From Salarchaeum sp. JOR-1 (GTDB lineage: Archaea; Halobacteriota; Halobacteria; Halobacteriales; Halobacteriaceae): a stretch of 40,000 nucleotides of DNA. The notes beneath the pieces were generated by a model. The model saw nothing but the letters and a program-made list of their open reading frames with translations. It did not search any database and was not told the origin of the DNA. A program made the position numbers and the translations under genes. The DNA lies in the NCBI RefSeq assembly GCF_007833275.1, contig NZ_CP042241.1:2303490-2343489 (forward strand), in the 5' to 3' direction. Shown piece by piece: positions 1 through 40,000 of this stretch (positions are counted from its first letter, which is position 1; the number at the start of each line of letters is the position of its first letter).

Positions 1-127
1 AAGGTTTACATTTCGACGCGTCCCAAAGTCGAGTGAGCGCACAGAGGCCAACTCTCTCAGCGGAAGACCGATACCTCGCTGTTTGGTGGGAGGTATCGAG
101 GAACAGTATGGCCGTTGTGTGCTGGGT

Positions 128-475
128 TTAGTCTACTTTCTCGTCGCCGTGGTGGTCCGCGTAGAGACGTGCAAACCGCTCCACGTTCTCGCCAAGGTAG
201 TCTGCAGCGTCGAAGACGTCGGTAACCGGGATGTCGAAGTCCTTCTTCCTCGGGTCAGTGCGGTAGTACTGGTCGAGGTGTATCTTCCCTTCTCGGTGCT
301 CTGTATTGTCGATTTTGGCGATGGTGATAACGGTCCCATCGGAGCGCTCGTAGAAGAGAAGGACTGCGAAGGTCTCCACATCATTGATGCTAGGGTCTGC
401 TCTGACCCCGATTTGATACTGTTTCCCGCGAAGTCGCGCCACTGAATAGTGGTAGGAGAATTCGTAGTCCGACAA
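128..475 (-). CDS. Small hypothetical protein, tentatively DUF6516/TumE-like; start uncertain
   Basis: The C-terminal ~115 codons of ORF 128..760 read as a coherent acidic protein (YEFSYHYS...KIDNTEHREGKIH...). The upstream part of the ORF crosses AT-rich intergenic DNA and the start of the divergent HTH gene, so it is unlikely to be coding. TTG at 475 is the nearest plausible start. The family guess comes only from a remembered motif pattern. Confidence 0.4.
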   Translation of the reverse strand: MSDYEFSYHYSVARLRGKQYQIGVRADPSINDVETFAVLLFYERSDGTVITIAKIDNTEHREGKIHLDQYYRTDPRKKDFDIPVTDVFDAADYLGENVERFARLYADHHGDEKVD

Positions 476-662
476 GAATATACCACCTCGTTGATAGATG
501 CTGAGAGATACTGTTCCTACTAGAAATATGAACTCGATGGACTTAAATGTTTTGGTTGTATATATTGCAATGAAGCTATTTGTGGGCGTATAGATACGCT
601 GAACTCCTACCACCACACTTTTGGTGTTGAGGTCTGTACTCAATAGTAAGAGGTGAGAGAAG

Positions 663-1019
663 ATGGCCAAAACTGAATGGACGCAAGAACCGCCTGACGA
701 CACTGAAAAACGACGAGAACGCCGCAAGGAGTTTGCTCGAGCTCTCGCGAAGGGCGGCATGCCTGGCGTCCAGGTACTCAGCTACGAAGAGGCCACCCAC
801 GTCCTCACACCGAAACGCCGCCAAATTATCGAGACCCTGAAGCAGAATAACGTCGCCAGCGTCAGCGAACTTGCCCGATCGCTCAACCGCGACAAAGGCC
901 AGGTCAGCCGCGACCTCAAAACCCTTGCCGAGCACGGTATCATCCGCTACGACGAAAGTGACCGCGCAAAGGCACCCTACCTGACTCAGCGCCACATCGT
1001 CGTCGAACCCATCGTCTGA
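663..1019 (+). CDS. Winged-helix DNA-binding protein (MarR/ArsR-like, HVO_A0114/TumA-like family)
   Basis: 118-aa ORF with an ATG start. The segment LTPKRRQIIETLKQNNVASVSELARSLNRDKGQVSRDLKTLAEHGII is a classic wHTH. An AT-rich promoter region lies upstream. Confidence 0.75.
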   Translation: MAKTEWTQEPPDDTEKRRERRKEFARALAKGGMPGVQVLSYEEATHVLTPKRRQIIETLKQNNVASVSELARSLNRDKGQVSRDLKTLAEHGIIRYDESDRAKAPYLTQRHIVVEPIV

Positions 1020-1046
1020 TATCGATCTTGCCTCTCCGGACGTTCC

Positions 1047-1063
1047 AACCCCGTAGGGGTTGA
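1047..1063. terminator. Perfect 7-bp stem hairpin (caacccc-gta-ggggttg) just after the HTH gene
   Basis: The inverted repeat is read directly from the sequence, 28 nt downstream of the stop at 1019. It could be a terminator-like structure or part of the left flank of the IS. Confidence 0.3.
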
Positions 1064-1186
1064 AACCACCCACCCGTTCATCCCGAGGAAGCAGGTTCTG
1101 AATACGGACCAGATGGGTTGCAGGCCATCAAAACACCGCTCCAGAATCAAACACACCGACTTATACGCGGAGCAGGCGCAATACCA

Positions 1187-2680
1187 CGGCCTTCAGGCCG
1201 TGGATACGCGCTGTCACTCAGTGCCTGTTCTACCGACTTCGACAGGGCCGGATATTCCACGCTACCAAACGCCAACTTTTACAAGTGGATCGAGTATAAG
1301 GGATTATACGCGCGTTCCAAATGCTGGACATCCACCACACCCATCAAGCGAAAATCTGCAACCACTCACAGGTGGTGGACCCGCTCGACTGGCACGGGTG
1401 GAGTGCCAGCAAACTCTGGAACGTCGCTAACTACCACTCCCGCCAAGTCTGGGAGGAAACCGGAGAGATTCCCGACCATGAGGAGCTGAAACACGAGTTG
1501 AAAGGCCATTCAAAATACAAGGGACTCCATTCGCAGTCCAGTCAGCGCGTTCTGGAGGAACTCGCTGAAGCCTTCAACTCCTGGTACTCCAGCGACGACG
1601 ACCGGGATAACCCGCCCGGCTACCGCAAAGAAAATTACTACGACCAACAAGGTCGCCGCGTCCATGAAGAACACCCGCGCTCAACCGTAACGTGGAAGCA
1701 AAACGGCATCAAGCACGACACCAAAAACAACCGTGTTCGGCTCTCAAAGGGTGCAAACCACAAGGAATACCCGCGAGCGAGGGAATACATCCTTGTCGAG
1801 TACGAGACACGGCCCGATGTCGAGGTTGAGAACCTGCAACAAGTCAGGGCCGTCTACGACCAGTCAAAAGAACGGTGGGAACTGCATCTCGTCTGCAAAG
1901 ACGAAATCGAGACGCCCACCGCACCCGGCACCGAGACAGCGGGTATCGACCTCGGCATCAGCAACTTCGCCGCTGTCGCCTACAGCACTGACGAAGCAGA
2001 CTTGTACCCCGGCAACCGACTGAAACAGGACGGCTACTATTTCCCGAAAGAAATCGCCAACTGCGAGGATTCGAGCGGTGAGCGAGCGACTCGCTTACAC
2101 AAGAAGTGGTCGGAGCGCCGCACCCACTTCTTCCACTCCTTAGCGAAACACATCGTTGAGCAGTGTATCGAGAAGAGGGTTGGTCGGATCAACGTCGGTG
2201 ACTTGGAGGGGGTCCGCGAGGACGAGACCGGCGAGTCGAAGGACTGGGGGCGGCATGGAAATCTCGACTTGCACGGGTGGGCGTTCGACCGCTTTACCGA
2301 CATCCTCGAATACAAGGCGAAAGTCGAGGGGATCGAAGTCGTGGAAGTGTCCGAGCGTGACACGAGCAAGACGTGTTGTGTGTGCGGTCGGGAAGACGAG
2401 AGTCAACGCGTCGAGCGTGGGTTGTACGCCTGCGAGGCGTGTGACGCGGCGTTCAACGCTGACGTGAACGGGGCGGAAAACATCCGTCTCGACATCAACG
2501 ACACAAAAAGTAACTCCGAGTCTGCACCCAGTTTGGGTGGGGATAGGAGTACCGGCTGGTTGGCACAGCCCGGAGTCTACCTGTATGACCTCTCTTGCGG
2601 ATTCCAACCGCAACGAGCGGTGGTAGACTGCAAACCCTAATATCCCAACCCCGGGATTCCTCCGCCTTCAGGCGGAGGAG
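1187..2680 (+). mobile_element. IS200/IS605-family element carrying only tnpB (IS1341-type); ends approximate
   Basis: The tnpB ORF is flanked by two GC hairpins with the same CCTTCAGG core: cggccTTCAggccg at 1187-1200 and cctccgccTTCAggcggagg at 2659-2678. This is as expected for subterminal palindromes of this family. No Y1 (HUH) tnpA is present. Confidence 0.65.
1321..2640 (+). CDS. tnpB: RNA-guided endonuclease TnpB (IS200/IS605 OrfB family)
   Basis: 439 aa. RuvC motifs are present: TAGIDLGISNFA and the C-terminal FNADVNGAENI. A zinc ribbon is present: CCVCG...CEAC. The N-terminal NHSQV...SASKLWNVANYH segment is typical of haloarchaeal TnpB. An in-frame stop lies 8 codons upstream of the ATG. 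Confidence 0.93.
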   Translation: MLDIHHTHQAKICNHSQVVDPLDWHGWSASKLWNVANYHSRQVWEETGEIPDHEELKHELKGHSKYKGLHSQSSQRVLEELAEAFNSWYSSDDDRDNPPGYRKENYYDQQGRRVHEEHPRSTVTWKQNGIKHDTKNNRVRLSKGANHKEYPRAREYILVEYETRPDVEVENLQQVRAVYDQSKERWELHLVCKDEIETPTAPGTETAGIDLGISNFAAVAYSTDEADLYPGNRLKQDGYYFPKEIANCEDSSGERATRLHKKWSERRTHFFHSLAKHIVEQCIEKRVGRINVGDLEGVREDETGESKDWGRHGNLDLHGWAFDRFTDILEYKAKVEGIEVVEVSERDTSKTCCVCGREDESQRVERGLYACEACDAAFNADVNGAENIRLDINDTKSNSESAPSLGGDRSTGWLAQPGVYLYDLSCGFQPQRAVVDCKP

Positions 2681-2700
2681 GATGTCAACCGCCCTGTTGT
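2500..2700 (+). ncRNA. Putative TnpB-associated omega/right-end RNA (sense-overlapping transcript); bounds are guesses
   Basis: In this IS family the guide RNA scaffold overlaps the tnpB 3' end and the right end. A strong 8-bp hairpin lies at 2659-2678, immediately after the stop codon. No transcript data are available. Confidence 0.35.
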
Positions 2701-2834
2701 CGCGGTTACTGGGACGGCTGAGACCGCCGATTGCAGACAGTGGTCAAGTAGGCAGAAGGCTACTGCCCGCGTCAAGTCGTGCCGCTGGGTGCCAGCCCGA
2801 AGAATCGGGTGGCAGGTAGTTGCTGTGCCGCGTG

Positions 2835-3506
2835 CTACTCGTTGAGTTGTTGGAGGGCGGTGTGGAGGGTGTCGCGAGCGGTCCGGATGTTCCCGGCGAC
2901 CTCACGATTGAGGTTGGTGGTGGGGATGGTGGTGAGGAGTGTGTGCACCGCGGTCAGCCGCACGCGCACCGCATGCCGTGACGGGTCAGCGCCCGCACCA
3001 CCCGCTTCGTCACCGGGGGTGTCCTCCCCGGGGGTGTCGTGGGTGAAGTGTGCGAGGACGTGTCGCTGTCGGTCGCTGAGGTCTAACTCGGCGATGGTCT
3101 CGTCGACACCCCACGACGTGCTCGTCTCACTGGTGGCCGCGTTGTTGGAGTCGTGTTGTGTGGTCGTGCGGTGATCCGGGTTGCGGGTTGTCCTGGTGAG
3201 GGGGGTGTTGGTGGTGAGGTGCCAGCGGTAGGCGTTGGCGGTGGTGGCGGCGAGGGCGAACCGGGACTCCGCACTGGTGCGGTCCGCTTGGGCGGCGTAC
3301 CGATCAAGAACCGCCTGCACGCTGAGACCGTACGCGCTCTGACTGTCCGCGGTCTCCTGGCTGTCACGATCGGCGGTCGTGTACCGCTGCACCCGGTCGT
3401 CACTGGGGTCGGTGTCGTCGAGTGGACGGCGGGCTTCGAGTTCGCCGGCATCGGTAATCACCAACGAGTACCCACTGTCACCATCAACCGTAACAACGGT
3501 GGTCAC
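2835..3506 (-). CDS. Hypothetical acidic, Thr-rich protein
   Basis: 223-aa ORF. Its ATG overlaps the upstream gene's stop in a 4-nt ATGA, indicating an operon. Composition is haloarchaeal. No motif was recognised. Confidence 0.6.
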   Translation of the reverse strand: MTTVVTVDGDSGYSLVITDAGELEARRPLDDTDPSDDRVQRYTTADRDSQETADSQSAYGLSVQAVLDRYAAQADRTSAESRFALAATTANAYRWHLTTNTPLTRTTRNPDHRTTTQHDSNNAATSETSTSWGVDETIAELDLSDRQRHVLAHFTHDTPGEDTPGDEAGGAGADPSRHAVRVRLTAVHTLLTTIPTTNLNREVAGNIRTARDTLHTALQQLNE

Positions 3507-3961
3507 GCCGCATCACCGTCCATTGGGGTTGCGGACTTTGAGGTGTTACAGAGGGTTTCGACGAGGGCCAACACGGTGGCCACGGTCGCTGTCGTGGGTG
3601 TTGTGGTGATGCCCTCTTCGGTGCGGGTGATGACGTTTGCGGCCTCGAGTTTGTCGAGATGCAGCTGGTAGAGGCCGACGTACACGCTCCGGCGGTCGTC
3701 ACCCGAGACGTTCTCCGGCGCCGTGTCCGTGAGACACGCCGTCACCTCGGTCGCCAACTCACGAGCAGTAATCGTCTCGTCCGTGTCGAGGTTCGCGGCG
3801 AGATACCGGATGACGGCGCGCCGATGCGCTGACGTGTACAGCGCAAAGATCTCACTGGCCGACTGGTCGATCGCGGCAAGCGCCGCGGGATCAATACACC
3901 TGTCCGTATCCGGAGAGACAACGTTTTGCCACTCCGGACGACTAGACTCATTCGCTGTCAT
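3503..3961 (-). CDS. Winged-helix regulator of the haloarchaeal DUF7344 type
   Basis: The segment FALYTSAHRRAVIRYLA...ITARELATEV...VYVGLYQLHLDKLEAANVI matches the pattern also seen in ORF 29866..30225. I place the start at the internal ATG 3961. A TTTTTATA box on the minus strand at about 4046-4054 puts the transcription start downstream of the ORF-track start at 4033. Confidence 0.65.
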   Translation of the reverse strand: MTANESSRPEWQNVVSPDTDRCIDPAALAAIDQSASEIFALYTSAHRRAVIRYLAANLDTDETITARELATEVTACLTDTAPENVSGDDRRSVYVGLYQLHLDKLEAANVITRTEEGITTTPTTATVATVLALVETLCNTSKSATPMDGDAA

Positions 3962-4282
3962 ATCTCTGGCAGCACGGGGCAACGGTGCCCTCAGCACCGG
4001 GCCCTTCGTTAGCGAGGCCGCCCGTGCTACCAACCCGTAATACCTGGGTATAAAAATAAGCAGGGAATCTAGGCCGGCAACTCGTTCGCCTGCCCCACTG
4101 CTACCACGCCGACAGCGGTAACTCGGCTGGCTACAGGGACACTCTGGCTTTGTTGAAATCCGCAGCGGCGTACAGGACAGTTGGTCGAATCGGTTAGTAC
4201 AGGTGAACTAGTGAGCGCTCCGATCAGGTAATTCGGGTACCGAGGAAAGCGACTAGTTCGACAGGTTGAGTCAGGGGGTTGT

Positions 4283-4827
4283 TTAGTGGGAAGTGGTGAT
4301 TTCTGGTTCGTAACCGGCCTCTCGGGCTGCAGTGATGATGGTTTCTGCAATATCGTCTTTCGCATCATTGTAGGCAGAAGTATCGTCGGGATGTACTGCC
4401 GCAGCGTGCCGCTTGGCTGTTGCGTACGCGTCTCGCGCGTGGGGGTGGTCACGGAGATAATCACGGAAAACCAGAGTCCGTTCCAGTCGTGTCGAGCCAA
4501 CCGGGTGAAAGTGTGCATTGAACTGTTGGTCGAGACCCTCGTCGAAGCGTTCAAAGGCGAGCCAGTTCTCGCGATCGGCGTTAAACTGATAGCCGAGGTC
4601 CAGCATTGCCGACTTACAGTCGCGTGCAGTAGCCATATCGGGGACTACTGGACAAATGTCGATGATGGGTTTTGCGGCGAGGCCGGGAACGCTTGTACTC
4701 CCGAAATGTTCAATTGAGTGGGTTTGCTCCCCGATTTTTGTTCGAGGCGATCGCGTTCACCCTCGAACCGGGACGGCCATTCGTCACGATACCCCCATAT
4801 CTCGATTGGAGTGTGGTACTCAGCCAT
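4283..4827 (-). pseudogene. grpB: grpB-family gene disrupted by a single frameshift
   Basis: ORF 4645..4827 encodes the GrpB N-terminus (IEIWGYRDEWPSRFEGERDRLEQK). A second frame encodes IGEQTHSIEHFGSTSVPGLAAKPIIDI, which runs into ORF 4283..4636. Adding one base to the T5 run at 4735-4739 fuses both frames into a protein of about 180 aa. Confidence 0.75.
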
Positions 4828-5515
4828 ACCTTCGCTAGCAACTCACTGAGGAAAGTAATTTTCGTGAAGTCATGTACACCAGAGTGAGAGTGTTAGTAAT
4901 TCTTCGCATATACCCGTACAAACTGAGCCATACGCACACCCACACACACACCTACCTAACGGCTATTTCGCCGCGAGTAATATCTGACTAATAAGAATTC
5001 AACAAATCCGAAAATCTGCAAGACAGCGGCCGGCCGTGATACAGTATAACGACCACATCTCTACCGAATTCCCCCTGAGTTATCCACAATTAGCAGCCCT
5101 TGCTGTATTTCTAGAGCGCGACATAGACTAACGGACTCAAGATGACTACGGTACTTGTGCTGGATTGTCAATGAGTGGTCTCGGCTGTCCGCGGGAGTGG
5201 GATGGCGACAGGAGATCGTAATCAGGGCCTGTTCGCGTCTCCCACCCCACTGTGTCGAATGCTCCGCGCCCCGGCCAAGTATCCATATTGCCGGTCCAGC
5301 CTCTGCGCTCCCACACCCCACCGTGTCGAGTGTTCTCCAGCAATCCAGCCCCTACCCAATGTACCGACACCCTGTATATTGTGGTTTCGGTGACTAAGAC
5401 AGTGGTTTAGTCGTGTTCTTCGTGAATGACTATCTTTGGAAGCCATCTCGATTTTCATCCGACGCATTAGACGCGGTGGTTTTATGCGGTAGGAGACACG
5501 ACCTGTGAGTAACTG
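4828..5515. other. Candidate replication-origin region upstream of orc1/cdc6
   Basis: A 688-bp non-coding gap contains an AT-richer stretch at about 4860-5060. It also carries three ORB-like repeats next to the initiator gene. Confidence 0.5.
5241..5370 (-). repeat. Three ORB-like (origin recognition box) repeats with G-strings, minus orientation
   Basis: Read as reverse complements: 5241-5262 is gcattcgacacagtggggtggg; 5310-5335 is gaacactcgacacggtggggtgtggg; 5350-5370 is a degenerate copy, gtgtcggtacattgggtaggg. Confidence 0.55.
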
Positions 5516-6736
5516 ATGGCGACCTTCACGCGGGACACCCACATCTTCCAGGACGAAGATATGTTGCGCGACGACTATCAACCAGAGACAATTACAGCAC
5601 GCGAGTCAGAGCTGGACGCCTACCAGACCGCACTCCAACCAGTCATCAACGGCGCCCAACCACGAAACATCTTCCTCTACGGCAAAACCGGCGTTGGCAA
5701 AACAGCAGTCTCCCGCTATATTCTCGAGCAACTCCAACAGGACACCCAACAGTATGACGACGTCACCCTATCTGTTTTCTGGTTGAACTGTACGAACCTC
5801 TCCTCATCCTATCAGGTTGCCGTCAACCTCGTCAATACACTCCGACCAAACGATGAGCAAATCAGCACGACGGGCTATCCCCAACAACGCGTCTTCGATC
5901 TGCTGTACACCGAGCTTGATGCAATCGGCGGCACCATCCTCATTGTCCTCGATGAGATTGATCACATTGGTACGGACGACGAAATCCTCTACGAGATTCC
6001 ACGCGCCCGCTCAAACGACTACCTCACCACCACTAAACCCGGTGTCATCGGCATCAGCAACGACTTCAGCTTTCGCGACAACCTCTCGCCAAAAGTCAAA
6101 GACACCCTTTGTGAAGAAGAAATCCACTTCTCCCCATACACCGCGCCCGAACTCGAAGCTATTCTTGAACGCCGTGCGGAAGGCGCCCTCTACGAGGACG
6201 CGACTGAATCCGGGGTGCTCTCGTTGTGTGCGGCACTCGCCGCCCAAGACTCGGGCAGCGCACGCCAAACCCTCGACTTGCTATATCAGGCCGGTGAACT
6301 GGCTCGGGCCGCCGACCGCACACAGATCACCGAAGACGACGTCTACGCCGCCCGTAACAAACTCGAACGCAGCCAAATCGAACAAGGCATGCGAGAACTC
6401 ACCCGCCACGGCCATCTCTCGTTAGTTGCTGTCCTCCAACTTGCCCTCGATTCGAACGCCCCGTTCCGCGTTCGAGATATCTACCCAGCGTATCGAACAA
6501 TCGCCGAACAATCAGAGATCGATCCATTAGTCCGGCGACGAATGCACGACCACCTCGCCGACCTCGCCATGCTCGGCATCCTCGATCGGCAGTCCCGCAA
6601 TGAGGGCCGGTCTGGTGGTCAATACTACGAATACGAATTCGCCGTCGACCTTGACCTCGTTGCGACGGTCGTCACTGACTTCGACGGTATCACCCTGCCA
6701 CAGCGCGTTCGGAACGTGACACAGTCTGTCGAGTGA
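5516..6736 (+). CDS. orc1: Orc1/Cdc6 replication initiator (AAA+ plus C-terminal winged helix)
   Basis: 406 aa. Walker A is GKTGVGKT and Walker B is LIVLDEID. The sensor region reads [14 protein letters not shown]. The C-terminal wH region is present. Confidence 0.95.
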
Positions 6737-6790
6737 CGAGATTGTCGCACACGGAAGGAAGGGCGGGGCTGACTGCTCGCTGCATCAAGA

Positions 6791-6941
6791 GCATTCGACA
6801 TCGTGGGGTGGGAGAGAACGCCCACGCCACCACCTCTCAATACCCCACCAGTAGCCTGCCGGTTCAACTGGGTGGCTCGGTCCGAAGAACATTCGACACA
6901 GTGGGGGGACTCTGTTCACCCAACCATTCGACACAGTCGAG
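6791..6941 (+). repeat. Three ORB-like repeats downstream of orc1, plus orientation
   Basis: 6791-6812 is gcattcgacatcgtggggtggg, a 20/22 match to the inverted copy at 5241-5262. 6887-6908 is gaacattcgacacagtgggggg. 6925-6941 is cattcgacacagtcgag, a half-site without a G-string. Confidence 0.55.
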
Positions 6942-7033
6942 TCTGAAAAAAGAGTACCCTGGCAACACAGGACCTATGTAATAACCTCTGACGGTCGATC
7001 CGCCAACCGTCTGATCTACCTTGACGGATATTA

Positions 7034-7987
7034 CTATGCGGAAGTGACCGCGTCGATGACGATTTCGGGGTCATGCATGAGGTGATGTTCGAGGTAGCTG
7101 CCTTCACCCATCCCGCCGCCGGTATGATTGGCTTCAGTGATGCCGAGGAAGGCTTGTTCTTTCAGCAGGCGGTAGACGCGGTCTTCTGAAAGGGGGTTGC
7201 TGCCTTCCTGGTCGGCAATTGTTGTGTACGCGGTGTAGATGCGGTGGGTGCGGAAGGCCTGATCCTGTGGGTTTTCTTGTGTGAGAAGAGCTAATGCGTG
7301 AAGGATGAATTTGACATGTGGTGTCGTGCCACTGACGAGGCGTTCGAAGCGATTTACCGCCGCATGGTGGACGGCGTCGGTCACGTGGTCGATGGTGACG
7401 GTGTCGTCGCCGCGTTTTTCGGCGAGACAGCCCGCCTCATACAATGTGTCAACAGCTTTGCGAGCATCCCCATGTTCTTTCGCGGCCAGCGCCGCGATCT
7501 TCGGGATGACACCGGACGCGAGCACGCCGTCTGCGAAGGCGTCGGTCCGATGGTTGAGAATGGCCTGGATTTGCGGGGCATCGTAGGGATCGAAGACGAG
7601 TTCGTTATCCTGAAGACTGGAGGCGAGGCGTTCGTTGATGCGGTCGCGGTAGGCGATTTTGTTACTGATACAGATGGCGCCGATATGGGTGTTGGATTTG
7701 CCGCTTTCACGTGCGCGAGTGAGACTGCGGAGCAGGGCATCGCCATCGAGTTTGTCAACTTCATCGAGAATGACGACGCAGGCATCGACGTTGTGGGTAG
7801 CGAGGAGTTCCCAGGTGAGATCCCAGTAGTCGGCCGCACCGATGCCCACGCGAGGAATGTCGCGGTCAGCGTCAAGGCGTGTGGCGAATTCACGGGCCAT
7901 TTCCCGGCTCGCCTTGGCTTCTGATTGATAGTCCGAACAGTCAATGTAGGCAAACCAGTTGTTGCAAGTACGATTTTCTTTATTCAT
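7034..7987 (-). pseudogene. 5'-truncated orc1/cdc6 paralogue lacking the Walker A region
   Basis: The 317-aa ORF starts at a position equivalent to about residue 85 of the neighbouring Orc1 (FAYIDC aligns with VFWLNC). It keeps Walker B (VVILDEVD), the sensor (GDARKAVDTLYEAG) and the wH domain. Only 54 bp separate it from the upstream RAMP gene, so the missing N-terminus is not present nearby. Confidence 0.8.
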
Positions 7988-8041
7988 TTGAACCCGTGAG
8001 TTTAACCCGGCGGGTTCAACCGGGTATTATCAGCGAGCGTA

Positions 8042-8959
8042 CTAGACTTTTGCGGAGTTTTCTATCACCTCCTCGGTAAATTCGTCGTCGGGTCGGGCTT
8101 CGACCGGCTTCACACGGAGTTCCCCGAAGCCGTACTTCGAGTGGGAACCGACCCGCGTGATGGCGTTCTTCGCCGTCTCGACCGGCCGGTCGCCCGTGTA
8201 GCCGACAACCTGTCCGTGGTCGATGGTCTCGCACCGGAACACGTCGCCGCCCTCGACGATCTTCTCCTCGCGGTGGCGCAGCTGGGACTCGTCGTCGACG
8301 CTCCACCACCACGGCACGTCCACGTCGTTCGTCGCCGGGTACTCCGACCGAAGGACGTACGGCGTGACGACCTCGAGGAGGTACGCCTCGGCGTCCCGAA
8401 GCCGGGAGTAGTCGAGCGCCTCGAGGTCGACCGTCTGCGTGTCCTTTAGCCGGGTCATTCCGTAGCCGTAGTTCCGCTGGCCACCGAACTGGAGTCCATC
8501 AAGCACGTCCTCGCCCAGCGGTAGCACGTCCGGGTCGTCGGCGTGGAGGTAGGCGTGGACGTACCACTTCGTCGTCTGGGCGTCCTTCCGGTAGTCGTCC
8601 GGGCGCCCCATGATGGTCTCGTGCGCCAGCGCCGGCTGTCGGTGCTGGGTGCGGATCGGGTGGACGTTCAGGGCGTCCCGCGGCCGGGAGTCGAGCAGCC
8701 ACGAGTGCGAGGGGTCGCGGAACAGGAACAGGTCGTCGTAGGCGTTCACGTCCGCCAGCGACGACCCGAGGTACGGCTTGATGCCGCCCTTCGAGTGTTC
8801 CTCGGGGAACGTCCCGAACTGGCCGGGGACGAACATCCCGTGACTCGCGTTGATCGACTGCGCCGTGTCGGGCGCGAGGTGCTGGCCGAACGCGTGGTAG
8901 ATGGCGTTGCCCGTGACGTAGTACGGGTGGCCGAGGTAGTCCATCTCCATCTCCCACAT
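8042..8959 (-). CDS. RAMP-superfamily protein with two glycine-rich loops (Cas5-like, HRAMP-type)
   Basis: Two RAMP G-loops are present: QFGGQRNYGYGMTRL and VGSHSKYGFGELRV. The start is placed at ATG 8959 (MWEMEMDY...), 17 nt after the upstream stop. The ORF-track extension to 9142 is Arg-rich overlap with the upstream gene. Confidence 0.65.
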   Translation of the reverse strand: MWEMEMDYLGHPYYVTGNAIYHAFGQHLAPDTAQSINASHGMFVPGQFGTFPEEHSKGGIKPYLGSSLADVNAYDDLFLFRDPSHSWLLDSRPRDALNVHPIRTQHRQPALAHETIMGRPDDYRKDAQTTKWYVHAYLHADDPDVLPLGEDVLDGLQFGGQRNYGYGMTRLKDTQTVDLEALDYSRLRDAEAYLLEVVTPYVLRSEYPATNDVDVPWWWSVDDESQLRHREEKIVEGGDVFRCETIDHGQVVGYTGDRPVETAKNAITRVGSHSKYGFGELRVKPVEARPDDEFTEEVIENSAKV

Positions 8960-8976
8960 CACTTGCTGGATGCGCG

Positions 8977-9768
8977 TCACGGCCGACCACCCCAGTTCTG
9001 GAAATCCTCGATGTACTGGAGCGCGGTCGACCAGCTCCAGATGCGCCGCAGGTTGGCGTCGAGCGCCCGTTCCCACTCGTCGCCGTCGGCGTCGACGGGG
9101 TGAGCGGTCAACCGCTGCCACGTCGACGCCCACGACCGCCACGGTCGGGAGCCGAGCCGGGCGAACGGCCGGCCGTCGCGGTCGCCGGTCGGGGCGATCC
9201 GCAGGGCGAACTCGTCGCCGGCGTAGACGGTGCGGTGGGCCACGATCTCCTCGGCGGGGTCGACCACGAGCGCGAGGTCGCGGAACTCGTGGCCGGCGCG
9301 GTAGTTGTCGAGCAGCGCCGCCACGAGCAGCGTGTGGTACTTCAGCGAGGTGTACGGGTAGTAGACGCTCTCGTTGAACGCCGAGACGACCTCACTGCCG
9401 AGCCACGCCCGATGGATGGTCTCGGCATCGTCCTTGGTCAGCAGCTGCCTCACGGCGCTCTCCACGTCCGCTCGTGTGAACTCCTCGGGGTCGTACCGGC
9501 TCTCCCCTGTGAGGAGCGAGAGCCGGTAGTGGTTCTCGTGGGTGTCGACCGTCTGCTCGGGCTGGCCGCTGGGCCGGCTAAGTGCCGACGCATCGCCGTC
9601 CGCGCCGAGCGGGACGGTCTGGTTCACCGGGACGCCCGCGAACGTCTCTGGGGCGTACTCGTGGGGCTCGCCGTTCAGTTTGTGAGCGTCGTGGCGGTAC
9701 GCGGCGACCATCTCGTCCTCGGGGCCGTCGTCGTCCTCGAAGTCGGTGAGGCGTGCGTTCTCGCTCAT
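8977..9768 (-). CDS. Conserved-looking uncharacterised protein between the two RAMP genes
   Basis: 263-aa ORF whose ATG overlaps the upstream stop in an ATGA. It is acidic. No motif was recognised. Confidence 0.6.
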   Translation of the reverse strand: MSENARLTDFEDDDGPEDEMVAAYRHDAHKLNGEPHEYAPETFAGVPVNQTVPLGADGDASALSRPSGQPEQTVDTHENHYRLSLLTGESRYDPEEFTRADVESAVRQLLTKDDAETIHRAWLGSEVVSAFNESVYYPYTSLKYHTLLVAALLDNYRAGHEFRDLALVVDPAEEIVAHRTVYAGDEFALRIAPTGDRDGRPFARLGSRPWRSWASTWQRLTAHPVDADGDEWERALDANLRRIWSWSTALQYIEDFQNWGGRP

Positions 9769-10634
9769 CCGTGATCACCGTCGATCCGGGAGGCGAGCGC
9801 GTCCTCGATCTCGTGGCGGTGGTTCTCGGACCACCGCTCGTCCTTGTCGTCCATTTTGTTGGTGTTGCTTTTCGCACGGTCGAAGACGCGCCTCAGTTCG
9901 CGCTCCTCGTAGAGCGGGTTGATGAGGTCGCAGTAGACGATGCCCGCACCGAAGTTCCGAGACCCGCCGAGTTGGTGCATAAAATCGGTGTTATGGGCGT
10001 TGAGGAACTCGACGGCCTCGGCCAGCAGCCCGAGGAACTCGGGCTTCGTCTCGCGGAACGAGAGGTGCCAGCAGCCGTCGAGATTCGCTACGGCGTCGAC
10101 CTCGGTGTTCCGGAGCGGCTCGCGGTTGTCTTCCTCGTTCCGGGAGACGACGTTTCGGTTGAGTCGGCGGTAGTGGCCCTCAGCCTGTCCGCGCTCGTAC
10201 TTCACCGAGGAGCGGACGGGCGAGAACTTGATGGGGCGGCGCATCAGTTTGCCGGGGACGCCGCCGAAGCCACCGAACAGGTCGAAGATCACACAGCCGT
10301 CGTCTTCCTTCGGGTCGTCGACGCACGCGCCCTTCTCGTGGTAGCCGTCCTCGAGGTCACGGTCGTACACGTCCTCTTTCCGGAAGTTGGCGTTGGACTC
10401 GCCGGGGTGGCAGGCGGTCGCGCCGCGCTGCTGAACGACGCCCTCCATCCCGTGACGAAGCCAGCCGGAAAGCGGGTAGGCGGGGATGATGCCGCCGATC
10501 TGGTTCTGCGGGTCATCGTCCTCGTAGTTGTCGCTCGATGCGTGGTGCCGGTCGGTCATAATCGAGTCACCTACGACGAGCAGGTCGCACTCGATCCGAA
10601 CGTACACATCCGTGATGTCGGTGATGTCTGTCAT
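9765..10634 (-). CDS. RAMP-superfamily protein, Cas7-like (Csm3/Cmr4-like), HRAMP-type
   Basis: IPAYPLSGWLRHGME corresponds to the Cas7 IPxSSxKGxLR motif. CVIFDLFGGFGG corresponds to the C..C.LFG motif. HQLGGSRNFGAGIV is a C-terminal G-rich loop. Confidence 0.72.
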   Translation of the reverse strand: MTDITDITDVYVRIECDLLVVGDSIMTDRHHASSDNYEDDDPQNQIGGIIPAYPLSGWLRHGMEGVVQQRGATACHPGESNANFRKEDVYDRDLEDGYHEKGACVDDPKEDDGCVIFDLFGGFGGVPGKLMRRPIKFSPVRSSVKYERGQAEGHYRRLNRNVVSRNEEDNREPLRNTEVDAVANLDGCWHLSFRETKPEFLGLLAEAVEFLNAHNTDFMHQLGGSRNFGAGIVYCDLINPLYEERELRRVFDRAKSNTNKMDDKDERWSENHRHEIEDALASRIDGDHG

Positions 10635-10664
10635 AGTGTGTTGCTGTCTTGATGTACGGCGTGG

Positions 10665-10799
10665 TCAGCGTGCGGAGAGGGCGGCGTGGAGTTCGTCTAC
10701 GCTGCCGACGGTAATGTCGCCCACTTTATACACCTTCTTCGTTTGACCATTCTCGTCCCGGTAGATGCGAGCCGTCACGCGGGAATCACTCGTCGGCAT
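10665..10799 (-). CDS. Possible 44-aa small protein (MPTSDSRVTARIYRDENGQTKKVYKVGDITVGSVDELHAALSAR)
   Basis: Hand-translated; it falls below the ORF-track cutoff. Its ATG overlaps the end of the upstream gene by 14 nt. It ends 30 nt before the Cas7-like start. Confidence 0.3.
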   Translation of the reverse strand: MPTSDSRVTARIYRDENGQTKKVYKVGDITVGSVDELHAALSAR

Positions 10800-11190
10800 C
10801 ATCCACCTCGCGTCGACGGTCAAGTTCCTCAGCAGCTTGGAACAGTATGGTAGCCAGTTCGCGGGCTTCGTCGGTCGTGAGACCGGTCAACTGTCCGGCT
10901 CGCACGTTACCGTCGCCCTTGGCCTCAATCTCCAGCGACACACCCTCAGTCCAGTACGTCACCTGAGCAAGCCGCTCGGTGAAATCGTCGTCGTTGAACG
11001 TGAGCCGACCGTACTCACCGTCGGCGCTGGCCGTCACTTCATCTGGTGTGATTTCACCGGTCACGTAGAGACTGGTGCCGAGCGGCTCCCAGTTTTCGAC
11101 ATTCTGGATGTCGTAGTCCTCATTCTCCCAGCGAGACGCTGCGAGCGCAGCGACGCCGCCGAGGTACTGACGACGGGTTAGGTCAGTCAT
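10786..11190 (-). CDS. Small Tat-signal secreted acidic protein
   Basis: The internal ATG at 11190 gives MTDLTRRQYLGGVAALAAS, a twin-arginine signal. It is a paralogue of the next gene (shared ...GL..DEARELA... pattern). It overlaps the upstream gene by 8 nt. Confidence 0.65.
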   Translation of the reverse strand: MTDLTRRQYLGGVAALAASRWENEDYDIQNVENWEPLGTSLYVTGEITPDEVTASADGEYGRLTFNDDDFTERLAQVTYWTEGVSLEIEAKGDGNVRAGQLTGLTTDEARELATILFQAAEELDRRREVDDADE

Positions 11191-11548
11191 CGAATTCTCC
11201 CTCCGCTGCATCGGTGGCGACCACCAGCCGGGCGGCAAGGTCGCGGGCGTCGTCGGGGTCGAGGCCGGTGCCGACCTTGATGGGGCCGGACATCCACCGG
11301 AGTCCGACGCCGCTCCAGCCGCCCTCTTCGTGAACGCCTTCAACTTCGAGCGGGCCACCATTCATCTCCGCGGTGACGTGGACGTTGTTGAGGTCTCCGG
11401 GGACGGAACCGCAGTCCGTCAGCGAGTGCGTCCCGTCGTCGGTGACACTCCGGTCTTCCACGATTTCCTCGGGAGCGGGCGTGTCGCCAGCCGCCGCCTG
11501 CGGGAGCGTAGCGAGCGCGGCGGCGGCGAGGAACTGACGGCGCTGCAT
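11183..11548 (-). CDS. Small Tat-signal secreted acidic protein (paralogue)
   Basis: The internal ATG at 11548 gives MQRRQFLAAAALATLPQAAAG. The ORF-track extension upstream is implausible. Confidence 0.65.
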   Translation of the reverse strand: MQRRQFLAAAALATLPQAAAGDTPAPEEIVEDRSVTDDGTHSLTDCGSVPGDLNNVHVTAEMNGGPLEVEGVHEEGGWSGVGLRWMSGPIKVGTGLDPDDARDLAARLVVATDAAEGEFDD

Positions 11549-11706
11549 TAAGCCGTCACCCCCTCGAAGCCCTTCCGGCCAGAAATGTAGCAGTCGGCGC
11601 ACGGGAAGCCTTCGGAGAGCTTCGCGCATTCGTCGCAGGTGTCTTCTTCAGTCGGTTCGACCGTCGTACCGAGACTTTCTTGCCCCGGCGCCGCGTTCGT
11701 TGACAT
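11548..11706 (-). CDS. Possible 52-aa zinc-ribbon-like protein (CDEC...CADC)
   Basis: Hand-translated: MSTNAAPGQESLGTTVEPTEEDTCDECAKLSEGFPCADCYISGRKGFEGVTA. Its TAA overlaps the next ATG as TAATG. Confidence 0.45.
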   Translation of the reverse strand: MSTNAAPGQESLGTTVEPTEEDTCDECAKLSEGFPCADCYISGRKGFEGVTA

Positions 11707-11798
11707 GGGTTCTTCATTCACCGTGGGGAACCCGGCCCGCGTGTCACAGCACGCGGGCGTTCCTTCGACCGCTACGCCCTGAGGGCCGGGCTTTCACA

Positions 11799-11893
11799 TC
11801 ACTGGTTACTATTTGTAGTCACTTATAGGTTACTGCTCACAGTCACTATGACTGTAACCAGTAATTAAGTAACTGCACGCAGTAATAGGTACT
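11799..11893. promoter_or_regulatory. AT-rich divergent promoter with iterated palindromic AGTNACT heptamers and a 9-bp inverted repeat
   Basis: AGTCACT occurs at 11817 and 11841, and AGTAACT at 11868. Related GGTTACT/GGTACT copies are also present. actggttac (11801-11809) is inverted against gtaaccagt (11854-11862). Confidence 0.4.
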
Positions 11894-12133
11894 ATGGCAG
11901 AAGCCAGCCAACGAGCGGGTATGGTAGACGACCAGTACCGTGGACTCCTCACCGAGCGTGAGCGTGAAATCATCAAGGGGGAGGCAGACGTTTCCGACAA
12001 CTACCGCTACCGAGTGGTGAGTCGCGTCCGAACCAAGATCGAGAACGTGGGTGAGGACGTGGAAATACTGGCGGAGAACCGCGACGATCTGCTCGAAGAG
12101 CTTCGAGATAAAGTCTGCGAGGGAGACGAGTGA
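11894..12133 (+). CDS. Small putative DNA-binding regulator (haloarchaeal plasmid/virus-type)
   Basis: 79 aa. The segment LTEREREIIKGEADVSDNYRYRVVSRVRTKI is an HTH-like segment common in haloarchaeal mobile elements. Confidence 0.65.
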   Translation: MAEASQRAGMVDDQYRGLLTEREREIIKGEADVSDNYRYRVVSRVRTKIENVGEDVEILAENRDDLLEELRDKVCEGDE

Positions 12134-12166
12134 CGTCGAAGGGTTACGTGATAGACACTGCTATCG

Positions 12167-12171
12167 TTTTT
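12167..12171 (+). terminator. T5 run after the small regulator gene
   Basis: Haloarchaeal terminators are typically oligo-T tracts. This run lies 34 nt after the stop codon. Confidence 0.3.
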
Positions 12172-12404
12172 GGAAGAAACATCATTCAAAGTCCAGAATA
12201 TCTGTCGTGTTGAATAGCGGTGCTGGCTGGGATGGTTGAATTTTTGATTCGCTTGTCAGGGGCTGATGCCGGCGGTCTCAAAATCGGTGCCGCTTCACCG
12301 TGTCTCAGAGGATGCCATTCAACACAGCACAACCTTCTGCAATCCACCCGGGTGGAATGATGAGGCGAATGGCTGCGGGCGTCCGGGTGAATTCGGACGG
12401 CAGG

Positions 12405-12758
12405 TCAGGTGTCGTATCGGATTTCGCTGAGATGGTCCCAGAGTTCGACGCAGCCGGAGTCGTACTTGACGTTCCGGAGGTAGCCCGGACGACCGCCTTC
12501 GTCACGTGCGTCCTCGGAGGCCATCGCTCGGGGTGGGTTGCGGAAGAGGAGGTCGCCGATGAGGACGAGCGCGAACACGGAACTCACGCCGATCGCGAGG
12601 TTCTGCATTGCGGGAACGACACCGGCAAGACCGATTCCGACGGCGAACACGCCGGCGATGCCGAGGAGCATGTAGTCCGGACGGGAGACTCGTTCCTGGA
12701 GCGTCCGGTAGCCCTCTCGGCTTGCGGCGGGTTCGTGGGGTGGTTCGCCGTCGGTCAT
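12405..12758 (-). CDS. Small membrane protein (two predicted TM helices)
   Basis: 117 aa with hydrophobic segments LLGIAGVFAVGIGLAGVV and AIGVSSVFALVLIGDLL. I prefer it over the opposite-strand ORF 12300..12773, which is Arg/Gly-rich. Confidence 0.55.
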   Translation of the reverse strand: MTDGEPPHEPAASREGYRTLQERVSRPDYMLLGIAGVFAVGIGLAGVVPAMQNLAIGVSSVFALVLIGDLLFRNPPRAMASEDARDEGGRPGYLRNVKYDSGCVELWDHLSEIRYDT

Positions 12759-12805
12759 CGTGCGTGGCAGTGATAGCGTTTCTCTAAAAAACCTGGTGGT
12801 AGGGG

Positions 12806-14152
12806 TCAGACGAGGCTAGTGCCGTCGAACTCCCGCTGATCGTAGTCCATCTCCATCAAGTCGAGAATCGTGGGCGTGATGTCGTAGAGGTTCGTGTCCG
12901 CGATGCTGGCCGCTGGGTCATCGACGAAGAGCGTGGCGTCGTCGAACGAATGCATCCCGTTCCGCGGGCCGTGCTCGAACACGTCGTGGTCGTCACTGAA
13001 CCCCGCCTTCAGGTCGAAGCCCTCACGGGGGATCGCGACGAGATCGGGCGCGATGTCATCGTGTGGGCCCGCGAACGCGTCCGCCTTCGTGACCACGCGC
13101 TCGATCACTGGGTCGCCGTCCGGGCCCGTGAGCGATTCGAGCTTCGCCGCGAGGTCGTTTCGAACGTCGTCGTAGTCCGCCTGGGGAACGCTCCCACGTG
13201 GCTCGCGGCCGTCGAGGTTGAGGTAGAACCGCCCCGGAATGAACGAATACGCCTTCGTCTCGCTACTGATGTCGTCAAGATTCTCCGGGTCGCTCGTTCG
13301 GAAGTCGAGCCAGCCCTCGGCGTGAAGCCACGTGTTCAGGTAGACCTCGTACGCCTCGGTCTGGAAGCCGTGATCCGAGGCGACGATAAGCGTCACATCA
13401 TCCGGAAGCTGGTCGCGGAGCCGGCCGATGTACTCATCTACTTTCTCGTAGAAATCGAGAAACTCCTCCTTGTACTCGCCGTCCTGGGCGTAGTCGCCGT
13501 AGAGGAAGTGGTTCACGCGATCCGTGGTCATGAACACCCCGAAGAAGAGGTCCCAGTCGTCCGCCGCGATATAATGAGAGAACGCCTCGTAGCGCGCGTC
13601 CAGCGTCTCGTGGGCGTTCTCGATGAACGCGGACTTGTCGTCTTGGTGGCCGAGTTTCGCGTTCGCGTCGATCCGGTAGTCGATGGACTCCAGGTACTCT
13701 GCGACCTCCTGGTCCGAGGACGCCTTCTCGATGCCGGGGGAGAGGAATCCGGAGACCATGCGCTGGAGGTTCCCCTGGGGCGGGAAGGTGACGGGGACGT
13801 TCACTACTGTGGCGTCCCGGCCGGCGTCCGTGACGCGATCCCAGACCCGGGTCGCCTGCACGTCACGCCCCATCGGCACGTACGTCTCGTAGCTTCCGTT
13901 CTCCCGATCCTGGAACCCATACACGCCCGTCTCACCTGGATTCACGCCGGTGGTGAGCGCGGGCCAGCACGCCGACGACTCCGGCGGCACAATCGACTCG
14001 ATCTCCCCACTTGCGCCGTCCTCACTGAGCGCGTGGAGGTTCGGGAACACGTCTGGGTTGTCCTGGATGAGGCTGTCGGGGACGCCGTCGATGCCGAGGA
14101 AGGCGACGCGGGGCTTGTCGGTGTCGCCGCGGAGTTTATCGAACAGCCCCAT
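12806..14152 (-). CDS. Alkaline-phosphatase-superfamily protein (nucleotide pyrophosphatase/phosphodiesterase-like)
   Basis: 448 aa. The N-terminal VAFLGIDGVP and CWPALTTG segments and the later LIVASDHGF segment are metal-site motifs of this fold. Confidence 0.85.
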   Translation of the reverse strand: MGLFDKLRGDTDKPRVAFLGIDGVPDSLIQDNPDVFPNLHALSEDGASGEIESIVPPESSACWPALTTGVNPGETGVYGFQDRENGSYETYVPMGRDVQATRVWDRVTDAGRDATVVNVPVTFPPQGNLQRMVSGFLSPGIEKASSDQEVAEYLESIDYRIDANAKLGHQDDKSAFIENAHETLDARYEAFSHYIAADDWDLFFGVFMTTDRVNHFLYGDYAQDGEYKEEFLDFYEKVDEYIGRLRDQLPDDVTLIVASDHGFQTEAYEVYLNTWLHAEGWLDFRTSDPENLDDISSETKAYSFIPGRFYLNLDGREPRGSVPQADYDDVRNDLAAKLESLTGPDGDPVIERVVTKADAFAGPHDDIAPDLVAIPREGFDLKAGFSDDHDVFEHGPRNGMHSFDDATLFVDDPAASIADTNLYDITPTILDLMEMDYDQREFDGTSLV

Positions 14153-14155
14153 CGT

Positions 14156-15175
14156 TTACATGTACCCGAGATCGCGAAGCCGCTCCATCAGGTCTTCCTT
14201 GTCCTGGGCGCGGCCCGCACGCTCCGTGGTCTCTTCAAGGTTCTGCAACCACGCCGGTTCGTCCTCGGCCTTCTCCGTACTGACCTCCGACCCGAGACTC
14301 CGGAAGCCCTCGAAGTACTTCGGCGATATGGGGATGTCCGCGTGCGTGAGGTCGTTCGGGAGATCGTCGTAGGATTGGGGGACGTAGCCGTCGTCCGGGA
14401 ATCCCGCGACGGTTTCGGGGACGACGTAGTACCAGAAGGCGTCCCAGACCGCGCGCTCGTCGAACTGCAGGATCGGCTGCACTCGATCGTGGGGCGGATA
14501 GATATCGGGGTCGTGACGCGGCGAGTAGAACGTCTCGTCGGCGCGGGCTTCCTGTTCGTCCCACCGAATCCCACTGAAGATGCCGTCCACGTCGTACTCC
14601 TCTAAGGCGTCATTGAGGGCGACGGTCTTCAGGAGGTGGTTGCCGACGTAGGTGTCGAGGAGGAACGGGAAGCTGTCTTCCTCGTACTCGAGGAGGTCGC
14701 GCACGTGGTGCTGGTTGTGCTCCGAGAGTTCGCTGATCGGGATGTCGTCGCCCGGCGTCAGGTCGTGTTCGGCGACATACTCGCCGACGTCCTCGTTCCG
14801 CGCGTAGATGACGTCGAGCTCCCACTCTTGGGCCCAGTAGTCGACGAAGTCATGGAGGTCGTCGAAATGCTGGAAGTGATCGATGAAGATTGCTGGTGGG
14901 AGGTCGTACCCGAACTCCTCCGCTACTTCCTTGACGAAGTAGAGCGTGAGGGTGGAGTCCTTCCCGCCCGTCCACATGATCGCGGGGTTCTCGTACTCCT
15001 CCAGGCCCTGTCGAGTGACTTCGATAGCCTTCTCGATCTTGTCTTCGAGACTCGGATACTCCTCGGGAGATTCGTTCTCGCCGCTACTGTAGTCGACGTC
15101 GAGATACTCCGGGAACGACTGACTGGCCATGACTATACCGACGACGTAGTCTGGGGAGGATAAAGGCTTGTTCAT
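14156..15175 (-). CDS. PAPS reductase / ATP-sulfurylase-subunit-2 family protein (PP-loop ATP pyrophosphatase)
   Basis: 339 aa with a PP-loop (WTGGKDSTL). It sits 3 nt upstream of the phosphodiesterase-like gene. An alternative start is ATG 15130. Confidence 0.85.
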   Translation of the reverse strand: MNKPLSSPDYVVGIVMASQSFPEYLDVDYSSGENESPEEYPSLEDKIEKAIEVTRQGLEEYENPAIMWTGGKDSTLTLYFVKEVAEEFGYDLPPAIFIDHFQHFDDLHDFVDYWAQEWELDVIYARNEDVGEYVAEHDLTPGDDIPISELSEHNQHHVRDLLEYEEDSFPFLLDTYVGNHLLKTVALNDALEEYDVDGIFSGIRWDEQEARADETFYSPRHDPDIYPPHDRVQPILQFDERAVWDAFWYYVVPETVAGFPDDGYVPQSYDDLPNDLTHADIPISPKYFEGFRSLGSEVSTEKAEDEPAWLQNLEETTERAGRAQDKEDLMERLRDLGYM

Positions 15176-15292
15176 ACCATCAGGTAGTGTTCAGATAAGC
15201 TTTTTTCGTGCGAATCCGAACGTTTGAAGCTGATTTTCGACAGTATCTGCTTCTAGATAGCTGAAACATCTATAGGGCAGGTTGGTTCGGCG

Positions 15293-15583
15293 TTATAATT
15301 CTCCAAGGAAACGTTCAACGCTGTTCCAATTACCGTGTTTCTCGTATCTGTAATCGAGCCTGTGTCGGGGCAGTATTGCTTGCAGCCATGGTGCAGAATC
15401 AACGAAATGTTTGTCGCAGAGTTCCGCGATAATCACCTCGGTGATCGTCCGATTTTTATTGGAGAACCCTTGTAGTACGGCAATCGTTTCGTGTCGGAAC
15501 TGATAACAGCGTACAGCCAGAGCGTTCCATTTAGATGAATAATTTCCCGTCAACCGTAACACGATTCGTCTTTGCGCTATCAA
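15293..15583 (-). pseudogene. C-terminal remnant of an IS6-family (haloarchaeal IS240-type) transposase
   Basis: HFVDSAPWLQAILPRHRLDYRYEKHGNWNSVERFLGEL resembles the DGAxWL...HGNRNxVERxFxExKRR tail of these transposases. There is no ATG, no catalytic N-terminal part, and no IRs were found. Confidence 0.5.
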
Positions 15584-15900
15584 GCGGCCGTAAATCTACC
15601 TTCGGTAACCAATTGCGACCGGTCGTTCGACACTCAACATATCAAAACTGAATTAGAATCCGGAAGCAGTAGTCCAATCAAATAAGTTGGATACCAAGCT
15701 TCAAGTCAGGTTCGAATTTCGTCTCTCCCACTAGAAACCTAACTCAAAGCAATCAGGACTCCAATGAGGCGGGAATTTCTGGCATGAACACTAGAAGATT
15801 GCCCCGTGTCACTCTTCATCCTTATCTGGACAGTACTCCTGTACAGACTAGTAAACTATATACGGCCAACATTTCGGCTTCGCGATAACTGGGGACCTCG

Positions 15901-16440
15901 TTGAAACCGGGGAAACAGTTATTAAAACCGCTATACTTTCGCTTCCTTTCAACAGCGGCCAACAGGCGATCGGATTTGCCTAAATCTAAATTTAACCCAC
16001 TCAAAACTGCGCCCGATCACATTGTTGTTGTCACAGTCGATGCGTTGCGGCCAGATTCTGTCCCGGAAATCGGAATAGAGTTTTCACATGCTATTACACC
16101 GGGTACATGGACGTTCCCAGCAGTTACGAGCATTCTATCTGGACTGTATCCTCACGAACACGGGGCCAATACTATTGTCACAGATGGGGATGAAAACCAA
16201 CAAGTACCCTCCGAGCCACAAGAGATAGCCAATCCCTCCGGTGGTTGGCCCAGTCTTACCGATATATACCCAGTAATTCTAAACACAGTGGGAGAGTCTG
16301 TCAAAGGAGAACTATGGACTGAACCAATCCCGGACGACAGAAGTGGTCTCTGTGAGGCCAGCCATTATGGAAGTGAGCGAAAAGCTGTCAATTGTGGAAC
16401 GCAGAAATTACTTCGGTCAAAGAACGACAATATTACGTAG
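15901..16440 (+). pseudogene. Sulfatase-like (alkaline phosphatase superfamily) N-terminal fragment
   Basis: VVVTVDALRPD and TPGTWTFPAVTSILSGLYPHEHG match the sulfatase N-terminal metal/active-site region. The ORF begins at TTG, loses similarity after about 100 aa, and is far too short to be full length. Confidence 0.5.
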
Positions 16441-16720
16441 TTGGCTCCATTAACACTGATACGAATACTGGATCACTTTCGCGTGGGATCGATGACGAGT
16501 TAAATTCAAAACTTCTTTAAAAATGACTGGCTTCAAGTCAGACTCAATTAGTTAGTGGTTTTGCGGAAGAACAACTCGAAGCGCTTGGATATAAGTAATG
16601 TGTCTACGAGTAAGAATTTAATTTGGTCGAGAACTGATGGCGGAGTTCAAGCCAAGACTAGATAATATCGTTAATTGAGATAAGTTAATGGAAGCAATTT
16701 ATACCAGTTATTGATGAAAC

Positions 16721-18256
16721 ATGGATGAGGATAATTTTGATGACGCTGGCGTCAGTACCCTTGCAACTCAGGGCGGTATCACCTTCTTTGGCAGTGTTTT
16801 CGGACGAGCGTTGGGTTTCGTCTTCACGATCGGAGTTACTAAATTAGTCTCTGCCTCAACGTTCGGAGTCTACTCACTCGGATTGGCTGTAATTCTCTTT
16901 ACTAAATCAGTGGCCGATCTAAGTGTCTATCGGGGAATTGACTACTACATCCCCCAGTATCTTCCTGATGAGAACTACCAGAAAGCGCGAAATCTATTCG
17001 CCACCACGACTGTAATTGCGCTTCTTGGAACCGGACTTGCAGTACTCGTCCTCTGGTTGGTTACGCCACAGATAGCCTCGATATTTGGGGAGGGGAGATT
17101 AACCGAGATACTACCAATTCTATCTCTTGCACTCCCATTTCTGGCTTTCCGCGATATCGTGATTCGCATGTTTATCGCAATAAAGCAATTGAAGTATCGA
17201 GTGTTTCTACGTGATCTTCTTCTTCCTGGAGGGAAACTACTTGTCACACTGGGCCTCATATTTGCAGGTTACGAACTTGTGGCCCTATTGGGGGGATACC
17301 TATTGTCGGTAATCGTGGTGGCTCTCGCAGGAGTTATTTTCCTGCAACGCCGGGTCGGCTGGTTGTTTGACGGCCCAGTCGAAGGTTTCGGGCTGGGCGA
17401 ATTATTCTCCTATTCTCTTCCGTTAGTCTTCGCTGGCGTAATTTATGCGACAATCAGCCAAATAGATTTCTTTATAATTGGATATTACCCGAATACAAAT
17501 TCGAAGGATCTTGCAATATATAAGGTAGCTAATCTCCTGGGGGTTAATATACTGATATTTTTGAACTCATTGGCACCAGTCTTCAAGCCAATGGTTACCG
17601 AGGTAAAAAATGACAATGAGTTGCTCAACAGCCGTTACAGTCTCGCAGCACGCTGGATACTTTTATGCACCCTCCCAATTGCACTGACACTCATCTTAGC
17701 ACCAAGGACATATCTATCTCTGCTGTTCACTCCCGTATACGCCGCTGGCGCAGGAGCGTTAATTGTTCTTGTACTCGGCTATCTAGTGAATTCCTCAGTA
17801 GGCCCAGAAGGGATGGTTCTTGAGGGACTTGGATTTACCAGATTGACTTTAGCAAACACTGTTTTGATGGTCAGTGTAAACGCTCTCCTCGATCTTCTCC
17901 TCATACCACGACTCGGAATTCTCGGTGCTGCAGTTGGAACTGCAGTGGGAATTACATGCGGCGTTATCGCAGGAGTTCTCGAACTCCGATATTTCCGGGG
18001 ACTCTTGCCCTTTGATAGAAGAACCGTCTACGTCCTTCTCTCAGGTGTGCCACCGCTGTCTGTTGGATGGATTGTTACCGCTTTAATCGACAGCCAATTA
18101 CTCCTCGCAGTAACCCTCCCAGTTATCGTCCTTGTATCCTATCTAATCCCTCTCCAGATCTTCGATGTCTTTGGTGAAGAAGACAAATTGGTTGCAGACC
18201 TCATCGAAAAGAAATTTGGAGTTGGCCTACTAGGTTGGTTCATTCACCGGAAATAA
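16721..18256 (+). CDS. Oligosaccharide/polysaccharide flippase (Wzx-like, MOP superfamily)
   Basis: 511 aa and hydrophobic almost throughout, with more than 10 TM segments. The organisation is typical of flippases in archaeal glycosylation clusters. Confidence 0.85.
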   Translation: MDEDNFDDAGVSTLATQGGITFFGSVFGRALGFVFTIGVTKLVSASTFGVYSLGLAVILFTKSVADLSVYRGIDYYIPQYLPDENYQKARNLFATTTVIALLGTGLAVLVLWLVTPQIASIFGEGRLTEILPILSLALPFLAFRDIVIRMFIAIKQLKYRVFLRDLLLPGGKLLVTLGLIFAGYELVALLGGYLLSVIVVALAGVIFLQRRVGWLFDGPVEGFGLGELFSYSLPLVFAGVIYATISQIDFFIIGYYPNTNSKDLAIYKVANLLGVNILIFLNSLAPVFKPMVTEVKNDNELLNSRYSLAARWILLCTLPIALTLILAPRTYLSLLFTPVYAAGAGALIVLVLGYLVNSSVGPEGMVLEGLGFTRLTLANTVLMVSVNALLDLLLIPRLGILGAAVGTAVGITCGVIAGVLELRYFRGLLPFDRRTVYVLLSGVPPLSVGWIVTALIDSQLLLAVTLPVIVLVSYLIPLQIFDVFGEEDKLVADLIEKKFGVGLLGWFIHRK

Positions 18257-18264
18257 ATACCTCG

Positions 18265-19260
18265 TCACCGATACCCGAGGGCCTCAAGTTTTTCTTCGAG
18301 ATCTTCTTCAAACGTGTCCGCGGTATCTGTTGGCGGCTCGGAGACAGTGTGTCGACGTGGGCCATGATTGATGACTAGCCAGGGTACCTTGCACAGTTCG
18401 ACAGTATGAGGATGGCGATAGTGCTCGTAAAGTTTTCCTAATATGGGGTATGGTTGTTCACCGAACATTTCCCCATGATCTGCTGAAACAACCACCTTTC
18501 CGTCGATCTCTGAGATAAGTTCTTCTACTTCCTCCAGGACGATATCGAGCGTTTCACGATATGCCTTCCTCGCTTTTTCGACCTCTATCTCGCCATCAGC
18601 GACCGCCTCAAAGAGTCTAATCTTATCTGACTGGTCGTTTGGATCGACTCCACCGAGATTTAATTGGTCGCGTAATTTGTCCCCCGTCGGGCCTAGTGGC
18701 GGATCGTGGGGCTGCATATAATGAACAATTACCCGTTTATCGTCATACTCATCATGGGCACGTATCGCCGCATTTGTAACCGTCTCAGGCCTCACACAAT
18801 TTGCCTTAGTATCCCAACTAGATAACGGGTCGTCAACAATTGCGTGGAATACTCCGTCATCTATGCGATCAACATGAGGGTTTGCAGTTACATAAACTGT
18901 ATCATGTAATTCTCGTCCAGCAAAATTCTCTCTGATGAACTTTGGGCTATCCGGCCCTTGAGAAATCCGACTATCTAGTGTCCCCGGTAAATCATTTTGA
19001 TTCTCGAAATCATCATAGCGGCACGCATCTAAGAGAATGAGTGTATCCCAATCTGCCTCCATAACATCAATCCCGGACCCAAACCTAAACTGGAATATTC
19101 GATTGAACAAGGGTTTAAAAAGATTAGAAATCTTTGCCACATTGGGGCGATCCGTGATACCACCCCCGAGCCGAGCCTGAATAAATAATTGGGCTTTTAA
19201 TATTAACTGAACAATCCCGTGTTCCTTATAGATTTCAAATACTCTCCTCAGTAGAGACAT
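18265..19260 (-). CDS. Alkaline-phosphatase-superfamily-like protein (sulfatase/phosphotransferase-like)
   Basis: 331 aa. DWDTLILLDACRYD and VVVSADHGEMFGE resemble the two metal-binding motifs of the fold. Confidence 0.55.
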   Translation of the reverse strand: MSLLRRVFEIYKEHGIVQLILKAQLFIQARLGGGITDRPNVAKISNLFKPLFNRIFQFRFGSGIDVMEADWDTLILLDACRYDDFENQNDLPGTLDSRISQGPDSPKFIRENFAGRELHDTVYVTANPHVDRIDDGVFHAIVDDPLSSWDTKANCVRPETVTNAAIRAHDEYDDKRVIVHYMQPHDPPLGPTGDKLRDQLNLGGVDPNDQSDKIRLFEAVADGEIEVEKARKAYRETLDIVLEEVEELISEIDGKVVVSADHGEMFGEQPYPILGKLYEHYRHPHTVELCKVPWLVINHGPRRHTVSEPPTDTADTFEEDLEEKLEALGYR

Positions 19261-19572
19261 GAAGGATTCCCCATCTTATGAGTGGAACCTGACCCGGCGC
19301 ATATTTCCAATCTTCGGTTTGAATTCCGTCCTGTTATCTGGCCCTGTACAATGATATGCCGATAAATGGTTTAACACTCAACCAAACAATATTTCTTCCA
19401 TGGATGTGGGAATCTTTGCAACACAGTCCCTCTATGACTCTAATACCCAGAACTCAATCTCTGGGCGCATTCAGGCCCCATCCAAACGGCAAATATACTA
19501 TCGCTCATCCCGAGAGGCCGTAACAACCATTGTGGAAGCCGTGATATCTTGCTAAATCCAGTGTCTGAATGA

Positions 19573-20507
19573 CTGCTCTATTGAAAATGGAAGACGGCGG
19601 CAGGATTACTCCGTAATGAGTTTGAGGAAATGAGGTCGAGACGGCGATTATGGGAGTCGCTTTACTCGACCTCGTTGAGACAGCACTACGTGTAGCTAAA
19701 CAAGCGTTGGGGAAACGAGCGGGCAAGCCCGACTCAGGCGGGCTTGCCCGCGAGGCCCACATCGTCGCTCACTGTATTCGCAAGGAGGAGGGCCACAGCT
19801 ACGTCGAACTCGTTGATCGGCTGAGTCTCATGCCGGCGGTCTGCGACCGCCTCGGCATTCACCCGGACGCGCCGCCTGATCCAACCACGTTCTACCACTC
19901 GTTCGACCGCTACGCGATGTACGTCTGGCGGGCGTTGCTGCGCATTTCCGCGCAGCAACACCCGCAGTCTGGTCACGTCGCACTGGACAGTACGTTCTTC
20001 GAACGGAAACAAGCCTCACAACACTATCTCCAGCGGTGTGGGCGAAGTGTCAAGACGATCAAAGCGACGACGCTGACCGATACAGAATCGTTGGCGGTGC
20101 TGGACGTCCACTGCTGTATCGAGCGTGAACACGATACGAAGGCTGGCCCGCGGGTCGTCCGCCGGAATGCGGACGACCTGCGGGCCGTGGCCGCCGACAA
20201 CGGCTTCCAAGACTGGCATACCGAATACGAGATCGCTGCACATGATATCGAGTACCTCGTTCACTACCGCGGTTCAACAGCGAAGGCAACCGCGAATAAC
20301 GCACTCATCCGAGCGAAGGGCTACACACAGCGATGGATGGCAGAAACGTCTTACTCGACGGTCAAGCGAACGCAGGACTCCGCCCTGCGTTCGCGGTTCT
20401 GGTACCGCCAGTTCCGTGAGATCGTTCTCCTGTTCGCGCTCAACAACCTCAAGAAGCTCGCCAAAACGCTATGATCCCGCTCCCGTACCGCATTTTCAAT
20501 AGAGCAG
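19573..20507 (+). mobile_element. IS5-family insertion sequence (935 bp)
   Basis: Perfect 17-bp terminal inverted repeats CTGCTCTATTGAAAATG lie at 19573-19589 and 20491-20507. They enclose a single DDE transposase ORF. No target-site duplication is evident. Confidence 0.8.
19650..20474 (+). CDS. IS5-family DDE transposase
   Basis: 274 aa. The segments ALDSTFFE...SQHY, AADNGFQDW and the C-terminal RWMAETSYSTVKR are typical of haloarchaeal IS5/ISH-type transposases. Confidence 0.88.
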   Translation: MGVALLDLVETALRVAKQALGKRAGKPDSGGLAREAHIVAHCIRKEEGHSYVELVDRLSLMPAVCDRLGIHPDAPPDPTTFYHSFDRYAMYVWRALLRISAQQHPQSGHVALDSTFFERKQASQHYLQRCGRSVKTIKATTLTDTESLAVLDVHCCIEREHDTKAGPRVVRRNADDLRAVAADNGFQDWHTEYEIAAHDIEYLVHYRGSTAKATANNALIRAKGYTQRWMAETSYSTVKRTQDSALRSRFWYRQFREIVLLFALNNLKKLAKTL

Positions 20508-20690
20508 CTCACTCCAGTTTGGAATGTCGAGGGCCTGAAGATAGGGTCCGCGAGAACCGACGAACGGGTCATCCGAATCCGTGGTCTGGAATCGCTGATG
20601 AACGTTCCGCGCGGCGTTACCGAGGTCGCCGAGCAGGTATGCCTCATAGGCGTCCTTGATCTGTTCTGCGCGGCGAGCAGGATCGTTCAT
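20496..20690 (-). pseudogene. 3'-disrupted last gene of the defence-like operon; the last 3 codons and the stop come from the IS
   Basis: The ATG overlaps the upstream stop in an ATGA. The reading frame runs into the IS5 right IR at 20507 (…NWSE|LLY*). The left flank of the IS does not continue a convincing ORF. Confidence 0.5.
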
Positions 20691-21463
20691 CGGGTATCGA
20701 TCTCCATTCGAATTGCCGATTCGAGGTCATCGACGCCTTTCATCTCCTTGATGACCTCGACAGAGAGTTCGTTCAGACGGACGCTACCCTCCTCCGCGAA
20801 GCGCTTGAGTATGTCCATGGCATCCTCGCTCAGTCCGTGTTCCTCCTGGAACGAATCCCATCCGTGCTTTCCGGCGTTCTGTTCCCACTTATCGGTCAAG
20901 TTGTCCCACCGGGACTCCAGAGACGATAGGGTTCTGTCCTCGTCCCAGATCGACTCGTTGAGGAACGCATCCATGTCCGATAACACCTCCTCGAAATCGC
21001 TCCCGGCACCCCCGATGATCTGATTGAGGTCACGGGCGGATTCGATTTCCCCTTCCCATTCCCGCTGGTGTTCTCGAATCGCGTCTATCGTCTCGCTCCG
21101 AGCATGACGAACTACCTCTCGAGCGTCCTCGACGCTCTGGAGGATTTCATTCGTCCGCCTGTCTTCGGCCGCACTGAGCACTTCCTCATCGGTGATGTCA
21201 GAGACCTCACGGACACGACGGACCGCCCTATCTACTTCGTCGAGGCGGTCGCCGCCGAAGACGCTCGTTAGCACTCCGTCGTAGAAAAGCAGGCCTTCGA
21301 CGGACGAGTCGAGACTGCTGAGTTCCCGCCCCAAATCCCCGATGTTGTCCTTCGCTCGCCGGATCTCCGCTTCCAGATCGTTGGCCCGTTCGGCACGATC
21401 CGCTTTCTCCCCGATCTCCTCGATTTTCCGCTCGAGTTCGTCCTCGAACTGAGATTCGCTCAT
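20687..21463 (-). CDS. Acidic coiled-coil protein, function unknown
   Basis: 258 aa with heptad-like E/R/L-rich segments. It overlaps the upstream ATPase gene as TAATG. Confidence 0.75.
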
Positions 21464-24400
21464 TACTGGACACCTCCGATAGTCTGCTGGACTGAGTCGC
21501 GCGCGTCACTGAACACCTCGAACTCTGTCGAGGACTCGACCTGATCTCGGAAGTCGCCGACTTCGCTACCTTCGGCGTCTTCCAACGCCTCGACCATCTC
21601 CGCAAAGACCTCGTACACTTCCCATGCAGCGCTCTCGTTCAGACTACGCTGATATTCGTGTAGAAGAGCGATTGACGAGATTGCGTCGTCCGTCTCCGCG
21701 TCTTCGATTTCATTGAGAGTTGACCGGAAATCTCCAAGACCGAGGTCACTCTCGGAATCGTTCAGTAACTGCCCGACGTCCCCCCATTTCTGACGGTGGG
21801 TGACGTTGAGCGGCCCCAGCGCGCTTTCCATTTCATCGTAAAGTTCAGCTAATTCCTCCTGAGTATGGCTCAGGTGGTGGAACCTCCGGTAATGGTCGGT
21901 TTCCTCCTGGAGATCTCCGACGTCCACTTGCTGTTCCACCTTCTCCAGTTCACCCGCTAGGTCGGAGAAGTCCTCTACAATCTTCCCGAAGCGCTTCTGA
22001 GAGTTGTTTCGAGTCGTCCCGATTCTGTAGGCGTCCGCTAAATCATCGACGCTCGTCGTACTTAGACCGCTCAGGTAACTGTCGAGATTCTCGGACACGC
22101 CGTTGATGGCTTCATTGAGGCGCTCGTAATCCACTACGTTCTCTTTCAAGAGGAAGAAGCCTCGTGCGAGGCTTCCGATGTCTCCCGTGTGATTGGAGGC
22201 CCGCTCGAAAGCGCCTTCGAGGCCCTGTGGGAGTTCTATCCCGACGTCGGATTGGTAGCTGAGGGGGGACGTCTCCTCCATCTGGTACCCCTCGAAGACC
22301 AGTTCGGGCGAAAGATCGGTTTTCCCCTTACCGATATTCATCACCAGGAAGTGAGCAAGGACGACGAACTCCTCTATAGTCATCTGCTCGGGGAGGTGGC
22401 CTTCGATGTCCCGCCGCATCCGACCCCGATACTCCACGACCTTGTCGGTCGCCCAACCCCGGAGTTTGTCGAAATTGGCGTCGTCTTCAAACGAGTCCGC
22501 GTACCCGTGGTGGAGCATCTGACGGTATAGTTCCTCATTTTCCGTACCGTGGGGTACTTCGAAACTCATCGACGCCGGCGAGTCGGCACCTCGTATAACC
22601 ACGGGCGGCTCTGATCCCCGGTCGAAATAGATCCCCGTGGTGTTCCTCGCCGTGGAGTTCTCGTTCGCAAGTCTTGTCGGGTCGTGCCACCTCTCCAGCG
22701 TGGCCACCACGCCGTCTCGGAACCGATCCGCGGATGCGTACTCCGTACCGTCCATCAGCCAACTCTGGAACTCCCGGTAGTCCTCTGGCGGAACTTCAAC
22801 TTCCGGTTCCGGACCCGGACGTCCTTCTTCATCATCTCCTTCATCCCCCTCTTCGTCCGTTTCTTCCTCCACTTCCTCCGATTCATCTTCCTCCGGTTCC
22901 CGGTCGGCTTCGTCTTCGTCATCGGTGTCGATGCGCTCGGAGGTCGGCTCAGCTCCCGGTTCGCGCTCGATGACAGTCACGTCCCCCGCTGCGAAGCTGG
23001 TGTCGAAGAAGACGTTCCCGTCTTTTTCCGCCGCCCCGTGCGTATCAACTCCAAACGCGTCGAACACCTCGGTCGGAAGCCAGAGCTGTCCCCGGTGTTT
23101 CAGTGCGTACCATTGAGTCAACTCGAGGCACGGCGTGGAGTGCTCGTTGATTCCGATGAGGTAAGGGCGTTGGCGGACGTAGGAATTGTTCTGTACTGCC
23201 TCGAACGGAGGCACGTCCGAGGTCAGGCATTCTGCGATGACGTGGACGAGTAAAATTCGCGGCGTCTGCTGGAGGTTGCCGTCCTGCACGAGGTTGGCAT
23301 AGACGTGTCGGATGAACGCTTCGTTGAACGGGTACACCGAATCGAACGCCTCTTCAGGCACCTCGGCACTCGCTTCGGAGTGTTCCTTGATCGCGTCGAG
23401 GTACGCCTTAACGAGGACGACGGGAGCGCTCTGCCCTTCGAGGAAGTAGGCCTGACCGTTGTCGTCGGTCATGCTGAGATACCCCTGAGTCCGCTGTTTC
23501 ATGTAGGTCAACGAGTCTTCGCTCGTCGATAGCGCGTCGTCGATATTCTCGCGCTCCCACCCCGTCGTCCATCCCATAATGACGTCGTAATGGCCGCTGG
23601 ACAACTCGAAGATATGGTCCAACAGATCGTCTTTGAGCACGCTGAACGTGGTCAGGTCCTCACAAATCAGAACCGGGCGCTTGCCCTCTTCGACGTAAGC
23701 TTCGGAGATGTCCTCTAACTCGCGCTTGAAGTCCTCGATGCCGATGTTCCGGGTCAGCAGATCGTGAACAGCGCGGCGAACTACGGGATAGACGTCGTCC
23801 TCTCGCTTGGTTTCCCCGAACGCGCTGAAACAGATACGTCCGTAGTCCTCGCGGGACAGCAGGTACTCCTTGATGTCCTGTTCTTGGCCTTCCTTCTCCA
23901 CGGACTCCTGATACTCTTCGATATTCTCGACGAGAATGGTTCTGAAATCCTCCGCATTCGAACGGGGTTCGAGGAACTCCTCCAAGTCGAAGCTTCTGAG
24001 GGCGCCCTGTCCTTTGTAGAACGTGTGGAGTCCCTGGATGATGAAGTCCGCGACGTCTTCCGGGTTCAGCGAAGAAATGTCGTTGACCTCTTCGTATTCT
24101 TTGTCGATGGGGTCGTGGAGGATCTCCAGAATCTCGTCTAGCCTGGTGTTGCTCCTGGAGATGTGGATTGCGACGTGTTCGTCGTCGGTCCCATCGCTCT
24201 CGCCGTAACCGTTGATCTCGTACTCGAGCCACTGGCAGAGATGGCTCTTCCCGCTCCCGACCTCACCCTTGACGATGAAGATGCGGTTGTCGTCTTCGAG
24301 GTCTGAATCCAGAACTGCGTCCCGGAACTGGGACTCCGTCACGAAGGCGTCGTCTCCGCTGTGGGGGCGCAGTATCTCCGCCCGTATCTTGTCTATCTCG

Positions 24401-24501
24401 ACGTGGGTCTCTCGGAAGACCTTGGGAGTCTTCTGCTGTGACTCCGGTTTGATGAAATCCTCTACGACATCTCGGTCCCAGTTGCGAACCATTTGAGTCA
24501 T
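21463..24501 (-). CDS. Large P-loop NTPase (1012 aa) with an internal poly-acidic linker
   Basis: Walker A is KGEVGSGKSH (about 24244-24267). Walker B-like is PVLICEDLT. A D/E-rich tract lies at about 22786-22938. Resemblance to BrxC/PglY- or PbeC-type defence ATPases is only a hypothesis. Confidence 0.85.
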   Translation of the reverse strand: MTQMVRNWDRDVVEDFIKPESQQKTPKVFRETHVEIDKIRAEILRPHSGDDAFVTESQFRDAVLDSDLEDDNRIFIVKGEVGSGKSHLCQWLEYEINGYGESDGTDDEHVAIHISRSNTRLDEILEILHDPIDKEYEEVNDISSLNPEDVADFIIQGLHTFYKGQGALRSFDLEEFLEPRSNAEDFRTILVENIEEYQESVEKEGQEQDIKEYLLSREDYGRICFSAFGETKREDDVYPVVRRAVHDLLTRNIGIEDFKRELEDISEAYVEEGKRPVLICEDLTTFSVLKDDLLDHIFELSSGHYDVIMGWTTGWERENIDDALSTSEDSLTYMKQRTQGYLSMTDDNGQAYFLEGQSAPVVLVKAYLDAIKEHSEASAEVPEEAFDSVYPFNEAFIRHVYANLVQDGNLQQTPRILLVHVIAECLTSDVPPFEAVQNNSYVRQRPYLIGINEHSTPCLELTQWYALKHRGQLWLPTEVFDAFGVDTHGAAEKDGNVFFDTSFAAGDVTVIEREPGAEPTSERIDTDDEDEADREPEEDESEEVEEETDEEGDEGDDEEGRPGPEPEVEVPPEDYREFQSWLMDGTEYASADRFRDGVVATLERWHDPTRLANENSTARNTTGIYFDRGSEPPVVIRGADSPASMSFEVPHGTENEELYRQMLHHGYADSFEDDANFDKLRGWATDKVVEYRGRMRRDIEGHLPEQMTIEEFVVLAHFLVMNIGKGKTDLSPELVFEGYQMEETSPLSYQSDVGIELPQGLEGAFERASNHTGDIGSLARGFFLLKENVVDYERLNEAINGVSENLDSYLSGLSTTSVDDLADAYRIGTTRNNSQKRFGKIVEDFSDLAGELEKVEQQVDVGDLQEETDHYRRFHHLSHTQEELAELYDEMESALGPLNVTHRQKWGDVGQLLNDSESDLGLGDFRSTLNEIEDAETDDAISSIALLHEYQRSLNESAAWEVYEVFAEMVEALEDAEGSEVGDFRDQVESSTEFEVFSDARDSVQQTIGGVQ

Positions 24502-25400
24502 GCTTCGTACCTCCGTTCCGACCTTTCGAGTGGGTGCCAGTACGAAGGTCTGTCTGGCGCAGCCTCGATCGTATAATCGGCTGGCGTCTGACTGTTATCG
24601 ATGCTCATCGGAAGGTCTACGACTTCACTCCGGTCGGACATCCCCGTGAGTGACAAGGCACCGTCCGCGACGAGGCTCTCTAGGACATCGGCAACCCCGA
24701 CGTGGACTGCCGGTTGTCCTCCAGTCCGACTGAAGACCGGGAAGAAATTCCCGTCGATCCACTCCAGAGCGGATAAAACGCTATCCCCGTTCGCCCGGTG
24801 ACGTTGATGGTGGAACAGCAGTTCGTGAAGCACTGCTCTGCTCGGGGACAGCAGTATCTCGTCGTGGTCAGAGGAGAACGAGAGACCTCCGAGAGGCGCG
24901 AGGAGATTCGCCCACATCAGTATTTTCTCCTCCCTCCACTCGAGGTCGTAGTCGGTCTCCCGATCGACCTCGATCACAAGGTCGTCCACGGAGACGCGAC
25001 GAACCCCGTAGTGCCCCACGTCTGCTGAGATCTCCTGAACGGCGACCTCGTAGATGGCGGCGAGGTGGGATTGCTTTCCTGTCTGCTGCCCTATGTGATA
25101 AAGGAGCCTCGGTTCGAACGTGAGTTCAAATTCTGGAAAGAGATCCCGGTTCATCGGGTTGAGGACATCTTGTCCCGTCTGTTCCACCATGTCCAATGTC
25201 CGCAAGAACCGAAGGCAGTTGTCGATGTGGTCTGTTTCGAGGCCCGACGAGCATGGACGGCCAAACCGGTTTTCGATCTGTGAAAGCGGAGTCATGGGGT
25301 CAATATCGGTATAAATTGACTTGAGTTCGGCCCCACGAACCGTCCCGTAGCCTGTCAGGAGCTTTTCCGGTTTCGACGTGTTGTATTCGTAGTCAGACAT
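24498..25400 (-). CDS. Hypothetical protein (300 aa), operon partner of the large NTPase
   Basis: Long ORF with haloarchaeal composition. It has an 8-nt overlap with the upstream gene and an ATGA overlap with the downstream gene. Confidence 0.75.
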   Translation of the reverse strand: MSDYEYNTSKPEKLLTGYGTVRGAELKSIYTDIDPMTPLSQIENRFGRPCSSGLETDHIDNCLRFLRTLDMVEQTGQDVLNPMNRDLFPEFELTFEPRLLYHIGQQTGKQSHLAAIYEVAVQEISADVGHYGVRRVSVDDLVIEVDRETDYDLEWREEKILMWANLLAPLGGLSFSSDHDEILLSPSRAVLHELLFHHQRHRANGDSVLSALEWIDGNFFPVFSRTGGQPAVHVGVADVLESLVADGALSLTGMSDRSEVVDLPMSIDNSQTPADYTIEAAPDRPSYWHPLERSERRYEA

Positions 25401-26235
25401 CGGCGTACAGTTCTGCGTTCTGTTGGCGTCGTTCGTCGAGACGATCCGTTCTAAACTGACACTGCGTGAGCATCGAATCCATGTTGTTCGCTATTTTCTG
25501 AACGTCTCCTCGTTCCGTCCACGAGCGTAACGCCTCCCGGATTCGTTCCGTGTACCTGTCGAGAATCTCCTGTAGATCGTGCTCGACGAAGTAATAGAGC
25601 GGGTCCCAGGCCGGACTGTTCGGAGGCGCCTTCTCGTAATCGAATAGTTCCGGAAGAGTGCTGGCTGGCGCACCAACGGCGTTGTGACAGTCCGAGATCT
25701 GGTGATAGTAGAGGTTTTTGGAGCCCCGGTTGGTCGAGACAGGTAACGCCGAATCTAGGTTGTCCCGGATATAGCTCGTTACCCGCGACTCGTAATCGAT
25801 CCCCTTGTTCGGCGTGAACTCATCCACGAAGGAACGCTCGGTCGTGTATGCCGGTGTCCGTGGTGCGTTGGTATCAGAGACGACGATGTAAATGTCGTCT
25901 TCTGATCGCTGCTTCAGGAGCGACCTAACGAGGTGTTGCTCGCCGTATTCGGTCAGCCCCTCTTGGCTCACGACGTGGACCAAGGGGAACTCTATCTCGT
26001 GAGGGTCTACATCCTCCGGACCGAAGTAGGTGTACGAAACTGGCTTGAAATCGTTGTCCCAGAGGTCTGTGTGTATGATCCTGTCGTACCCGTGCTCTAT
26101 CAGCAACGGGAGGCTGCGTAATTGAGCCCTCGGCTCGTGGGTGTGCTCACCGACGTATGGATCTCGAATGACGATGAGGTTCGCATACGTCTGGCCGGTC
26201 AGTGAGGAGAGCCCTGATTCCACGAGTTGTGACAA
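25393..26235 (-). CDS. Hypothetical protein (about 276-280 aa), first gene of the five-gene operon
   Basis: Long ORF. The only start candidates are TTG 26235 or GTG 26223. A TATA-like CATTTAT lies on the minus strand at about 26250. Confidence 0.7.
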   Translation of the reverse strand: MSQLVESGLSSLTGQTYANLIVIRDPYVGEHTHEPRAQLRSLPLLIEHGYDRIIHTDLWDNDFKPVSYTYFGPEDVDPHEIEFPLVHVVSQEGLTEYGEQHLVRSLLKQRSEDDIYIVVSDTNAPRTPAYTTERSFVDEFTPNKGIDYESRVTSYIRDNLDSALPVSTNRGSKNLYYHQISDCHNAVGAPASTLPELFDYEKAPPNSPAWDPLYYFVEHDLQEILDRYTERIREALRSWTERGDVQKIANNMDSMLTQCQFRTDRLDERRQQNAELYADV

Positions 26236-26279
26236 CCCGCGGTCACCTGATAAATGTATTGGAGGGATAGACCTTCGGC

Positions 26280-29200
26280 CTACTGCGAGCCGTGGTATTC
26301 AGGACGGGCGGGACAGTTCCAGCGTAAATCACACTCGGAACAGGTTCCCTCAGATGGCGCGTCCGCGGGAGATATGTCGAACCAATCGCCGCCTTCTCGA
26401 TCCTGTTCGATGTCATCTACGGTTTCTTCGAAAGCGGAGAGTGAACTCTCCACTGAGCCCTCTTGGAAATTGAGTTCGAAGACCGCATTGTCTCGATCGT
26501 CTTCTCCCAAAAAGTAGATGACTCCCCTCTCGGGATATTTGCCCTGCTGATAGCGGTATAGTTCTGCATAGGTGTTCAGCTGGGCTTGGTAGTCGTTCAG
26601 CTCCCGACTCCCGTCCGGCCGTTGTCCCGCCTTGTAGTCCCAGATCTCGTAACCGTCTACGTCGTCCCCCGCGAGAACGTCAACGACCCCTTCCAGAACG
26701 AAGTCATCCCGGTTGCTCTGAAGGCGGTGTTCGGTGTCAACGACTCGCGGGTAGAGCCGCTCGCCTTCCTTCCTGTTGAAGCGTTGGATGTACGAGAGCG
26801 CAGTGTCTTCGGCCTCTTGGCTCATCGGATAGATATTCCGGGCTTTCAGCGCTTCGGCCACCTCGCGGAAGTACGTGGCAATCTCGTCGTCGGTCGGGAT
26901 CGTGCCTTCGTCGATGTCCTCGATTTCACCCGCGTAGTGTCGGTGTGCTCTATCCAGCGTTTCGTGGACCACTCGTCCGAAGAAGAGCTGTGTGACGTGG
27001 TTGGGTGCGAAATCGAGTTCGTTGTAATACCCGTACTGGCGCTTACACCGGCGGTAGGCTAGGACGTCACCGGTGATGCTATACCTGCGTTTCAGCCCGA
27101 CATCGCTGTGGGGGCCGACACTTCCACCCACCAAGTTGAGGAAGTCGTCAGCGGATTCGATTTCTCTGGCCCCTGTGAACCAGTTCTCTGTCAGAGGGTC
27201 ACCTTGTTCGGTATAACCCAGGGAGAGATCAGTCGTCGCCCCCTCTTGGTCAAGTAGAAGTAGGTCGTCCTCCGCTCGGGAGTACGCCACGTAGAAGCGG
27301 CGGATCTCGTCTCGATTGGCTCTCTCGTCAGTAGTTCCAGTCGGGTGTATGTCGGCATACGGCTCTAATTGGTCCTCCAGCCAGTAGGTGCCGCCCGTCC
27401 AAGGTTCGCTGTCCAGGTCACTGACGAAGGTCACCGGGAATTCGAGGCCCTTGGCCTGGTGAACGGTCATCATCTGTACGAAGCCGTCCGGGATCTGGTC
27501 GTGGGGATCCTCTGGTTCGTCGAAATCGGACGCCTCCAGGTACCCGCAGAACACGTAGTAGAACGAGCCGAGGAATTGAGTTGATACGGACAGCGTTCTC
27601 GAAGACTTCTGCATGTGTTCCGGTCCGGTGATACTGGCGAAGGAGTCGAACAACTTGGAGAGGCGACCGAGCCTCTTCCCTCGCTCCGGGCGATCGGGAG
27701 TCTCGATCCATGTCTGGAATGGCTCGAACGAGAGGATCCGGTAGAGAAGTTCGAGGACGGTGTATCCCAGCGACTCGCTGTCACCTGCACGTCTGAGTTC
27801 GCGCCGTTTCCTGCGGACGTAACTGTCCAGCTCTGTCGCATCGTGGTCGTCAACGAACTCATCGAATTCCTCGTGCCAGTCCTCGATCTGTCCCTTAACT
27901 CGGCCCATAACGCGTGCCGCTTCCACTCCCTCCAGTTCGGGATCGAGACAGCGAATAACAGCGCTCAGCGCGAACTGGACTTCCTCCTGTTCCAGAAACG
28001 CCTTGTTTCGAGGATTGTGAACGGGAATATCCCGATCCCGGAGAGCTTCCGCGTATTTGCCGGCCCATCGGGAGGTCTCCTTCGTGCTCTTGAAAAGGAA
28101 CGCAACTTGGCTGTAATCCTCGATGTACCCTTCGTCGTGGAGCTCTTCGACTAATTCAGCCGCTGTTTCCGCGGGATGTTCGTCACTGTCACCGATCAGG
28201 AGCGACTTGACACTCTTCCGTTCCCCCGTCTCCTCCCGGCCCACGTCCATCGACTCCTTGTTCGGAGCGCGTGCCCCCTCTCGCTGCATGAGGGGGTACT
28301 CGTTCATATATCGGTTACACCAGTCCACGATATCTTCCGTAGAGCGGTAGTTCGTGTTCAACTGCTCCCGCTGAACGGATTCACCAAATCGCTCCTCAGC
28401 GCGCTCCGGGAACTGAATCAGACACTCCACGGTACCGCCCCTGAAGCGATACAGAGCCTGGTCATCGTCACCGACAACGGTTAGATTCGGACTATCGAGC
28501 TCCTCCGTCAATCGGAAGTAGAGCTCTTGCTGAAGCGGATTCGTGTCCTGGTACTCGTCAACGAGGATGTGTTCGAGAGGCGGGCGCTCGCGCTCCGGTT
28601 CCCCTTGAATGAACCGGCTGCCGGCCTCGCTTCCTATGAAGTCGATGAACCGCTCTAGAAGGCGGGCAAAGTCACATCGGTGATTCTCCTGTAGAGTCTC
28701 GCGGTATCGCTCAAGTCCCTCAGCGCAGACCCGCCACTCGGGTTCCGGGGCGCGACGCAGAGCCTCCGTGTCCGCCAAGTACTGGGACACCCGATTGAAT
28801 ATCTGAGAAGCACCATCGGTCGCCTGCCACTTGTTTGGGCCGTACTGAGGGCTGACGCCGCGCGGCAGCACCTTCTCGAAAAACTCCCACGCGTCTTCCG
28901 ATAGTTCGTCCGAAGAGACCGTCTCCCAGTTCTCTGCGTCGGCATTCCCTTGGAGAACGGACACGAAGTCACAGTTGTTGTACATGAAGAGCTGCTGACC
29001 GTCTTCGTCGAGGAGTTCTGTATTCGCGTAGGCGGGATACCGATACTCCTGCATTATATCGTTACAGAGGGAGTGAAGGGTCCCGATGTGGATTTCGTTG
29101 ACATCGACGTCGTCCTCGAATCCGAATCGGTTCAACCGGTCAACAATCCGCTCTTCCAGGTTCTGAGCGGCCTTCTCGGTGAACGTCGTGAGGAGGATAC

Positions 29201-29426
29201 TTCCCGGAGCGACGTCGTCAACGAGAAGGAGTTTGAGCGTCCGCGAGATCAGCACCTCGGTTTTTCCACTTCCCGGTCCCGCAGTAATCCAAAGCGGCCC
29301 GTCGCCCGCGAGTATCGACCGCTCTTGGCTGTCGTTGAATTCCCAGTCCTCGTCATCGAATCGCTCTCTGTTCGCTTCTTCCAGTAACGAGATGAAGGCG
29401 TCCTCAGAAAGCGGGAGAGATGGCAT
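26280..29426 (-). CDS. UvrD/Rep-type SF1 helicase fused to a C-terminal Cas4/AddB-like PD-(D/E)XK nuclease with a 4-Cys cluster
   Basis: Walker A is AGPGSGKTE. Other helicase motifs are TFTEKAA, ILVDEYQDTN and MTVHQAKGLEF. The C-terminal region has C(RRCKRQY), EIWDYK and CSECDLRWNC, i.e. the C-x2-C-x5-C pattern. Confidence 0.9.
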   Translation of the reverse strand: MPSLPLSEDAFISLLEEANRERFDDEDWEFNDSQERSILAGDGPLWITAGPGSGKTEVLISRTLKLLLVDDVAPGSILLTTFTEKAAQNLEERIVDRLNRFGFEDDVDVNEIHIGTLHSLCNDIMQEYRYPAYANTELLDEDGQQLFMYNNCDFVSVLQGNADAENWETVSSDELSEDAWEFFEKVLPRGVSPQYGPNKWQATDGASQIFNRVSQYLADTEALRRAPEPEWRVCAEGLERYRETLQENHRCDFARLLERFIDFIGSEAGSRFIQGEPERERPPLEHILVDEYQDTNPLQQELYFRLTEELDSPNLTVVGDDDQALYRFRGGTVECLIQFPERAEERFGESVQREQLNTNYRSTEDIVDWCNRYMNEYPLMQREGARAPNKESMDVGREETGERKSVKSLLIGDSDEHPAETAAELVEELHDEGYIEDYSQVAFLFKSTKETSRWAGKYAEALRDRDIPVHNPRNKAFLEQEEVQFALSAVIRCLDPELEGVEAARVMGRVKGQIEDWHEEFDEFVDDHDATELDSYVRRKRRELRRAGDSESLGYTVLELLYRILSFEPFQTWIETPDRPERGKRLGRLSKLFDSFASITGPEHMQKSSRTLSVSTQFLGSFYYVFCGYLEASDFDEPEDPHDQIPDGFVQMMTVHQAKGLEFPVTFVSDLDSEPWTGGTYWLEDQLEPYADIHPTGTTDERANRDEIRRFYVAYSRAEDDLLLLDQEGATTDLSLGYTEQGDPLTENWFTGAREIESADDFLNLVGGSVGPHSDVGLKRRYSITGDVLAYRRCKRQYGYYNELDFAPNHVTQLFFGRVVHETLDRAHRHYAGEIEDIDEGTIPTDDEIATYFREVAEALKARNIYPMSQEAEDTALSYIQRFNRKEGERLYPRVVDTEHRLQSNRDDFVLEGVVDVLAGDDVDGYEIWDYKAGQRPDGSRELNDYQAQLNTYAELYRYQQGKYPERGVIYFLGEDDRDNAVFELNFQEGSVESSLSAFEETVDDIEQDREGGDWFDISPADAPSEGTCSECDLRWNCPARPEYHGSQ

Positions 29427-29530
29427 GTGTCAACCCTCATTACCCGGTCAAATAAGCATGGCGTCGGGGTTCTGAGAGCTCACTTACCGATGCCCCCCTA
29501 GGTTCCATCTATAGTGACCCAGCAGTAAGG

Positions 29531-29812
29531 CTACTCACTCCAGCACTGAACCGATTCATCCTCTATCTCGCAGATGAAAAAGTCCTCCTCGGGATACAGA
29601 ATGAATCGATCCTCGTCGTCGTTCTCAACGTATTCTACGTCGTCTATAACCCAATCAGAGTCTTCATTCCCTTCCCAAGTGTAATAGTTCGGCTCGCCCT
29701 CTACAGCAAAGTCGAGGATACCGGAGCCGCTCCCTAAGATATGTTCCACTTGCTCAAGGCGTGACCTCTCTGTTATTCTGACCATGATTGACCTATTTGG
29801 CCCCACGCCCAT
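29531..29812 (-). CDS. Small acidic hypothetical protein
   Basis: 93-aa ORF lying between the HTH gene and the helicase-nuclease gene on the same strand. No motif was recognised. Confidence 0.45.
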   Translation of the reverse strand: MGVGPNRSIMVRITERSRLEQVEHILGSGSGILDFAVEGEPNYYTWEGNEDSDWVIDDVEYVENDDEDRFILYPEEDFFICEIEDESVQCWSE

Positions 29813-29865
29813 TAATTCGGCACCTGTGGTAGTAGTCTGCTATGAGCACTGAATGAGAAGCCGTA

Positions 29866-30225
29866 CTACTCGTCCGGTTCTCCGAGAGATACCGACTTAG
29901 TGAATGCACACACCATAGCATATTGGTTGAGTCGGTCTGTAACCCTGATCTCCTTCCGTTGCTCATCATATTCAACGAGGCCGGCTGAAGCGAGCCTAGG
30001 CAGATGCCGTTGAATCAGCCCGTTGTAGGCCGATTCGTACTCATCTGCTCCGATTCGATGAGGGGGTGTGCCGGTTTCAACAGCGCGGATTACTCGCGCG
30101 ACATGTCGAACCTCGACATCGACACCTGAGTCAAACATCGAGAGGTACTCAACAACCAGAAACCGCCTTTGATTCCCCAGGAGGGCGTGAACCTCGGCAG
30201 GTTTGTATCCCTCAGTGACGCTCAT
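29866..30225 (-). CDS. Winged-helix regulator of the DUF7344 type
   Basis: LLGNQRRFLVVEYL...HVARVI...YNGLIQRHLPRLASAGLVEYD follows the same pattern as the gene at 3503..3961. Confidence 0.7.
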   Translation of the reverse strand: MSVTEGYKPAEVHALLGNQRRFLVVEYLSMFDSGVDVEVRHVARVIRAVETGTPPHRIGADEYESAYNGLIQRHLPRLASAGLVEYDEQRKEIRVTDRLNQYAMVCAFTKSVSLGEPDE

Positions 30226-30314
30226 ACTATACCACCGGAGCCTGACTGTCTGCTCTCATGACCGGTAGCGGTACAGCCGTTGAACTTTTGCGGATCGTCG
30301 TCGTCAGAGTACAT

Positions 30315-30332
30315 GCTGTCTCACCAGACAGC
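30315..30332. promoter_or_regulatory. Perfect hairpin/palindrome gctgtct-cacc-agacagc between queC and the HTH gene
   Basis: Read directly from the sequence. It could be the queC terminator or an operator for the HTH gene. Confidence 0.3.
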
Positions 30333-30435
30333 GCGGGTGCGGTGTCTCAGCACCGGACCCACTTTTGTGGGCCACCGCGCCTTGAACTCTCTAGTGACGG
30401 AAACCACTTAACCGCAGGCAATTCGTCGTTTGGCG

Positions 30436-31131
30436 TTATGTCTCGGTATAGTCCGGCCGCTTCGCGTAATCGATGGGATCACGCTCGCCGAGATTTTGGA
30501 ACGCCTGAAGGCGGAACGCACACGCGTCGCAGGTACCGCAAGCCGGTTCTTCCTCCCGGTAGCAGCTCCACGTGTGTTCGTAGGGGACGTCGAGTTCGAG
30601 CCCTCGTTCGGCGATGTCGGTCTTCGACCACTCGTCGAACGGAGCTTCGATACTGATCTCCGTCTCGGGTTTCGTGCCGACGTCAACGACCTGCTGGAAC
30701 GCCTCGAAGAACTCGGGGCGGCAGTCAGGATATCCCGAGAAGTCCTCGGTATGGGCGCCGATGAACACCGCATCGCACTCCTTGGCTTCCGCGTACGAGG
30801 TCGCCATGGAGAGGAGGTTGGCGTTCCGGAACGGAACGTAGGAGGACGGAATCTCGTCGCCTTCCAAATCCGCGTCTTCGACCTCCATCTCGTCGTCGGT
30901 GAGACTCGAGGATCCAATCTTCGAGAGGTGATCCGTCGTGAGGTGGAGGAAGTCCGCGGCGTCGAAGGCTTCGGCCTGCGCCTTCGCGCATTCCAACTCC
31001 TTGCTCTCGGTCTGCTGGCCGTACGACGTGTGGAGCAGGTATAGGTCGTAGCCGGCGTCCTGAGCGACTGCGGCAGCAGTTGCGCTGTCCATCCCACCCG
31101 ACGCCAGGACGACCGCCCGCGGACGGCTCAT
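30436..31131 (-). CDS. queC: 7-cyano-7-deazaguanine (preQ0) synthase QueC
   Basis: The PP-loop is LASGGMDS. The C-terminal zinc site reads WSCY...CGTCDACAFR. Confidence 0.93.
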   Translation of the reverse strand: MSRPRAVVLASGGMDSATAAAVAQDAGYDLYLLHTSYGQQTESKELECAKAQAEAFDAADFLHLTTDHLSKIGSSSLTDDEMEVEDADLEGDEIPSSYVPFRNANLLSMATSYAEAKECDAVFIGAHTEDFSGYPDCRPEFFEAFQQVVDVGTKPETEISIEAPFDEWSKTDIAERGLELDVPYEHTWSCYREEEPACGTCDACAFRLQAFQNLGERDPIDYAKRPDYTET

Positions 31132-31736
31132 AGGTCTTCCTCCCGGACAATCGCGTCGCGGAACTGTTCTCGTTCCTCCTCAGTCAGATCTCCGACGGAG
31201 GCCCTCGTGGTGGTCGTACTTTCCGTCTCTACGCCGCGCATCGCCTCGCAGAGGTGTGTCGCGTTGACCTCGACGAGTACCGCGGGAGCATCTATCTCAT
31301 CGGCGAGTCCAGAGGCGATGTCGTTCGTCAGCCGTTCCTGCATCGTTAGCTGTCGTGTCTGCCAGCGGACGTACCGCGTGAGTTTCGACAGGCCGACGAC
31401 TTCTCCGTCCGGTCGGTATGCGACGTGGGCCGTCCCGAAGAACGGCAGCAGGTGGTGTTCGCACAGGGAGTAAATCGGGATATCCGTCTTGACGACGAGG
31501 TCGTCGGTCTGGGCGTCGAACGTTCGCATCGTCGGCTTCGATGCTTCCCGCTGGCCCTCTGTGAGGGTCCTAAAGGTCTCGGGAACGCGACGCTGCCACG
31601 TCTCGGTGAGCCCATGGCGCTCGGGATCTTCCCCCACCGCTTCTAACAGGAGGCGGACGCCGCGCTGTGCTTTCTCGTAGTCGATGTCTCTCTCGCTGCC
31701 AGTCTGCTGCTTCAGTTCGGAATGTGAGTTCGTCAT
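31128..31736 (-). CDS. folE: GTP cyclohydrolase I (FolE type)
   Basis: 202 aa from ATG 31736. Diagnostic segments are SLCEHHLLPFFGTAHVAY and VVGLSKLTR. The ORF-track extension to 32189 overlaps queE out of frame. Confidence 0.9.
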   Translation of the reverse strand: MTNSHSELKQQTGSERDIDYEKAQRGVRLLLEAVGEDPERHGLTETWQRRVPETFRTLTEGQREASKPTMRTFDAQTDDLVVKTDIPIYSLCEHHLLPFFGTAHVAYRPDGEVVGLSKLTRYVRWQTRQLTMQERLTNDIASGLADEIDAPAVLVEVNATHLCEAMRGVETESTTTTRASVGDLTEEEREQFRDAIVREEDL

Positions 31737-31737
31737 G

Positions 31738-32511
31738 CTACGTACCAGGAGCGTCGTTCCAGAGATCCACATGCAGTCGCGGAGTGTATCGATAGCCGTG
31801 CTCCATCGCCAGTTCCGCGACCTCGATTCGCTTTTTGTCGAGTTCCTCGCGGGTCGTACCCTCCGGCATGAGGAGGACATCCGAGTCGGGAACACGACTA
31901 GATGCTGTACTTCGAATGTCTTCGACCAGATCCTCGATTTCGGGCATGTCATCGGGACCGGTAACGACGAATTTGAGTTGGGTGTCGTACTCGTCAACAA
32001 GTTCTCCGAGGGCGTCGAGATCGATCCGACGGTCGTCGTGGCGCTCGGCCCACTCGCCGTTACCTTTCGGATCTTTGTCCGGCGTCGGGGCGCTCGATGC
32101 GAGTTTCGGGCTGATGCTCGCCAAGTCGATGGGTACGTCTCGATAGATAGTTCCGTTCGTCTCCACGGTCGTGTGGTAGCCGCGGTCATCGAGACGCTCT
32201 AGGAGCGAGACCGCCTCGTCGTGGATGAGTGGCTCACCTCCCGTCAGGACGACGTGCTCGGCGTTCTCGTGTGACTCAACCTCCGCAACGATGTCGTCGA
32301 GACTCATGTTGGCGTGGGTGGGCTCCCACGAGGTGTGGTAGGAATCACAGAACCAACACCGGAGGTTACAACCACTCGTCCGAACGAACACCGACGGTTC
32401 CCCTGTGAGTTTCCCCTCGCCTTGGAGTGAGTAGAAGAGTTCGTTGATCGGGAGCGTCTCTCCGTCGGCGTTTGGAGTCTTCCCCTGATCGGGGGTCGAA
32501 TTCACTGGCAT
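31738..32511 (-). CDS. queE: 7-carboxy-7-deazaguanine synthase QueE (radical SAM)
   Basis: FYSLQGEG and the cluster motif CNLRCWFCD are present. Confidence 0.92.
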   Translation of the reverse strand: MPVNSTPDQGKTPNADGETLPINELFYSLQGEGKLTGEPSVFVRTSGCNLRCWFCDSYHTSWEPTHANMSLDDIVAEVESHENAEHVVLTGGEPLIHDEAVSLLERLDDRGYHTTVETNGTIYRDVPIDLASISPKLASSAPTPDKDPKGNGEWAERHDDRRIDLDALGELVDEYDTQLKFVVTGPDDMPEIEDLVEDIRSTASSRVPDSDVLLMPEGTTREELDKKRIEVAELAMEHGYRYTPRLHVDLWNDAPGT

Positions 32512-32972
32512 TACTGAGTAGCTCCCGCACAGAGTTCTGAGGTCTCTCTGACTCGAGCTGAGACATCCGATACCGAGTCCGGAAGTGCTGCGAGGAGTTT
32601 GCGCTCCAAGACGACACTCATCACCTCCGCCGTAGGTGGATAATCTAGTACGACGACCCCGTCACCTTCGCCGCTCTGCTCGAATGCGTCAATCAAGGGA
32701 TCGCCTTCCTCGAGGAGAAATCGATGATCCCACTCAGATATTATTGAAGTAATATCTCCTTTGTCCACTATCCACCCGTCTTCGGAGAGTGTCCCCGTGA
32801 CTTTGACTGATACCTGATAATTGTGACCGTGCGGACGACTGCACTTTCCGTCGTGATGTAGGATGCGATGCCCTGTGCTGATTCTAATCGGACGGTCCTC
32901 GCCCACGTATAGTGTTCGCTCACCTGCTTCGGCGAGTTGGGGCGAGGACTCCTGTTCTAAGGACATGGACAC
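32511..32972 (-). CDS. queD: 6-carboxy-5,6,7,8-tetrahydropterin synthase QueD
   Basis: The PTPS-fold motifs HRILHHDGKCSRPHGHNY are present. The start is GTG 32972 or ATG 32966. It overlaps queE as TAATG. Confidence 0.9.
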   Translation of the reverse strand: MSMSLEQESSPQLAEAGERTLYVGEDRPIRISTGHRILHHDGKCSRPHGHNYQVSVKVTGTLSEDGWIVDKGDITSIISEWDHRFLLEEGDPLIDAFEQSGEGDGVVVLDYPPTAEVMSVVLERKLLAALPDSVSDVSARVRETSELCAGATQ

Positions 32973-33090
32973 CTCTTCTTAGAGTATGCACTAAATATTA
33001 TCGGAGGAATACTGTGGTGGTTCTTCGTGGCGAGAGAAAGGGATATTCATATGGTGGAACGAAGTAAGGCTAAGACAGTGAATCTAATCT
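32973..33090. promoter_or_regulatory. 118-bp divergent promoter region between queD and the DpdA-like gene
   Basis: An AT-rich box ctaaatatta lies at 32991-33000, about 20-28 nt from the queD start. ggatattcatat lies at about 33040-33051, upstream of ATG 33091. Confidence 0.45.
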
Positions 33091-35994
33091 ATGAGGTTCT
33101 ACGTTCCTGAGTGGGATGATGCGGTCGATGCGAACTACGATTTCGAGCATGACGAACTCTCCACCCTCGACCGTCAGGAGCGCGAGCTCAACTACATCTG
33201 GGACATCTTCGACCGCGAGACAACGCCTATCGACGGAGTGCTTATTTCCCGTGAACAGGTAGAGGAGACTAAAAAGAAGGCGGAGCGCCTGGCTCAATAC
33301 GGCGTCTACGATGACCCCGTTCTCTCAGTTCCGGACTGGCTTCCGACTATCAGTGACTGCGGAGCTTGGGGGTACAAATCGCTCCCCTTCCCGCCCTATG
33401 GAAACGAGGAGATGCTCGATTTCTACGAGACTTTGGAGGTCTCCGTAGGGGTCACGATCGATCATCTCGTGCTCGGGTCTGGTAAGGACAAGGGACGCCT
33501 CTACCTCGATGAACGGGCCTTCGGAGACGGGTTCGAAGAGAGCGACATTCCCGACGCTCTCGAAGATGTCGTTGACCTGATGATCGACGAATGGCCTGAC
33601 GAGTGGCCTGAGTACGTTGACGAATACGAGCCCTCTATTCAAGCTGAAGATGGCTCAAGCGTGGAGCCCTTTAGTTCCGGCACTTTCCGTGGCGATATCG
33701 ATGCCGTTCTAACTGAGTTGGAACACGATCCGCGTGCCGTCTATCGGGCCGACGACAAAACGTTCCGCTACAATCTCACCCTCCGCAATGCCCGGGAAAT
33801 GTACGAGTTGTACCAGGCCGAGGATCGCCCCTTCCGTCTCATGGTGGCGATTCAAGGCTGGGATCCCGAATCATATGTCGAAGCCGCTGAGGAGGTACTC
33901 GACATCGGGTACGGCTACCTCGGCATCGGGGGCGTTGCGGGGAGTCCAGTCCACGAAGTGAGGAAGATCGTTAAGGACGTCGGGAAGACCATCAAGGCGT
34001 TCGAACGTGAGCACAACAGACGGGTCGATTCTCACGTTTTTGGTTTTGCGAAGTCTGAGGCGTTCGAAACCATCGGTCGTTCCGGAATGTCGAGTTTCGA
34101 CAGTGCGAGTATGTTGCGTTCAGCCTGGACTGGAGGCGAGAACTACCGCCTAAATAACGACAAACGATACGACGCTATTCGAGTACGGTATCCGTCCAAC
34201 GGTGACGACCTCCGAGAGGCCGTCGAAAAGTCACTCCGAGGTAGGGAGGTTCTCGTTTCCTTACGCGCCTATGACGCAGAGAACTCGATTGAGGAGGAAA
34301 TCTGGAACTGGCACCGGAAAGCTGAGGAGGTGCTTCCTGCGACCCGTGATTATCTGCGCGACCAACGGCACGACGAGCGGTATAACGCGTCCAGGTTACA
34401 GGACATCGAGACAGCATTCCGGGATGATTTCGAGTACGCCAGGGAGCTTCAAGCCTCCTTCAGCGACGACCTGCGAGGGCGGATCGTTAAACTCCTTCGT
34501 GAGGACACCGCCGAGGACCCGATACCCTTCGTGGAGTATGATGAACTGCTCACGGTAGCGGAAGAAGAATTTGAGAAATTCCCGCGGATGCCGGCGGCTT
34601 TCAATAGTCAGGAGCACCAGAACCCCTACGACCACGTCTGGACTGCCGTCCGGGACTATGCCGAGTGGATTGGAGACGATGGTCTATTGGAGGAGTACCG
34701 AGATACCCTGAGGGACCGACCGTGGGAGAAGTGCGAGTGTCCCATCTGCGAGACGAACGGGATCGAGGTCTGCATCTTCCGCGGCAACGACCGAAACCGG
34801 CGTCGCGGCTTCCACAATACCCGCCGCTTCTACGACGAGTTCGCCGCGGAACTCCCAAAACTGCTCGTCGCTGTCGAGGGAACTGCCAAACTGAGCCGCT
34901 TCGAGTCGATCGAAGAGTACCTCCGAAGCGAACACCCCGACTTCTGGGAGCGCGTACACGACCTGCCGGTCGCGGAGGTCGGCGTCATCGACGCGGGGGG
35001 AGTTCACGAATCGTGGTCTGGAACGCCGTCTACTGTCTCCTTCTCGCCAGATAGGGTGGAGGAGAATTTAGCGGCACAAACAGCACGCTATCAAAAGTTG
35101 TTCCTCCTCACGACCGGCGGGGAAGCGAGCGACGCCATTTCCGGAGCCGTTGAGCAGAGTGGTTGCGAACTCCACACGTTTAGTGAGTCCGAAGCCCTAC
35201 GAGAAGGGGCACTTGATGCGTGTGGTCGAAACTACGTCGCCGGTGATGATTTCGTTCCTCATCCTCCCGAGCTCGATGTCCGTGAGGGGTTGGATGTCCT
35301 CGTCATCGACCAGTGTTCCGGTTCCAAAGATATCCCAGAGGGGGCTCCCGTCTTCGATGCAGATGAGACGCTGGAATTTTCGAAGGAAGACCTGCTGAGT
35401 CGAGACAACGTTCCTGGAATTGCCGCGCGGGATCTCTATACTGGCCGACAACAGGGATTCGTGAAGGACGCTGCACGCCGGTTACGTAGTCAGGGTCACG
35501 ACGTTGAGCGATACTTCATAAGTGCTGGGTTCGGACTCGTGACCGAGGAGGAATTGCTCCCTCCCTACGAGGTGACGTTCAGTTCGATGAACGTCGGAGA
35601 AATAAGAGAGCGGTCTCGCCTCCTCGGAATCCAAGAGGACCTGAGAAAAGTATTGCACGAGACAGACTACGATGTCGTCTTCTTCACTCTCGGGAGCGAT
35701 TACTACACGAGCATCGATATTGACGAGATGGTTCAGCAAGTCCGTCCGGACCGTATCGGAGTGGTGTTCAACCGTGAACTAGTCGGTGATCAATTCGAGA
35801 ACATTGTGTCGGTCCCCGCCCGAACGGAAGATGCGAAGAACCACGGTACAATCGTCGTAGGGCTGAAAGGACTCTATATGAAGAATTTCGCCCAACGTCT
35901 TGAGAATGTAGATATGTTGGAACCGGATAATATCGAGTACCTTTGCCGGCACGTAGAAGACGGCCCGACTCAGGCGGCTTTCGAGAAGTTTTAG
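33091..35994 (+). CDS. DpdA-like (TGT-superfamily) transglycosylase fused to a C-terminal domain of about 330 aa of unknown function
   Basis: The N-terminal MRFYVPEWDDAVDANYDFEHD resembles the start of bacterial DpdA. TGT-fold hallmarks are present: LGIGGVAG, FGFAK...MSSFDSAS. The zinc motif is CECPICE...FHN. The C-terminal part has VLVIDQCSGSK, LYTGRQQ, ISAGFGLV and PPYEVTF. Confidence 0.8.
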   Translation: MRFYVPEWDDAVDANYDFEHDELSTLDRQERELNYIWDIFDRETTPIDGVLISREQVEETKKKAERLAQYGVYDDPVLSVPDWLPTISDCGAWGYKSLPFPPYGNEEMLDFYETLEVSVGVTIDHLVLGSGKDKGRLYLDERAFGDGFEESDIPDALEDVVDLMIDEWPDEWPEYVDEYEPSIQAEDGSSVEPFSSGTFRGDIDAVLTELEHDPRAVYRADDKTFRYNLTLRNAREMYELYQAEDRPFRLMVAIQGWDPESYVEAAEEVLDIGYGYLGIGGVAGSPVHEVRKIVKDVGKTIKAFEREHNRRVDSHVFGFAKSEAFETIGRSGMSSFDSASMLRSAWTGGENYRLNNDKRYDAIRVRYPSNGDDLREAVEKSLRGREVLVSLRAYDAENSIEEEIWNWHRKAEEVLPATRDYLRDQRHDERYNASRLQDIETAFRDDFEYARELQASFSDDLRGRIVKLLREDTAEDPIPFVEYDELLTVAEEEFEKFPRMPAAFNSQEHQNPYDHVWTAVRDYAEWIGDDGLLEEYRDTLRDRPWEKCECPICETNGIEVCIFRGNDRNRRRGFHNTRRFYDEFAAELPKLLVAVEGTAKLSRFESIEEYLRSEHPDFWERVHDLPVAEVGVIDAGGVHESWSGTPSTVSFSPDRVEENLAAQTARYQKLFLLTTGGEASDAISGAVEQSGCELHTFSESEALREGALDACGRNYVAGDDFVPHPPELDVREGLDVLVIDQCSGSKDIPEGAPVFDADETLEFSKEDLLSRDNVPGIAARDLYTGRQQGFVKDAARRLRSQGHDVERYFISAGFGLVTEEELLPPYEVTFSSMNVGEIRERSRLLGIQEDLRKVLHETDYDVVFFTLGSDYYTSIDIDEMVQQVRPDRIGVVFNRELVGDQFENIVSVPARTEDAKNHGTIVVGLKGLYMKNFAQRLENVDMLEPDNIEYLCRHVEDGPTQAAFEKF

Positions 35995-36044
35995 CTTCGA
36001 CTCCGTTAATAAATCTCATTTCTTTTATCATTCTATCGGGCTAG

Positions 36045-36070
36045 TATTTAAGTTGGATAGCGAGCTATCC
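36045..36070 (+). promoter_or_regulatory. TATA-like TTTAAG box followed by the palindrome ggatagc-ga-gctatcc
   Basis: tatttaag lies at about 36045-36052. The perfect 7-bp-arm palindrome lies at 36055-36070, just before ATG 36082. Confidence 0.4.
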
Positions 36071-36081
36071 GAGCGGGAGGC

Positions 36082-37116
36082 ATGTTGTACAGACGACGGA
36101 AACTCGACCTCCCGCATGGGAAGGTGCAAACCCCAGTGCTATTCCCTGTCCGCAATATCGGGAAGCGGTCGAGTGACAATACGCCGGCGTACGTCGGCAC
36201 TATCCCGGACTTCTCGACAGCGATGATTAACGCTCGTTCGATCCGGAACCGGGAACCAATGTGGAACAGGCTAACCAACGGAGTCACGTTACGGGAAGAG
36301 ATGGATGTCCCAGAGGACACGATAGTCTTCGCCGATAGCGGGGGGTTCGATTTCACCGCCGAGGAGATCGACACTACCCCAGCAGAAACTCTCGATACCC
36401 AGGCCCAACTGGGAGCGGATATATACGGAACTGTCGATGTCCCCCTTTCGAGAGAGAACCGCGCAGCGGAAAATCAACGTCGTATCGACCAGAGCGTCGA
36501 ATACGCTCTCGAGGCAAGTGATCGCCACACGGGAGACGCGTTGCTCTTCGCAAGCGTGCACGGGTATGATCCCGAGACCATCCGGAACAGCATCCAGCAT
36601 CTAGAAAAGAATGGGGATTTCGATGGATACGCTCTCGGAAGTATGGTCCCCATCCGAACCGACTACAAAAAGGTAACCAAACTAGTACTTTCGGCGAGAC
36701 AGGCTACAGACAAGCACTTGCACGTGTATGGTCTCGGCGGCATCGTCTACCAACCGCTCCTGCTGTACCTCGGTGTCGATAGCTTCGATTCCTCGGCGTT
36801 CATCCGAAGTGCGGGCAATCGGAACTATTTGATTCCCGGATTCGGTGGCGAACCGCTACGGAACATTGAGTCGTTAGATAGACTCCCCTGCCCGTGCCCT
36901 GTGTGTGGACAGCGGGAACTAGACGAGATCCGTGAGGACCGGACCGCTCTCACCAAACACAACCTCTGGGCTCTGGCGATTGAACTCAGGCGATTCCGGT
37001 ACGTCGTCGAAGCGGGACGGGACGTTGAGGAGTATCTCGACCTCCGGTTCCAGGGGAACGAGGTGACGCGACGGGCATACGAAACCGCCAAGCAGCAAGT
37101 GCGGAGGCTCACATGA
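36082..37116 (+). CDS. Compact TGT-family transglycosylase (no PUA domain), DpdA-like
   Basis: 344 aa. Diagnostic segments are FADSGGFDF, YALGSMVP and VYGLGGIVYQPLLLYLGVDSFDSSAFIRSA. The zinc motif is CPCPVCG followed by ...KHN. Confidence 0.85.
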   Translation: MLYRRRKLDLPHGKVQTPVLFPVRNIGKRSSDNTPAYVGTIPDFSTAMINARSIRNREPMWNRLTNGVTLREEMDVPEDTIVFADSGGFDFTAEEIDTTPAETLDTQAQLGADIYGTVDVPLSRENRAAENQRRIDQSVEYALEASDRHTGDALLFASVHGYDPETIRNSIQHLEKNGDFDGYALGSMVPIRTDYKKVTKLVLSARQATDKHLHVYGLGGIVYQPLLLYLGVDSFDSSAFIRSAGNRNYLIPGFGGEPLRNIESLDRLPCPCPVCGQRELDEIREDRTALTKHNLWALAIELRRFRYVVEAGRDVEEYLDLRFQGNEVTRRAYETAKQQVRRLT

Positions 37117-38009
37117 CCGAAGAGAGGGCCACAATCCGACCAGTCAACCTAAGCCGCTTGGTGGAACTCACCCACGTATGCGAAGAGGGAACCAAATCCA
37201 CGGAGGAAGTCGAGGTTGCCCTCGACGTCAGCCACAAACGTGCGCGAGAGGCCATCCTCGAAGCAGAACGTGTCTCGCTATTGTCTGAGAAGGGTGACGA
37301 AGAGGAGTCCGTTTACGAGACCACTGATATTGGAGAGTCGTTTTTAGAGGCTGTCCGAGAGGAGGACTGGGAACGCGCTAGTTCCATCCTTGCCACCCAC
37401 AGTCCTCACTACAAGTCGTTCATCGAGACTTTAGACGAGGATGGGCAGGGCAGTTTAGATGCCCTATTGGAACGACTTGAAGATACCCAAGAGTTCACCC
37501 CGTACTCGTTCAACCAGACCGGGATTGAGGTCGTCGGTGACTGGGCGGAGCGTCTGGGACGCGTCCAACGCAACGCATTCTCCGGAAGTTACTACCTGAC
37601 GGACCGTTCTGAAGTGCCGCCGAACTTCCACTTCGTGTTGCTCGAAGTTTACGACGACCTCGAACAGACTGCGGGGGTGGACTTGCGTCAACGGTATCTG
37701 TCGATTCCGAGACTCCGCGAAGAAGTATGCGAACGGCTCGGTTGTACCCGCGATAACTTCGACGACGCCTTGCTCGCGGTATGTCAGCAAAACGTAGGTA
37801 AACTCGAACTCTCGGGCGCCCCTCTGGACTCAGCAGCAAAGGACGCCGCTCTCGGCATCAAGCAGATGAAACGGTCCGATGAAGACGGGCTCGTGACGAC
37901 ATCCCAGTCCACACAGCAGGTAATGAACGGAGTGGAACTGTACGACAAACAATACTACTATCTCGCGGTGTACGACCGCGACATCACGTTCGATACGGAG
38001 GCTTCCTAG
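37113..38009 (+). CDS. Hypothetical protein with a probable N-terminal winged helix
   Basis: 298 aa. It has an ATGA overlap with the TGT-like gene, and its stop abuts the next ATG. The N-terminal LSRLVELTHVCEEGTKSTEEVEVALDVSHKRAREAI is HTH-like. Confidence 0.7.
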   Translation: MTEERATIRPVNLSRLVELTHVCEEGTKSTEEVEVALDVSHKRAREAILEAERVSLLSEKGDEEESVYETTDIGESFLEAVREEDWERASSILATHSPHYKSFIETLDEDGQGSLDALLERLEDTQEFTPYSFNQTGIEVVGDWAERLGRVQRNAFSGSYYLTDRSEVPPNFHFVLLEVYDDLEQTAGVDLRQRYLSIPRLREEVCERLGCTRDNFDDALLAVCQQNVGKLELSGAPLDSAAKDAALGIKQMKRSDEDGLVTTSQSTQQVMNGVELYDKQYYYLAVYDRDITFDTEAS

Positions 38010-39164
38010 ATGTCCAACGCATTCACGATTAGTGACGAACAGCAAGACTACTCACAATACGACCTAAACGCGAATCCGTTCCCGTACAGCCCGGTTCCGA
38101 ACGAGAATCCCGAAATCTACTGCGGGCAGCAACACGTCTCCGACAAGATCAGTTCGACGGTATCATCGATGCTCGCCACTGGGAAGTCCAAGCACCTCGT
38201 GGTGACTGGGAAGTACGGAAACGGGAAGTCACACACGCTCAAATACACGCGCTCCTTGCTACGAGACCGGGAAGATGTCGTCGTCGGATACGTGGCGCAA
38301 CCCGGCGATGGATTCCTCGACATCTACCACGAGTTCGTGTACGATCTTGGATTCAACCGGATTCAGGAGTTAGCCTACGAGTACCTCGCCTCGGTTACCC
38401 GCGACGTCACGGACACCAATCCGATGGGTGCAGAATCGATGGAGTCACTCATCGACGAAGGAGATGTCCTGTTATCCGATATCGTACCAGAAGCCATCCG
38501 AAGACTCAGCGACGTCACCAAGTTCGCCGACTTCGCCAGGGCGATCGTCCATATGGTCTACGAGGACACGAACCTCTACGCCTGGCAGTGGCTGACTGCG
38601 GAGGGGATCCGGTACGAACAGCGTAAGGAGATGGAGATTCACAGCGCCCTCGACGACGACACGATGGGGGTTCGAGCGTTCACTGCCTTCAAGAACATGC
38701 TGTTGGACCTCGGGTACACCGGCGTGTTCGTGTTCGTAGACGAGTTCGAGAGCATCGCACGACTCACCCCGAAGAACGAACAGGCGACACTCAACAGCAT
38801 CCGGCACCTGATGGATCAGAACAGCTCAGGCCTTTGCATCTTGTTCGGTTGCGCTCCAGAAGTGTGGCAGGACGTTATGAGCGAATATCACGCTTTCAGC
38901 GAGCGAATTGGACAGGAGGTTTCGTTACGTCCGTTAACCAGCGAACATCTCTACGAACTGGTCGAGAACTACCTCGATAAGGAACGGCCATCAACTGTCG
39001 AGAGTCGCATCCGGCCATTCACCGAGGAGAGCCTCGATTTGATTCTCCAGCGGTCACAAGGAAACGTACGTCAAGTTCTGGCTCTATGTAGCCGTATATT
39101 GGACGATGCGGCAAACGAAAACCGTCAAGAAATCACTGTAGATTTCGTAGAAGAGGCGATTTAA
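38010..39164 (+). CDS. AAA+ ATPase (Orc/Cdc6-clade-like, without a winged-helix domain)
   Basis: Walker A is GKYGNGKSH. Walker B is VFVFVDEFES. The sensor-2-like segment is GNVRQVLALCSRILDDA. Confidence 0.8.
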   Translation: MSNAFTISDEQQDYSQYDLNANPFPYSPVPNENPEIYCGQQHVSDKISSTVSSMLATGKSKHLVVTGKYGNGKSHTLKYTRSLLRDREDVVVGYVAQPGDGFLDIYHEFVYDLGFNRIQELAYEYLASVTRDVTDTNPMGAESMESLIDEGDVLLSDIVPEAIRRLSDVTKFADFARAIVHMVYEDTNLYAWQWLTAEGIRYEQRKEMEIHSALDDDTMGVRAFTAFKNMLLDLGYTGVFVFVDEFESIARLTPKNEQATLNSIRHLMDQNSSGLCILFGCAPEVWQDVMSEYHAFSERIGQEVSLRPLTSEHLYELVENYLDKERPSTVESRIRPFTEESLDLILQRSQGNVRQVLALCSRILDDAANENRQEITVDFVEEAI

Positions 39165-39196
39165 GCGAGAAGACTCCAAGCAGATGGATGATCAAA

Positions 39197-40000
39197 TTAG
39201 GGGCGTTGATATAGGGTGAACTCCGTTGCGTAGCCCTGTTGTGCAGCTGCCGAAATAAGATCTGCACACTCGGGACAGAGGGAAAGATCGGTTTCGAGGT
39301 CTCGCTCGTCGATATGGACGACACGTTCACAGTCGTCATCGAGGAGTGCTCCACACTTTTGACAGCCCCGAGCGTCAATCCACTCATCGTAGAGATCCCT
39401 CGTTACCCCTTGTGCCATCACCAGTGACGAGAAGTAACGGGGAGGATACATCTGATCCCAATCAAGGACGTGATTCCGCGTGTCTCCCGGGACGCACTCA
39501 GGAGACTGCTCTTTGATAGTTCTCCGGTCGCTGAACCCAACAACTCGACCGACCCCCTCCTGACGCCGGAGATGGACCAAAAGGAACCAATCAGCCGTAG
39601 GGACGTCAGTTGAAACGACCAATCGCGGCCGGGAGTAATTCGTTGCCGTCGTCTTTGTGTCGATCGTGTGGGCGCCTATCTGATGATCGTACCCCGGATC
39701 ACCGTCCGCGTACACTTCCTCGTCCACTTCGAGGCCGAGAAGGCTCCCTGCCACGAGCTCGCCGGTGTGGCCGATTTTATGCGCTTCTGTCCGGTCACAC
39801 GTTCCGTACAGTACTCCACGACCATTCTTGGACTCGTCGCGTTGCTGTGCCTTGTTCTGGGACCTGTTGTCGATCCCCCGGAACGGAGCCTGTGAGACCG
39901 TTGCATCCAGGGGCATTTCAGGCAATTCATCGACGGGGACATCTGCCACCGATACTGGTGGTTCGGGAAGCCGCGAATTCGAGTCTGTCAGCGTATGCAT
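39197..40000 (-). CDS. Putative PD-(D/E)XK-fold nuclease with a C-terminal zinc ribbon; the 5' end may lie outside the window
   Basis: The pattern GHTGELVAG...GYDHQIGAHTIDTKTT fits an E...D...(D/E)xK arrangement. The C-terminal part has CQKCG...CPEC. The ORF reaches the window edge exactly at an ATG. Confidence 0.55.
   Translation of the reverse strand: MHTLTDSNSRLPEPPVSVADVPVDELPEMPLDATVSQAPFRGIDNRSQNKAQQRDESKNGRGVLYGTCDRTEAHKIGHTGELVAGSLLGLEVDEEVYADGDPGYDHQIGAHTIDTKTTATNYSRPRLVVSTDVPTADWFLLVHLRRQEGVGRVVGFSDRRTIKEQSPECVPGDTRNHVLDWDQMYPPRYFSSLVMAQGVTRDLYDEWIDARGCQKCGALLDDDCERVVHIDERDLETDLSLCPECADLISAAAQQGYATEFTLYQRP

Follow-up and report, generated by a model that had tools for sequence, protein, structure and literature searches.

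Variable regions of haloarchaeal genomes gain and lose origins (PMC4441112), and in Haloarcula hispanica ARS activity was obtained from 5 of 7 predicted origins (PMC3528665), from which it follows that predicted orc-adjacent origins can be silent. Among the closest described counterparts of the locus analysed here is oriC4-cdc6g of Haloarcula marismortui, located in variable region VR2 (PMC3528665, PMC4441112). Wu et al. 2012 list cdc6g as a predicted origin and, for a number of haloarchaeal orc genes including H. marismortui cdc6g, record ORBs in the intergenic DNA on either side (PMC3528665); as far as the literature that we found shows, this origin is a prediction only. In H. hispanica oriC2, an ORB-rich region downstream of cdc6E (oriC2D) regulates the origin negatively, as seen in knockout and copy-number assays (PMC3936714), which bears out what an earlier note on the present DNA had said of a negative regulator in this species. 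The same work reports downstream ORBs at many other ori-cdc6 loci, an oriC2 homologue in Halorubrum lacusprofundi with only three downstream boxes, and a G-string that is essential at H. hispanica oriC1, and proposes that oriC2 is an imported origin under tight control (PMC3936714). Finally, ori-pHV1/4, located beside orc10 on pHV1 of Haloferax volcanii, has been proven to act as an ARS, and a dominant one (Norais et al. 2007, PMC1868953).

We analysed a 40,000-nt stretch of DNA from Salarchaeum sp. JOR-1 (the window), in which the intact Orc1/Cdc6 gene orcA is flanked on both sides by ORB-like boxes (Table 1). We suggest, with a probability of roughly 0.6, that this locus was acquired horizontally and is an accessory replication-origin module made up of orcA and the boxes recognised by its product. 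Portable origin modules of this kind have already been catalogued in other haloarchaea, and to these the orcA locus adds a clean though ordinary case. The adjacent initiator is full length, with AAA+, lid and winged-helix domains, Walker A (GKTGVGKT) at residue 56 and Walker B (ILIVLDE) at residue 141, and carries just 9 private substitutions at columns invariant in 8 orthologues.

Table 1. Features of the orcA locus (window coordinates)
Feature	Position	Strand	Score or basis
Alternative unwinding-element candidate, 75% AT	4978..5017	.	outside ORB pair
Upstream ORB, distal, G-string, GAGCATTCGACACAGTGGGGTGG	5242..5264	-	PWM 33.7
Upstream ORB, second copy, G-string, GAACACTCGACACGGTGGGGTGT	5313..5335	-	PWM 37.8
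Decayed remnant of promoter-proximal (-) ORB	5404..5428	-	alignment; no PWM match
Candidate unwinding element, 62% AT, between (-) ORBs and promoter box	5419..5458	.	conserved position
Promoter-proximal ORB-like box, G-string replaced by TTTTAT	5462..5484	+	PWM 13.1; 10-locus alignment
Probable TATA box, TTTTAT	5480..5485
orcA, intact 406-aa Orc1/Cdc6	5516..6736	+	AAA+, Cdc6_lid, Cdc6_C matches
Downstream ORB 1, G-string	6789..6811	+	PWM 28.9
Downstream ORB 2, G-string	6887..6909	+	PWM 33.9
Downstream ORB 3, intact core without G-string	6922..6944	+	PWM 28.0
orcB, 5'-truncated orc1/cdc6 remnant, 317 aa	7034..7987	-	Pfam: lid and winged helix only

Searching the window with CATTCGACACAGTGGGG at up to 3 mismatches returned 5 matches against 0.08 expected by chance, and 5 or more were reached in 0 of 100 shuffles. 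Strong copies of CAYTCGACACRGTGGGG were found at five places, 5245-5261 and 5316-5332 on the (-) strand and 6792-6808, 6890-6906 and 6925-6941 on the (+) strand, and the full box of the OrcA lineage reads GAA-CAYTCGACACRGTGGGG-TG. Throughout the whole 2.52-Mb genome the motif occurs, at up to 2 mismatches, at the five orcA-flanking sites only, and in a 23-nt PWM scan of both contigs scores of 28-38 were confined to the orcA locus, the best elsewhere being 19 or less. Four of the strong copies possess the G-string, and the intergenic DNA flanking orcA thus holds at least two boxes with a terminal G-string, as is characteristic of ORB-type origins. The earlier note had likened this layout of core and G-string to that of archaeal origin recognition boxes; the fifth copy (6925-6941) has the core only and reads ...AGTCGAG. 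Moreover, the 22-mer that it had found at 5241-5262 and again at 6791-6812 (20/22) is contained in an inverted pair of 27 nt and 93% complementarity (5238-5264 and 6789-6815) recovered by a repeat search of the window. The further copies it placed near 5310-5335, 6887-6908 and 6925-6941 were likewise found by motif search, whereas one at 5350-5370 was discarded, the best PWM score there being -14. The strong copies are also opposed in orientation as it had proposed, (-) upstream and (+) downstream, but uniformity on the upstream side is broken by the degenerate (+) copy of the promoter box, which it had overlooked. The three downstream (+) boxes lie inside a 297-bp intergenic region, and the first of them begins 53 nt past the orcA stop codon. 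By eye, no consistent helical phase was apparent in the spacing of the boxes, which is 71, 98 and 35 nt at orcA and ranges over 55-96 nt among orthologues. Between 4600 and 8100 there were no Rfam matches, and consensus scans for bacterial-type promoters and terminators stayed at shuffle level.

Orthologues of OrcA with 74-88% protein identity are present in Halorubrum, Halopenitus, Halovenus, Natronomonas, Haloarcula and Halobacterium. We compared the layout at eight full-length orthologues (77-79% identity, five genera) and at one further copy, G207, whose protein is 74% identical to OrcA and whose flanks exactly match the intergenic sequence printed for cdc6g. All nine have (-) boxes upstream and (+) boxes downstream, and tallied over the loci the upstream boxes number 33 (-) versus 2 (+) and the downstream boxes 34 (+) versus 0 (-). 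Orthologues carry 1-6 boxes upstream and 1-4 downstream, with 2 and 3, respectively, at orcA; the downstream (+) boxes are conserved in all of them, and truncated or frameshifted orthologues retain theirs. Nucleotide homology between the window and these loci is confined to 5453-6690 and to the individual boxes, which amounts to a phylogenetic footprint. The boxes are conserved across genera in sequence, side and orientation while the intervening DNA is not, and they are specific to the OrcA lineage. That they are the only intergenic sequence shared with orthologues, and that the same box flanks H. marismortui cdc6g, upholds, as far as sequence and literature go, their earlier designation as ORB-like, and the boxes are very probably cognate OrcA sites. 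Of 401 genomes sampled from the class, 47 contain the exact box (reversed control, 0), and it is present in 19 of 91 sampled genera; in about 18-20 of the 47 genomes, (+) sites come 1.3-2.3 kb after (-) sites. In IMG/VR the exact box occurs singly on two contigs that carry no orc gene; these are chance matches, and a viral origin of the module was set aside on the same observation.

How closely the locus follows each of the described systems differs. At cdc6g the box GAACACTCGACACGGTGGGGTG is the same box, the layout is alike ((-) boxes upstream, three (+) downstream), a (+) box ending in GGTGGTTTTA precedes the ATG by 32 nt as it does at orcA, and both genes reside in a strain-variable chromosomal region (PMC4441112). 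In contrast, the cdc6g upstream region has 4-6 boxes rather than 2 and contains a second repeat type that is absent at orcA. Among the intergenic sequences printed by the Wu group the box lies beside cdc6g only, and in none of the H. hispanica entries. Wu et al. 2012 group origins into families whose Orc/Cdc6 proteins are at least 80% identical (PMC3528665); cdc6g and orcA have in common the 23-nt box and the promoter box at -32, but at 74% their proteins fall below this value, with other orthologues at 77-88%. Similar to orcA, oriC2-cdc6E has cognate boxes in both intergenic regions of its initiator gene, and its oriC2D, like the orcA cluster, sits directly after the stop codon and apart from the upstream origin. 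The two are not homologous: cdc6E and orcA represent separate Orc lineages whose boxes differ in sequence, and oriC2D comprises 11 boxes in 722 bp compared with 3 in 297 bp at orcA. Whereas the negative effect of oriC2D is experimental, that of the orcA cluster would follow by analogy. An analogy has also been drawn with Escherichia coli datA, an off-core cluster of initiator sites that lowers free initiator by DnaA titration (PMC3936714); datA, however, belongs to a bacterial DnaA system with proteins and sites unrelated to Orc/ORB, and lies far from dnaA and oriC. The repeats of ori-pHV1/4 have the core CACTCGACACGGTGG in common with the orcA boxes, many of them carry an extra upstream half-site as in the orcA promoter box, and the last repeat is near the gene start, as at orcA. 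On the other hand they end in TGT rather than a GGGG string, are upstream only and all but one in one orientation, with no downstream cluster in the 1.2 kb scanned past orc10; despite the common core we did not assign orcA to the orc10 family, the proteins being just 31% identical. Within the OrcA/ORB lineage itself, we found no report in the literature of any functional test.

The promoter box has features of its own. It ends in GGTGGTTTTA, 32 nt ahead of the orcA ATG, and is preceded by a second half-site, CATCCGAC. By score alone its 13.1 is at chance level; in eight other full-length loci, all but one, a (+) match likewise stands 31-32 nt before the ATG, and its end TGGTTTTAT is invariant in 10 of 10 aligned loci. 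The copy at orcA has two private mismatches and the lowest score compared with all orthologues. Most orthologues also keep a promoter-proximal (-) ORB some 85-93 nt before the ATG, where the window has only a remnant (GTCGTGTTCT against GTCGAGTGTTCT in the orthologues) whose G-string part is gone. With regard to unwinding, 6 of 9 loci, among them the one in the window, have an AT-rich 40-mer with its start at -92 to -98; the alternative candidate listed in Table 1 is the 40-mer with the highest AT content in the 687-bp upstream intergenic region. The second upstream (-) box and the degenerate, G-string-less promoter box enclose about 126 nt of 53% AT in a genome of 34% AT; this stretch is only moderately AT-rich, and the AT maximum falls outside the inverted pair. 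The local copy also looks partly eroded: it has 2 upstream boxes against up to 6 in orthologues, its proximal (-) box is decayed, its promoter box is weakened and its third downstream box has no G-string.

Based on these observations we propose that each box would be bound by an OrcA monomer at fixed polarity, and fixed polarity would lead the G-string ends to face away from the gene. The origin core would be the upstream unit, composed of the (-) boxes at 5242-5335 and the (+) promoter box, whose polarity matches that of the two ORBs flanking the unwinding element of H. hispanica oriC1, and melting and MCM loading would occur in the enclosed stretch of about 126 nt. As the (+) box appears fused to the orcA TATA element, occupancy by OrcA should repress orcA transcription. 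The three downstream (+) boxes would form an auxiliary Orc-binding cluster that, by analogy with oriC2D, may titrate OrcA and damp initiation; a negative role for this cluster is a tentative suggestion. That the origin fires in JOR-1 under ordinary growth seems plausible at slightly less than even odds. It is also conceivable, and in our view improbable, that the unit is a self-contained portable replicon cassette with the initiator gene inside its own origin. The outward-facing arrays on either side, together with the box joined to the TATA element at a constant 32 nt from the start codon, would then allow OrcA filaments or loops to span the 1.2-kb gene, and a single 2-kb element would link expression of the initiator to licensing of the origin and to copy control. 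The presence of the box in 19 of the 91 genera would fit a cassette moving between replicons; a conserved cassette with such mechanistic coupling has yet to be described in these terms.

A different interpretation of the same boxes is that they are genuine ORBs of an imported origin that once functioned, is now silent, and is heading towards a truncated state. The lost proximal (-) box, the weakened promoter box and the downstream box without a G-string are what one would expect of such decay, and relatives can be found at every stage of it: the orthologue of Halobacterium sp. CBA1126 is 5'-truncated, apparently through insertion of a mobile element, that of Haloarcula mannanilytica is frameshifted, and Halolamina pelagica and Halorubrum aidingense have C-terminal stubs only, with boxes. 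The neighbouring orcB is itself a truncated orc, non-functional or dormant predicted origins in variable regions have been published (PMC4441112), and there is no skew signal at the locus, although a recently acquired island would not yet have shaped skew. We nevertheless consider a dormant origin rather unlikely, in that the ATPase motifs of the full-length orcA are intact and its private substitutions few, PWM scores of 28-38 out of a maximum of 38 persist at five boxes, and the TATA-fused promoter box retains the invariant TGGTTTTAT.

Two further explanations dispense with an origin altogether. OrcA could be a DNA-binding regulator or have some other non-replication role, with the boxes serving as operators for looping autorepression and not for initiation. 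A box fused to a probable TATA element at a near-fixed distance from the ATG across orthologues would suit this, as would boxes on either side of the gene that could make a repression loop, and seven orc-like matches in this genome illustrate how many orc paralogues haloarchaea have. To our knowledge not every one of these paralogues can be an initiator. However, an autoregulatory operator would not need arrays of up to 6 boxes bearing the G-string required at H. hispanica oriC1, the repeats of the proven ARS ori-pHV1/4 carry the same core CACTCGACACGGTGG, and orc-adjacent ORB clusters are the standard origin signature in haloarchaea, 5 of 7 being active in H. hispanica (PMC3528665), all of which makes a purely regulatory function very unlikely. 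Alternatively, the repeats might be terminal inverted repeats of an orc-carrying mobile cassette rather than protein-binding origin boxes, considering that the 27-nt inverted pair brackets the gene, that the module sits in unrelated contexts across genera with homology stopping at the boxes, and that IS elements are nearby. We give this hardly any credence. The earlier note had named ends of a mobile element found elsewhere in the genome as something that would overturn its proposal, and neither the motif search nor the PWM scan produced other copies; each side has several copies whose number and spacing vary among orthologues, unlike transposon ends, the repeats enclose no transposase, the promoter contains one of the copies at an unvarying position, and a non-systematic look revealed no target-site duplication.

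The accessory-origin reading also has to be placed in its genomic setting. The orcA module sits in a foreign, low-GC, strain-specific island: the entire 40-kb window is low in GC and has no synteny to three same-genus genomes. IS elements occur close to the orcA locus. Cumulative GC skew of the chromosome peaks at about 640-660 kb, beside another orc gene with classical repeats, and shows no clear turn at orcA; with its peak at that other gene, and uninformative on a low-GC island, it was abandoned as a test of activity. In annotation, the orcA locus is best marked as a predicted accessory origin and not as the main one. The earlier note had placed the downstream cluster between two convergent orc genes, and the second gene is indeed convergent. 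However, homology of orcB to full-length relatives begins only at its residue 13-14, Walker A is absent from it, and it is 31% identical to OrcA; no second orc occurs within 2.5 kb at any orthologous locus. orcB lies outside the conserved module, and since it is a 5'-truncated remnant missing from orthologous loci the convergent setting is incidental; the idea that the two genes have the cluster in common was rejected for these reasons.

The locus adds a well-delimited case to the gain and loss of orc-origin modules in variable regions of haloarchaeal chromosomes, and the comparison defines one Orc lineage by a sharp 23-nt box and a promoter box at fixed position. The series of box numbers among orthologues could be used to test initiator titration and Orc autoregulation beyond H. 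hispanica oriC2. In addition, the 179-kb contig of JOR-1 encodes a paralogue with 58% identity to OrcA, arranged in the same way but with another specificity core, CTGCGGAC. This fits a linkage in specificity between an Orc protein and its boxes, and the two paralogues together offer a pair for mapping Orc residues to box positions.

The intact Orc1/Cdc6 encoded by orcA has its Walker A motif (GKTGVGKT) at residue 56 and its Walker B motif (ILIVLDE) at residue 141. Searching the window for the box core CATTCGACACAGTGGGG, with at most 3 mismatches allowed, recovered five copies where 0.08 would be expected by chance, and the segments 5238-5264 and 6789-6815 form an inverted pair of 27 nt that is 93% complementary, which bears out the inverted repeats on both sides of the gene claimed in the earlier note. 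At up to 2 mismatches the whole genome holds no CATTCGACACAGTGGGG copies besides these five, and with a 23-nt weight matrix built from them and the copies of one orthologue (maximum score 38), the source copies score 28-38 and the rest of the genome, both contigs included, at most 19. Some details of the note need amending: a copy proposed at 5350-5370 scores -14 and is unsupported, the last downstream copy retains its core but not its G-string, and a degenerate (+) copy before the gene had been overlooked.

Features of the orcA locus, with window positions and the evidence for each
Feature	Position	Strand	Basis
Box core copy, upstream of orcA	5245-5261	-	CATTCGACACAGTGGGG search
Box core copy, upstream of orcA	5316-5332	-	CATTCGACACAGTGGGG search
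Decayed remnant of promoter-proximal (-) box	5404-5428	-	Alignment of ten loci
Promoter box, degenerate	5462-5484	+	Weight matrix; alignment of ten loci
orcA, Orc1/Cdc6, 406 aa, intact	5516-6736	+	AAA+, Cdc6 lid and C-terminal winged-helix matches
Box core copy, downstream of orcA	6792-6808	+	CATTCGACACAGTGGGG search
Box core copy, downstream of orcA	6890-6906	+	CATTCGACACAGTGGGG search
Box core copy, downstream of orcA, G-string lost	6925-6941	+	CATTCGACACAGTGGGG search
orcB, truncated convergent orc	7034-7987	-	Lid and winged-helix family matches only; no Walker A

The nearest plasmid-borne relative of orcA lies on Halorubrum lacusprofundi pR1SE2 (71% nucleotide and 78% protein identity), with six (-) boxes upstream, a single (+) box immediately ahead of the gene and a further two (+) boxes following it. 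Scanning one genome per species, we found seven further orthologues of full length and 77-79% identity, from Halopenitus, Halovenus, Natronomonas and Halorubrum, along with a frameshifted relative in Haloarcula mannanilytica, a 5'-truncated copy with 88% protein identity in Halobacterium sp. CBA1126 and two C-terminal stubs. Upstream (-) and downstream (+) boxes are present in all full-length copies, and at scores of at least 18 the tally is 33 (-) versus 2 (+) upstream and 34 (+) versus 0 (-) downstream. Nucleotide homology between window and orthologues is confined to 5453 to about 6690 and to individual boxes, which argues that selection kept the boxes and not the intervening DNA. Among 401 genomes sampled from the class, the exact box turned up in 47, spread over 19 of 91 genera, whereas its reversed control was absent from all of them; roughly 18-20 of the 47 have (-) sites followed by (+) sites 1.3-2.3 kb on. 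A search of 40 relatives gave no orcA copy more than 58% identical, the closest match being a paralogue on contig C2 of the same strain. These genome comparisons show boxes that are specific to the lineage and whose sequence, side and polarity are conserved. At the level of sequence and literature, the earlier note's proposal that they are origin recognition boxes (ORBs) is supported.

Aligning the 140 nt that precede the start codon at ten loci gave the consensus CAYnnGAC-G-CAYTCGAC-RCGGTGG-TTTTAT, in which TGGTTTTAT is invariant, and in all full-length loci except one the weight-matrix hit for this promoter box ends 31-32 nt upstream of the ATG. The promoter box is ORB-like, with an extra half-site in front and a probable TATA element replacing the G-string; the window copy has two private mismatches and scores lowest among the orthologues. 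Most orthologues have a (-) box 85-93 nt upstream of the ATG, separated from the promoter (+) box by a short AT-richer stretch; 6 of 9 loci have an AT-rich 40-mer whose first base falls at -92 to -98. According to the legend of Figure 5 in PMC3936714, the minimal oriC1 of Haloarcula hispanica has a C-run in its left ORB and a G-run in its right ORB, and therefore its G-strings face away from the unwinding element; as far as that legend goes, polarity is alike in the upstream unit of the window, with its (-) ... (+) order.

Wu et al. (2012, PMC3528665) note that an orc gene sometimes has ORBs in its two flanking intergenic regions and list examples. The flanks of Haloarcula marismortui cdc6g printed in their supplement share with the window the same box upstream (-), a GGTGGTTTTAT box ahead of the start and, on the downstream side, three (+) boxes. 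At the genome locus that matches cdc6g, the start codon is preceded by 70 nt that agree fully with the printed upstream sequence, and the encoded Orc is 74% identical to OrcA, under the 80% family cut-off of that study. Three copies of the repeat GAGAGTACGTTTC lie in the distal cdc6g upstream region as printed (PMC3528665), so two box types are present there; two further copies lie at C1:1509769-1509895 of the Salarchaeum chromosome, beside another orc gene (1.512 Mb). In H. hispanica, oriC2D comprises 11 ORBs downstream of cdc6E, is without origin activity, reduces plasmid copy number and is undeletable, and initiator titration has been proposed for it (Wu et al. 2014, PMC3936714); this matches the ORB-rich negative regulator mentioned in the earlier note. 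The same paper reports a homologue from Halorubrum lacusprofundi that has three boxes downstream, and calls the arrangement widespread. The predicted cdc6g origin sits in a variable chromosomal region, where continual gain and destruction of origins has been argued (PMC4441112). The repeats of ori-pHV1/4 of H. volcanii, a proven ARS, have the core CACTCGACACGGTGG in common with the window boxes; the adjoining Orc10 shares just 31% identity with OrcA. In the literature we came across no experiments testing the cdc6g/OrcA lineage.

We take the orcA locus to be an imported orc1-origin module whose kind is already catalogued, in which OrcA would bind the boxes, the upstream unit would be the origin core, the TATA-fused promoter box would allow autorepression of orcA, and the downstream (+) cluster would damp initiation by titration. 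The likeliest of the rivals is a silent relic, as the erosion of several window boxes might suggest, but the orcA gene is intact. Less likely is that OrcA is a purely regulatory Orc paralogue, and less likely still that the repeats are transposon ends, against which the evidence speaks. As by-products of the analysis, the promoter box at its fixed position and the naturally occurring range of box numbers among orthologues are the most useful.

The earlier note placed the downstream cluster between two convergent orc genes, which is correct as to position. Yet orcB is truncated, its alignment to full-length relatives beginning at its residue 13-14, and because it has no counterpart at any orthologous locus and is 31% identical to OrcA, we regard this setting as incidental. 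At 7988-8041, the junction of orcB with the next same-strand gene, GC jumps from 0.57 to 0.66 beside a short inverted repeat (GAACCCG...CGGGTTC), and this looks like a rearrangement scar.

Contig C1 (2.344 Mb, 66% GC), of which the window covers 2,303,490-2,343,489, is accompanied by one further contig, C2 (179 kb). GC is low (0.48-0.62 versus 0.66-0.70) from about 2,286,000 to the end of C1 and from 1 to about 32,000, with the window inside; if the contig is circular, these stretches are a single ~90-kb island, which may be an integrated element that introduced orcA. The region also contains IS elements and defence genes, and a tyrosine recombinase at C1:31220-31813. Synteny with three same-genus genomes was absent across the 40 kb except at 12.4-15.2 kb, the sole segment with same-genus homologues (12405-15175, 74-79% nucleotide identity), which encodes a type I phosphodiesterase and a protein with a PAPS-reductase domain. 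Genes for QueC, GTP cyclohydrolase I, TGT-like, DUF6884 and BrxC/D-like proteins at 30436-39164 form, with a UvrD-PD-(D/E)XK helicase-nuclease at 26280-29426, a 7-deazaguanine-type DNA-modification and defence island. The cumulative GC skew of the chromosome peaks at 640-660 kb, and classical repeats precede an orc gene at 684 kb; the main origin is likely there.

By its motifs, the same cell holds a second, distinct Orc-box pair. The C2 paralogue (C2:131084-133700, outside the window) is 58% identical to OrcA and has GGTGGTTTTAT about 32 nt upstream of its ATG, a promoter arranged as at orcA (...CTGCGGAC-GCGGTGGTTTTAT, ATG distance equal) and six (+) boxes downstream; its box core is CWGCGGAC versus CAYTCGAC at orcA, a difference consistent with the linkage specificity that Wu et al. 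2012 describe.

At 1560-1680 of the Halobacterium sp. CBA1126 locus, the first 7 or so codons of this closest orthologue and its entire upstream origin are lost and four downstream boxes kept; the replacing sequence terminates in a GC-rich hairpin, which we take to resemble the ends of haloarchaeal IS200/IS605-type elements. In a genome of the same order (G028, C1:615210-616306), two (-) and two (+) boxes lie just 478 nt apart, too little room for an orc gene, and may represent either an origin that lacks an orc or a scar left by gene deletion.

Follow-up and report, generated by a model that had tools for sequence, protein, structure and literature searches.

A nuclease-less, array-less HRAMP-type module in Salarchaeum sp. 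JOR-1 and the possible Cas10 ancestry of its middle gene

We analyzed a window of 40,000 nucleotides of the Salarchaeum sp. JOR-1 genome (the whole stretch of DNA considered here) that carries three adjacent genes, A, B and C, on its minus strand:

9765..10634, minus strand: gene A, a Cas7-like RAMP (Csm3/Cmr4-type backbone subunit), 289 aa
8977..9768, minus strand: gene B, a conserved HRAMP-specific protein (DUF8168, PF26506) proposed to be a miniature Cas10, 263 aa
8042..8959, minus strand: gene C, a Cas5-like RAMP (Cmr3/Csm4-type) with two glycine-rich loops, 305 aa

All three genes are intact. Inspection of the sequence confirmed that they are chained as an earlier sequence-only reading had described, A and B overlapping by 4 nucleotides (ATGA, 9765-9768) and B and C being separated by 17 nucleotides (8960-8976). 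Gene C runs from an ATG at 8959 to a stop at 8042; its mechanical open reading frame reaches 9142, the added part overlapping B. The GC3 of the three frames (0.87-0.92) is typical of real haloarchaeal genes. Comparison with Halolamina rubra gave 22, 19 and 95 differences at codon positions 1, 2 and 3 for A, 31, 31 and 91 for B, and 27, 18 and 112 for C. Judging by this third-position-dominated divergence among orthologues, A, B and C are under purifying selection.

Gene A was first described as a RAMP with Cas7-like motifs, and these are present (IPAYPLSGWLRHG, DLFGGFGG and GGSRNFGAG). The window copy matches the Pfam RAMPs model below the cutoff (E=0.029) and the PADLOC Csm3 model at 1.5e-3. 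At the level of the family, the sole models matched were Csm3/Cas7 models of type III, which were found for 43 of 62 members (best E 7e-8). The secondary-structure order of A (beta1-alpha1...alpha2-G-loop-beta4) is RAMP-like, and the top 50 PDB matches of its AlphaFold2 model are all Cas7-type chains from type VII, type IV, type III and Cas7-11 effectors, the model itself being of low confidence (pLDDT 50). Four invariant residues, C75, H76, C104 and C114, suggest a putative zinc site. For gene C, both predicted G-loops are present (GGQRNYGYG and GSHSKYGFG). The window copy matches the PADLOC Cmr3 model at 1e-6, and 60 of 61 family members matched Cmr3/Cas5 models (best 7e-9). A PDB search aligned the G-loop of C with that of Csm4 (E 0.29), and hhalign against a Csm4 profile gave P=2e-4 with a probability of 45%. 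Profile similarity to RAMP families was therefore found for both proteins, to Csm3/Cas7 for A and to Cmr3/Cas5 for C.

No CRISPR-like array was detected in the 40 kb with TRF or a direct-repeat search, and no Cas1, Cas2, Cas3, Cas6 or Cas10 was found among the window proteins with Pfam and PADLOC, as the sequence-only reading had stated. Besides the triad, the only matches to Cas models came from a TnpB gene (1321-2640) against Cas12f models, which is expected of an IS605 TnpB. No DinG was found, nor any CARF or SAVED effector nearby. The window also holds a Dpd system, a UvrD-PD-(D/E)xK protein and a BrxD-like ATPase, which together make up a defence island, and the module is flanked by two orc1/cdc6 genes. 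A gene with a PAPS-reductase domain (14156-15175) lies 3.5 kb away, with unrelated genes between, and is not conserved with the triad.

A 40-kb window cannot show what lies beyond it. In principle the triad could be part of an ordinary CRISPR-Cas locus of type I or III that has its array, cas10, cas6 and adaptation genes just past the window edge, or a decaying remnant of one. We therefore consider this reading together with the related loci. In 81 of 82 loci, the 10 kb to the left and to the right of the triad contain neither arrays nor cas genes; in the exception, Halarchaeum sp. P4 (L040), an ordinary haloarchaeal CRISPR array lies some 1 kb away from the triad, and this is the one locus that speaks for such a fragment. 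A phmmer search of the 82 loci for additional RAMPs and Cas11, using T. thermophilus and Halocatena proteins as references, gave no homologues of Cas1, Cas2, Cas6, Csm2, Csm5 or Cmr proteins, its sensitivity being limited by the small number of references. In addition the module has a defined 3' boundary (see below), its three genes are intact and under selection, and its proteins fall into families of their own that match canonical Csm and Cmr proteins only remotely. All this makes a fragment or remnant very improbable.

The order A-B-C is conserved, with purifying selection, in about 70 haloarchaeal loci. Haloarchaea account for 79 of the 80 genome loci and for all named homologues, the remaining locus being a 3-kb contig binned as Elusimicrobia. 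Homologues of B occur on 25 plasmid records, all of them haloarchaeal, and on none of 50,697 phage records. The triad keeps about 80% nucleotide identity across genera and is found in many unrelated genomic contexts. The loci fall into two subfamilies. In the subfamily of the window (I), which comprises about 45 of the 80 loci, no nuclease gene adjoins the triad; in the sister subfamily (II) the downstream genes encode HNH proteins (Pfam 1.2e-10), RNase H-fold/DEDD exonucleases and other nucleases. The lack of an adjacent nuclease, already remarked on from the window alone, is thus the rule for this subfamily and not a local accident. Two modules are present together in at least nine of the genomes behind the 80 loci, frequently with both subfamilies represented, as in Halosimplex pelagicum (L006/L056), Haloarcula onubensis (L019/L077) and Halobellus inordinatus (L032/L066), and many genomes carry the nuclease-less module alone. 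Close relatives of the module are present on Halobacterium salinarum plasmids, and a Haloferax volcanii genome has an annotated copy of the sister subfamily; these two species are genetically tractable.

Array-less modules of this kind, named HRAMP, were reportedly described as a computational prediction by Makarova et al. in 2019 (FEMS Microbiol Lett 366:fnz079, cited here through the reviews PMC8730458 and PMC12669027). The locus resembles HRAMP in its restriction to Halobacteria, in its diverged Cas7 and Cas5 accompanied by a conserved uncharacterised protein, in the absence of an array and of adaptation genes, and in being closer to type III than to other types. Two reviews by its discoverers describe HRAMP as an array-less derivative of type III in which homologues of Cas5 and Cas7 are joined by uncharacterised proteins and, as a rule, by nucleases, most often of the HNH and PD-(D/E)xK families (PMC8730458, PMC12669027). 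By these descriptions the subfamily of the window, lacking an adjacent nuclease, is set apart from published HRAMP; however, one review calls the modules 'typically associated' with nucleases (PMC12669027), a wording which implies that an adjacent nuclease is probably not obligatory. The match to HRAMP proposed by the sequence-only reading is supported by the RAMP matches, the haloarchaeal restriction, the absence of arrays and the review descriptions, and we are confident that the locus belongs to this published class. No experimental paper on HRAMP was found in the literature searched, in agreement with the earlier remark that its function had yet to be tested.

The 3' side of the triad is marked by a short conserved element followed by an orc1 gene:

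7954..7989, minus strand: boundary motif, 36 nt, AT-rich, GACTGAATAAAG-A/T-AGATC-G/A-T/C-ATTnnCAACAACTGaTA, about 52 nt past the stop of C
7034..7900, minus strand: N-terminally shortened Orc1/Cdc6 without Walker A (Pfam Cdc6_lid 4e-22, Cdc6_C 1e-15)

The motif occurs in about 35 subfamily I loci, in most of them as one copy in the same orientation about 51-52 nt past C, and is missing from nearly all subfamily II loci. Conservation stops abruptly beyond it, which gives the module a sharp 3' edge. It showed 0 pairs of conserved RNA structure and no Rfam match, and appears to behave more like a DNA-level signal. Several roles were considered. A CRISPR-like repeat or a structured guide RNA is contradicted by the single copy per locus and by the same structure and Rfam results. 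A terminal inverted repeat of a transposon is not supported as a general property, as an inverted upstream copy exists in only 8 of about 40 loci and not in the window; a single hand comparison of the flanks of one locus (L012) revealed no target-site duplication. Nor does the motif drive variable effectors past C: half of the genes that follow are convergent, and those running in the same direction look by eye like unrelated housekeeping genes (hydrolase, membrane protein, nucleotidyltransferase, aldolase). The loci yielded no candidate guide RNA, this motif, with its lack of conserved structure, being the sole conserved non-coding element.

The orc1 gene is annotated as 7034..7987, with an ATG that falls within the conserved motif, and its real product is probably the 288-aa protein that starts at an internal ATG at 7900. 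In Halobacterium sp. KA-4 the motif is likewise followed by this 288-aa frame, with 85% amino acid identity and 131 synonymous against 42 non-synonymous codon changes. The description of this neighbour as a truncated orc1 consequently holds as far as its shortened N-terminus is concerned, but the gene is not debris: purifying selection contradicts a pseudogene and indicates a live gene. A shortened orc1 follows the motif in only 2 of the 31 downstream flanks that were inspected, and we regard it as a neighbour rather than a demonstrated part of the module.

These observations bear on a reading in which the module, rather than being an immune system, serves haloarchaeal megaplasmids and integrated elements in maintenance, competition or regulation, for instance by controlling replication or rival replicons through RNA guidance or RNA binding, in a way comparable to plasmid type IV systems. 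Its frequency on megaplasmids (the 25 plasmid records), the two flanking orc1/cdc6 genes with the shortened one behind the motif in two genomes, and the nucleotide identity of about 80% across genera favour it, and the sharp boundary combined with many unrelated contexts is what would be expected of a horizontally moving cassette. However, the association with Orc1 is limited to the two loci just mentioned, the module of the window sits in a defence island beside the Dpd system and the helicase-nuclease, and the coupling of the sister subfamily to HNH and exonuclease genes fits target destruction. We hold a plasmid device to be improbable.

Upstream of A, the window contains a series of small genes:

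10665..10802, minus strand: ORF cl8, 45 aa, directly upstream of A
10786-11190, minus strand: twin-arginine-signal protein, co-directional overlapping small gene
11183-11548, minus strand: twin-arginine-signal protein, co-directional overlapping small gene
11548-11721, minus strand: CxxC...CxxC mini-protein, co-directional overlapping small gene
11894..12133, plus strand: divergent small gene, 79 aa, homologue of cluster 7 (BLASTP against the cluster 7 representative, E=3e-13)

ORF cl8 ends 30 nt before A, overlaps the preceding frame by 17 nt and has homologues at the same place in 6 other loci, with the shared motif RVTARIVRxxDGExxxEYRVGGV...A.E.AL..R; it is probably co-transcribed with A, judging from this arrangement. 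The genes between 10786 and 11721 are joined by TAATG and ATGA-type overlaps, and N-termini among them read MQRRQFLAAAALA and TRRQYLGGVAALA. On a Halobacterium hubeiense plasmid the nucleotide similarity extends from the triad through window position 11548, and both this plasmid and Hbt. salinarum have equivalents of 70, 125 and 131 aa upstream of the triad. Co-operonic Tat-signal (secreted) proteins are unexpected for a cytoplasmic complex that targets nucleic acids. At least nine loci have a cluster 7 gene upstream on the other strand, and the copy in the window is a possible regulator.

Gene B had been left as an unknown protein of 263 aa. The size and the assignment to a conserved family of unknown function stand; the protein may, however, itself be an HD enzyme derived from Cas10. 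Its family is known as DUF8168, or as DUF8574 under the same Pfam accession PF26506. Searches yielded 870-957 homologues, every one tagged PF26506, and the family amounts to just 157 clusters at 50% identity among 1.84 billion representatives. Distant, non-acidic members occur in metagenomes. Ten positions are invariant (H26, D27, H29, K30, H36, D57, R65, H77, E133 and H145), as are the motifs HDxHK and SLKYH, and the His and Asp positions stay invariant even in relatives that are only 24-40% identical. That His, Asp and Glu residues do not vary even between such remote relatives speaks for a catalytic rather than a purely structural role.

The AlphaFold2 model of B, whose input sequences came from searching a database with an alignment of subfamily II, is confident (pLDDT 87.7, pTM 0.88). 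When it was compared with the PDB by Foldseek, ranks 1-21 were all Cas10 chains (Csm1/Cmr2; best E 0.065, probability 0.89) and nothing but Cas10 appeared up to E of about 2. The statistics are weak, with E at 0.065 or worse and a TM-score normalised to the query of about 0.35. Nevertheless, Cas10 is the family with which Cas5 and Cas7 naturally pair, and the exclusivity of the best matches makes chance an unlikely explanation. For hhalign we used profiles built from 80 metagenomic type III loci, because comparisons with single references were uninformative and failed also for A against Csm3 and C against Cmr3. Against a profile of 81 Csm1 sequences, B aligned co-linearly over Csm1 residues 1-418 with P=0.015 and a probability of 3%, pairing YRHDAHK with LLHDIGK, PYTSLKYH with PDVSLYDH and LVVDP with LLVxGDxSGIQ. 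A second alignment placed ADxxAxxxSR on ADxlSSxER (P=0.025); this AD motif lies 30 residues past the HD in B and about 78 in Csm1, so that the spacing of the HD-domain motifs differs. Gene order offers a further parallel: B immediately precedes the Cmr3-like C, as cas10/cmr2 precedes cmr3 on T. thermophilus pTT27. The co-linearity with the HD and Palm1 motifs of Cas10, statistically weak but coherent, suggests that B may be a mini-Cas10 nuclease.

Other searches point away from this relationship. The window copy of B gave no Cas10 match with Pfam, NCBIfam or PADLOC, 37 diverse members gave none with PADLOC at E up to 10, and B profiles found nothing relevant among PDB sequences. B could then be a family-specific protein unrelated to Cas10 within a genuine HRAMP module, either a structural large subunit like Csf1 of type IV or some other enzyme, and the complex would only bind RNA, or cut it through Cas7, or would recruit nucleases encoded elsewhere, for example by a second HRAMP locus of the nuclease-bearing kind within one genome. 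The absence of HMM-level similarity and the weak fold and profile statistics agree with such an arrangement, and the genomes with two modules make a supply of nuclease in trans conceivable. It accounts poorly for the convergence of the best structural matches on one family, for the invariant putative catalytic residues and for the many genomes in which the nuclease-less module is alone, and we judge it rather unlikely. That B derives from Cas10 seems to us probable; that it is an active nuclease falls just short of an even chance.

Compared with type III (Csm/Cmr) systems, the module shares a Csm3/Cmr4-like backbone, a Cmr3/Csm4-like Cas5, the position of B directly before the Cmr3-like gene and, according to the model and alignment, a B protein that resembles the N-terminal HD and Palm1 domains of Cas10 in fold and motifs. 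It differs by lacking an array, Cas6, the Cas11 small subunit (Csm2/Cmr5) and Csm5/Cmr1/Cmr6, and in the size of B, which at 263 aa is shorter than Cas10 with its roughly 800 aa. As B has no GGDD cyclase palm, cyclic-oligoadenylate signalling is not expected. Type IV systems are likewise reduced type III derivatives that combine Cas7 and Cas5 with a small 'large subunit' and are often plasmid-borne, and the model of A also matches type IV Csf2 chains. Unlike the module, type IV normally has an array, a processing enzyme of the Cas6 family (Cas6/Csf5) and DinG, CysH-like or other partners, and the type IV Cas5 model was touched by just one of 61 C-family members. In type IV-C, which offers a published precedent for the reading of B as a mini-Cas10, Csf1 is a small 'large subunit' with a Cas10-type HD nuclease domain that is reported to be C-terminal (PMC8730458), whereas the HD motif of B is N-terminal as in Cas10. 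The ARAMP loci of Asgard archaea (Makarova et al. 2020, CRISPR J 3:156, cited through PMC8730458) are array-less and nuclease-associated and contain distant kin of HRAMP components (PMC8730458, PMC12669027); most include a distinct Cas1 (PMC8730458), which is absent here.

Our working model, which we favour slightly, is that of a reduced, array-less type III derivative with B as a mini-Cas10. We infer that the three products form a complex that binds RNA, in which the Cas7-like A would polymerise along the RNA and the Cas5/Cmr3-like C would cap one of its ends and dock B. B would be a remnant of the Cas10 large subunit, retaining an HD-type metal-dependent domain and the first palm-like domain and devoid of the cyclase palm, the zinc finger and the C-terminal domain. 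Pairing of the bound RNA with a complementary invader transcript or nucleic acid would lead the HD-like site of B to cut nucleic acid, an activity that we likewise infer, and the Cas7 subunits may cut too. The outcome would be defence or the exclusion of competing mobile elements; for an RNA-guided role in defence we see an even chance. B would be the only dedicated nuclease in the subfamily of the window, the sister subfamily adding HNH, DEDD-exonuclease and other genes downstream. A bolder version, which we find doubtful, is that the triad alone is a complete minimal type III-like effector, with mini-Cas10, Cas7 filament and Cas5, loaded with non-CRISPR RNA. That RNA could be a host or self transcript or derive from an invader, and the 36-nt element at the 3' edge might supply or mark it.

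Since 2019 HRAMP has existed only as a computational prediction, and the window presents it at its barest, with three core genes and no partner nuclease. To the descriptions in the two reviews this analysis adds the nuclease-less subfamily, the resemblance of B to Cas10, the 36-nt motif at the 3' edge and the live shortened orc1. The mini-Cas10 idea provides a concrete candidate for the missing activity, with H26 and D27 as key residues of the putative HD site. If it fails, the locus is an ordinary member of a known predicted family. If it is true, the module would fill a step in a reductive series running from type III through type IV-C to HRAMP and would provide a very compact RNA-binding effector scaffold. 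Should the triad moreover be self-sufficient, it would be smaller than any class 1 interference complex known and would illustrate that guides can be used in nature without CRISPR.

The three chained genes of the module were found at exactly the coordinates and on the strand given by the sequence-only reading, and all the peptide motifs that it quoted are present in their products:

9765-10634, minus strand: gene A, Cas7-like RAMP, 289 aa
8977-9768, minus strand: gene B, middle protein, 263 aa
8042-8959, minus strand: gene C, Cas5-like RAMP, 305 aa counted from the ATG at 8959

For gene C a longer mechanical ORF, extending to 9142, runs into B and was not used. The A/B junction is an ATGA overlap and the distance between B and C is 17 nt. 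The three frames have a GC3 of 0.87-0.92 and encode acidic products, as in real haloarchaeal genes, and in a comparison with Halolamina rubra the differences between orthologues pile up at codon position 3 (positions 1/2/3: A 22/19/95, B 31/31/91, C 27/18/112). The GC content of the triad (0.63-0.68) exceeds that of its flanks.

The assignment of the first gene as a Cas7-like and of the third as a Cas5-like RAMP was borne out. We regard the matches of the window copies as weak but specific (A: Pfam RAMPs, E=0.029, and PADLOC Csm3, 1.5e-3; C: PADLOC Cmr3, 1e-6). Genes were called and clustered in 80 related genome loci and each family member was scanned singly. Out of 62 A proteins, 43 matched Csm3/Cas7 type III models (best 7e-8) and no other models, and 60 of the 61 C proteins matched Cmr3 (best 7e-9). 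The AlphaFold model of A is poor (pLDDT 50); its 50 best PDB matches are without exception class 1 effector backbone subunits (type VII Cas7, type IV Csf2, Csm3, Cas7-11), and in its secondary structure the GGSRNFGAG loop follows the second helix and precedes the last strand, which is the RAMP order. With comparison profiles that we derived from 80 metagenomic type III loci, C matched Csm4 at P=2e-4 and A matched Csm3 at only P=0.059. By these comparisons A and C are very remote relatives, in line with the published description of HRAMP (haloarchaeal RAMP) systems (PMC8730458).

Of the three proteins, the middle one, B, shows the strongest conservation. It has 870-957 homologues, all tagged PF26506 (DUF8168), and only 157 clusters at 50% identity in an exhaustive HMMER search of 1.84 billion representatives. 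Its earlier description as a 263-aa unknown stands for the length, and "unknown" can be refined to a conserved family with a weak resemblance to Cas10. Residues H26, D27, H29, K30, H36, N49, D57, S64, R65, P66, H77, R82, W122, E133, H145, Y156, R241 and R242 are invariant in an alignment covering both subfamilies of loci described below. The motifs HDxHK, ADxxAxxxSR, FNE, PYTSLKYHxLL and LRRIxSWSxxLQ are retained in relatives only 24-40% identical, a pattern that looks catalytic. Within this range of identity, the distant full-length family members P0263-P0360 keep HDxHK, SLKYH and SWSxxLQ; they are lysine- and asparagine-rich rather than acidic, which makes a non-halophilic source probable, and they might be ARAMP counterparts or an undescribed lineage.

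The AlphaFold model of B, made from a 90-sequence alignment (pLDDT 87.7, pTM 0.88), is helical over the N-terminal ~160 residues and alpha/beta over the C-terminal ~100 residues. When it was searched against the PDB with Foldseek, ranks 1-21 were all Cas10 large subunits (Csm1 and Cmr2 from at least 8 organisms) and other families appeared only from E ~2. The E-values are weak (best match 4uw2_B, E=0.065, probability 0.89, ~200 aligned columns), but a best match arising by chance would hardly land on the single family that naturally partners Cas5 and Cas7. In a targeted test we compared a Csm1 profile built from 81 sequences with a diverse B alignment. The top local alignment (P=0.015) placed PYTSLKYHtLLvaAL on the Cas10 hallmark PDVSLYDHLktTAAIA, and an alternative alignment (P=0.025) placed ADxxAxxxSR on Cas10 ADxlSSxER. 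At a permissive alignment threshold the optimum was co-linear, with B 1-263 on Csm1 1-418 (HD and Palm1 domains), YRHDAHK on LLHDIGK and LVVDP on LLVxGDxSGIQ. Non-RAMP negative controls gave P values of 0.11-0.57; the accepted pair A-Csm3 scores just 0.059, so the test is low-powered in either direction. Gene order agrees, as cas10/cmr2 directly precedes cmr3 on T. thermophilus pTT27 and B likewise precedes the Cmr3-like gene C. Against a link with Cas10, the motif spacing of the Cas10 HD domain is wider than the compressed spacing in B. HMM-to-sequence methods all failed to detect Cas10 in B. On balance we consider a Cas10 origin of B somewhat favored, and the case for a miniature Cas10 with an HD site coherent if statistically weak. 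A small large subunit bearing such a Cas10-type HD domain has been described before, in type IV-C Csf1, and the same 2022 review still calls the HRAMP partner proteins uncharacterised (PMC8730458).

Tandem Repeats Finder and a direct-repeat search detected no CRISPR-like repeats in the 40 kb, and Pfam and PADLOC scans found no Cas1, Cas2, Cas3, Cas6 or Cas10 among the other window proteins, in agreement with the sequence-only reading. The sole Cas-model matches were those of TnpB (1321-2640) to Cas12f models, which is normal for an IS605 TnpB. Searches with reference proteins of T. thermophilus and Halocatena revealed no Cas1, Cas2, Cas6, Csm2, Csm5, Cmr1/5/6 or full Cas10 in 82 loci, and a CRISPR array lies within 10 kb of the triad in only one of these, L040 (Halarchaeum sp. 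P4). That array, at 12652-13476 and ~1 kb past the triad, has an ordinary haloarchaeal repeat (GTTACAGACGAACCCTAGTCGGGTTGAAGC). The search for a guide source at the module yielded neither an array nor an Rfam family, nor any conserved structured RNA.

The A-B-C order is conserved in ~70 loci from many haloarchaeal genera, which form two subfamilies. The window falls in subfamily I, together with Halobacterium salinarum plasmids and Natrialba magadii. The B proteins of subfamily II are ~50-55% identical to the window B, and in most of its loci C is followed downstream by conserved genes:

~222 aa: RNase H-fold/DEDD exonuclease (Pfam RNase_H_2, 4.7e-5)
~350 aa: HNH nuclease (1.2e-10)
~245 aa: alternative gene, no Pfam match

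HRAMP systems as reviewed (PMC8730458, PMC12669027) have the same make-up as subfamily II, nucleases included. In subfamily I no nuclease adjoins the triad and variable small genes are found upstream instead; the lack of an adjacent nuclease reported for the window therefore holds throughout the subfamily. At least nine genomes contain two modules (locus pairs L006/L056, L019/L077, L032/L066, L013/L073, L023/L061, L016/L037, L020/L065, L009/L044 and L036/L057), and because these often combine a nuclease-less with a nuclease-bearing module they hint that the subfamilies cooperate or share out tasks. Homologues of B were detected on 25 plasmids, all haloarchaeal, and none turned up among 50,697 phage records; public annotation calls all module genes "hypothetical". 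In the Halobacterium salinarum NRC-34001 records H32-H35 (including NC_002608 and NC_010368) the match to the B gene is split in two and lacks annotation, suggesting that this copy is frameshifted or disrupted, and this bears on the choice of experimental strain; B is intact in other Hbt. salinarum strains. In all, the remote Cas7/Cas5 homology, the conserved middle protein and the array-less haloarchaeal loci support the interpretation of the module as HRAMP. HRAMP is a kind of system predicted computationally in earlier work, and the locus is a further member of it. New here are the recognition of a nuclease-less subfamily, the case for B as a miniature Cas10, the boundary motif behind C and the evidence that the neighbouring short Orc1 is functional (both described below).

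Upstream of A lie four small genes in the same direction with overlapping stops and starts, followed by a divergent gene:

10665-10802, minus strand: member of flanking-gene cluster cl8, 45-aa protein, conserved in six further loci
10786-11190, minus strand: twin-arginine-signal (Tat) protein
11183-11548, minus strand: second Tat-signal protein
11548-11721, minus strand: CxxC...CxxC mini-protein
11894-12133, plus strand: divergent gene, 79 aa, homologue of flanking-gene cluster 7 (BLASTP 3e-13)

The four small genes appear to be translationally coupled to the HRAMP operon, and at the nucleotide level the triad and the stretch beyond it, through 11548, resemble a Halobacterium hubeiense plasmid. 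Predicted secreted (Tat-signal) proteins would thereby share an operon with RAMP complex genes; other loci have different small Cys-rich or Tat-signal proteins at the same place (clusters 13, 23 and 29). Cluster 7 genes occur beside many modules. The AT-rich spacer between the small genes and the divergent gene contains, at 11797-11847, two and a half direct repeats AGTGACT-N6-AGTAACC that look operator-like.

Comparison of the flanks revealed a 36-nt AT-rich motif behind C, GACTGAATAAAG(A/T)AGATC(G/A)(T/C)ATTnnCAACAACTGaTA, which in the window lies at 7954-7989 on the minus strand (GACTGAATAAAG..ATCGTATTnnCAACAACTGATA) and is likewise placed in L001-L046 and L065. Where subfamily I loci have it, the motif is in most cases present once, in operon orientation, ~51-52 nt past the C stop; its core shows 90-100% conservation between genera, and it is missing in nearly all subfamily II loci. 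Similarity between loci ends sharply after it. RNAalifold found no conserved base pairs. In about half of the loci a co-directional ORF begins 28-85 nt past the motif, in the remainder a convergent gene terminates at its edge, and the co-directional genes resemble unrelated housekeeping genes. Additional copies, some inverted and upstream of the module, were seen in 8 loci near cluster 7 genes and IS ends; they are not general, and the window has one copy. On this evidence the motif most plausibly marks the 3' limit of a cassette that moves horizontally. It is possibly also an outward promoter or operator, and a role as an unstructured RNA handle is conceivable.

The annotated ATG (7987) of the neighbouring "truncated orc1" falls inside this motif, and the probable start is the ATG at 7900:

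7034-7900, minus strand: short Orc1/Cdc6, 288 aa, with Walker B, lid and winged-helix domains and without Walker A

In Halobacterium sp. KA-4 this 288-aa ORF likewise follows the motif (85% amino acid identity), and the two copies differ by 131 synonymous versus 42 non-synonymous codon changes, indicating a live gene under purifying selection. The product is thus N-terminally short, as had been noted, and its gene is maintained. Such maintenance of a P-loop-less Orc1 is unusual. A full-length orc1 lies convergently at 5516-6736 (plus strand). Among the 31 loci with an examined downstream flank, the short orc1 accompanies the module in just 2, and we therefore did not count it as a module component.

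The window is a patchwork of horizontally acquired segments, and its right half (20687-39164) is a defence island that also holds several unknown genes (24498-26235, 20687-21463):

1321-2640, plus strand: TnpB (IS605 OrfB)
15000-19500: low-GC island (0.45-0.47) with a polysaccharide-biosynthesis/flippase gene
19650-20474, plus strand: DDE transposase
21463-24501: DpdH-like protein of a Dpd 7-deazaguanine DNA-modification system
26280-29426: UvrD-PD-(D/E)xK helicase-nuclease
30436-31131: QueC (Dpd system)
31738-32511: radical-SAM enzyme (Dpd system)
33091-35994: DpdA/DpdC fusion (Dpd system)
36082-37116: TGT (Dpd system)
38010-39164: BrxD-like ATPase

At 12806-15175 (minus strand) a type I phosphodiesterase/nucleotide pyrophosphatase (448 aa) adjoins a PAPS-reductase-domain protein (339 aa). 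Both genes have a high GC3, like the HRAMP genes; their products matched no PADLOC model and are not conserved beside the triad in other loci.

The locus itself would not surprise a specialist; it offers a minimal and tractable way into the study of HRAMP.

Follow-up and report, generated by a model that had tools for sequence, protein, structure and literature searches.

The closest described relatives of the locus analysed here are the bacterial Dpd clusters, with dpdA-K of Salmonella Montevideo as the reference (Thiaville 2016, PMC10164549), and BRIGADE, a computationally predicted class of Dpd-like systems described in haloarchaea (bioRxiv 10.1101/2025.09.15.676423). For Salmonella DpdA, a DpdB ATP requirement is established (PMC10164549). 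BREX-related capture (BRC) systems pair a TGT enzyme with a P-loop NTPase, which the authors propose replaces DpdB (PMC12839542). BRIGADE is restricted to haloarchaea and is defined by a YprA helicase, with its PLD sometimes replaced by PD-(D/E)xK nucleases (bioRxiv 10.1101/2025.09.15.676423). The preprint text names neither DpdA, DpdB and DpdC nor a second TGT or BrxD, and so gives no verbal account of what the modification module consists of. The Haloarcula vallismortis host DpdA was noted in 2019 (PMC6884629).

The window (the whole 40,000-nucleotide stretch of Salarchaeum sp. JOR-1 DNA analysed) contains at 20496-40000 what we read, with a probability of about 0.75, as a Dpd-type island of haloarchaea, serving DNA modification with 7-deazaguanine as well as restriction, that belongs to the BRIGADE class and is partly decayed. 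A sequence-only reading had proposed a gene cluster here, on an IS-rich accessory region; the cluster is real, and the region is IS-bearing and of lower GC. Halosimplex aquaticum shows 96.7% identity to the window from 40000 down to 20504, with all genes other than the helicase full length and 96-100% identical to their H. aquaticum counterparts.

Results

The preQ0 operon queD-queE-folE-queC occupies 30436..32972 on the minus strand, with Pfam matches for queD (32511-32972, PTPS 4e-19), queE (31738-32511, Radical_SAM 2e-18), folE (31128-31736, GTP_cyclohydroI 1e-54) and queC (30436-31131, QueC 4e-75), all on that strand. QueD, QueE, FolE and QueC would together convert GTP to preQ0. The pathway had been described as chained by overlaps of 1-4 nt, and this holds for queD/queE (1 nt) and folE/queC (4 nt), but queE and folE are separated by a 1-nt gap. 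An AT-rich spacer of 118 bp (32973..33090, 41% GC) follows, presumed to hold two putative promoters; TTCATATG-type and TA-rich blocks are conserved in an alignment of six loci (the window and five relatives). Coordinates and domain searches confirm that this divergent spacer faces two TGT-family genes, a wHTH protein and an ATPase.

The first of these genes (33091..35994, plus strand) encodes a 967 aa DpdA, a DNA-guanine transglycosylase, with a DUF6884/DpdC-like domain fused at its C-terminal side (about aa 736-876). It scores 275 bits against the NCBIfam DpdA equivalog model NF041059 (cutoff 200), is matched by the PADLOC models for DpdA (3e-73) and DpdC (1e-7), and aligns with the solved DNA-guanine transglycosylase 7UI4 at E 2e-40. 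The equivalents of the catalytic Asp95 and Asp256 are conserved as D89 and D337, as is the CxCxxC..H zinc site. A true DpdA-family transglycosylase accompanies the preQ0 synthesis and restriction-type genes of this haloarchaeal island, in support of that part of the sequence-only reading. On Natronorubrum and Natronococcus plasmids the DpdA and DpdC parts are separate genes. The second gene (36082..37116, plus strand; Pfam TGT 7e-30) encodes TGT2, a compact 344 aa enzyme with an arcTGT-like catalytic domain and no tRNA-binding C1/C2/PUA domains. TGT2 reaches 141 bits with the arcTGT model, below its cutoff of 350, and matches PDB 1IQ8 at E 2e-22; its DSGGF, FDS and CPCPVC..HN motifs are conserved.

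The 298 aa protein p298 (37113..38009, plus strand) is modelled by AlphaFold as a tandem winged-helix (multi-wHTH) protein (pLDDT 78.8, pTM 0.76). Foldseek relates the model to multi-WH arrays (the SelB C-terminus, RPC62 and the FokI recognition domain) with E-values of about 1e-3 and low TM-scores, and on this model p298 is probably DNA-binding. Its family comprises 409 clusters; among the 120 listed, all source-named proteins come from haloarchaea, and function names are lacking. The p298 stop and the start of a 384 aa BrxD-like P-loop ATPase (38010..39164, plus strand) are separated by 0 nt. This ATPase scores 62.7 bits against Pfam BrxC_BrxD (4e-17, cutoff 22.2), and the BrxD models of NCBIfam and PADLOC match at about 2e-12 without reaching the equivalog cutoff.

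The four-gene module (DpdA-DpdC, TGT2, p298, BrxD-like) is present in 18/18 of the DpdA-carrying haloarchaeal loci examined, TGT2 included; these are the Halomicrobium salinisoli plasmid NZ_CP084465.1 and at least 17 further haloarchaeal loci. Most have preQ0 genes or a preQ0 transporter adjoining the module, which has a patchy distribution, often sits on plasmids and, across many genera, is linked to helicase, nuclease and PLD genes. The gene cluster is therefore not a chance arrangement. One contig (L026) carries TGT2, p298 and BrxD with no DpdA nearby, hence the trio may not simply assist DpdA.

The DpdA part, with both catalytic aspartates and the zinc site present, would replace guanine in DNA with preQ0 through the double displacement used by TGT enzymes, and the DpdC-like domain would convert the preQ0 in DNA to the amide ADG. 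Bacterial DpdA depends on the ATPase DpdB; in place of DpdB, which is absent here, we propose that TGT2, p298 and the BrxD-like ATPase supply target recognition and the ATP-dependent step, possibly along with a second base-exchange activity. Judged from these homologies, the island probably swaps guanine for 7-deazaguanine in DNA.

Beyond queC on the minus strand, the sequence-only reading had placed an HTH gene, a helicase-nuclease and five coupled genes; the first two and four overlapping genes stand, but the fifth is a helicase stump cut by an IS. The HTH gene (29866..30225; Pfam DUF7344 3e-19) encodes a 119 aa winged-helix protein that is 100% identical to its H. aquaticum counterpart, lies near the module in many loci and is a probable transcription regulator. 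Travelling with it is an acidic protein of 93 aa, p93 (29531..29812, minus strand), which has no family match; its homologues adjoin the module in loci L002, L005, L011 and L024-L026. The helicase-nuclease (26280..29426, minus strand, 1048 aa) is an SF1 UvrD-type helicase fused to a C-terminal PD-(D/E)XK nuclease (Pfam UvrD-helicase 3e-52, UvrD_C 2e-20, PDDEXK_1 3e-20). It co-occurs with the module in four lineages and has 69% full-length identity to the genes of Salinibaculum rarum and the BRIGADE exemplar plasmid.

The effector operon follows on the same strand as four overlapping genes. The first, p280 (25393..26235, 280 aa), encodes a protein of unknown fold with no family match in profile searches; it is assigned by operon position, and shows 41-47% identity to its counterparts at the head of this operon in four further haloarchaeal loci, among them the BRIGADE exemplar. 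The tandem winged-helix protein p300 (24498..25400, 300 aa) gave no direct match to DpdG by HMM or hhalign. An intermediate profile of 43 relatives connects to the p300 family at 100%, to bacterial DpdG at 76% probability (E 2e-5, 225 columns) and, at 97.9%, to the gene that precedes the DpdH-like NTPase of a Paenibacillus dpd cluster, which points indirectly to p300 being a distant DpdG relative. Its AlphaFold model has a pLDDT of 82, with SspB 6JUF as the best PDB match.

The third product, a 1012 aa P-loop NTPase (21463..24501, BrxC-like), is identified as a DpdH homologue by three routes of sequence comparison. NCBIfam DpdH NF041065 matches the N-terminal region at 1.9e-22 but falls short of the curated cutoff, eight PADLOC DpdH models match, and hhalign to bacterial DpdH gives 98.5% probability (E 3e-15, 455 columns); the similarity is confined to the N-terminal half. 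The last gene, p258 (20687..21463), encodes an acidic helix-rich protein of 258 aa with 26-28% identity to the gene that follows the DpdH-like one in four haloarchaeal loci. Since profile searches and hhalign detected no similarity to bacterial DpdI, p258 is equated with DpdI by its position only.

The left boundary of the island is an insertion sequence of 935 bp (19573..20507, plus strand) with terminal inverted repeats of 34 nt (19573-19606 and 20474-20507) and a DDE type transposase of 274 aa (19650-20474, Pfam DDE_Tnp_1 6e-13); no target-site duplication was seen in its flanks. Homology to H. aquaticum ends at 20504. The stump of a YprA-like (DpdJ-family) DEAD-box helicase (20496..20690, minus strand, 64 codons) starts 4 nt inside the p258 stop. 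Its first 61 aa are identical to a DEAD/Helicase_C protein of 1829 aa that is intact in H. aquaticum, after which the frame enters the IS. The stump shares 58% identity with the first YprA helicase of the exemplar plasmid, and two close homologues of the H. aquaticum helicase N-terminus carry the JGI name 'helicase YprA'. A YprA-type helicase directly follows the effector operon in every locus readable past the operon end, while no helicase remnant was found left of the IS or elsewhere in the window. On these alignments the effector operon originally ran on into a YprA/DpdJ-family helicase, truncated here by the IS.

The restriction arm would thus consist of the p280, DpdG-like, DpdH and p258 operon, accompanied by the UvrD + PD-(D/E)XK helicase-nuclease and normally extended by one or two helicases of the YprA/DpdJ type and by a PLD nuclease. 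The IS has taken away all of the helicase but 61 codons together with everything beyond, so that restriction is probably weakened or lost here; modification is probably intact.

At the right edge, a convergent ORF (39197..40000, minus strand, 267 aa) had been taken for a PD-(D/E)XK nuclease. The ORF exists, but neither profile nor PDB searches support that fold: they returned no significant family or PDB match, only weak zinc-ribbon matches, in keeping with its Cys-rich (zinc-ribbon-like) C-terminal tail. It is conserved beside the module only in two relatives, H. aquaticum (80%) and Salinibaculum (78%), and its membership in the system is doubtful.

Discussion

The window shares with bacterial Dpd the DpdA catalytic residues and zinc site, the DpdC-like domain, the DpdH homologue, a G-H-I gene order (about 300, 1000 and 250 aa), neighbouring preQ0 genes and, in the intact relative H. 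aquaticum, a YprA/DpdJ-family helicase. In contrast to bacterial Dpd, its DpdA contains two large insertions and forms a fusion with DpdC, the second TGT, the tandem-wHTH protein and the BrxD-like ATPase are extra obligate partners, and an SF1 UvrD-nuclease stands in place of the SF2 DpdE/F helicases. The plasmids pART37 of Paenibacillus sp. 37 and pNOS3756_2 of Nostoc sp. NIES-3756 resemble the window in having a long DpdA (689-714 aa), a second short TGT paralogue and no DpdB annotated in the stretch examined; on pART37 the second TGT is followed by a DpdG-like gene and a DpdH-like NTPase, then dpdJ and dpdK. These plasmids are, however, bacterial, identity to TGT2 is 29-32% in Nostoc and below detection in Paenibacillus, and they yielded no homologue of p298 or of the BrxD-like ATPase. 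BREX and BRC systems (PMC12839542) likewise have BrxD-like and BrxC-like (DpdH) ATPases, but we reject the window as a BREX system, as it contains no PglZ, PglX, BrxL, HerA/FtsK or GNAT.

With BRIGADE the window shares haloarchaeal origin, a 7-deazaguanine cluster with DpdG and DpdHI/BrxC-like genes, a YprA helicase, a nuclease and, often, a large helicase-nuclease fusion. The published Type II exemplar proteins WP_226013624.1 and WP_226013625.1 are encoded on NZ_CP084465.1, which carries homologues of p280 (45% identity), p300 (39%), DpdH (41%), p258 (28%) and the UvrD-nuclease (69%), with modification-module genes 57-74% identical to those of the window; no preQ0 synthesis genes were found in the stretches of this plasmid examined. 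For the plasmid's YprA helicases, the sole counterpart in the window is the 61-codon stump. The window differs from BRIGADE in that the defining helicase is cut by the IS, there is no PLD nuclease, and no Csa3/CasRa-like regulator lies beside the operon.

It is possible, but unlikely, that the island still works fully in restriction-modification, with the UvrD-nuclease and DpdG-like/DpdH proteins sufficing or a second helicase copy elsewhere compensating. The intactness of all other genes relative to H. aquaticum, the pairing of helicase-nuclease and module in four lineages and the occasional PD-(D/E)xK replacement of PLD (bioRxiv 10.1101/2025.09.15.676423) would fit such an island, but not the YprA-type helicase next to every readable operon, its defining status in the class (same preprint) or the lack of any remnant elsewhere in the window. 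The view of the sequence-only reading, that this is a new archaeal modification-restriction system with an effector arm unrelated to dpdD-K, is very improbable. NCBIfam and PADLOC searches of the window indeed returned no DpdB, DpdD, DpdE, DpdF or DpdK homologues, the SF1 UvrD-nuclease fusion is foreign to the canonical bacterial Dpd cluster, and p280, p258 and p93 match no known family; the homology to DpdH, the link of the 300-aa gene to DpdG and the YprA/DpdJ family of the stump nevertheless contradict the claim, and effector-operon genes and helicase-nuclease alike have homologues in the BRIGADE exemplar.

Least probable of all is a cluster serving tRNA archaeosine or another non-DNA use of preQ0, with incidental defence neighbours. 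Haloarchaea do make archaeosine (PMC5699537), and TGT2 comes closest to archaeal tRNA-guanine transglycosylase; yet the C-terminal domains that bind tRNA are missing from TGT2, ArcS is absent, the large protein qualifies as DpdA on the curated cutoff and on its match to 7UI4, and the module is patchy, often on plasmids and tied to helicase, nuclease and PLD genes. Support for a DNA role of the island far exceeds that for a role in tRNA.

Effector operon, helicase-nuclease and modification module all match the exemplar plasmid, and the computationally predicted BRIGADE class therefore gains a new, decayed member. The modification module, without DpdB and with two TGT-family enzymes, is the least described part.

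Organisation of the island

The ORF map and profile scans place a preQ0 operon on the minus strand, comprising queD (32511-32972), queE (31738-32511), folE (31128-31736) and queC (30436-31131). In that order the genes are joined by a 1-nt overlap, a 1-nt gap and a 4-nt overlap; the sequence-only reading had described all of them as chained by overlaps of 1-4 nt, which holds for two junctions (1 nt and 4 nt) and fails for queE/folE, which is a 1-nt gap. Also on the minus strand are a DUF7344 winged-helix gene (29866-30225), a gene for a 93-aa acidic protein, p93 (29531-29812), and a gene encoding a 1048-aa fusion of a UvrD helicase with a PD-(D/E)XK nuclease (26280-29426). The effector operon on the same strand consists of p280 (25393-26235), p300 (24498-25400), a gene for a 1012-aa DpdH-like protein (21463-24501) and p258 (20687-21463), all of which overlap one another.

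A 118-bp spacer of 41% GC (32973-33090) lies between queD and the plus-strand genes. The latter form a four-gene modification module that encodes a 967-aa DpdA-DpdC protein (33091-35994), a 344-aa TGT-family protein, TGT2 (36082-37116), the 298-aa p298 (37113-38009) and a 384-aa P-loop ATPase of the BrxC_BrxD family, referred to here as the BrxD-like ATPase (38010-39164). A divergent spacer with two TGT-family genes, a winged-helix protein and an ATPase beyond it had been read from the sequence, and both the ORF map and the profile scans agree; the described gene set as a whole is real by the same methods. The spacer has sequence blocks kept in five other genera. Among the relatives' loci compared with the window, the DUF7344 gene and the 93-aa acidic gene pair up beside the module in several genera (loci L002, L005 and L024-L026). 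The DUF7344 protein and p93 may be regulators of the module.

The right edge carries a convergent minus-strand ORF (39197-40000) encoding the 267-aa p267. It had been taken for a PD-(D/E)XK nuclease, but its matches are restricted to weak zinc-ribbon similarity, and profile scans gave no family match; the PD-(D/E)XK domain in the window is the C-terminus of the UvrD fusion. The p267 C-terminus is Cys-rich. The protein is only 80% identical to its counterpart in Halosimplex aquaticum, the nearest relative, compared to 96-100% for neighbouring proteins, and the H. aquaticum annotation gives a shorter product of 239 aa.

DpdA is fused to a DpdC-like domain

Sequence evidence identifies the 967-aa protein as a true DpdA: its score on NCBIfam NF041059 is 275 bits (curated cutoff 200), and it matches the Salmonella DNA-guanine transglycosylase (PDB 7UI4) with E 2e-40. 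Asp95 and Asp256, which are essential in Salmonella DpdA (PMC10164549), align with D89 (in DCGAW) and D337 (in FDS) respectively, and the CxCxxC...H zinc motif is intact. Two large insertions are present (~aa 133-228 and 388-533). The C-terminal part (~aa 736-876) matches DpdC/DUF6884, with 1e-7 for the PADLOC DpdC model and 29.9 bits for Pfam DUF6884, just under the cutoff of 30. In the bacterial system DpdC turns dPreQ0 into dADG. On Natrialbaceae plasmids of Natronorubrum and Natronococcus (locus L013, 18001-24792; locus L022, 5403-12531), DpdA and the DpdC-like DUF6884 protein are encoded by separate genes. Hence, the window protein is a DpdA-DpdC fusion.

In the window dpdA-dpdC and TGT2 are separated by 87 bp, a short gap that serves as a cargo slot in relatives: Haloarcula sinaiiensis has an EVE-domain protein (a reader of modified bases) and a wHTH protein there (L020, 11576-12472), Halomicrobium salinisoli a 'restriction endonuclease' and a wHTH protein (L021, 8256-9654), and Halobaculum marinum ~5 kb of small ORFs (L010, 20963-25814).

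A Dpd-like effector operon

The sequence-only reading had set the effector arm apart from dpdD-K. This is contradicted by DpdH homology, a profile link between p300 and DpdG and a DpdG-H-I-like gene order, and the arm is better described, on these similarities, as Dpd-like. The DpdH-like protein matches NCBIfam DpdH at 1.9e-22 in its N-terminal region, as well as eight PADLOC DpdH models. An alignment of the haloarchaeal family matches bacterial DpdH by hhalign (98.5%, E 3e-15, 455 columns) and the P-loop NTPase of a Paenibacillus dpd cluster (98.3% probability); the DpdH similarity spans the N-terminal half of the 1012-aa protein.

No useful direct HMM match was obtained for p258, p280, p300, p298, p93 or p267 in NCBIfam, PADLOC or Pfam at E up to 10. 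For p300, neither HMM scans nor hhalign gave a direct DpdG match, the family comparison with bacterial DpdG being not significant with either a thin alignment (7.8%) or one of 41 sequences (0.3%). Second-tier p300 relatives, found by a profile search of 1.84 billion representatives, were aligned as an intermediate profile. This profile matches the window family (100%), the gene preceding the DpdH-like NTPase in Paenibacillus (97.9%) and bacterial DpdG (76%, E 2e-5, 225 columns); 10 of these second-tier relatives gave no NCBIfam match. The AlphaFold model of p300 (pLDDT 82) is a tandem winged-helix array with SspB as the best PDB match. Bacterial clusters show a constant order of ~300, ~1000-1100 and ~230-280 aa for DpdG, DpdH and DpdI, and the order in the window matches. 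No hhalign signal was found for p258 against DpdI or for p280 against any family, and an exact-sequence look-up of p258 gave no match; p258 is thus DpdI-like by position only, and p280 is likewise placed by position.

An insertion sequence truncates the helicase gene

The H. aquaticum chromosome aligns with the window at 96.7% over 19.5 kb, from position 40000 down to 20504, and then stops. Downstream of the 258-aa gene, and with its start overlapping that gene's stop, H. aquaticum has a gene for an 1829-aa DEAD/Helicase_C protein. The window has instead a 64-codon ORF (20496-20690), the stump of a YprA-type helicase, of which the first 61 residues are identical to the H. aquaticum helicase before the reading frame enters foreign sequence. 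Five translationally coupled genes had been proposed here; the fifth, which also supplied the left coordinate of 20496, is this stump, leaving four overlapping genes.

This foreign sequence is an IS of 935 bp (19573-20507) that encodes a DDE transposase of 274 aa and is bounded by imperfect terminal inverted repeats of 34 nt. No target-site duplication was seen in its flanking sequence and no other helicase fragment was found anywhere in the window, indicating the rest of the gene was deleted and not merely interrupted. The lack of a duplication points to an IS-associated deletion and not to simple insertion of the element. The IS transposase shares 60% identity with one of the IS5 family from Haloarcula sinaiiensis pHsi139. 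A homologue search with the first 274 aa of the H. aquaticum helicase returned only short fragments.

The GC content of the island is 53-61%, and its left flank consists of the IS, a glycan-related stretch at 45-47% GC and genes at 62-68% GC. Among the genes in the window's left half are one of the TnpB/IS605 type, a pair of orc1/cdc6 genes of which one is truncated, and genes for a phosphodiesterase and a PAPS-reductase-like protein. These surroundings fit an accessory, rearrangement-prone region. The TnpB/IS605 OrfB gene and the two orc1/cdc6 genes are located at 1321-2640, 5516-6736 and 7034-7987; the second orc1/cdc6 product (317 aa) has lid and winged-helix domains only, and its N-terminus looks truncated. 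At 12806-19260 the type I phosphodiesterase gene adjoins the PAPS-reductase-domain gene, and next comes the 45-47% GC stretch, which includes a gene for a polysaccharide flippase. The region may represent a separate island for glycan modification, with no relation to the defence island.

The modification module is conserved in haloarchaea

The sequence-only reading had proposed a conservation check across Halobacteria. All 18 haloarchaeal loci examined that carry DpdA have the four-gene module; seven of them are on chromosomal contigs, nine are on plasmids and two are in further genomes. The module is usually adjoined by preQ0 genes, or by a preQ0 transporter in Natrialbaceae. The effector genes are more variable: at least seven lineages have the four-gene effector operon with YprA, four have the UvrD-nuclease, and Halorientalis has a different helicase and nuclease set. 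The Natrialbaceae plasmids (L013, L022) encode a queuosine-precursor transporter in place of the queCDE/folE operon, suggesting that preQ0 is salvaged there rather than synthesised. The layout in Haloarcula vallismortis is the same as that of the window, plus a PLD gene; the locus (L024, 1-12054) reads PLD, queC-folE-queE-queD, then DpdA-DpdC, TGT2, p298 and BrxD-like ATPase.

Partners of DpdA in the absence of DpdB

TGT2 aligns with the catalytic domain of the Pyrococcus archaeosine TGT (PDB 1IQ8; E 2e-22), and the DSGGF, FDS and CPCPVC..HN motifs are retained. The C1/C2/PUA tRNA-binding domains found at the C-terminus of the full-length enzyme are missing (344 aa compared to 582 aa for 1IQ8), and TGT2 falls far under every equivalog cutoff, scoring 141 bits on TIGR00432 against a cutoff of 350. 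TGT2 thus has neither the tRNA-binding domains nor the equivalog score of a full-length ArcTGT/TgtA. A role in tRNA archaeosine formation was considered and rejected. Among phage genomes, TGT2 has no halovirus match and gives weak matches to Sulfolobus spindle-shaped viruses only. The TGT2 and p298 genes overlap by 4 nt, and the p298 gene abuts the ATPase gene. The AlphaFold model of p298 (pLDDT 79, pTM 0.76) is a tandem winged-helix array. Its family comprises 409 clusters at 90% identity; among the 120 listed, all source-named proteins are haloarchaeal and none has a functional annotation.

Bacterial (Salmonella) DpdA requires DpdB, an ATPase of the ParB/DGQHR type, for preQ0 insertion (PMC10164549). 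No DpdB was found in the window by NCBIfam or PADLOC, nor by tblastn with Enterobacter DpdB at E<1. Since TGT2, p298 and the BrxD-like ATPase are invariant partners of DpdA and DpdB is absent, they are candidates for DNA-recognition and ATP-dependent functions, which they would provide to the module. For BREX-related capture systems, replacement of DpdB by a P-loop NTPase has been proposed (PMC12839542). Variants without DpdB would have escaped a survey of bacterial dpd islands in which dpdAB was required (PMC12235509). Plasmids of Paenibacillus and Nostoc carry bacterial dpd clusters in which a long DpdA is joined by a short second TGT paralogue and DpdB is not annotated. Paenibacillus sp. 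37 pART37 (L016, 19158-40822) has dpdA, a hypothetical gene, TGT, a DpdG-like gene, a DpdH-like NTPase, dpdJ, dpdK and later dpdF, and Nostoc sp. NIES-3756 (L015, 9933-18450) has dpdA, helicase, TGT and helicase.

One Halobacterium contig (L026, 8970-13275) encodes TGT2, p298, the BrxD-like ATPase, a DUF7344 protein and p93, with no DpdA or preQ0 genes within 9 kb of the trio. Its p298 homologue is sequence-identical to that of a Halobacterium salinarum locus (L025), and the left flank carries Dnd-associated, AAA_15 and SNF2-type genes. This DpdA-less trio may be a hint of autonomy, or a rearranged remnant. The trio is tightly linked, accompanies DpdA at every haloarchaeal locus examined and occurs once without it. 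It is conceivable, if rather doubtful, that TGT2, p298 and the BrxD-like ATPase together exchange DNA bases as a self-contained, ATP-driven machine independent of DpdB, either replacing DpdB for DpdA or writing a second, distinct 7-deazaguanine mark or sequence motif.

Assignment to the BRIGADE class

The BRIGADE class, confined to halophilic archaea, combines a 7-deazaguanine cluster with DpdG, DpdHI/BrxC, one or two YprA-family helicases and a PLD nuclease, sometimes replaced by a PD-(D/E)xK nuclease; at least one YprA-family helicase is the feature that defined it (10.1101/2025.09.15.676423). Type I often has a large helicase-nuclease fusion, and Type II a CasRa/Csa3-like regulator and two near-identical YprA genes (10.1101/2025.09.15.676423). 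The Type II exemplars WP_226013624.1 and WP_226013625.1 map to the Halomicrobium salinisoli plasmid NZ_CP084465.1, where the operon reads csa3, genes for 288, 308, 1031 and 278 aa, YprA (1843 aa), YprA (1816 aa) and PLD (659 aa). The products p280, p300, DpdH-like and p258 are 45, 39, 41 and 28% identical to those of the four genes following csa3, with 58% identity between the stump and the first YprA. The plasmid furthermore has a 69%-identical UvrD-nuclease and the DpdA/TGT2/p298/BrxD-like module. The window likewise has a halophilic archaeal host, as seen from its identity to H. aquaticum, together with queD, queE, folE, queC, DpdA and a DpdC-like domain, DpdH, and p300 linked to DpdG by profile. 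It differs in that no intact YprA-family helicase was found in these 40 kb, where the stump is all that is left of it. As to the nuclease, no PLD gene is present in the window, and the PD-(D/E)XK domain of the UvrD fusion may be the nuclease of the system. Of the subtype markers, the helicase-nuclease fusion is present, Csa3 is absent from the region and the truncation hides the number and clade of the YprA genes. The preprint text does not mention DpdA, DpdB, DpdC, TGT or BrxD (10.1101/2025.09.15.676423). By gene content, the window is a BRIGADE-class member that lacks the class-defining helicase gene.

Other known systems share parts of this gene set. A canonical bacterial Dpd system, which marks genomic DNA with dPreQ0 or dADG and restricts unmodified DNA, would account for a DpdA with both catalytic aspartates and for DpdC, here a fused domain, but the window lacks DpdB, and no significant HMM or tblastn match in it was found for DpdD, the DpdE/DpdF SF2 helicases or the DpdK PLD nuclease; of the DpdG-H-I triad, DpdH is recognised over its N-terminal half, DpdG via an intermediate profile and DpdI by position only. 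Similarity to BREX is seen in the BrxD-like and BrxC-like ATPases, yet profile scans of 20.5-40 kb found neither PglZ nor PglX, and BREX membership was considered and rejected. A secondary-metabolite cluster was also considered and rejected. The island is a new, IS-damaged member of a class described computationally. The kind of system proposed from the sequence, a deazaguanine modification-restriction type, stands, while the view of its effector arm does not. We infer its modification chemistry, the roles of its accessory proteins and the effect of helicase loss.

Confirmation of the chemistry would extend 7-deazaguanine DNA marks, so far demonstrated, to our knowledge, in bacteria and viruses alone, to the chromosomes and plasmids of haloarchaea. 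Halovirus HVTV-1, whose host is Haloarcula vallismortis, has DNA with 30% dPreQ1 and no DpdA of its own. The H. vallismortis DpdA homologue was raised in 2019 as a possible modifier of this DNA (PMC6884629), and the presence of the same module in that species provides a direct test of the idea. The window and H. aquaticum form a natural comparison without and with the YprA helicase, which could show its contribution. From a module that has a pair of TGT-family enzymes but not DpdB, one could learn what powers DNA transglycosylation without a ParB-like ATPase; if the trio does write a second mark or motif, the module would represent a two-writer epigenetic system in archaea.

Follow-up and report, generated by a model that had tools for sequence, protein, structure and literature searches.

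Probable sensing and restriction arm of a Dpd-like 7-deazaguanine island, with a truncated helicase gene, in Salarchaeum sp. JOR-1

To which kind of system does a tightly packed operon around a 1012-aa P-loop NTPase gene belong, and is that system new? In the window analysed here (a 40,000-nt stretch of Salarchaeum sp. JOR-1), ORF coordinates and sequence define five co-directional minus-strand genes with products of 280, 300, 1012, 258 and 64 aa, bordered by an insertion sequence:

25393–26235, minus strand: g1, 280 aa from a TTG start
24498–25400, minus strand: g2, 300 aa
21463–24501, minus strand: g3, 1012 aa
20687–21463, minus strand: g4, 258 aa
20496–20690, minus strand: g5 stub, 64 aa
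19573–20507, plus strand: IS element, 935 bp, with 34-nt terminal inverted repeats and a transposase

An earlier note, made from the sequence alone, had described a five-gene overlapping operon, and its overlaps were reproduced when we re-derived them: ATGTCTGA (8 nt) for g1/g2, ATGA (4 nt) for g2/g3, TAATG (1 nt) for g3/g4 and ATGA (4 nt) for g4/g5. Relatives of g1 are annotated from a GTG (position 26223 here), which gives 276 aa. The order g1-g2-g3-g4-helicase is kept in 30 haloarchaeal loci, with the helicase present in 29. Cassette junctions in these loci all fall between −8 and +10 nt, and because this spacing is kept across all 30, the tight junctions are not due to chance. The operon genes are under purifying selection (dN/dS 0.05–0.30 against two relatives).

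We compared the products with known families by profile searches and by HMM-HMM alignment (hhalign), and modelled g1 and g2 for Foldseek searches; together with a survey of genomic context, these are the kinds of check that the earlier note had proposed. In g3, the Walker A motif GEVGSGKSH occupies residues 79–87, and LICED (278–282) lies within the Walker B motif (277–282). Both motifs, picked out previously as GSGKSH and ICED, are present, and their columns do not vary among 12 haloarchaeal homologues or in bacterial DpdH. In the protein, a conserved N-terminal region precedes the P-loop NTPase domain, which is followed by an acidic disordered linker (~511–570) and a C-terminal domain; Walker A (79) and Walker B (278) share one contiguous domain, and a CxC motif is absent from g3. 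The NCBIfam DpdH model NF041065 matched g3 at E 1.9e-22 with 79.6 bits, far below the equivalog cut-off of 450 bits. Nine PADLOC DpdH models also matched (best 1.1e-13), and hhalign aligned g3 with bacterial DpdH over 716 columns (probability 99.7%, E 3e-26). By these profile matches, g3 is a distant relative of DpdH and not an orthologue in NCBI's sense. Pfam AAA_22 matched at 1.4e-4, and members of the DpdH family match AAA_22, AAA_16, NACHT and nSTAND models, which places g3, as far as its sequence goes, among AAA_22/STAND-type P-loop proteins.

The product of g2 aligned with bacterial DpdG over 280 columns (hhalign probability 96.8%, E 2e-10). When the archaeal g2 HMM was searched against 4557 bacterial ORFs, the top 11 were DpdG, and when the bacterial DpdG HMM was searched against archaeal ORFs, the top 14 were all g2. 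On this reciprocal profile evidence, g2 is a DpdG homologue. Its AF2 model (pLDDT 83.6) predicts three tandem winged-helix domains; the top Foldseek matches were tandem winged-helix proteins (SelB WH2-4, MukE, JetB, Nse1/3 and Dcc1; E 0.01–0.1), and BrxA (7zge) was absent from the top 50.

The coiled coil previously claimed for the 258-aa product agrees with the N-terminal 60 residues of g4, where all Pfam matches were of coiled-coil type. Alone, g4 gave E 0.004 against bacterial DpdI; with two bridging non-halophile sequences added, hhalign covered 219 columns at probability 73% and E 3e-5, compared with E 0.17–0.36 for controls. In reciprocal HMM rankings, DpdI took the top 3 places among 4557 bacterial ORFs, and g4 the top 2 among 3161 archaeal ORFs. 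Size and position also agree with bacterial DpdI. We regard g4 as a probable DpdI homologue, with marginal statistics that make this assignment less secure than those of g2 and g3.

The fifth gene had been called truncated, as it is, and its identity can now be given. In the g5 stub, 61 codons from the start of a helicase gene run into the IS end, which supplies 3 more codons and a stop; 60 of the 61 residues, up to ...NWSE, match the N-terminus of the 1829-aa helicase of locus L001. In L001–L003 and L005, the fifth gene encodes a helicase of 1829–1830 aa, and the intact protein matches PADLOC DruE (3e-46) and DpdJ (8e-33) as well as Pfam DEAD and Helicase_C. These matches identify g5 as the start of a YprA-family helicase gene (DruE/DpdJ/DrmA-like), cut off at the terminal inverted repeat of the IS.

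No Pfam, PADLOC or NCBIfam model matched g1, and hhalign found no match to DpdE, F, G, H or I. The family is small, with only 44 cluster representatives at E≤1e-3 among 1.84 billion. The AF2 model (pLDDT 85.9) shows a predicted alpha/beta core with a helical lid, resembling an AAA+ ATPase, and the top ~30 Foldseek matches in the PDB were nearly all ATPases of the AAA+ or related P-loop classes (FtsH, RFC, RuvB, ORC), at weak scores (E 0.008–0.1, TM 0.2–0.29). A GK[ST] motif is missing from the g1 sequence, and the model suggests an AAA+ fold that lacks Walker A. Profile searches of PDB sequences found neither BrxA nor BrxB. We conclude that g1 is an unannotated family without a canonical Dpd counterpart.

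Beyond g1, the island continues with the following genes:

26280–29426, minus strand: UvrD-type SF1 helicase fused to a Cas4/AddB-type PD-(D/E)xK nuclease, 1048 aa (Pfam)
29531–29812, minus strand: acidic protein, 93 aa
29866–30225, minus strand: DUF7344 winged-helix protein, 119 aa (DUF7344 3e-19)
30436–31131, minus strand: queC (NCBIfam QueC 186 bits, cut-off 150)
31128–about 31736, minus strand: folE (NCBIfam FolE 180 bits, cut-off 162)
31738–32511, minus strand: queE (NCBIfam match below cut-off)
32511–32972, minus strand: queD (NCBIfam match below cut-off)
33091–35994, plus strand: DpdA fused to a DpdC-like/DUF6884 domain (NCBIfam DpdA 275 bits, cut-off 200)
36082–37116, plus strand: second TgtA-like TGT (TGT 7e-30)
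37113–38009, plus strand: 298-aa protein of unassigned family
38010–39164, plus strand: BrxD-like ATPase (BrxC_BrxD 4e-17, BrxD 2e-12)

The UvrD-nuclease gene lies on the same strand as g1 and ends 44 nt upstream of it, and the transcription unit probably includes it. Its product, a candidate nuclease effector, matches UvrD-helicase (3e-52), UvrD_C (2e-20) and PDDEXK_1 (3e-20) in Pfam and, weakly, cas4 and AddB in NCBIfam; a CxxCx5C motif is present at the C-terminus of the translation. The gene adjoins g1 in L001–L003 and L005 and lies nearby in L009 and L032; a UvrD-nuclease-only configuration occurs naturally elsewhere. The two small genes between it and queC (29531–30225) recur in nine related islands. 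The block queC-folE-queE-queD (30436–32972, minus strand) covers the preQ0 pathway, and the divergent block (33091–39164, plus strand) is a putative modification module from its profile matches, with the second domain of the DpdA fusion matching PADLOC DpdC (1e-7) and DUF6884 (7e-7). In many loci, the second TGT, 298-aa and brxD-like genes are again found together, upstream of the cassette. PADLOC, NCBIfam and a motif check found no DpdB, DpdD, DpdE, DpdF or PLD nuclease (DpdK) in the window, and no true HKD motif.

The context survey found dpdA and que genes accompanying the cassette in eight haloarchaeal loci and in two non-halophile contigs, L075 and L078. In a PGAP-annotated bacterial cluster, dpdG (291 aa), dpdH (1068 aa), a gene for a 282-aa hypothetical protein and dpdJ follow one another, a dpdG-H-I-J pattern found in 41 further bacterial loci; the order g2-g3-g4-helicase agrees with it. 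In bacteria, DpdD-K give a restriction phenotype (PMC10164549). Taken together, these results make a haloarchaeal Dpd-like (BRIGADE-type) 7-deazaguanine restriction-modification island likely, with the operon as its sensing and restriction arm. The expected defence-type cassette of small partners around a large P-loop NTPase, functionally tied to the neighbouring deazaguanine genes, was borne out. Its claimed novelty was not: as the cassette lies next to dpdA and que genes, the pairing is the feature that already defines Dpd (dpdA-K; PMC10164549) and haloarchaeal BRIGADE. The fallback of an undescribed module fails too, although g1 is unannotated. This makes the system a new member of a kind described recently, not a kind of its own.

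In such a system, host DNA would receive preQ0-type bases from the DpdA module. As a STAND/ORC-class P-loop ATPase that looks active, DpdH would work with the coiled-coil DpdI, the triple winged-helix DpdG and g1, a Walker-A-less AAA+-like partner, in an ATP-dependent DNA-surveillance scaffold resembling BrxC/BrxA/BrxB. This scaffold may tell apart unmodified DNA and license helicase-nuclease effectors, which would be the YprA helicase and the UvrD/PD-(D/E)xK fusion.

Has the truncation left the operon in JOR-1 a relic? Nucleotide homology to L001 and L005 ends at window position 20507, the end of the IS. The element has inverted repeats at 19573–19606 and 20474–20507 (79% complementary) and a DDE transposase gene at 19650–20474 (DDE_Tnp_1 6e-13). 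No target-site duplication was found, because the flanks differ, and the remainder of the helicase gene was not found elsewhere in the window; the missing duplication and the loss of 97% of the gene indicate a deletion or rearrangement. The loss was recent, since the island is 98% identical in nucleotide sequence to an intact copy in Halosimplex aquaticum. With all but 61 codons of the helicase gene removed, the restriction arm is either crippled or reduced to a UvrD-nuclease route, and the operon may be inert in this strain. IS-mediated inactivation, possibly relieving self-toxicity, with g1–g4 intact only because the event is recent, would fit these observations and the near-constant presence of the helicase in haloarchaeal cassettes. 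Against it, g1–g4 and the UvrD-nuclease gene are free of frameshifts and stops and show dN/dS of 0.09–0.30 against the 98%-identical copy, a value that mostly reflects selection before the truncation, and YprA-less cassettes with a UvrD-type helicase or nuclease occur naturally in L009 (a nanohaloarchaeal MAG) and L078. We put the non-functional relic somewhat short of an even chance.

Membership of BREX or the archaeal Pbe family is very improbable and largely refuted. As in BREX (PMC12839542), two small proteins precede a large STAND/ORC-class P-loop protein, at sizes (about 280, 300 and 1012 aa) and in an order that recall brxA-brxB-brxC; g2 is multi-winged-helix like BrxA, the g1 model is AAA+-like without Walker A as described for BrxB and may be inactive, a coiled-coil element accompanies the ATPase, the island has a BrxD-like ATPase, and a self-marking logic is common to both. 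For a BrxA-like g2 and a BrxB-like g1, however, the Foldseek matches are weak (E≥0.008), and the profile searches of PDB sequences recovered neither BrxA nor BrxB. Profile searches found no link between g3 and BrxC (Pfam BrxC_BrxD; NCBIfam/PADLOC BrxC) at E≤1 and no PglZ or PglX methyltransferase among island proteins; the self-mark is N6-methyladenine in BREX and would be a deazaguanine base here, where the coiled coil is a separate protein. Of the suggested BREX likeness, the BrxC analogy keeps some support, in that DpdH plus DpdI have been equated with BrxC and the DpdH family falls in its broad P-loop class, and BREX membership falls. The Pbe proposal (PbeABCD/CxC-ABC ATPase-DndE; PMC6459918; PMC10853773) shares an archaeal multi-gene defence cassette paired with a DNA modification module, but its component classes differ: PbeC is a CxC ABC ATPase with a coiled coil and Zn hook, PbeA an HKD nuclease-SF2 helicase fusion and PbeD DndE-like (PMC10853773), and the pairing is with phosphorothioation. 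The contiguous Walker A/B and missing CxC of g3, and the lack of a true HKD motif in the window, contradict it. We give hardly any credence to a housekeeping or plasmid-condensing SMC-like complex (MukBEF/Wadjet-type), in which a large ATPase would join a KITE-like tandem winged-helix protein and a coiled-coil protein. Its appeal lies in the MukE, JetB and Nse1/Nse3 matches of g2, weak as they are, and in the coiled coil of g4. It is disfavoured by the class of g3, which is not SMC/ABC but AAA_22/NACHT with Walker motifs 200 residues apart in one domain, by the strict linkage of the cassette to dpdA, que genes and defence-type helicases and nucleases, and by its mobile context: it moves between genera and is carried by plasmids and islands that also hold IS elements, Csa3 and McrB-like genes.

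The Dpd-like reading can be set beside two known systems, bacterial Dpd and BRIGADE. Compared with bacterial Dpd (Salmonella Montevideo type; PMC10164549), the proteins are very divergent (80 bits for g3 against a 450-bit cut-off), the helicase of intact relatives is closer to DruE than to DpdJ, and the window yielded no DpdB, DpdD, DpdE, DpdF or DpdK. The island adds g1, the UvrD-nuclease fusion, a second TGT, a BrxD-like ATPase and a DpdC-like domain fused to DpdA. Shared are DpdA next to preQ0 genes and the order DpdG-DpdH-DpdI-(YprA helicase), with similar sizes and overlapping junctions. BRIGADE, according to the preprint that describes it (Bell et al., bioRxiv 10.1101/2025.09.15.676423), occurs in halophilic archaea and brings deazaguanine genes together with DpdG, DpdHI/BrxC (DpdH and DpdI being equated with BrxC), YprA helicases and a nuclease of the PLD or PD-(D/E)xK type; a DNA2-like helicase-nuclease is often present too. 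The subtype in the window differs: its intact close relatives have a single YprA helicase within 10 kb, rather than two, and the window itself has no PLD nuclease and a truncated helicase. Modestly new are the g1 family, which the preprint text consulted does not mention, the relatives in non-halophiles (L075 and L078), where that text reports halophilic archaea only, and the natural variants that lack a YprA helicase and carry a UvrD-type partner. Otherwise, the island resembles BRIGADE as described there in its haloarchaeal hosts, its 7-deazaguanine cluster, its DpdG and DpdH/I homologues, the ARMADA/Druantia-like YprA helicase that follows them in intact relatives, the Csa3-like regulator of two-helicase relatives (as in Type II) and a PD-(D/E)xK nuclease that is part of a large fusion with a helicase, which probably corresponds to the 'DNA2-like' protein of the preprint.

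The interval 20496–26235 carries five co-directional, overlapping genes on the minus strand. This arrangement, correctly observed in an earlier note, is confirmed by the ORF coordinates and the sequence:

25393–26235, minus strand: g1, 280 aa from a TTG start, or 276 aa from the GTG used by relatives
24498–25400, minus strand: g2, 300 aa
21463–24501, minus strand: g3, the large P-loop NTPase, 1012 aa
20687–21463, minus strand: g4, 258 aa
20496–20690, minus strand: g5, 64 aa

The junctions from g1 to g5 (ATGTCTGA, ATGA, TAATG and ATGA) are overlaps of 8, 4, 1 and 4 nt, and in 30 haloarchaeal loci the genes of the cassette (g1 to g4, followed in intact relatives by a YprA-family helicase gene) are kept within −8 to +10 nt of each other at every junction. 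Against two relatives, dN/dS of the operon genes was 0.05–0.30. The P-loop and ICED motifs already noticed in g3 were located as GEVGSGKSH at residues 79–87 (Walker A) and VLICED at 277–282 (Walker B); both occupy invariant columns in an alignment of haloarchaeal homologues and in one that includes bacterial DpdH.

Profile searches identify g3 as a clear homologue, below the equivalog level, of DpdH from the 7-deazaguanine restriction–modification system Dpd (dpdA–K). Its match to the NCBIfam DpdH model (E 1.9e-22, 79.6 bits) falls well short of the equivalog cut-off of 450 bits, and nine PADLOC DpdH models matched it too. When alignments built from haloarchaeal and bacterial dpd loci were compared profile to profile with hhalign, g3 matched bacterial DpdH with 99.7% probability (E 3e-26 over 716 columns) and g2 matched bacterial DpdG with 96.8% (E 2e-10 over 280 columns), while cross-family controls gave E 0.14–0.58. 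Reciprocal rankings agreed: among 4557 bacterial ORFs, the archaeal g2 HMM placed DpdG in all of the first 11 ranks, and among archaeal ORFs the bacterial DpdG HMM placed g2 in all of the first 14. We therefore assign g2, which lies immediately upstream of g3, as a DpdG homologue.

For g4, the comparison with bacterial DpdI gave 8.6% (E 0.004 over 127 columns) without bridging sequences and 73% (E 3e-5 over 219 columns) after two bridging non-halophile sequences were added. The HMM rankings were suggestive, with DpdI as the top three bacterial matches and g4 as the top two archaeal ones. Because the bridged profile match, these ranks, position and size agree in combination, we accept g4 with moderate confidence as the probable DpdI equivalent. 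On an Enterobacter plasmid annotated by PGAP, dpdG (291 aa), dpdH (1068 aa), a gene for a 282-aa hypothetical protein at the DpdI position and dpdJ follow one another with overlapping junctions, and a genome scan recovered the same pattern of about 300, 1010–1110 and 235 aa in 41 further bacterial dpd loci.

The AF2 model of g2 (pLDDT 83.6) consists of three tandem winged-helix units, and its weak PDB matches are themselves tandem winged-helix proteins (SelB WH2-4, MukE, JetB, Nse1/3 and Dcc1). Searching the sequences of solved structures with the g1, g2 and g3 alignments gave nothing meaningful. A subgroup of g3 relatives (L016–L023 and L080, DpdH-like, ~1120 aa) carries an inserted archaeal Fn3/Ig-like domain, PF23374, and for this reason its members are mis-annotated in RefSeq as 'S-layer protein' or 'immunoglobulin domain-containing protein'.

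The first gene, g1, had no match in Pfam, NCBIfam or PADLOC and no counterpart among DpdE, F, G, H and I by hhalign; a Pfam scan of all 45 members of its family returned noise alone. A search of 1.84 billion proteins with its profile recovered 44 cluster representatives at E ≤ 1e-3, and the family is the conserved first gene of the cassette, an observation that goes slightly beyond the published accounts compared here. In the confident AF2 model (pLDDT 85.9, pTM 0.85), a helical bundle comes after an alpha/beta core. Nearly all of the best PDB matches, weak at E 0.008–0.1 and TM 0.2–0.29, belong to the AAA+ and related P-loop ATPases (FtsH, RFC, RuvB and ORC); a Walker A motif was not found in g1. 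BrxB has been described as an inactive STAND/ORC-type fold (PMC12839542), and the modeled fold of g1 recalls it, which we treat as a lead rather than a demonstrated relationship.

The genes around the operon point to deazaguanine modification. Upstream of g1 on the same strand, and ending 44 nt before it, is a gene for a UvrD-type helicase fused to a Cas4/AddB-type PD-(D/E)xK nuclease (PDDEXK_1, 3e-20). Further upstream are two small genes, one for a DUF7344 winged-helix protein, and queC, folE, queE and queD, all likewise on the same strand; QueC and FolE scored above their NCBIfam cut-offs, and QueE and QueD were also matched. Divergently oriented are genes for DpdA fused to a DpdC-like/DUF6884 domain (275.3 bits against an NCBIfam DpdA cut-off of 200), a second TgtA-like TGT, a 298-aa protein and a BrxD-like ATPase. 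A survey of accompanying modification genes, as the earlier note had suggested, found deazaguanine genes with the cassette in many haloarchaeal loci, where the other neighbors recur as well. Given these conserved que and dpdA neighbors, the operon belongs to a Dpd-like deazaguanine island that spans about 18.7 kb (20496–39164). The last three divergent genes form a trio at 36082–39164 that adjoins DpdA and is kept in L011, L018, L020, L022, L024, L025 and L032. Beyond it, an ORF at 39197–40000 (minus strand, 267 aa) combines a D...IDTK motif with two C-terminal CxxC pairs and may encode a zinc-ribbon PD-(D/E)xK nuclease; it had no family match and no homologue in related loci.

Over 14 kb, positions 20507–34500 are 98% identical in nucleotide sequence to the chromosome of Halosimplex aquaticum (L005, NZ_CP118158.1); a match this close across genera implies that the whole island has recently moved from one genus to another. 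The g3 product itself matches, at 100% identity, a protein annotated as hypothetical on the 2.34-Mb chromosome of Salarchaeum sp. JOR-1.

Comparison with relatives also defines gene five. Its place behind g4 is taken in L001, L002, L003 and L005 by a gene whose product, of 1829–1830 aa, has DEAD and Helicase_C domains. This protein matched DruE (3e-46), DpdJ (8e-33) and also DrmA in PADLOC, which makes it a YprA-family defense helicase. The 64-aa g5 product is the N-terminus of this helicase up to ...NWSE (60/61 residues), followed by LLY and a stop codon. The fifth gene had been described as truncated, and it is; more precisely, 61 codons of an 1829-aa helicase gene are left, cut at the end of an insertion sequence. 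Homology to L001 and L005 stops at 20507, the outer end of one inverted repeat of this 935-bp IS, which has 34-nt terminal inverted repeats at 19573–19606 and 20474–20507 and a DDE transposase gene at 19650–20474. We found no target-site duplication of the IS and, in the window, no remainder of the helicase gene; together with the low-GC polysaccharide-biosynthesis block on its left, this leads us to conclude that the helicase was lost by IS-associated deletion or rearrangement. Directly left of the IS, a block of low GC (15000–19300; 45–47% versus 55–65% elsewhere) carries a Wzx/MatE-like polysaccharide flippase gene (16721–18256) and fragments of sulfatase- or phosphodiesterase-like genes, and is probably a separately acquired glycosylation segment.

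Cassettes homologous to g1–g4 are also present in non-halophilic contigs, again slightly beyond those accounts. On one (L075), genes for Vut_1, DUF6884, HTH and TGT proteins come first, followed by genes resembling g1 to g4 and one for a YprA helicase of 2011 aa. On the other (L078), such g1- to g4-like genes accompany a DpdA–DUF6884 fusion and a pair of UvrD and AddB-like genes, and the 5.5 kb downstream contain no YprA helicase. Proteins of both contigs are not acidic (D+E 12–16% versus 23% in the window). A nanohaloarchaeal MAG (L009) has g1–g4 and the UvrD–nuclease and no YprA helicase. From these arrangements we conclude that the four-gene core combines with alternative motors or nucleases, so that the Salarchaeum island may still be active even though it has lost its helicase.

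Three further loci in the window are recorded here. Three overlapping high-GC (65–68%) ORFs of 289, 263 and 366 aa at 8042–10634 (minus strand) had no Pfam or NCBIfam match and weak PADLOC RAMP matches (Csm3, E 0.0015, at 9765–10634; Cmr3, E 1.8e-6, at 8042–9142); the window has no CRISPR array, and the ORFs may form a stand-alone RAMP-containing module. Genes for a TnpB RNA-guided endonuclease and for two Orc1/Cdc6 proteins, one of which lacks its N-terminal ~75 residues, lie at 1321–2640, 5516–6736 and 7034–7987, a combination typical of haloarchaeal integrated elements. At 12806–15175 (minus strand), a PAPS-reductase-domain protein (339 aa; gene 14156–15175) is paired with a 448-aa protein of the type I phosphodiesterase/nucleotide pyrophosphatase family, and the pair had no DndC or other PADLOC match.

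The operon had been likened to Pbe and to BREX, and it is a member of neither. Pbe consists of a CxC ABC ATPase, an HKD-SF2 helicase and DndE, and the head of the ATPase, PbeC, is split by a coiled coil with a CxC Zn hook (PMC10853773). Measured against these published domain definitions, g3 differs: its Walker A (79) and Walker B (278) motifs lie in one contiguous domain, its five cysteines form no CxC, and its family is of the AAA_22/NACHT class. Neighbors of the PbeA or dnd kind are likewise rejected, as a PLD motif scan of the window ORFs found no true HKD motif (one chance HxKxxxxD match fell in an unrelated ORF), the neighbors are que genes and dpdA, and 14156–15175 has no DndC match. 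The ATPase class of g3 also separates it from SMC/Wadjet and argues against a housekeeping complex of the SMC type. For membership in BREX, as a brxA-brxB-brxC set, the island proteins scanned gave no BrxC, PglZ or PglX match. Profile comparison, proposed in the earlier note, was informative for g2 and g3 through DpdG and DpdH, and g3 had no BrxC match at E ≤ 1 in Pfam, NCBIfam or PADLOC; one of 15 DpdH family members matched BrxC_BrxD, at 0.036. Structural prediction, also proposed there, yielded an AAA+-like g1 and a tandem winged-helix g2 on weak matches, and BrxA (7zge), a bi- or tripartite wHTH protein, was absent from the top 50 structural matches of g2.

On the Dpd-like reading, we infer complex formation, modification sensing and cleavage from homology, synteny and context. 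The DpdA module would mark host DNA with preQ0-derived bases. DpdH (g3), with intact Walker motifs, would join DpdI, DpdG and g1 in an ATP-dependent scaffold for DNA surveillance, and this scaffold would license helicase–nuclease effectors on unmodified DNA. A broader proposal, which we advance tentatively and consider rather unlikely, is that g1–g4 form a portable BREX-like 'reader' scaffold (g1 as a BrxB-like inactive P-loop protein, g2 as a BrxA-like triple winged helix, DpdH and DpdI as a split BrxC) that senses deazaguanine status, can be coupled to a YprA helicase, to a UvrD/Cas4-type nuclease or to both as its effectors, and has a range that extends far outside haloarchaea. On this proposal, the Salarchaeum island would show effector swapping in a living strain, with restriction continuing via the UvrD–nuclease after loss of the YprA helicase.

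To our knowledge, archaeal Dpd-like systems have had no experimental tests so far. This locus is of interest for its g1 protein, for how widely the cassette is distributed and for a natural comparison that bears on which motor is needed: the intact Halosimplex aquaticum copy and the truncated JOR-1 copy, 98% identical. The restriction half of Dpd (DpdD–K) is without an assigned mechanism, and a compact conserved core of g1, DpdG, DpdH and DpdI, which has confident structure models for its two small partners and is found again outside halophiles and together with other helicases or nucleases, is useful here. Since public names ('hypothetical protein', 'S-layer protein') are uninformative, correct naming is of practical value.

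In bacterial Dpd, DpdA, B and C modify DNA and DpdD–K confer restriction, with individual roles unknown (PMC10164549). The island resembles Dpd in having a DpdA transglycosylase gene beside preQ0 biosynthesis genes. It differs in that g3, although clearly homologous, falls short of the DpdH equivalog level (79.6 versus 450 bits), and in that no intact DpdJ-type YprA helicase follows g4, whereas one is present in intact relatives. PADLOC and NCBIfam scans of the island proteins also found no DpdB (a ParB-like ATPase), DpdE or DpdF helicase, DpdD or DpdK PLD nuclease; as no DpdB was found, the BrxD-like ATPase might supply its ATP-dependent step. [quoted passage not shown] The window fits this description by its sequence matches: it is a haloarchaeal locus with a deazaguanine cluster, DpdG and DpdH/I, and its PD-(D/E)xK nuclease is carried on the UvrD fusion, with no PLD nuclease. 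Close relatives of the window subtype (L001, L003 and L005) have one YprA helicase within 10 kb, the copy in the window being truncated, and more distant relatives have two; the latter, with tandem helicases, carry a divergent Csa3-like gene and correspond to BRIGADE Type II. The suggestion that an operon neither Pbe- nor BREX-like would be an undescribed module thus gives way to the g2/DpdG and g3/DpdH matches and the que and dpdA context: the operon is not a new kind of system but an IS-damaged new member of the Dpd-like/BRIGADE family.

What the first reader, a model, noticed from the sequence alone, without database searches (positions are those of the whole stretch)
33091..37116. Two dissimilar TGT/DpdA-like paralogues side by side
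Both ORFs carry the TGT zinc motif: CxCxxC...H in the 967-aa protein and CPCPVCG in the 344-aa protein. Both also carry the G-rich barrel motifs ending in (S)FDS(A/S). They differ strongly in length and N-terminus, and neither has the PUA domain of archaeosine TGT. The described Dpd systems that I recall use a single DpdA. Two paralogues could mean a heteromeric enzyme, two sequence specificities, or two successive base exchanges.
Basis: partly seen in the sequence, partly recalled or inferred. Interest (0 to 1): 0.75.

Follow-up and report, generated by a model that had tools for sequence, protein, structure and literature searches.

The report
Archaeal Dpd island with two transglycosylases
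Two adjacent, very different guanine-exchange enzymes belong to a conserved archaeal gene island that most likely writes 7-deazaguanine marks into the cell's own DNA for virus defence. This version has one enzyme more than the known bacterial system and lacks that system's helper protein DpdB.

Summary
The window comes from Salarchaeum sp. JOR-1.

- **967-aa ORF (33091-35994):** a genuine bacterial-type DpdA. It scores above the NCBIfam cut-off, and its best structural match is the DNA preQ0 insertase 7UI4. It is fused to a DpdC-like DUF6884 domain.
- **344-aa ORF (36082-37116):** belongs to a separate, strongly conserved family of short TGT-fold proteins. It is not arcTGT, not bacterial DpdA and not a phage DpdA.
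- **Catalytic residues:** both proteins keep every catalytic Asp and the zinc site.
- **Not a local duplication:** the fusion, the short TGT, a ~290-aa protein with weak wHTH signals ("X") and a BrxD-like AAA+ ATPase occur together in 12 of 13 archaeal loci checked (Halobacteria, Bathyarchaeia, metagenomes). Both TGT genes also lie together on 9 of 9 haloarchaeal plasmids. preQ0 genes are present in most loci, and helicase or nuclease genes in most.
- **DpdB:** absent from every locus searched for it.

Best reading: this is an archaeal variant of the Dpd 7-deazaguanine modification-restriction system. The short TGT-X-ATPase trio would be an ATP-driven DNA base-exchange module that takes DpdB's place. 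What the second enzyme does is inferred, not shown. I found no paper describing this architecture.

The parts
33091..35994 (+). DpdA-DpdC fusion protein (967 aa). The DpdA TIM-barrel domain spans about residues 1-590 (33091-34860) and carries a long helical insertion at ~370-545. An alpha/beta linker domain spans ~591-735. A DUF6884/DpdC-like domain spans ~736-960 (35296-35970).
   Evidence: NCBIfam DpdA 275 bits, cut-off 200. PADLOC DpdA E 3e-73 and DpdC E 1e-7. Pfam DUF6884 at 29.9 bits, cut-off 30. PDB 7UI4 by sequence E 2e-40. AF2 model pLDDT 79.4, Foldseek best hit 7UI4 at E 6e-18. D89, D124-H125, Q255, D337, C548/C550/C553/H575, C742...K746 and S811-A-G-F-G815 are invariant in 39 homologues.
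36082..37116 (+). Short TGT-fold protein ("sTGT", 344 aa). It consists of the catalytic barrel, the zinc subdomain and two C-terminal helices, with no C1, C2 or PUA domain.
   Evidence: Pfam TGT E 7e-30. It aligns to residues 23-337 of arcTGT 1IQ8 at E 2e-22. It is below the cut-off of every NCBIfam TGT equivalog. D85, D119, H160, D236 and C270/C272/C275/H293 are conserved across the family. The family clade is separate from arcTGT.
37113..38009 (+). Protein X (298 aa), an uncharacterised conserved partner with weak N-terminal winged-helix signals. Its ATG overlaps the sTGT stop codon (ATGA).
   Evidence: The ATGA overlap is seen. Homologues follow sTGT in every locus examined, at 29-72% identity. 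No Pfam, NCBIfam, PADLOC, PHROG or PDB match; only weak wHTH signals. It is basic (pI 8.9-9.4) in non-halophilic members.
38010..39164 (+). ORC/Cdc6-type AAA+ ATPase of the BrxC/BrxD family (384 aa). Its start codon directly follows the X stop codon (TAGATG). Walker A is at residue 67 (GKYGNGKS) and Walker B at residue 243 (VDEFE).
   Evidence: Pfam BrxC_BrxD 62.7 bits, cut-off 22.2. NCBIfam and PADLOC BrxD E ~2e-12. Junction sequence; motifs. Conserved next to sTGT and X in all loci.
32511..32972 (-). QueD (6-carboxytetrahydropterin synthase), the first gene of the divergent preQ0 operon.
   Evidence: Pfam PTPS E 4e-19.
31738..32511 (-). [quoted passage not shown]
   Evidence: Pfam Radical_SAM and Fer4_12.
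31128..31736 (-). FolE (GTP cyclohydrolase I). The real start is most likely at 31736 (202 aa), not the 353-aa ORF that overlaps QueE.
   Evidence: The Pfam GTP_cyclohydroI match covers residues 176-341 of the long ORF. Homologues are 200-202 aa. Coordinate computed.
30436..31131 (-). QueC (preQ0 synthase).
   Evidence: Pfam QueC E 4e-75.
26280..29426 (-). UvrD-type helicase fused to a PD-(D/E)XK nuclease (1048 aa), a candidate restriction component.
   Evidence: Pfam UvrD-helicase, UvrD_C and PDDEXK_1. Homologues sit in the same islands in L007 and L094, at 36-46% identity.
20687..26235 (-). Four co-directional genes: 280 aa (25393-26235), 300 aa (24498-25400), a 1012-aa protein with a DpdH-like P-loop N-terminus (21463-24501), and 258 aa (20687-21463). 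Candidate restriction or sensing components.
   Evidence: NCBIfam DpdH 79.6 bits on residues 8-135 only, cut-off 450. PADLOC DpdH E 1e-13. The same trio of 305, 289 and 1125 aa occurs in Natronomonas L005. L094 has a similar-sized set of 290, 287, 903 and 232 aa, but only its 903-aa product has weak sequence similarity to the DpdH-like protein.

Best explanation
The two ORFs are parts of an archaeal variant of the Dpd 7-deazaguanine DNA modification-restriction system, carried on a mobile island.

**Shown:**
- FolE, QueD, QueE and QueC, encoded divergently next door, can make preQ0.
- The 967-aa protein is a true DpdA fused to a DpdC-like DUF6884 domain.
- The 344-aa protein is a second TGT-fold enzyme with an intact active site. 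It belongs to its own family.
- Its gene is translationally coupled to a protein with weak wHTH signals (X) and a BrxD-like AAA+ ATPase.
- These four genes travel together across archaeal phyla, and DpdB is missing.

**Inferred:**
- The DpdA domain exchanges guanine for preQ0 in DNA. The fused DpdC-like domain then converts the nitrile, probably to the amide dADG.
- The short TGT works on DNA in a complex with X and the ATPase. X would supply DNA or site binding, and the ATPase would open or load DNA.
- That trio would do the job the ParB-like ATPase DpdB does for bacterial DpdA. It could act as a second preQ0 insertase with its own target sites, or together with the DpdA fusion.
- The neighbouring helicase-nuclease genes then attack unmodified foreign DNA.
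For: **Identity of the fusion**
- NCBIfam DpdA 275 bits against a cut-off of 200.
- 7UI4 is the best match both by sequence and by fold (E 6e-18, against about 1e-5 for tRNA TGTs).
- D89, D124, D337 and the zinc site are invariant in 39 homologues. Their Salmonella equivalents D95 and D256 are essential for exchange (PMC10164549).
- The DUF6884 motifs CxxxK and (L)SAxxG (PMC11701544) are invariant.
- The C-terminal domain aligns with the N-terminal DpdC-like domain of the cyanobacterial DpdC-DpdA protein at E 5e-17.

**Identity of sTGT**
- Catalytic and zinc residues are conserved across the family.
- It is outside the arcTGT clade, with 99-100% support for the non-arcTGT clade.
- It is below all equivalog cut-offs, whereas a true haloarchaeal arcTGT scores 593 bits.
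- It has no phage DpdA family match.

**Linkage**
- The four genes occur together in 12 of 13 archaeal loci.
- 9 of 9 haloarchaeal plasmids with the DpdA gene also carry sTGT 1-6 kb away.
- The junctions are ATGA and TAGATG.
- In L087 and L093 all four genes form one co-directional block.

**DpdB**
- tblastn found no DpdB/DndB homologue in the window or in the seven loci searched.

**Other support**
- sTGT, X and the fusion are basic (pI 8.9-9.8) in non-halophiles, while the ATPase is acidic.
- The island shows mobile-element features: lower G+C than the 62-67% stretch at 8-14 kb, an adjacent transposase, and location on plasmids in other species.
Against: - There is no experimental evidence that any archaeon carrying this island has 7-deazaguanine in its DNA.
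- HMM scores put sTGT nearer to arcTGT (141 bits) than to DpdA (38 bits). From my own recollection, not checked here, loss of the PUA domain does not abolish tRNA activity of arcTGT. A tRNA substrate is therefore not excluded.
- X has no recognisable fold, and the single-sequence AF2 model failed with pLDDT 38.
- I could not test whether the two TGT-fold proteins touch each other.
- One locus (L092) shows sTGT-X-ATPase with QueC and QueD but no DpdA in the 13 kb visible.
- The Pfam DUF6884 score of the window protein is just under the cut-off (29.9 against 30). No DpdC-named NCBIfam model matched it at E <= 0.01. The chemistry of the C-terminal domain is therefore inferred.
Confidence: 0.55

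Rival explanations
1. Heterodimer with an auxiliary subunit. sTGT would be the structural partner of the DpdA domain, as QTRT2 is for QTRT1 in eukaryotic TGT. It would hold the DNA while only DpdA catalyses exchange.
For: TGT enzymes work as dimers (stated in PMC6884629). The eukaryotic enzyme is a heterodimer of two paralogues (PMC10164549). The two genes are strictly co-inherited.
Against: sTGT keeps both catalytic Asp residues, the base-recognition Asp and His, and the zinc site across Halobacteria and Bathyarchaeia. A purely structural subunit would not be expected to keep them. sTGT is more tightly linked to X and the ATPase than to the fusion gene, which lies on the opposite strand in L086, L088 and L094.
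Confidence: 0.2
2. sTGT is a tRNA enzyme, a minimal arcTGT. It would insert preQ0 made by the island into host or viral tRNA, so only the 967-aa protein acts on DNA.
For: The best HMM and PDB matches of sTGT are to arcTGT. The GSMVP segment resembles the arcTGT GGVVP segment that favours preQ0 (PMC5699537).
Against: sTGT lies outside the arcTGT clade and scores far below the equivalog cut-off. It lacks C1, C2 and PUA. It occurs only patchily, on plasmids and islands. It is always coupled to a BrxD-like ATPase and sits beside defence-type helicases and nucleases. Canonical haloarchaeal arcTGTs exist as a separate family (P0281, 593 bits).
Confidence: 0.08
3. sTGT-X-ATPase is the self/non-self sensor or effector of the restriction arm, not a modifier. 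A TGT-fold enzyme can displace guanine but not an installed 7-deazaguanine. It would therefore react only at unmodified, foreign sites and mark them for the helicase-nucleases.
For: The trio resembles the ATPase plus DNA-binding modules of BREX-related systems (PMC12839542). The catalytic residues are conserved. The bacterial system manages with a single transglycosylase.
Against: There is no precedent. With preQ0 present, the enzyme would complete the exchange and so modify foreign DNA. The trio stays constant while the nuclease modules vary between loci.
Confidence: 0.1
4. The 344-aa gene is a decaying duplicate or a chance ORF with no function.
For: None beyond its small size.
Against: There are 384 homologues, 74-100% identical across many haloarchaeal genera. 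It is 40% identical to Bathyarchaeal orthologues in the same gene context. dN/dS is about 0.03-0.11. All catalytic residues are kept.
Confidence: 0.01

Closest known systems
Bacterial Dpd system (dpdA-K; Salmonella Montevideo; PMC10164549, PMC5699537)
   Same: - A DpdA of the same family, with the same catalytic and zinc residues.
- A DpdC-type DUF6884 domain.
- Adjacent preQ0 genes.
- Neighbouring large helicases, a PLD or other nuclease, and a DpdH-like protein.
- Location on a mobile island.
   Different: - No DpdB.
- DpdA and DpdC are fused.
- There is an extra operon made of a second TGT-fold enzyme, protein X and a BrxD-like AAA+ ATPase.
- The hosts are archaeal.
- The restriction genes are only partly homologous: the DpdH-like hit covers 128 residues and is below the cut-off.
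Cyanobacterial DpdC-DpdA fusion cluster (Allocoleopsis/Microcoleus PCC 7113 plasmid, WP_015211588)
   Same: - The closest bacterial relatives of the DpdA domain (34-38% identity).
- DpdA and the DUF6884 domain sit in one polypeptide.
- A DEAD helicase of about 1700 aa plus a PLD nuclease, as in Halobacterium salinarum and Bathyarchaeal loci.
   Different: - The domain order is reversed (DUF6884 is N-terminal).
- DndB/DpdB is present.
- There is no sTGT, X or BrxD-like ATPase.
Archaeosine tRNA-guanine transglycosylase (arcTGT/TgtA; PDB 1IQ8)
   Same: It is the best sequence match of the 344-aa protein over the catalytic domain (E 2e-22). D95, D130, D249 and the zinc ligands are all matched.
   Different: - No C1, C2 or PUA domain.
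- His replaces Gln169.
- 141 bits against a cut-off of 350.
- Separate clade.
- Accessory, island-borne distribution.
Viral DpdA subfamilies (DpdA1-4; PMC6884629, PMC10516641), including the Sulfolobus virus STSV2 TGT-like protein
   Same: They are stand-alone short TGT-fold proteins thought to act on DNA. The STSV1/STSV2 protein is the only viral relative found (24.6% identity over half the protein).
   Different: - No PHROG family or Pfam DUF6610 (DpdA4) match.
- No halovirus relative.
- sTGT keeps the full zinc site, which some phage DpdAs have lost.
- sTGT is encoded by cells, next to a bacterial-type DpdA.
BREX-related capture (BRC) system and Ssp-type modification modules (PMC12839542)
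   Same: A TGT-fold enzyme is combined with an ORC/Cdc6-type BrxC/BrxD-family ATPase and a protein of about 300 aa proposed to bind DNA. This is a suggested route to 7-deazaguanine marking without DpdB.
   Different: - No HerA/FtsK, PglZ, GNAT or STAND NTPase was found in the window.
- X does not match DUF4007.
- BRC lacks DpdA and DpdC, whereas this system has both.
Eukaryotic heterodimeric TGT (QTRT1-QTRT2)
   Same: Two diverged TGT paralogues are needed together.
   Different: In QTRT2 the catalytic site is lost; here both sites are intact. The substrate here is presumed to be DNA. Physical association was not tested.

Membership tests
Bacterial-type DpdA (NCBIfam NF041059), for the 967-aa protein | Score above the curated equivalog cut-off | tested here: met
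   275.3 bits against a cut-off of 200. Bathyarchaeal and metagenomic orthologues score 294-330 bits.
Bacterial-type DpdA, for the 967-aa protein | Catalytic Asp95 and Asp256, base-binding Asp130, and zinc site CxCxxC...H (Salmonella numbering) | tested here: met
   D89, D337, D124 and C548/C550/C553/H575 are invariant in 39 homologues. His181 is replaced by Gln255, as in the cyanobacterial DpdA.
Bacterial-type DpdA, for the 967-aa protein | DpdA fold with the DpdA-specific insertions | tested here: met
   AF2 model pLDDT 79.4. The Foldseek best hit is 7UI4 at E 6e-18 and TM 0.71 (target-normalised), far ahead of the tRNA TGTs.
Bacterial-type DpdA, for the 967-aa protein | Inserts preQ0 into DNA | not testable with these tools
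   Needs a guanine-exchange assay or nucleoside mass spectrometry.
Dpd system (dpdA-K) | DpdB (ParB/DndB-like ATPase) encoded with DpdA | tested here: not met
   tblastn with Enterobacter DpdB and PCC 7113 DndB found nothing at E < 0.01 in the window or in seven archaeal loci. No DndB or ParB Pfam hit on the ORFs scanned.
Dpd system (dpdA-K) | DpdC present | tested here: met
   It is present as the C-terminal domain of the 967-aa protein. In L005, L007 and L096 it is a separate gene of about 235 aa.
Dpd system (dpdA-K) | Restriction genes dpdD-K | tested here: inconclusive
   The only hit is DpdH-like, on 128 N-terminal residues (79.6 bits, cut-off 450). The window has UvrD-PD-(D/E)XK. Other loci have a DEAD helicase plus PLD nuclease of the DpdJ/DpdK kind.
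DpdC / DUF6884 (PF21818), for residues ~736-960 | Pfam gathering score | tested here: inconclusive
   29.9 bits against a cut-off of 30 for the window protein. The orthologue in L086 scores 64.9 bits and the PCC 7113 protein 39.4 bits. PADLOC DpdC E 1e-7.
DpdC / DUF6884, for residues ~736-960 | Conserved CxxxK and LSAxxG motifs | tested here: met
   C742-SGS-K746 and I-S811-A-G-F-G815 are invariant in 39 homologues.
DpdC / DUF6884, for residues ~736-960 | Converts dPreQ0 in DNA to dADG | not testable with these tools
   Biochemical assay needed.
arcTGT (TgtA, TIGR00432), for the 344-aa protein | Score above the equivalog cut-off | tested here: not met
   141 bits against a cut-off of 350. A genuine haloarchaeal arcTGT scores 593 bits.
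arcTGT, for the 344-aa protein | C1, C2 and PUA domains | tested here: not met
   The protein ends at the position matching residue ~337 of the 582-residue 1IQ8 chain. Pfam finds only the TGT domain.
arcTGT, for the 344-aa protein | Groups within the arcTGT clade | tested here: not met
   NJ trees: the arcTGT clade has 72-93% support and excludes it. The non-arcTGT clade has 99-100% support.
arcTGT, for the 344-aa protein | It is the host's only tRNA-G15 enzyme | not tested
Phage/viral DpdA1-DpdA4, for the 344-aa protein | Match to a viral DpdA family | tested here: not met
   No PHROG hit at E <= 0.01. No Pfam DUF6610 hit. tblastn against 50,697 phage records finds only STSV-type viruses, at 24.6% identity over 50% of the query. 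No IMG/VR hit.
QTRT1/QTRT2-type heterodimer | One paralogue has lost catalysis | tested here: not met
   Both keep all catalytic residues.
QTRT1/QTRT2-type heterodimer | Physical heterodimer | not testable with these tools
   No multimer prediction is available.
BRC system (PMC12839542) | HerA/FtsK translocase (universal) and PglZ | tested here: not met
   Neither domain was found on the window ORFs scanned. HerA-like or PglZ genes flank the module only in some metagenomic loci.

The most novel reading that the evidence does not exclude
The short TGT is not a second modifier. It would be the discrimination device of the restriction arm. With protein X and the AAA+ ATPase it would probe target sites. 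A TGT-fold enzyme can displace guanine but not a 7-deazaguanine already installed. It would therefore form its covalent or abasic intermediate only on unmodified foreign DNA and so flag that DNA for the helicase-nucleases. That would be restriction triggered by a base-exchange enzyme.
Probability: 0.1. Interest if true: 0.9.

Novelty: new variant of a known kind. Interest (0 to 1): 0.66.

Why it matters
Deazaguanine marks in cellular DNA have been demonstrated only in bacteria, where DpdA needs DpdB. In the papers I could search, archaeal cells appear only as one sentence about a possible host DpdA in Haloarcula (PMC6884629).

This island would be a widespread archaeal counterpart, found in many haloarchaeal genera and in Bathyarchaeia. 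Its solution is different: a DpdA-DpdC fusion plus a second, separately evolved transglycosylase tied to an ORC/Cdc6-like ATPase.

If confirmed, it would:
- add a sixth DNA-directed TGT subfamily;
- show how base exchange in duplex DNA can be powered without DpdB;
- predict dPreQ0 or dADG in the genomes of model haloarchaea such as some Halobacterium salinarum and Haloferax strains;
- bear on how haloviruses that themselves carry 7-deazaguanines interact with their hosts.

All of this is directly testable in genetically tractable haloarchaea.

Tried and rejected
**Rejected**
- *Decayed duplicate.* All catalytic and zinc residues are kept and dN/dS is low.
- *Housekeeping arcTGT.* Rejected by tree and HMM cut-offs.
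- *Phage or halovirus DpdA origin.* No PHROG, DUF6610, phage-database or IMG/VR match.
- *BRC, BREX type 4 or Ssp membership of the window.* The PAPS-reductase and phosphodiesterase genes at 12.8-15.2 kb gave no PADLOC hits, and nothing links them to this module.

**Led nowhere**
- *Genome-collection scan with a short-TGT alignment.* It was swamped by bacterial housekeeping TGTs and gave only two useful loci. An earlier attempt found no usable conserved stretch.
- *Function of protein X.* The profile search against PDB gave only noise. Pfam scans of eight orthologues gave only weak wHTH signals. Single-sequence AF2 failed with pLDDT 38.
- *A second, degenerate TGT-like protein in the PCC 7113 cluster (hyp294).* hhalign was not significant. 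Local HMM searches were only suggestive, at E 3e-4 for a single-target search.
- *Bacterial-type promoter and terminator scan.* No more sites than in shuffled sequence, and the tool does not cover archaeal promoters.
- *Literature.* The Thiaville 2016 and Yuan 2018 papers, and my guessed PMC id for Iyer 2013, are not held. Prior mention of the archaeal arrangement in those papers cannot be excluded.

Full report
**1. What is there**

The window is from Salarchaeum sp. JOR-1. The 344-aa product is 100% identical to a protein on a 2.34-Mb contig of that organism.

The two ORFs lie at 33091-35994 (967 aa) and 36082-37116 (344 aa), on the + strand, 87 bp apart. Upstream and divergently transcribed are QueD, QueE, FolE and QueC, the complete preQ0 pathway.

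Two further genes follow the 344-aa gene:
- a 298-aa ORF whose ATG overlaps the preceding stop codon (ATGA);
- a 384-aa ORF that starts directly after the stop of the 298-aa ORF (TAGATG).

The 384-aa product is an ORC/Cdc6-type AAA+ ATPase of the BrxC/BrxD family, with intact Walker motifs.

**2. The 967-aa protein is a DpdA-DpdC fusion**

- It scores 275 bits on the NCBIfam DpdA equivalog, whose cut-off is 200.
- Its only PDB sequence match is the Salmonella DNA-guanine transglycosylase 7UI4 (E 2e-40).
- An AlphaFold model built on 39 homologues (pLDDT 79.4) has 7UI4 as by far its best structural neighbour: E 6e-18, against about 1e-5 for bacterial TGTs and 2e-3 for arcTGT.
- D95 and D256, shown in Salmonella to be essential, and the base-binding D130 (PMC10164549), correspond to D89, D337 and D124. 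These and the zinc ligands C548, C550, C553 and H575 are invariant in the family.
- Residues ~736-960 match Pfam DUF6884 and PADLOC DpdC. DUF6884 is the domain of DpdC (PMC12235509).
- The two DUF6884 motifs, CxxxK and LSAxxG (PMC11701544), are present and invariant: C742...K746 and S811-A-G-F-G815.
- This domain aligns at E 5e-17 with the N-terminal domain of the cyanobacterial PCC 7113 protein annotated DpdA. That protein carries the same two domains in the opposite order.
- In some haloarchaea the DUF6884 part is a separate gene of about 235 aa.

**3. The 344-aa protein is a different kind of TGT**

- It matches Pfam TGT (E 7e-30). It aligns with the catalytic domain of Pyrococcus arcTGT (1IQ8 residues 23-337) and ends where the arcTGT C1 domain would begin.
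- It keeps the equivalents of D95, D130 and D249 and the zinc site: D85, D119, D236 and C270/C272/C275/H293. These are conserved in relatives down to about 30% identity.
- It is below the curated cut-off of every named TGT family: arcTGT 141/350, bacterial TGT 45/307, DpdA 38/200. A true haloarchaeal arcTGT scores 593 bits.
- It has no match in PHROGs or to Pfam DUF6610 (the DpdA4 family). Its only viral relatives are the STSV-type Sulfolobus virus proteins, at 24.6% identity.
- A full HMMER scan of 1.8 billion cluster representatives shows a family of ~340-360-aa stand-alone proteins before canonical arcTGTs appear.

Bootstrapped NJ trees were built from 269-329 columns and rooted on bacterial TGT:

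| Clade | Bootstrap support |
|---|---|
| arcTGT, excluding the short proteins | 72-93% |
| All short TGTs, with the DpdA clade nested inside | 99-100% |
| Family of the 344-aa protein | 75-88% |
| Bacterial plus archaeal DpdA | 100% |

NJ on such divergent sequences is a modest method, and the position of the long DpdA branch is not reliable. The exclusion from arcTGT is stable.

**4. The pair is part of a conserved four-gene module**

Each family has about 390 members in the 5.8-billion-protein collection, mostly from Halobacteria and often on the same contigs.

- Gene neighbourhoods show the fusion (or split DpdA plus DUF6884), sTGT, X and the ATPase together in Halobacterium salinarum, Natronomonas, Halobonum, H. 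bonnevillei, two Bathyarchaeal MAGs and several metagenomic contigs.
- That is 12 of 13 archaeal loci including the window.
- The exception, L092, has sTGT-X-ATPase with QueC and QueD, but 6.5 kb of that contig was not seen.
- In PLSDB, all nine haloarchaeal plasmids with the DpdA gene carry sTGT 1-6 kb away, and vice versa.
- sTGT-X-ATPase is always contiguous, although its order varies. The fusion gene may be in the same operon (L087, L093, the haloarchaea) or on the other strand (L086, L088, L094).
- preQ0 genes are present in most loci but were not seen in L087, L095 or the 7.6-kb L096 contig.

Conservation between JOR-1 and H. salinarum:

| Protein | Identity |
|---|---|
| ATPase | 86% |
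| sTGT | 83% |
| X | 72% |
| Fusion | 70% |

dN/dS for sTGT is 0.03-0.11, with dS saturated. No DpdB/DndB homologue was found in the window or in the seven loci searched for it.

**5. Surroundings**

Candidate restriction genes differ between islands.
- JOR-1 has a UvrD-PD-(D/E)XK fusion and a four-gene set that includes a protein with a DpdH-like N-terminus. These recur in Natronomonas, H. bonnevillei and, for the UvrD and nuclease parts, in a Bathyarchaeal MAG.
- H. salinarum, L086 and L088 instead carry a DEAD helicase of about 1800 aa and a PLD nuclease. The cyanobacterial Dpd cluster has the same pair.
- Two loci have GmrSD next to the module.

The island has 55-58% G+C, lower than the 62-67% stretch at 8-14 kb in the same window, and a DDE transposase at its edge.

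**6. Mechanism**

*Shown:* the gene content, the domain identities, the intact active sites, the co-inheritance and the absence of DpdB.

*Inferred from the bacterial system* (PMC10164549): the DpdA domain exchanges G for preQ0 in DNA, and the fused DUF6884 domain converts the nitrile, probably to dADG.

*Inferred from anatomy:* sTGT acts with X and the ATPase.
- The genes are translationally coupled.
- sTGT, X and the fusion are basic in non-halophiles (pI 8.9-9.8), whereas the ATPase is acidic.
- The trio occupies the place of the ATPase DpdB, which bacterial DpdA requires.
- A similar logic has been proposed for the BRC system and is known for Ssp modification: a modifying enzyme, a DNA-binding protein of about 300 aa and a BrxC-family ATPase (PMC12839542).

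The data cannot decide between three possibilities for sTGT:
- an independent second insertase, perhaps with other target sites;
- a catalytic partner of the fusion protein;
- a sensor for the restriction arm.

I put 0.55 on the DNA-directed, DpdB-replacing modification module. The rivals are listed separately.

**7. Known or new**

DpdA subfamilies described so far are bDpdA and the viral DpdA1-4 (PMC10516641). Surveys of dpd islands report bacterial phyla only (PMC12235509). The only archaeal cellular mention I found is one sentence about a host DpdA in Haloarcula (PMC6884629).

Nine full-text searches found no description of the two-TGT architecture, the fusion in archaea, or the BrxD-like ATPase partner. 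Three key older papers are not held, so earlier mention cannot be ruled out.

I class it as a new variant of a known kind.

Noticed in passing
window 31128-32189 (-): The mechanical ORF for FolE is 353 aa and overlaps QueE. The GTP cyclohydrolase I domain occupies only its last ~170 residues, and orthologues are 200-202 aa. The real start is probably at 31736.
   Followed up: yes
window 34861-35295 (residues ~591-735 of the 967-aa protein): A confidently modelled alpha/beta domain of about 145 residues sits between the DpdA and DUF6884 domains. The 557-608-aa Bathyarchaeal and metagenomic fusion proteins are too short to contain it. Its function is unknown.
   Followed up: partly
L089 2922-3806 (Allocoleopsis PCC 7113 plasmid, hypothetical protein WP_015211589): The 294-aa protein next to the cyanobacterial DpdC-DpdA gene has motifs reminiscent of a TGT barrel (FFIDSGIF, ALGGLL, ADSTTW). 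It was the top non-TGT target of local TGT HMMs, but the scores are weak (E 3e-4 for a single-target search; hhalign not significant). Bacterial clusters may also hide a second, degenerate TGT-like protein.
   Followed up: partly
proteins P0293 and P0311: These ~655-aa proteins join a short-TGT-like barrel (39-40% identical to the 344-aa protein) to a C-terminal domain. In P0293 that domain carries PC-x3-KPY-x2-S-x2-H, which I recall as the ArcS signature motif; P0311 has a close variant ending in K instead of H. This hints that DUF6884/DpdC and the ArcS C-domain are related, and that further TGT fusion types exist.
   Followed up: no
L005 7254-9287 and L096 4677-7343: A GmrSD-type (type IV, modified-DNA-dependent) restriction enzyme is encoded right next to the sTGT-X-ATPase module in two haloarchaeal-type loci.
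   Followed up: no
L088 11862-13607 and L095 13131-14834: A 567-581-aa protein with C-terminal TFIIB-like cyclin repeats lies between the trio and the DpdA-DpdC gene in two non-halophilic loci. It may be a fifth component or a regulator.
   Followed up: no
L094 16959-17624: A 221-aa DUF5591 protein (weak Pfam hit) sits beside the preQ0 genes of a Bathyarchaeal island. As I recall, DUF5591 is the ArcS C-domain family. That island may make a further 7-deazaguanine derivative.
   Followed up: no
window 29866-30225 (-) and 3503-4033 (-): Two DUF7344 winged-helix proteins. One directly flanks QueC, and a DUF7344 gene also lies just beyond the ATPase in Halobacterium salinarum. It may be a regulator of the island.
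   Followed up: no
window 5516-6736 (+) and 7034-7987 (-): Two Orc1/Cdc6 genes. The second (317 aa) has only the lid and winged-helix domains and may be truncated.
   Followed up: no
window 15000-19000: A stretch of markedly lower G+C (46-47%) carries a polysaccharide-biosynthesis (Polysacc_synt-family) membrane protein gene (16721-18256). Beside it lie PAPS-reductase-like (14156-15175) and type I phosphodiesterase-like (12806-14152) genes. None has a PADLOC match.
   Followed up: partly
window 1321-2640 (+) and 19650-20474 (+): An IS605-type TnpB gene and a DDE transposase. The transposase sits at the edge of the defence island.
   Followed up: no
window 8042-9142 (-): A 366-aa ORF with weak Cmr3 hits in PADLOC (E ~2e-6, no stretch passing on its own).
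   Followed up: no

Follow-up and report, generated by a model that had tools for sequence, protein, structure and literature searches.

A DUF6884 domain fused to the C-terminus of a haloarchaeal DpdA and its possible DpdC-like role

Of the enzymes in the 7-deazaguanine DNA-modification pathway, DpdC is the one understood least. To my knowledge, it has neither a published structure nor a described catalytic mechanism, and the activities documented for the DUF6884 family are limited to hydration to an amide. DpdC has been placed in DUF6884 and the YaaA-like DUF328 (bioRxiv 10.1101/2025.02.24.639861; PMC5699537), and it converts preQ0-DNA into dADG-DNA independently of DpdA and DpdB (PMC10164549). 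DUF6884 itself is characterized by the conserved CxxxK and LSAxxG motifs and by a YaaA-related fold (PMC11701544). In halophilic archaea, a locus type resembling the one reported here has been described as BRIGADE, in which genes for 7-deazaguanine biosynthesis accompany restriction genes of Dpd-like and ARMADA-like types, in Halobacteria only (Bell et al., bioRxiv 10.1101/2025.09.15.676423). BRIGADE systems are defined by YprA helicases, and the text and supplements of the preprint make no mention of DpdA, DpdC, or DUF6884. In the literature searched on 7-deazaguanine in archaeal cellular DNA, on DUF6884, and on DpdA/DpdC fusions, I found no description of the present protein and no measurement of DNA modification in any archaeon having this gene.

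Layout of the 967-aa protein and its locus

The window analysed in this study is a stretch of 40,000 nucleotides from Salarchaeum sp. JOR-1. As the first-pass annotation of this DNA had read it, an ORF on the plus strand (33091-35994) encodes a 967-aa protein with a TGT-like core and a zinc motif, and it was found to be a DpdA-DUF6884 fusion protein. The catalytic part of DpdA, a DNA guanine/preQ0 transglycosylase, occupies aa 1-589 (33091..34857, plus strand). It was recognized by the NCBIfam DpdA model NF041059 (275 bits, with a cut-off of 200) and by the PADLOC DpdA model (245 bits), and the best Foldseek match of the full model is 7UI4, a crystal structure of DpdA (E 2.8e-15). The ISDCG motif (D89), the FDSAS motif (D337), and the zinc site (C548/C550/C553/H575) are all present, and D89, D337, and the four zinc ligands are invariant among 54 full-length homologues.

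In the full-length model, aa 590-714 (34858..35232, plus strand; pLDDT about 80-93) form a small, distinct alpha/beta domain after the catalytic part, and this is followed by a flexible acidic linker at aa 715-734 (35233..35292, plus strand), which is modelled with low confidence (pLDDT below 50 at aa 715-724). The rest of the protein, aa 735-967 (35293..35991, plus strand), is the DUF6884/DpdC-like domain, as assigned by Pfam, AF2, Foldseek, and hhalign. The alpha/beta domain has no Pfam match, and a PDB sequence search with aa 590-967 gave nothing meaningful. In genomes where the two halves are split into two genes, the DpdA proteins (732-735 aa) end with this same alpha/beta domain. These upstream proteins align with aa 1-723 of the 967-aa protein, and the gene boundary maps to the linker. 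The stand-alone homologues of about 235 aa begin at aa ~736 and span the whole DUF6884 module. Thus, aa 590-714 are part of the DpdA half rather than of the fused module. The first-pass annotation had assigned about 330 aa (aa 640-967, 35010-35994) to one C-terminal domain. Such a domain does exist, but the stand-alone starts, the split-gene alignments, and the full-length model limit the fused module to about 233 aa (nt 35293-35991).

The preQ0 pathway genes queD, queE, folE, and queC lie on the minus strand (30436..32972), divergent from the fusion gene; their products match PTPS/QueD, radical SAM QueE, GTP cyclohydrolase I, and QueC in Pfam and NCBIfam. These neighbours supply the base for the insertion by DpdA. 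Downstream of the fusion gene, on the plus strand (36082..39164), there are genes for a second TGT paralogue (344 aa; Pfam TGT, 104.7 bits), a 298-aa protein with no family match, and a BrxD-like AAA ATPase (384 aa; BrxC_BrxD, 62.7 bits). In Halorussus and Halococcus, the same trio follows whether DpdA and the module are fused or split.

Family membership of the module and its relation to DpdC

The module contains VLVIDQCSGSK (aa 736-746, nt 35296-35328), LYTGRQQ (aa 782-788, nt 35434-35454), YFISAGFGLV (aa 808-817, nt 35512-35541), and PPYEVTF (aa 824-830, nt 35560-35580), in the order in which they had been noticed from the letters, and the resemblance to DUF6884 suggested in the first-pass annotation was confirmed by Pfam. 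The DUF6884 model (PF21818; gathering score 30 bits) gives 29.9 bits with the whole 967-aa protein (E 6.8e-7), just below the cut-off, 32.9 bits with aa 730-967 alone, above the cut-off, and 33.8 bits in a six-frame search of the genome. Almost all homologues have a precomputed PF21818.4 match, and many such proteins are already labelled 'DUF6884 domain-containing protein' in public annotation. The family motifs are CxxxK (C742, K746), LYxG (782-785), SAGxG (811-815), and PYxxTF (825-830), followed by GxxYY (868-872) and LKG (925-927). In 58 domain homologues and 54 full-length homologues, C742, K746, Y783, G785, S811-A812-G813, G815, Y826, and F830 are invariant. C742-SGS-K746 and I810-SAGFG815, which are the CxxxK and LSAxxG motifs of DUF6884, are also invariant in 94 distant relatives.

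The AF2 model of the module is confident (pLDDT 93, pTM 0.90). Its sole significant fold match in the PDB is Escherichia coli YaaA (DUF328/PF03883; 5CAJ), a protein with the DNA-binding 'cantaloupe' fold (Foldseek E 1.5e-5, probability 1.0). In BFVD, the fold matches come from phages and bear the labels DUF6884 or YaaA. The module and YaaA are only 11% identical with a TM-score of about 0.45 (0.47/0.43), YaaA is not known to be linked to 7-deazaguanine, and the YaaA/DUF328 HMM matched neither the whole protein nor the module at E <= 0.01; the relation is at the fold level only. The first-pass annotation had raised the doubts that the region might be poorly conserved or disordered, or that its structural matches might be unrelated to nucleotide or DNA chemistry. 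Neither is the case, as seen from the pLDDT, the DNA-binding YaaA, and an identity of 52-77% between the C-terminal regions of this protein and its full-length homologues. Bacillus subtilis YfjM and the other members of Pfam DUF6884 (PMC11701544) share with the module an HMM match that exceeds the cut-off, the CxxxK and LSAxxG motifs, a predicted YaaA-related fold, and the occurrence in both stand-alone and fused forms. In contrast to the YfjM-type members, which are not linked to DpdA, the clade analysed here is obligately DpdA-linked and has GxxYY and LKG as additional conserved C-terminal elements. These data establish which family the module belongs to, how it folds, and that its motif residues are conserved, and the genome survey below shows that it is obligately linked to DpdA.

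How close is the module to DpdC? The PADLOC DpdC model PDLC02815 matches aa 736-843 (E 1.1e-7) through positions 7-114 of its 312 positions. A bona fide DpdC family was seeded with a gene of Enterobacter cloacae pPOL9A that lies beside dpdA-dpdB and reaches 470 bits with PADLOC DpdC. In hhalign, the domain family and this DpdC family were aligned over 140 columns with a probability of 97.6% and an E-value of 2.8e-12, the alignment spanning DpdC 1-172 and the first ~145 residues of the module (up to position 149). The C-terminal ~90 residues of the module have no counterpart in the last ~145 residues of DpdC in hhalign. A sequence HMM of the module clade gives 18.7 bits with canonical DpdC versus about 160 bits with the DpdA-independent haloarchaeal paralogues. 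Among the nearest relatives, ten cluster representatives of 270-410 aa were scanned and no true DpdC was found, as their matches covered no more than the initial ~115 positions of the DpdC models. Since its C-terminal subdomain differs from that of DpdC, the module does not qualify as a strict DpdC orthologue.

Bacterial DpdC (Salmonella Montevideo/Enterobacterales; PMC10164549) and the module have in common a DUF6884 domain with a YaaA-like fold, the homologous N-terminal ~145 residues, the motifs CxxxK, LYxG, SAGxGL, PYxxTF, and GSxxY, and a gene location alongside dpdA and the preQ0 genes. In contrast, the bacterial DpdC is a free 318-aa protein, while the module is the C-terminus of DpdA or the product of the next gene, and its C-terminal subdomain is shorter and unrelated in sequence. 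The present system further differs from the bacterial Dpd system in that the host is an archaeon, that no DpdB was found, and that the activity of the module is a prediction.

Distribution of the fused and split forms

Is the fusion unique to this genome, as the first-pass annotation had feared? I surveyed 401 Halobacteria genomes of sampled species. A long DpdA is present in 52 of them, and all the 52 have the module. It is fused to DpdA in 32 genomes, while in the other 20 it is encoded by the directly downstream gene on the same strand, which is the stand-alone neighbour of dpdA that had been suggested for a search. The full-length homologues of about 967 aa form approximately 97 clusters (at 90% identity) across many haloarchaeal genera. 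Named homologues come from Haloferax gibbonsii ATCC 33959, Natrinema pallidum, and Halobacterium salinarum strains. With the same open frame in 32 of the 401 species genomes, the conserved C-terminal sequences in these clusters, the invariant motif residues, and the confident fold, the notion that the fusion stems from the loss of a stop codon or from faulty assembly, or that the domain is decaying and functionless, is refuted by conservation. Some homologues are as long as about 1100-1175 aa. Inteins were considered and rejected for these, since the additional length comes from acidic insertions in loops or from a tail at the C-terminus, with no intein boundaries and no Pfam matches.

Fifteen of the sampled genomes have DpdA-independent paralogues of the module, and no DpdA was found in the five of them that were searched. 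Since these paralogues occur in genomes lacking DpdA, the chemistry of the family is not restricted to preQ0-DNA.

Fusions of DUF6884 to DpdA/TGT have arisen repeatedly and in both domain orders, as exemplified by six proteins, one of them from Nostoc. This 714-aa protein, encoded by the plasmid pNOS3756_2 of Nostoc sp. NIES-3756, is annotated as DpdA and likewise has both domains in one chain. In its DUF6884 part, 214 residues align with the module at 30% identity (E 2e-23), and its locus also has a second TGT paralogue nearby, with no dpdB annotated within a 13-kb stretch. On the other hand, DUF6884 is N-terminal in the Nostoc protein (the reversed order), the DpdA part is of the normal bacterial size, and the neighbours are DEAD/DEAH helicases, unlike those in the Salarchaeum window. 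The tree indicates an independent origin of the Nostoc fusion. Together, the natural fusion, the genomes with fused (32) or split (20) genes, and the bacterial fusions in reversed order provide Rosetta-stone evidence that DUF6884 domains act with DpdA on the same DNA.

Predicted role of the module

It is proposed, with a probability of roughly 0.55, that aa 735-967 performs a DpdC-type step in which preQ0 inserted in DNA is converted to the amide dADG. [quoted passage not shown] The DpdA half would exchange guanine in DNA for preQ0, which the neighbouring folE-queD-queE-queC genes provide. Held by its linker, the DUF6884 domain would then bind the same DNA and flip the modified base into a pocket lined by the invariant Cys742/Lys746, Tyr783, Ser811, and Tyr826, where the 7-cyano group would be converted, the most likely reaction being its hydration to the amide (dADG), as with DpdC. 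By analogy with QueF, the Cys residue may be a nucleophile attacking the nitrile. I infer preQ0 in DNA as the substrate, dADG as the product, and the roles of these residues. In this way, a single-chain protein would write the self-mark of a Dpd/BRIGADE-type defence island. The putative active-site residues are invariant in fused, split, and distant members, and thus catalysis fits better than mere tethering. Against a DpdC-type step count the alignment with DpdC limited to the N-terminal ~145 residues, the 18.7 bits of canonical DpdC with the clade HMM, and the DpdA-independent paralogues.

DUF6884 is not an NTPase family, and neither a Walker A motif nor a match to a DndB/DpdB/ParB-type or NTPase family was found in the 967-aa protein. 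A DpdB-like ATPase role was therefore rejected. Of the two roles suggested in the first-pass annotation, the ATP-dependent helper found no support, while the preQ0-modifying role gained support from the PADLOC and hhalign matches to DpdC.

A helper of another kind seems improbable but deserves consideration. The module may be a non-catalytic or lesion-handling accessory that binds DNA, flips bases, assists DpdA in reaching or holding its target guanine, and functionally replaces DpdB, leaving preQ0 chemically unchanged. In line with this, no DndB/DpdB-type protein (PF14072) was found in the whole genome of the host (99.98% complete), where the search covered the window's own genome only and a faint DndB match was seen in the island of one relative. 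In addition, YaaA, the sole relative with a solved structure, is a known DNA-binding protein (PMC11701544), the DUF6884 member YfjM is reported to interact with abasic and RNA-base lesions (PMC11701544), and the family is also present in genomes without DpdA. However, DpdB works by ATP hydrolysis (PMC10164549), for which the module has no recognizable site, and DpdC was dispensable for insertion in the reconstituted bacterial system (PMC10164549). For the ATP-dependent step, the conserved BrxD-like ATPase encoded downstream is the more plausible candidate, and the Cys/Lys/Tyr/Ser set, which is invariant even in very distant members, points to chemistry.

Somewhat less likely again is that the module is catalytic on the inserted 7-deazaguanine but yields a product other than dADG, for instance the carboxylate dCDG via full hydrolysis of the nitrile, or an adduct, the haloarchaeal clade having diverged from DpdC. 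The C-terminal subdomain unlike that of DpdC is consistent with this, as are the clade-specific residues beside the motifs (DQCSGSK and LYTGRQQ here versus TTCTNGK and LYKGGHW in DpdC), and additional chemistry is hinted at by the operon's second TGT/ArcS-like paralogue. Nevertheless, DpdC has identical core motifs, no extra cofactor- or donor-binding domain was detectable, and amide hydration is the sole documented activity of the family.

The DpdC-type conversion by aa 735-967 is thus the preferred reading. The DpdC-like domain on an archaeal DpdA is a common variant of a known system, although no paper was found describing such fusions, and the fused system is otherwise an expected extension of the known Dpd system. 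The comparison also provides C742, K746, Y783, S811, and Y826 as candidate residues for mutation. A bolder and rather doubtful extension is that DpdA-DUF6884 may be a self-sufficient, DpdB-independent enzyme that puts dADG or a derivative new to DNA into haloarchaeal chromosomes as the first such mark of cellular archaea, and that its Cys-Lys pocket may define the mechanism of DpdC/DUF6884. The comparison further predicts that about one in eight of the sampled haloarchaeal species carry a 7-deazaguanine derivative in their chromosomal DNA without a detected DpdB, the search for a DpdB/DndB match having covered the window's own genome.

Domain structure of the fusion protein

A single long ORF in the window (33091-35994, plus strand) encodes 967 residues. 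The N-terminal part is DpdA, since it matches the NCBIfam DpdA model NF041059 at 275 bits (cut-off 200) and the PADLOC DpdA model at 245 bits. The sole strong PDB match of the full-length AlphaFold2 model is the DpdA crystal structure 7UI4 (E 2.8e-15). D89 (ISDCG), D337 (FDSAS), and the CxCxxC...H zinc site are invariant across 54 full-length homologues, and an Enterobacter DpdA has matching signature residues. Four motifs follow, well C-terminal of the zinc residues (C548, C550, C553, H575): VLVIDQCSGSK (aa 736-746), LYTGRQQ (aa 782-788), YFISAGFGLV (aa 808-817), and PPYEVTF (aa 824-830). The first-pass annotation had listed these motifs in this order after the zinc motif and had noted their resemblance to DUF6884, correctly in both respects. 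Pfam DUF6884 (PF21818) matches aa 778-876 (E 6.8e-7), with 29.9 bits for the whole protein, just below the 30-bit cut-off, 32.9 bits for the domain alone, and 33.8 bits in a six-frame genome search, which revealed no second DUF6884 copy in the genome.

According to the Pfam curators, DUF6884 is characterized by the motifs CxxxK and LSAxxG and is distantly related to the DNA-binding protein YaaA (PMC11701544). The domain contains these two motifs (C742-K746, and ISAGFG at 810-815). With 57 homologues as input, AlphaFold2 gave a confident model of aa 730-967 (pLDDT 93, pTM 0.90), for which YaaA 5CAJ is the sole significant neighbour in the PDB (E 1.5e-5, probability 1.0, TM about 0.45). Its matches among viral models are phage proteins that carry the label DUF6884 or YaaA. 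Across 94 distant relatives, C742, K746, A779, Y783, G785, S811, A812, G813, G815, Y826, F830, G868, Y871, K926, and G927 are nearly invariant. A DUF6884-like PADLOC model, PDLC04712 (PDC-M57A, a candidate defence-system component), matches aa 778-875 (E 3e-5) as well as most relatives of the domain. Thus, judging from these profile matches, DUF6884 proteins may occur in other defence contexts.

The fused module is shorter than the aa 640-967 initially proposed as one domain. When aa 640-967 was searched against 1.84 billion cluster representatives, 540 relatives were found, and for the stand-alone ones (~235 aa) the alignment begins at query residue ~97, corresponding to aa ~736, and runs through the C-terminus. 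In Halorussus halophilus and Halococcus, a DUF6884 gene of 234-235 aa starts 2 nt past a 733-735-aa gene, whose product aligns with aa 1-723 of the 967-aa protein at 54-56% identity. Another sampled genome (G304) also has the split arrangement, with ORFs of 732 aa and 238 aa. In the full-length model, a low-confidence linker (aa 715-724) connects a separate alpha/beta domain (aa 590-714, pLDDT about 80-93) to the DUF6884 domain. Thus, the fused module comprises aa 735-967 (nt 35293-35991). The alpha/beta domain (window 34858-35232), which sits between zinc site and linker, is part of the DpdA half and also occurs in the split-form DpdA proteins of 732-735 aa. It has no match in Pfam and no PDB sequence match, and bacterial DpdA (about 410 aa) lacks such an extension.

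Distribution and repeated fusion

A region-restricted search revealed about 97 clusters (90% identity) of ~967-aa proteins in many haloarchaeal genera, several of them annotated by NCBI as 'DUF6884 domain-containing protein'. Their C-terminal identity to the 967-aa protein is 52-77%; together with the pLDDT of 93, this shows that the domain is neither poorly conserved nor disordered. Among the fused homologues, P0071 (1159 aa), P0017 (1099 aa), and P0058 (1175 aa) are examples of forms extended by 130-200 residues. This added length consists of acidic insertions (near aa 180-192 or near aa 492) or of a C-terminal tail, and inteins were rejected as its source.

I surveyed 401 evenly sampled Halobacteria species genomes with a threshold of E <= 1e-20 for the DpdA part. 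It was matched in 53 genomes, one of which (G155) has a weak partial match (79 bits), leaving 52 with a long DpdA. All 52 have the DUF6884 module, 32 in the same open frame and 20 as a stand-alone gene directly downstream on the same strand. Fifteen further genomes have a more distant stand-alone paralogue (135-172 bits), and DpdA is absent from all five of these that were searched. Two paralogue neighbourhoods were scanned (L007:9910-10683, minus strand; L008:9633-10355, plus strand) and have no context in common; the latter paralogue adjoins a Hachiman-like pair of HamA and a DEAD-box helicase. The paralogues of these two loci and of 13 other sampled genomes are about 240-260 aa in length and keep the invariant motifs.

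A tree was built from 139 domain sequences. It groups the DpdA-linked haloarchaeal domains in a single supported clade (SH-aLRT 98), with the fused forms as a clade (100) nested within the split-form diversity, and places the orphan paralogues in a clade of their own. In one sampled genome (G147), the nearest BLAST neighbours of the DUF6884 part of a fused 1008-aa ORF are split-type sequences, which suggests a second fusion. In a Nostoc protein annotated as DpdA (714 aa; L006:5077-7218), an N-terminal DUF6884 part precedes DpdA and shares 30% identity over 214 residues with the haloarchaeal domain (E 2e-23). The same order was found in the cluster representatives P0149, P0156, P0160, and P0193, and TGT precedes DUF6884 in a further representative, P0130. 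These fusions are scattered over the tree, which indicates three or more separate origins of the pairing with TGT/DpdA, with both orders represented. In other relatives, DUF6884 is joined to unrelated domains; thus, the module is mobile and not exclusive to DpdA. The Nostoc protein is encoded on a conjugative plasmid of the cyanobacterium Nostoc sp. NIES-3756 (pNOS3756_2), which also carries a short second TGT paralogue (L006:10311-11255) and two DEAD/DEAH helicases, a layout with two TGT genes as in the haloarchaeal island.

Relation to DpdC

DpdC has been placed in DUF328-like/DUF6884 (PMC5699537; bioRxiv 10.1101/2025.02.24.639861). The PADLOC DpdC models match aa 736-843, and the match is confined to positions 7-114 of the roughly 312 in the model. 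A genuine DpdC served as reference, namely the one encoded upstream of dpdA-dpdB on plasmid pPOL9A of Enterobacter cloacae (470 bits on PADLOC DpdC). Its full frame contains LITTCTNGK, DLYKGGHW, ILSAGLGLL, and VVPYKATF, corresponding to the four motifs of the domain, and most of the 15 nearly invariant residues are also present in DpdC. The annotation of this gene (L005:4941-5918) gives a hypothetical protein of 283 aa and places the start so that the CxxxK motif is lost; the usual length in relatives is 318 aa, and an IS5/IS26 pair lies directly upstream. With a plain HMM of the domain clade, DpdC reaches no more than 18.7 bits. When the domain family was compared by hhalign with a DpdC family of 26 members (proteins of 318 aa, roughly half of them carrying a precomputed DUF6884 match), the probability was 97.6% (E 2.8e-12, 140 columns), with domain residues 4-149 aligned to DpdC residues 1-172. 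The remaining ~90 residues of the domain and ~145 of DpdC gave no hhalign alignment. Of the DpdB- or DpdC-like role first proposed, the DpdC kinship is upheld by this comparison and the four motifs, while a DpdB-like role does not fit a domain that lacks NTPase features.

Proposed role in DNA modification

The family, fold, and conservation of the domain and its linkage to DpdA are direct observations. The best-supported reading, with a probability of about 0.55, is that aa 735-967 form a domain of the DpdC type that is tethered to DpdA and converts inserted preQ0. The substrate, the product, and the residue roles are predicted as follows. The divergent folE-queD-queE-queC genes for preQ0 synthesis beside the ORF would supply preQ0, and DpdA would put it into DNA. 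The modified base may then be flipped into the Cys/Lys pocket of the tethered domain, which would convert the nitrile, most likely to the amide.

The main rival, that the domain is a DNA-handling accessory replacing a missing DpdB, seems unlikely. It would suit a genome (99.98% complete) in which no DndB/DpdB-type protein (PF14072) was found, as well as the occurrence of the family without DpdA. However, the domain has no NTPase features, and DpdC is not needed for insertion in the bacterial system. Moreover, the ATP-dependent step has its obvious candidate in a BrxD-like AAA ATPase (window 38010-39164), which lies downstream of the second TGT paralogue and is conserved in islands of either form, fused or split. 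It is also possible that the domain gives a product other than the amide, as its C-terminal subdomain is divergent. An artefact is excluded, since the fusion is not unique to this genome but present in 32 of 401 genomes and about 97 clusters.

The DUF6884 label is already in public annotation, and the island type around the fusion in halophilic archaea has been described in the BRIGADE preprint (bioRxiv 10.1101/2025.09.15.676423). DpdA, DpdC, and DUF6884 are unmentioned in its text and in the supplements examined, and no description of an archaeal DpdA-DUF6884 protein or of DpdA/DpdC fusions was found in the literature. The main use of the fusion is as a handle on the mechanism of DpdC. It also leads to the prediction of a 7-deazaguanine mark in the DNA of many haloarchaea.
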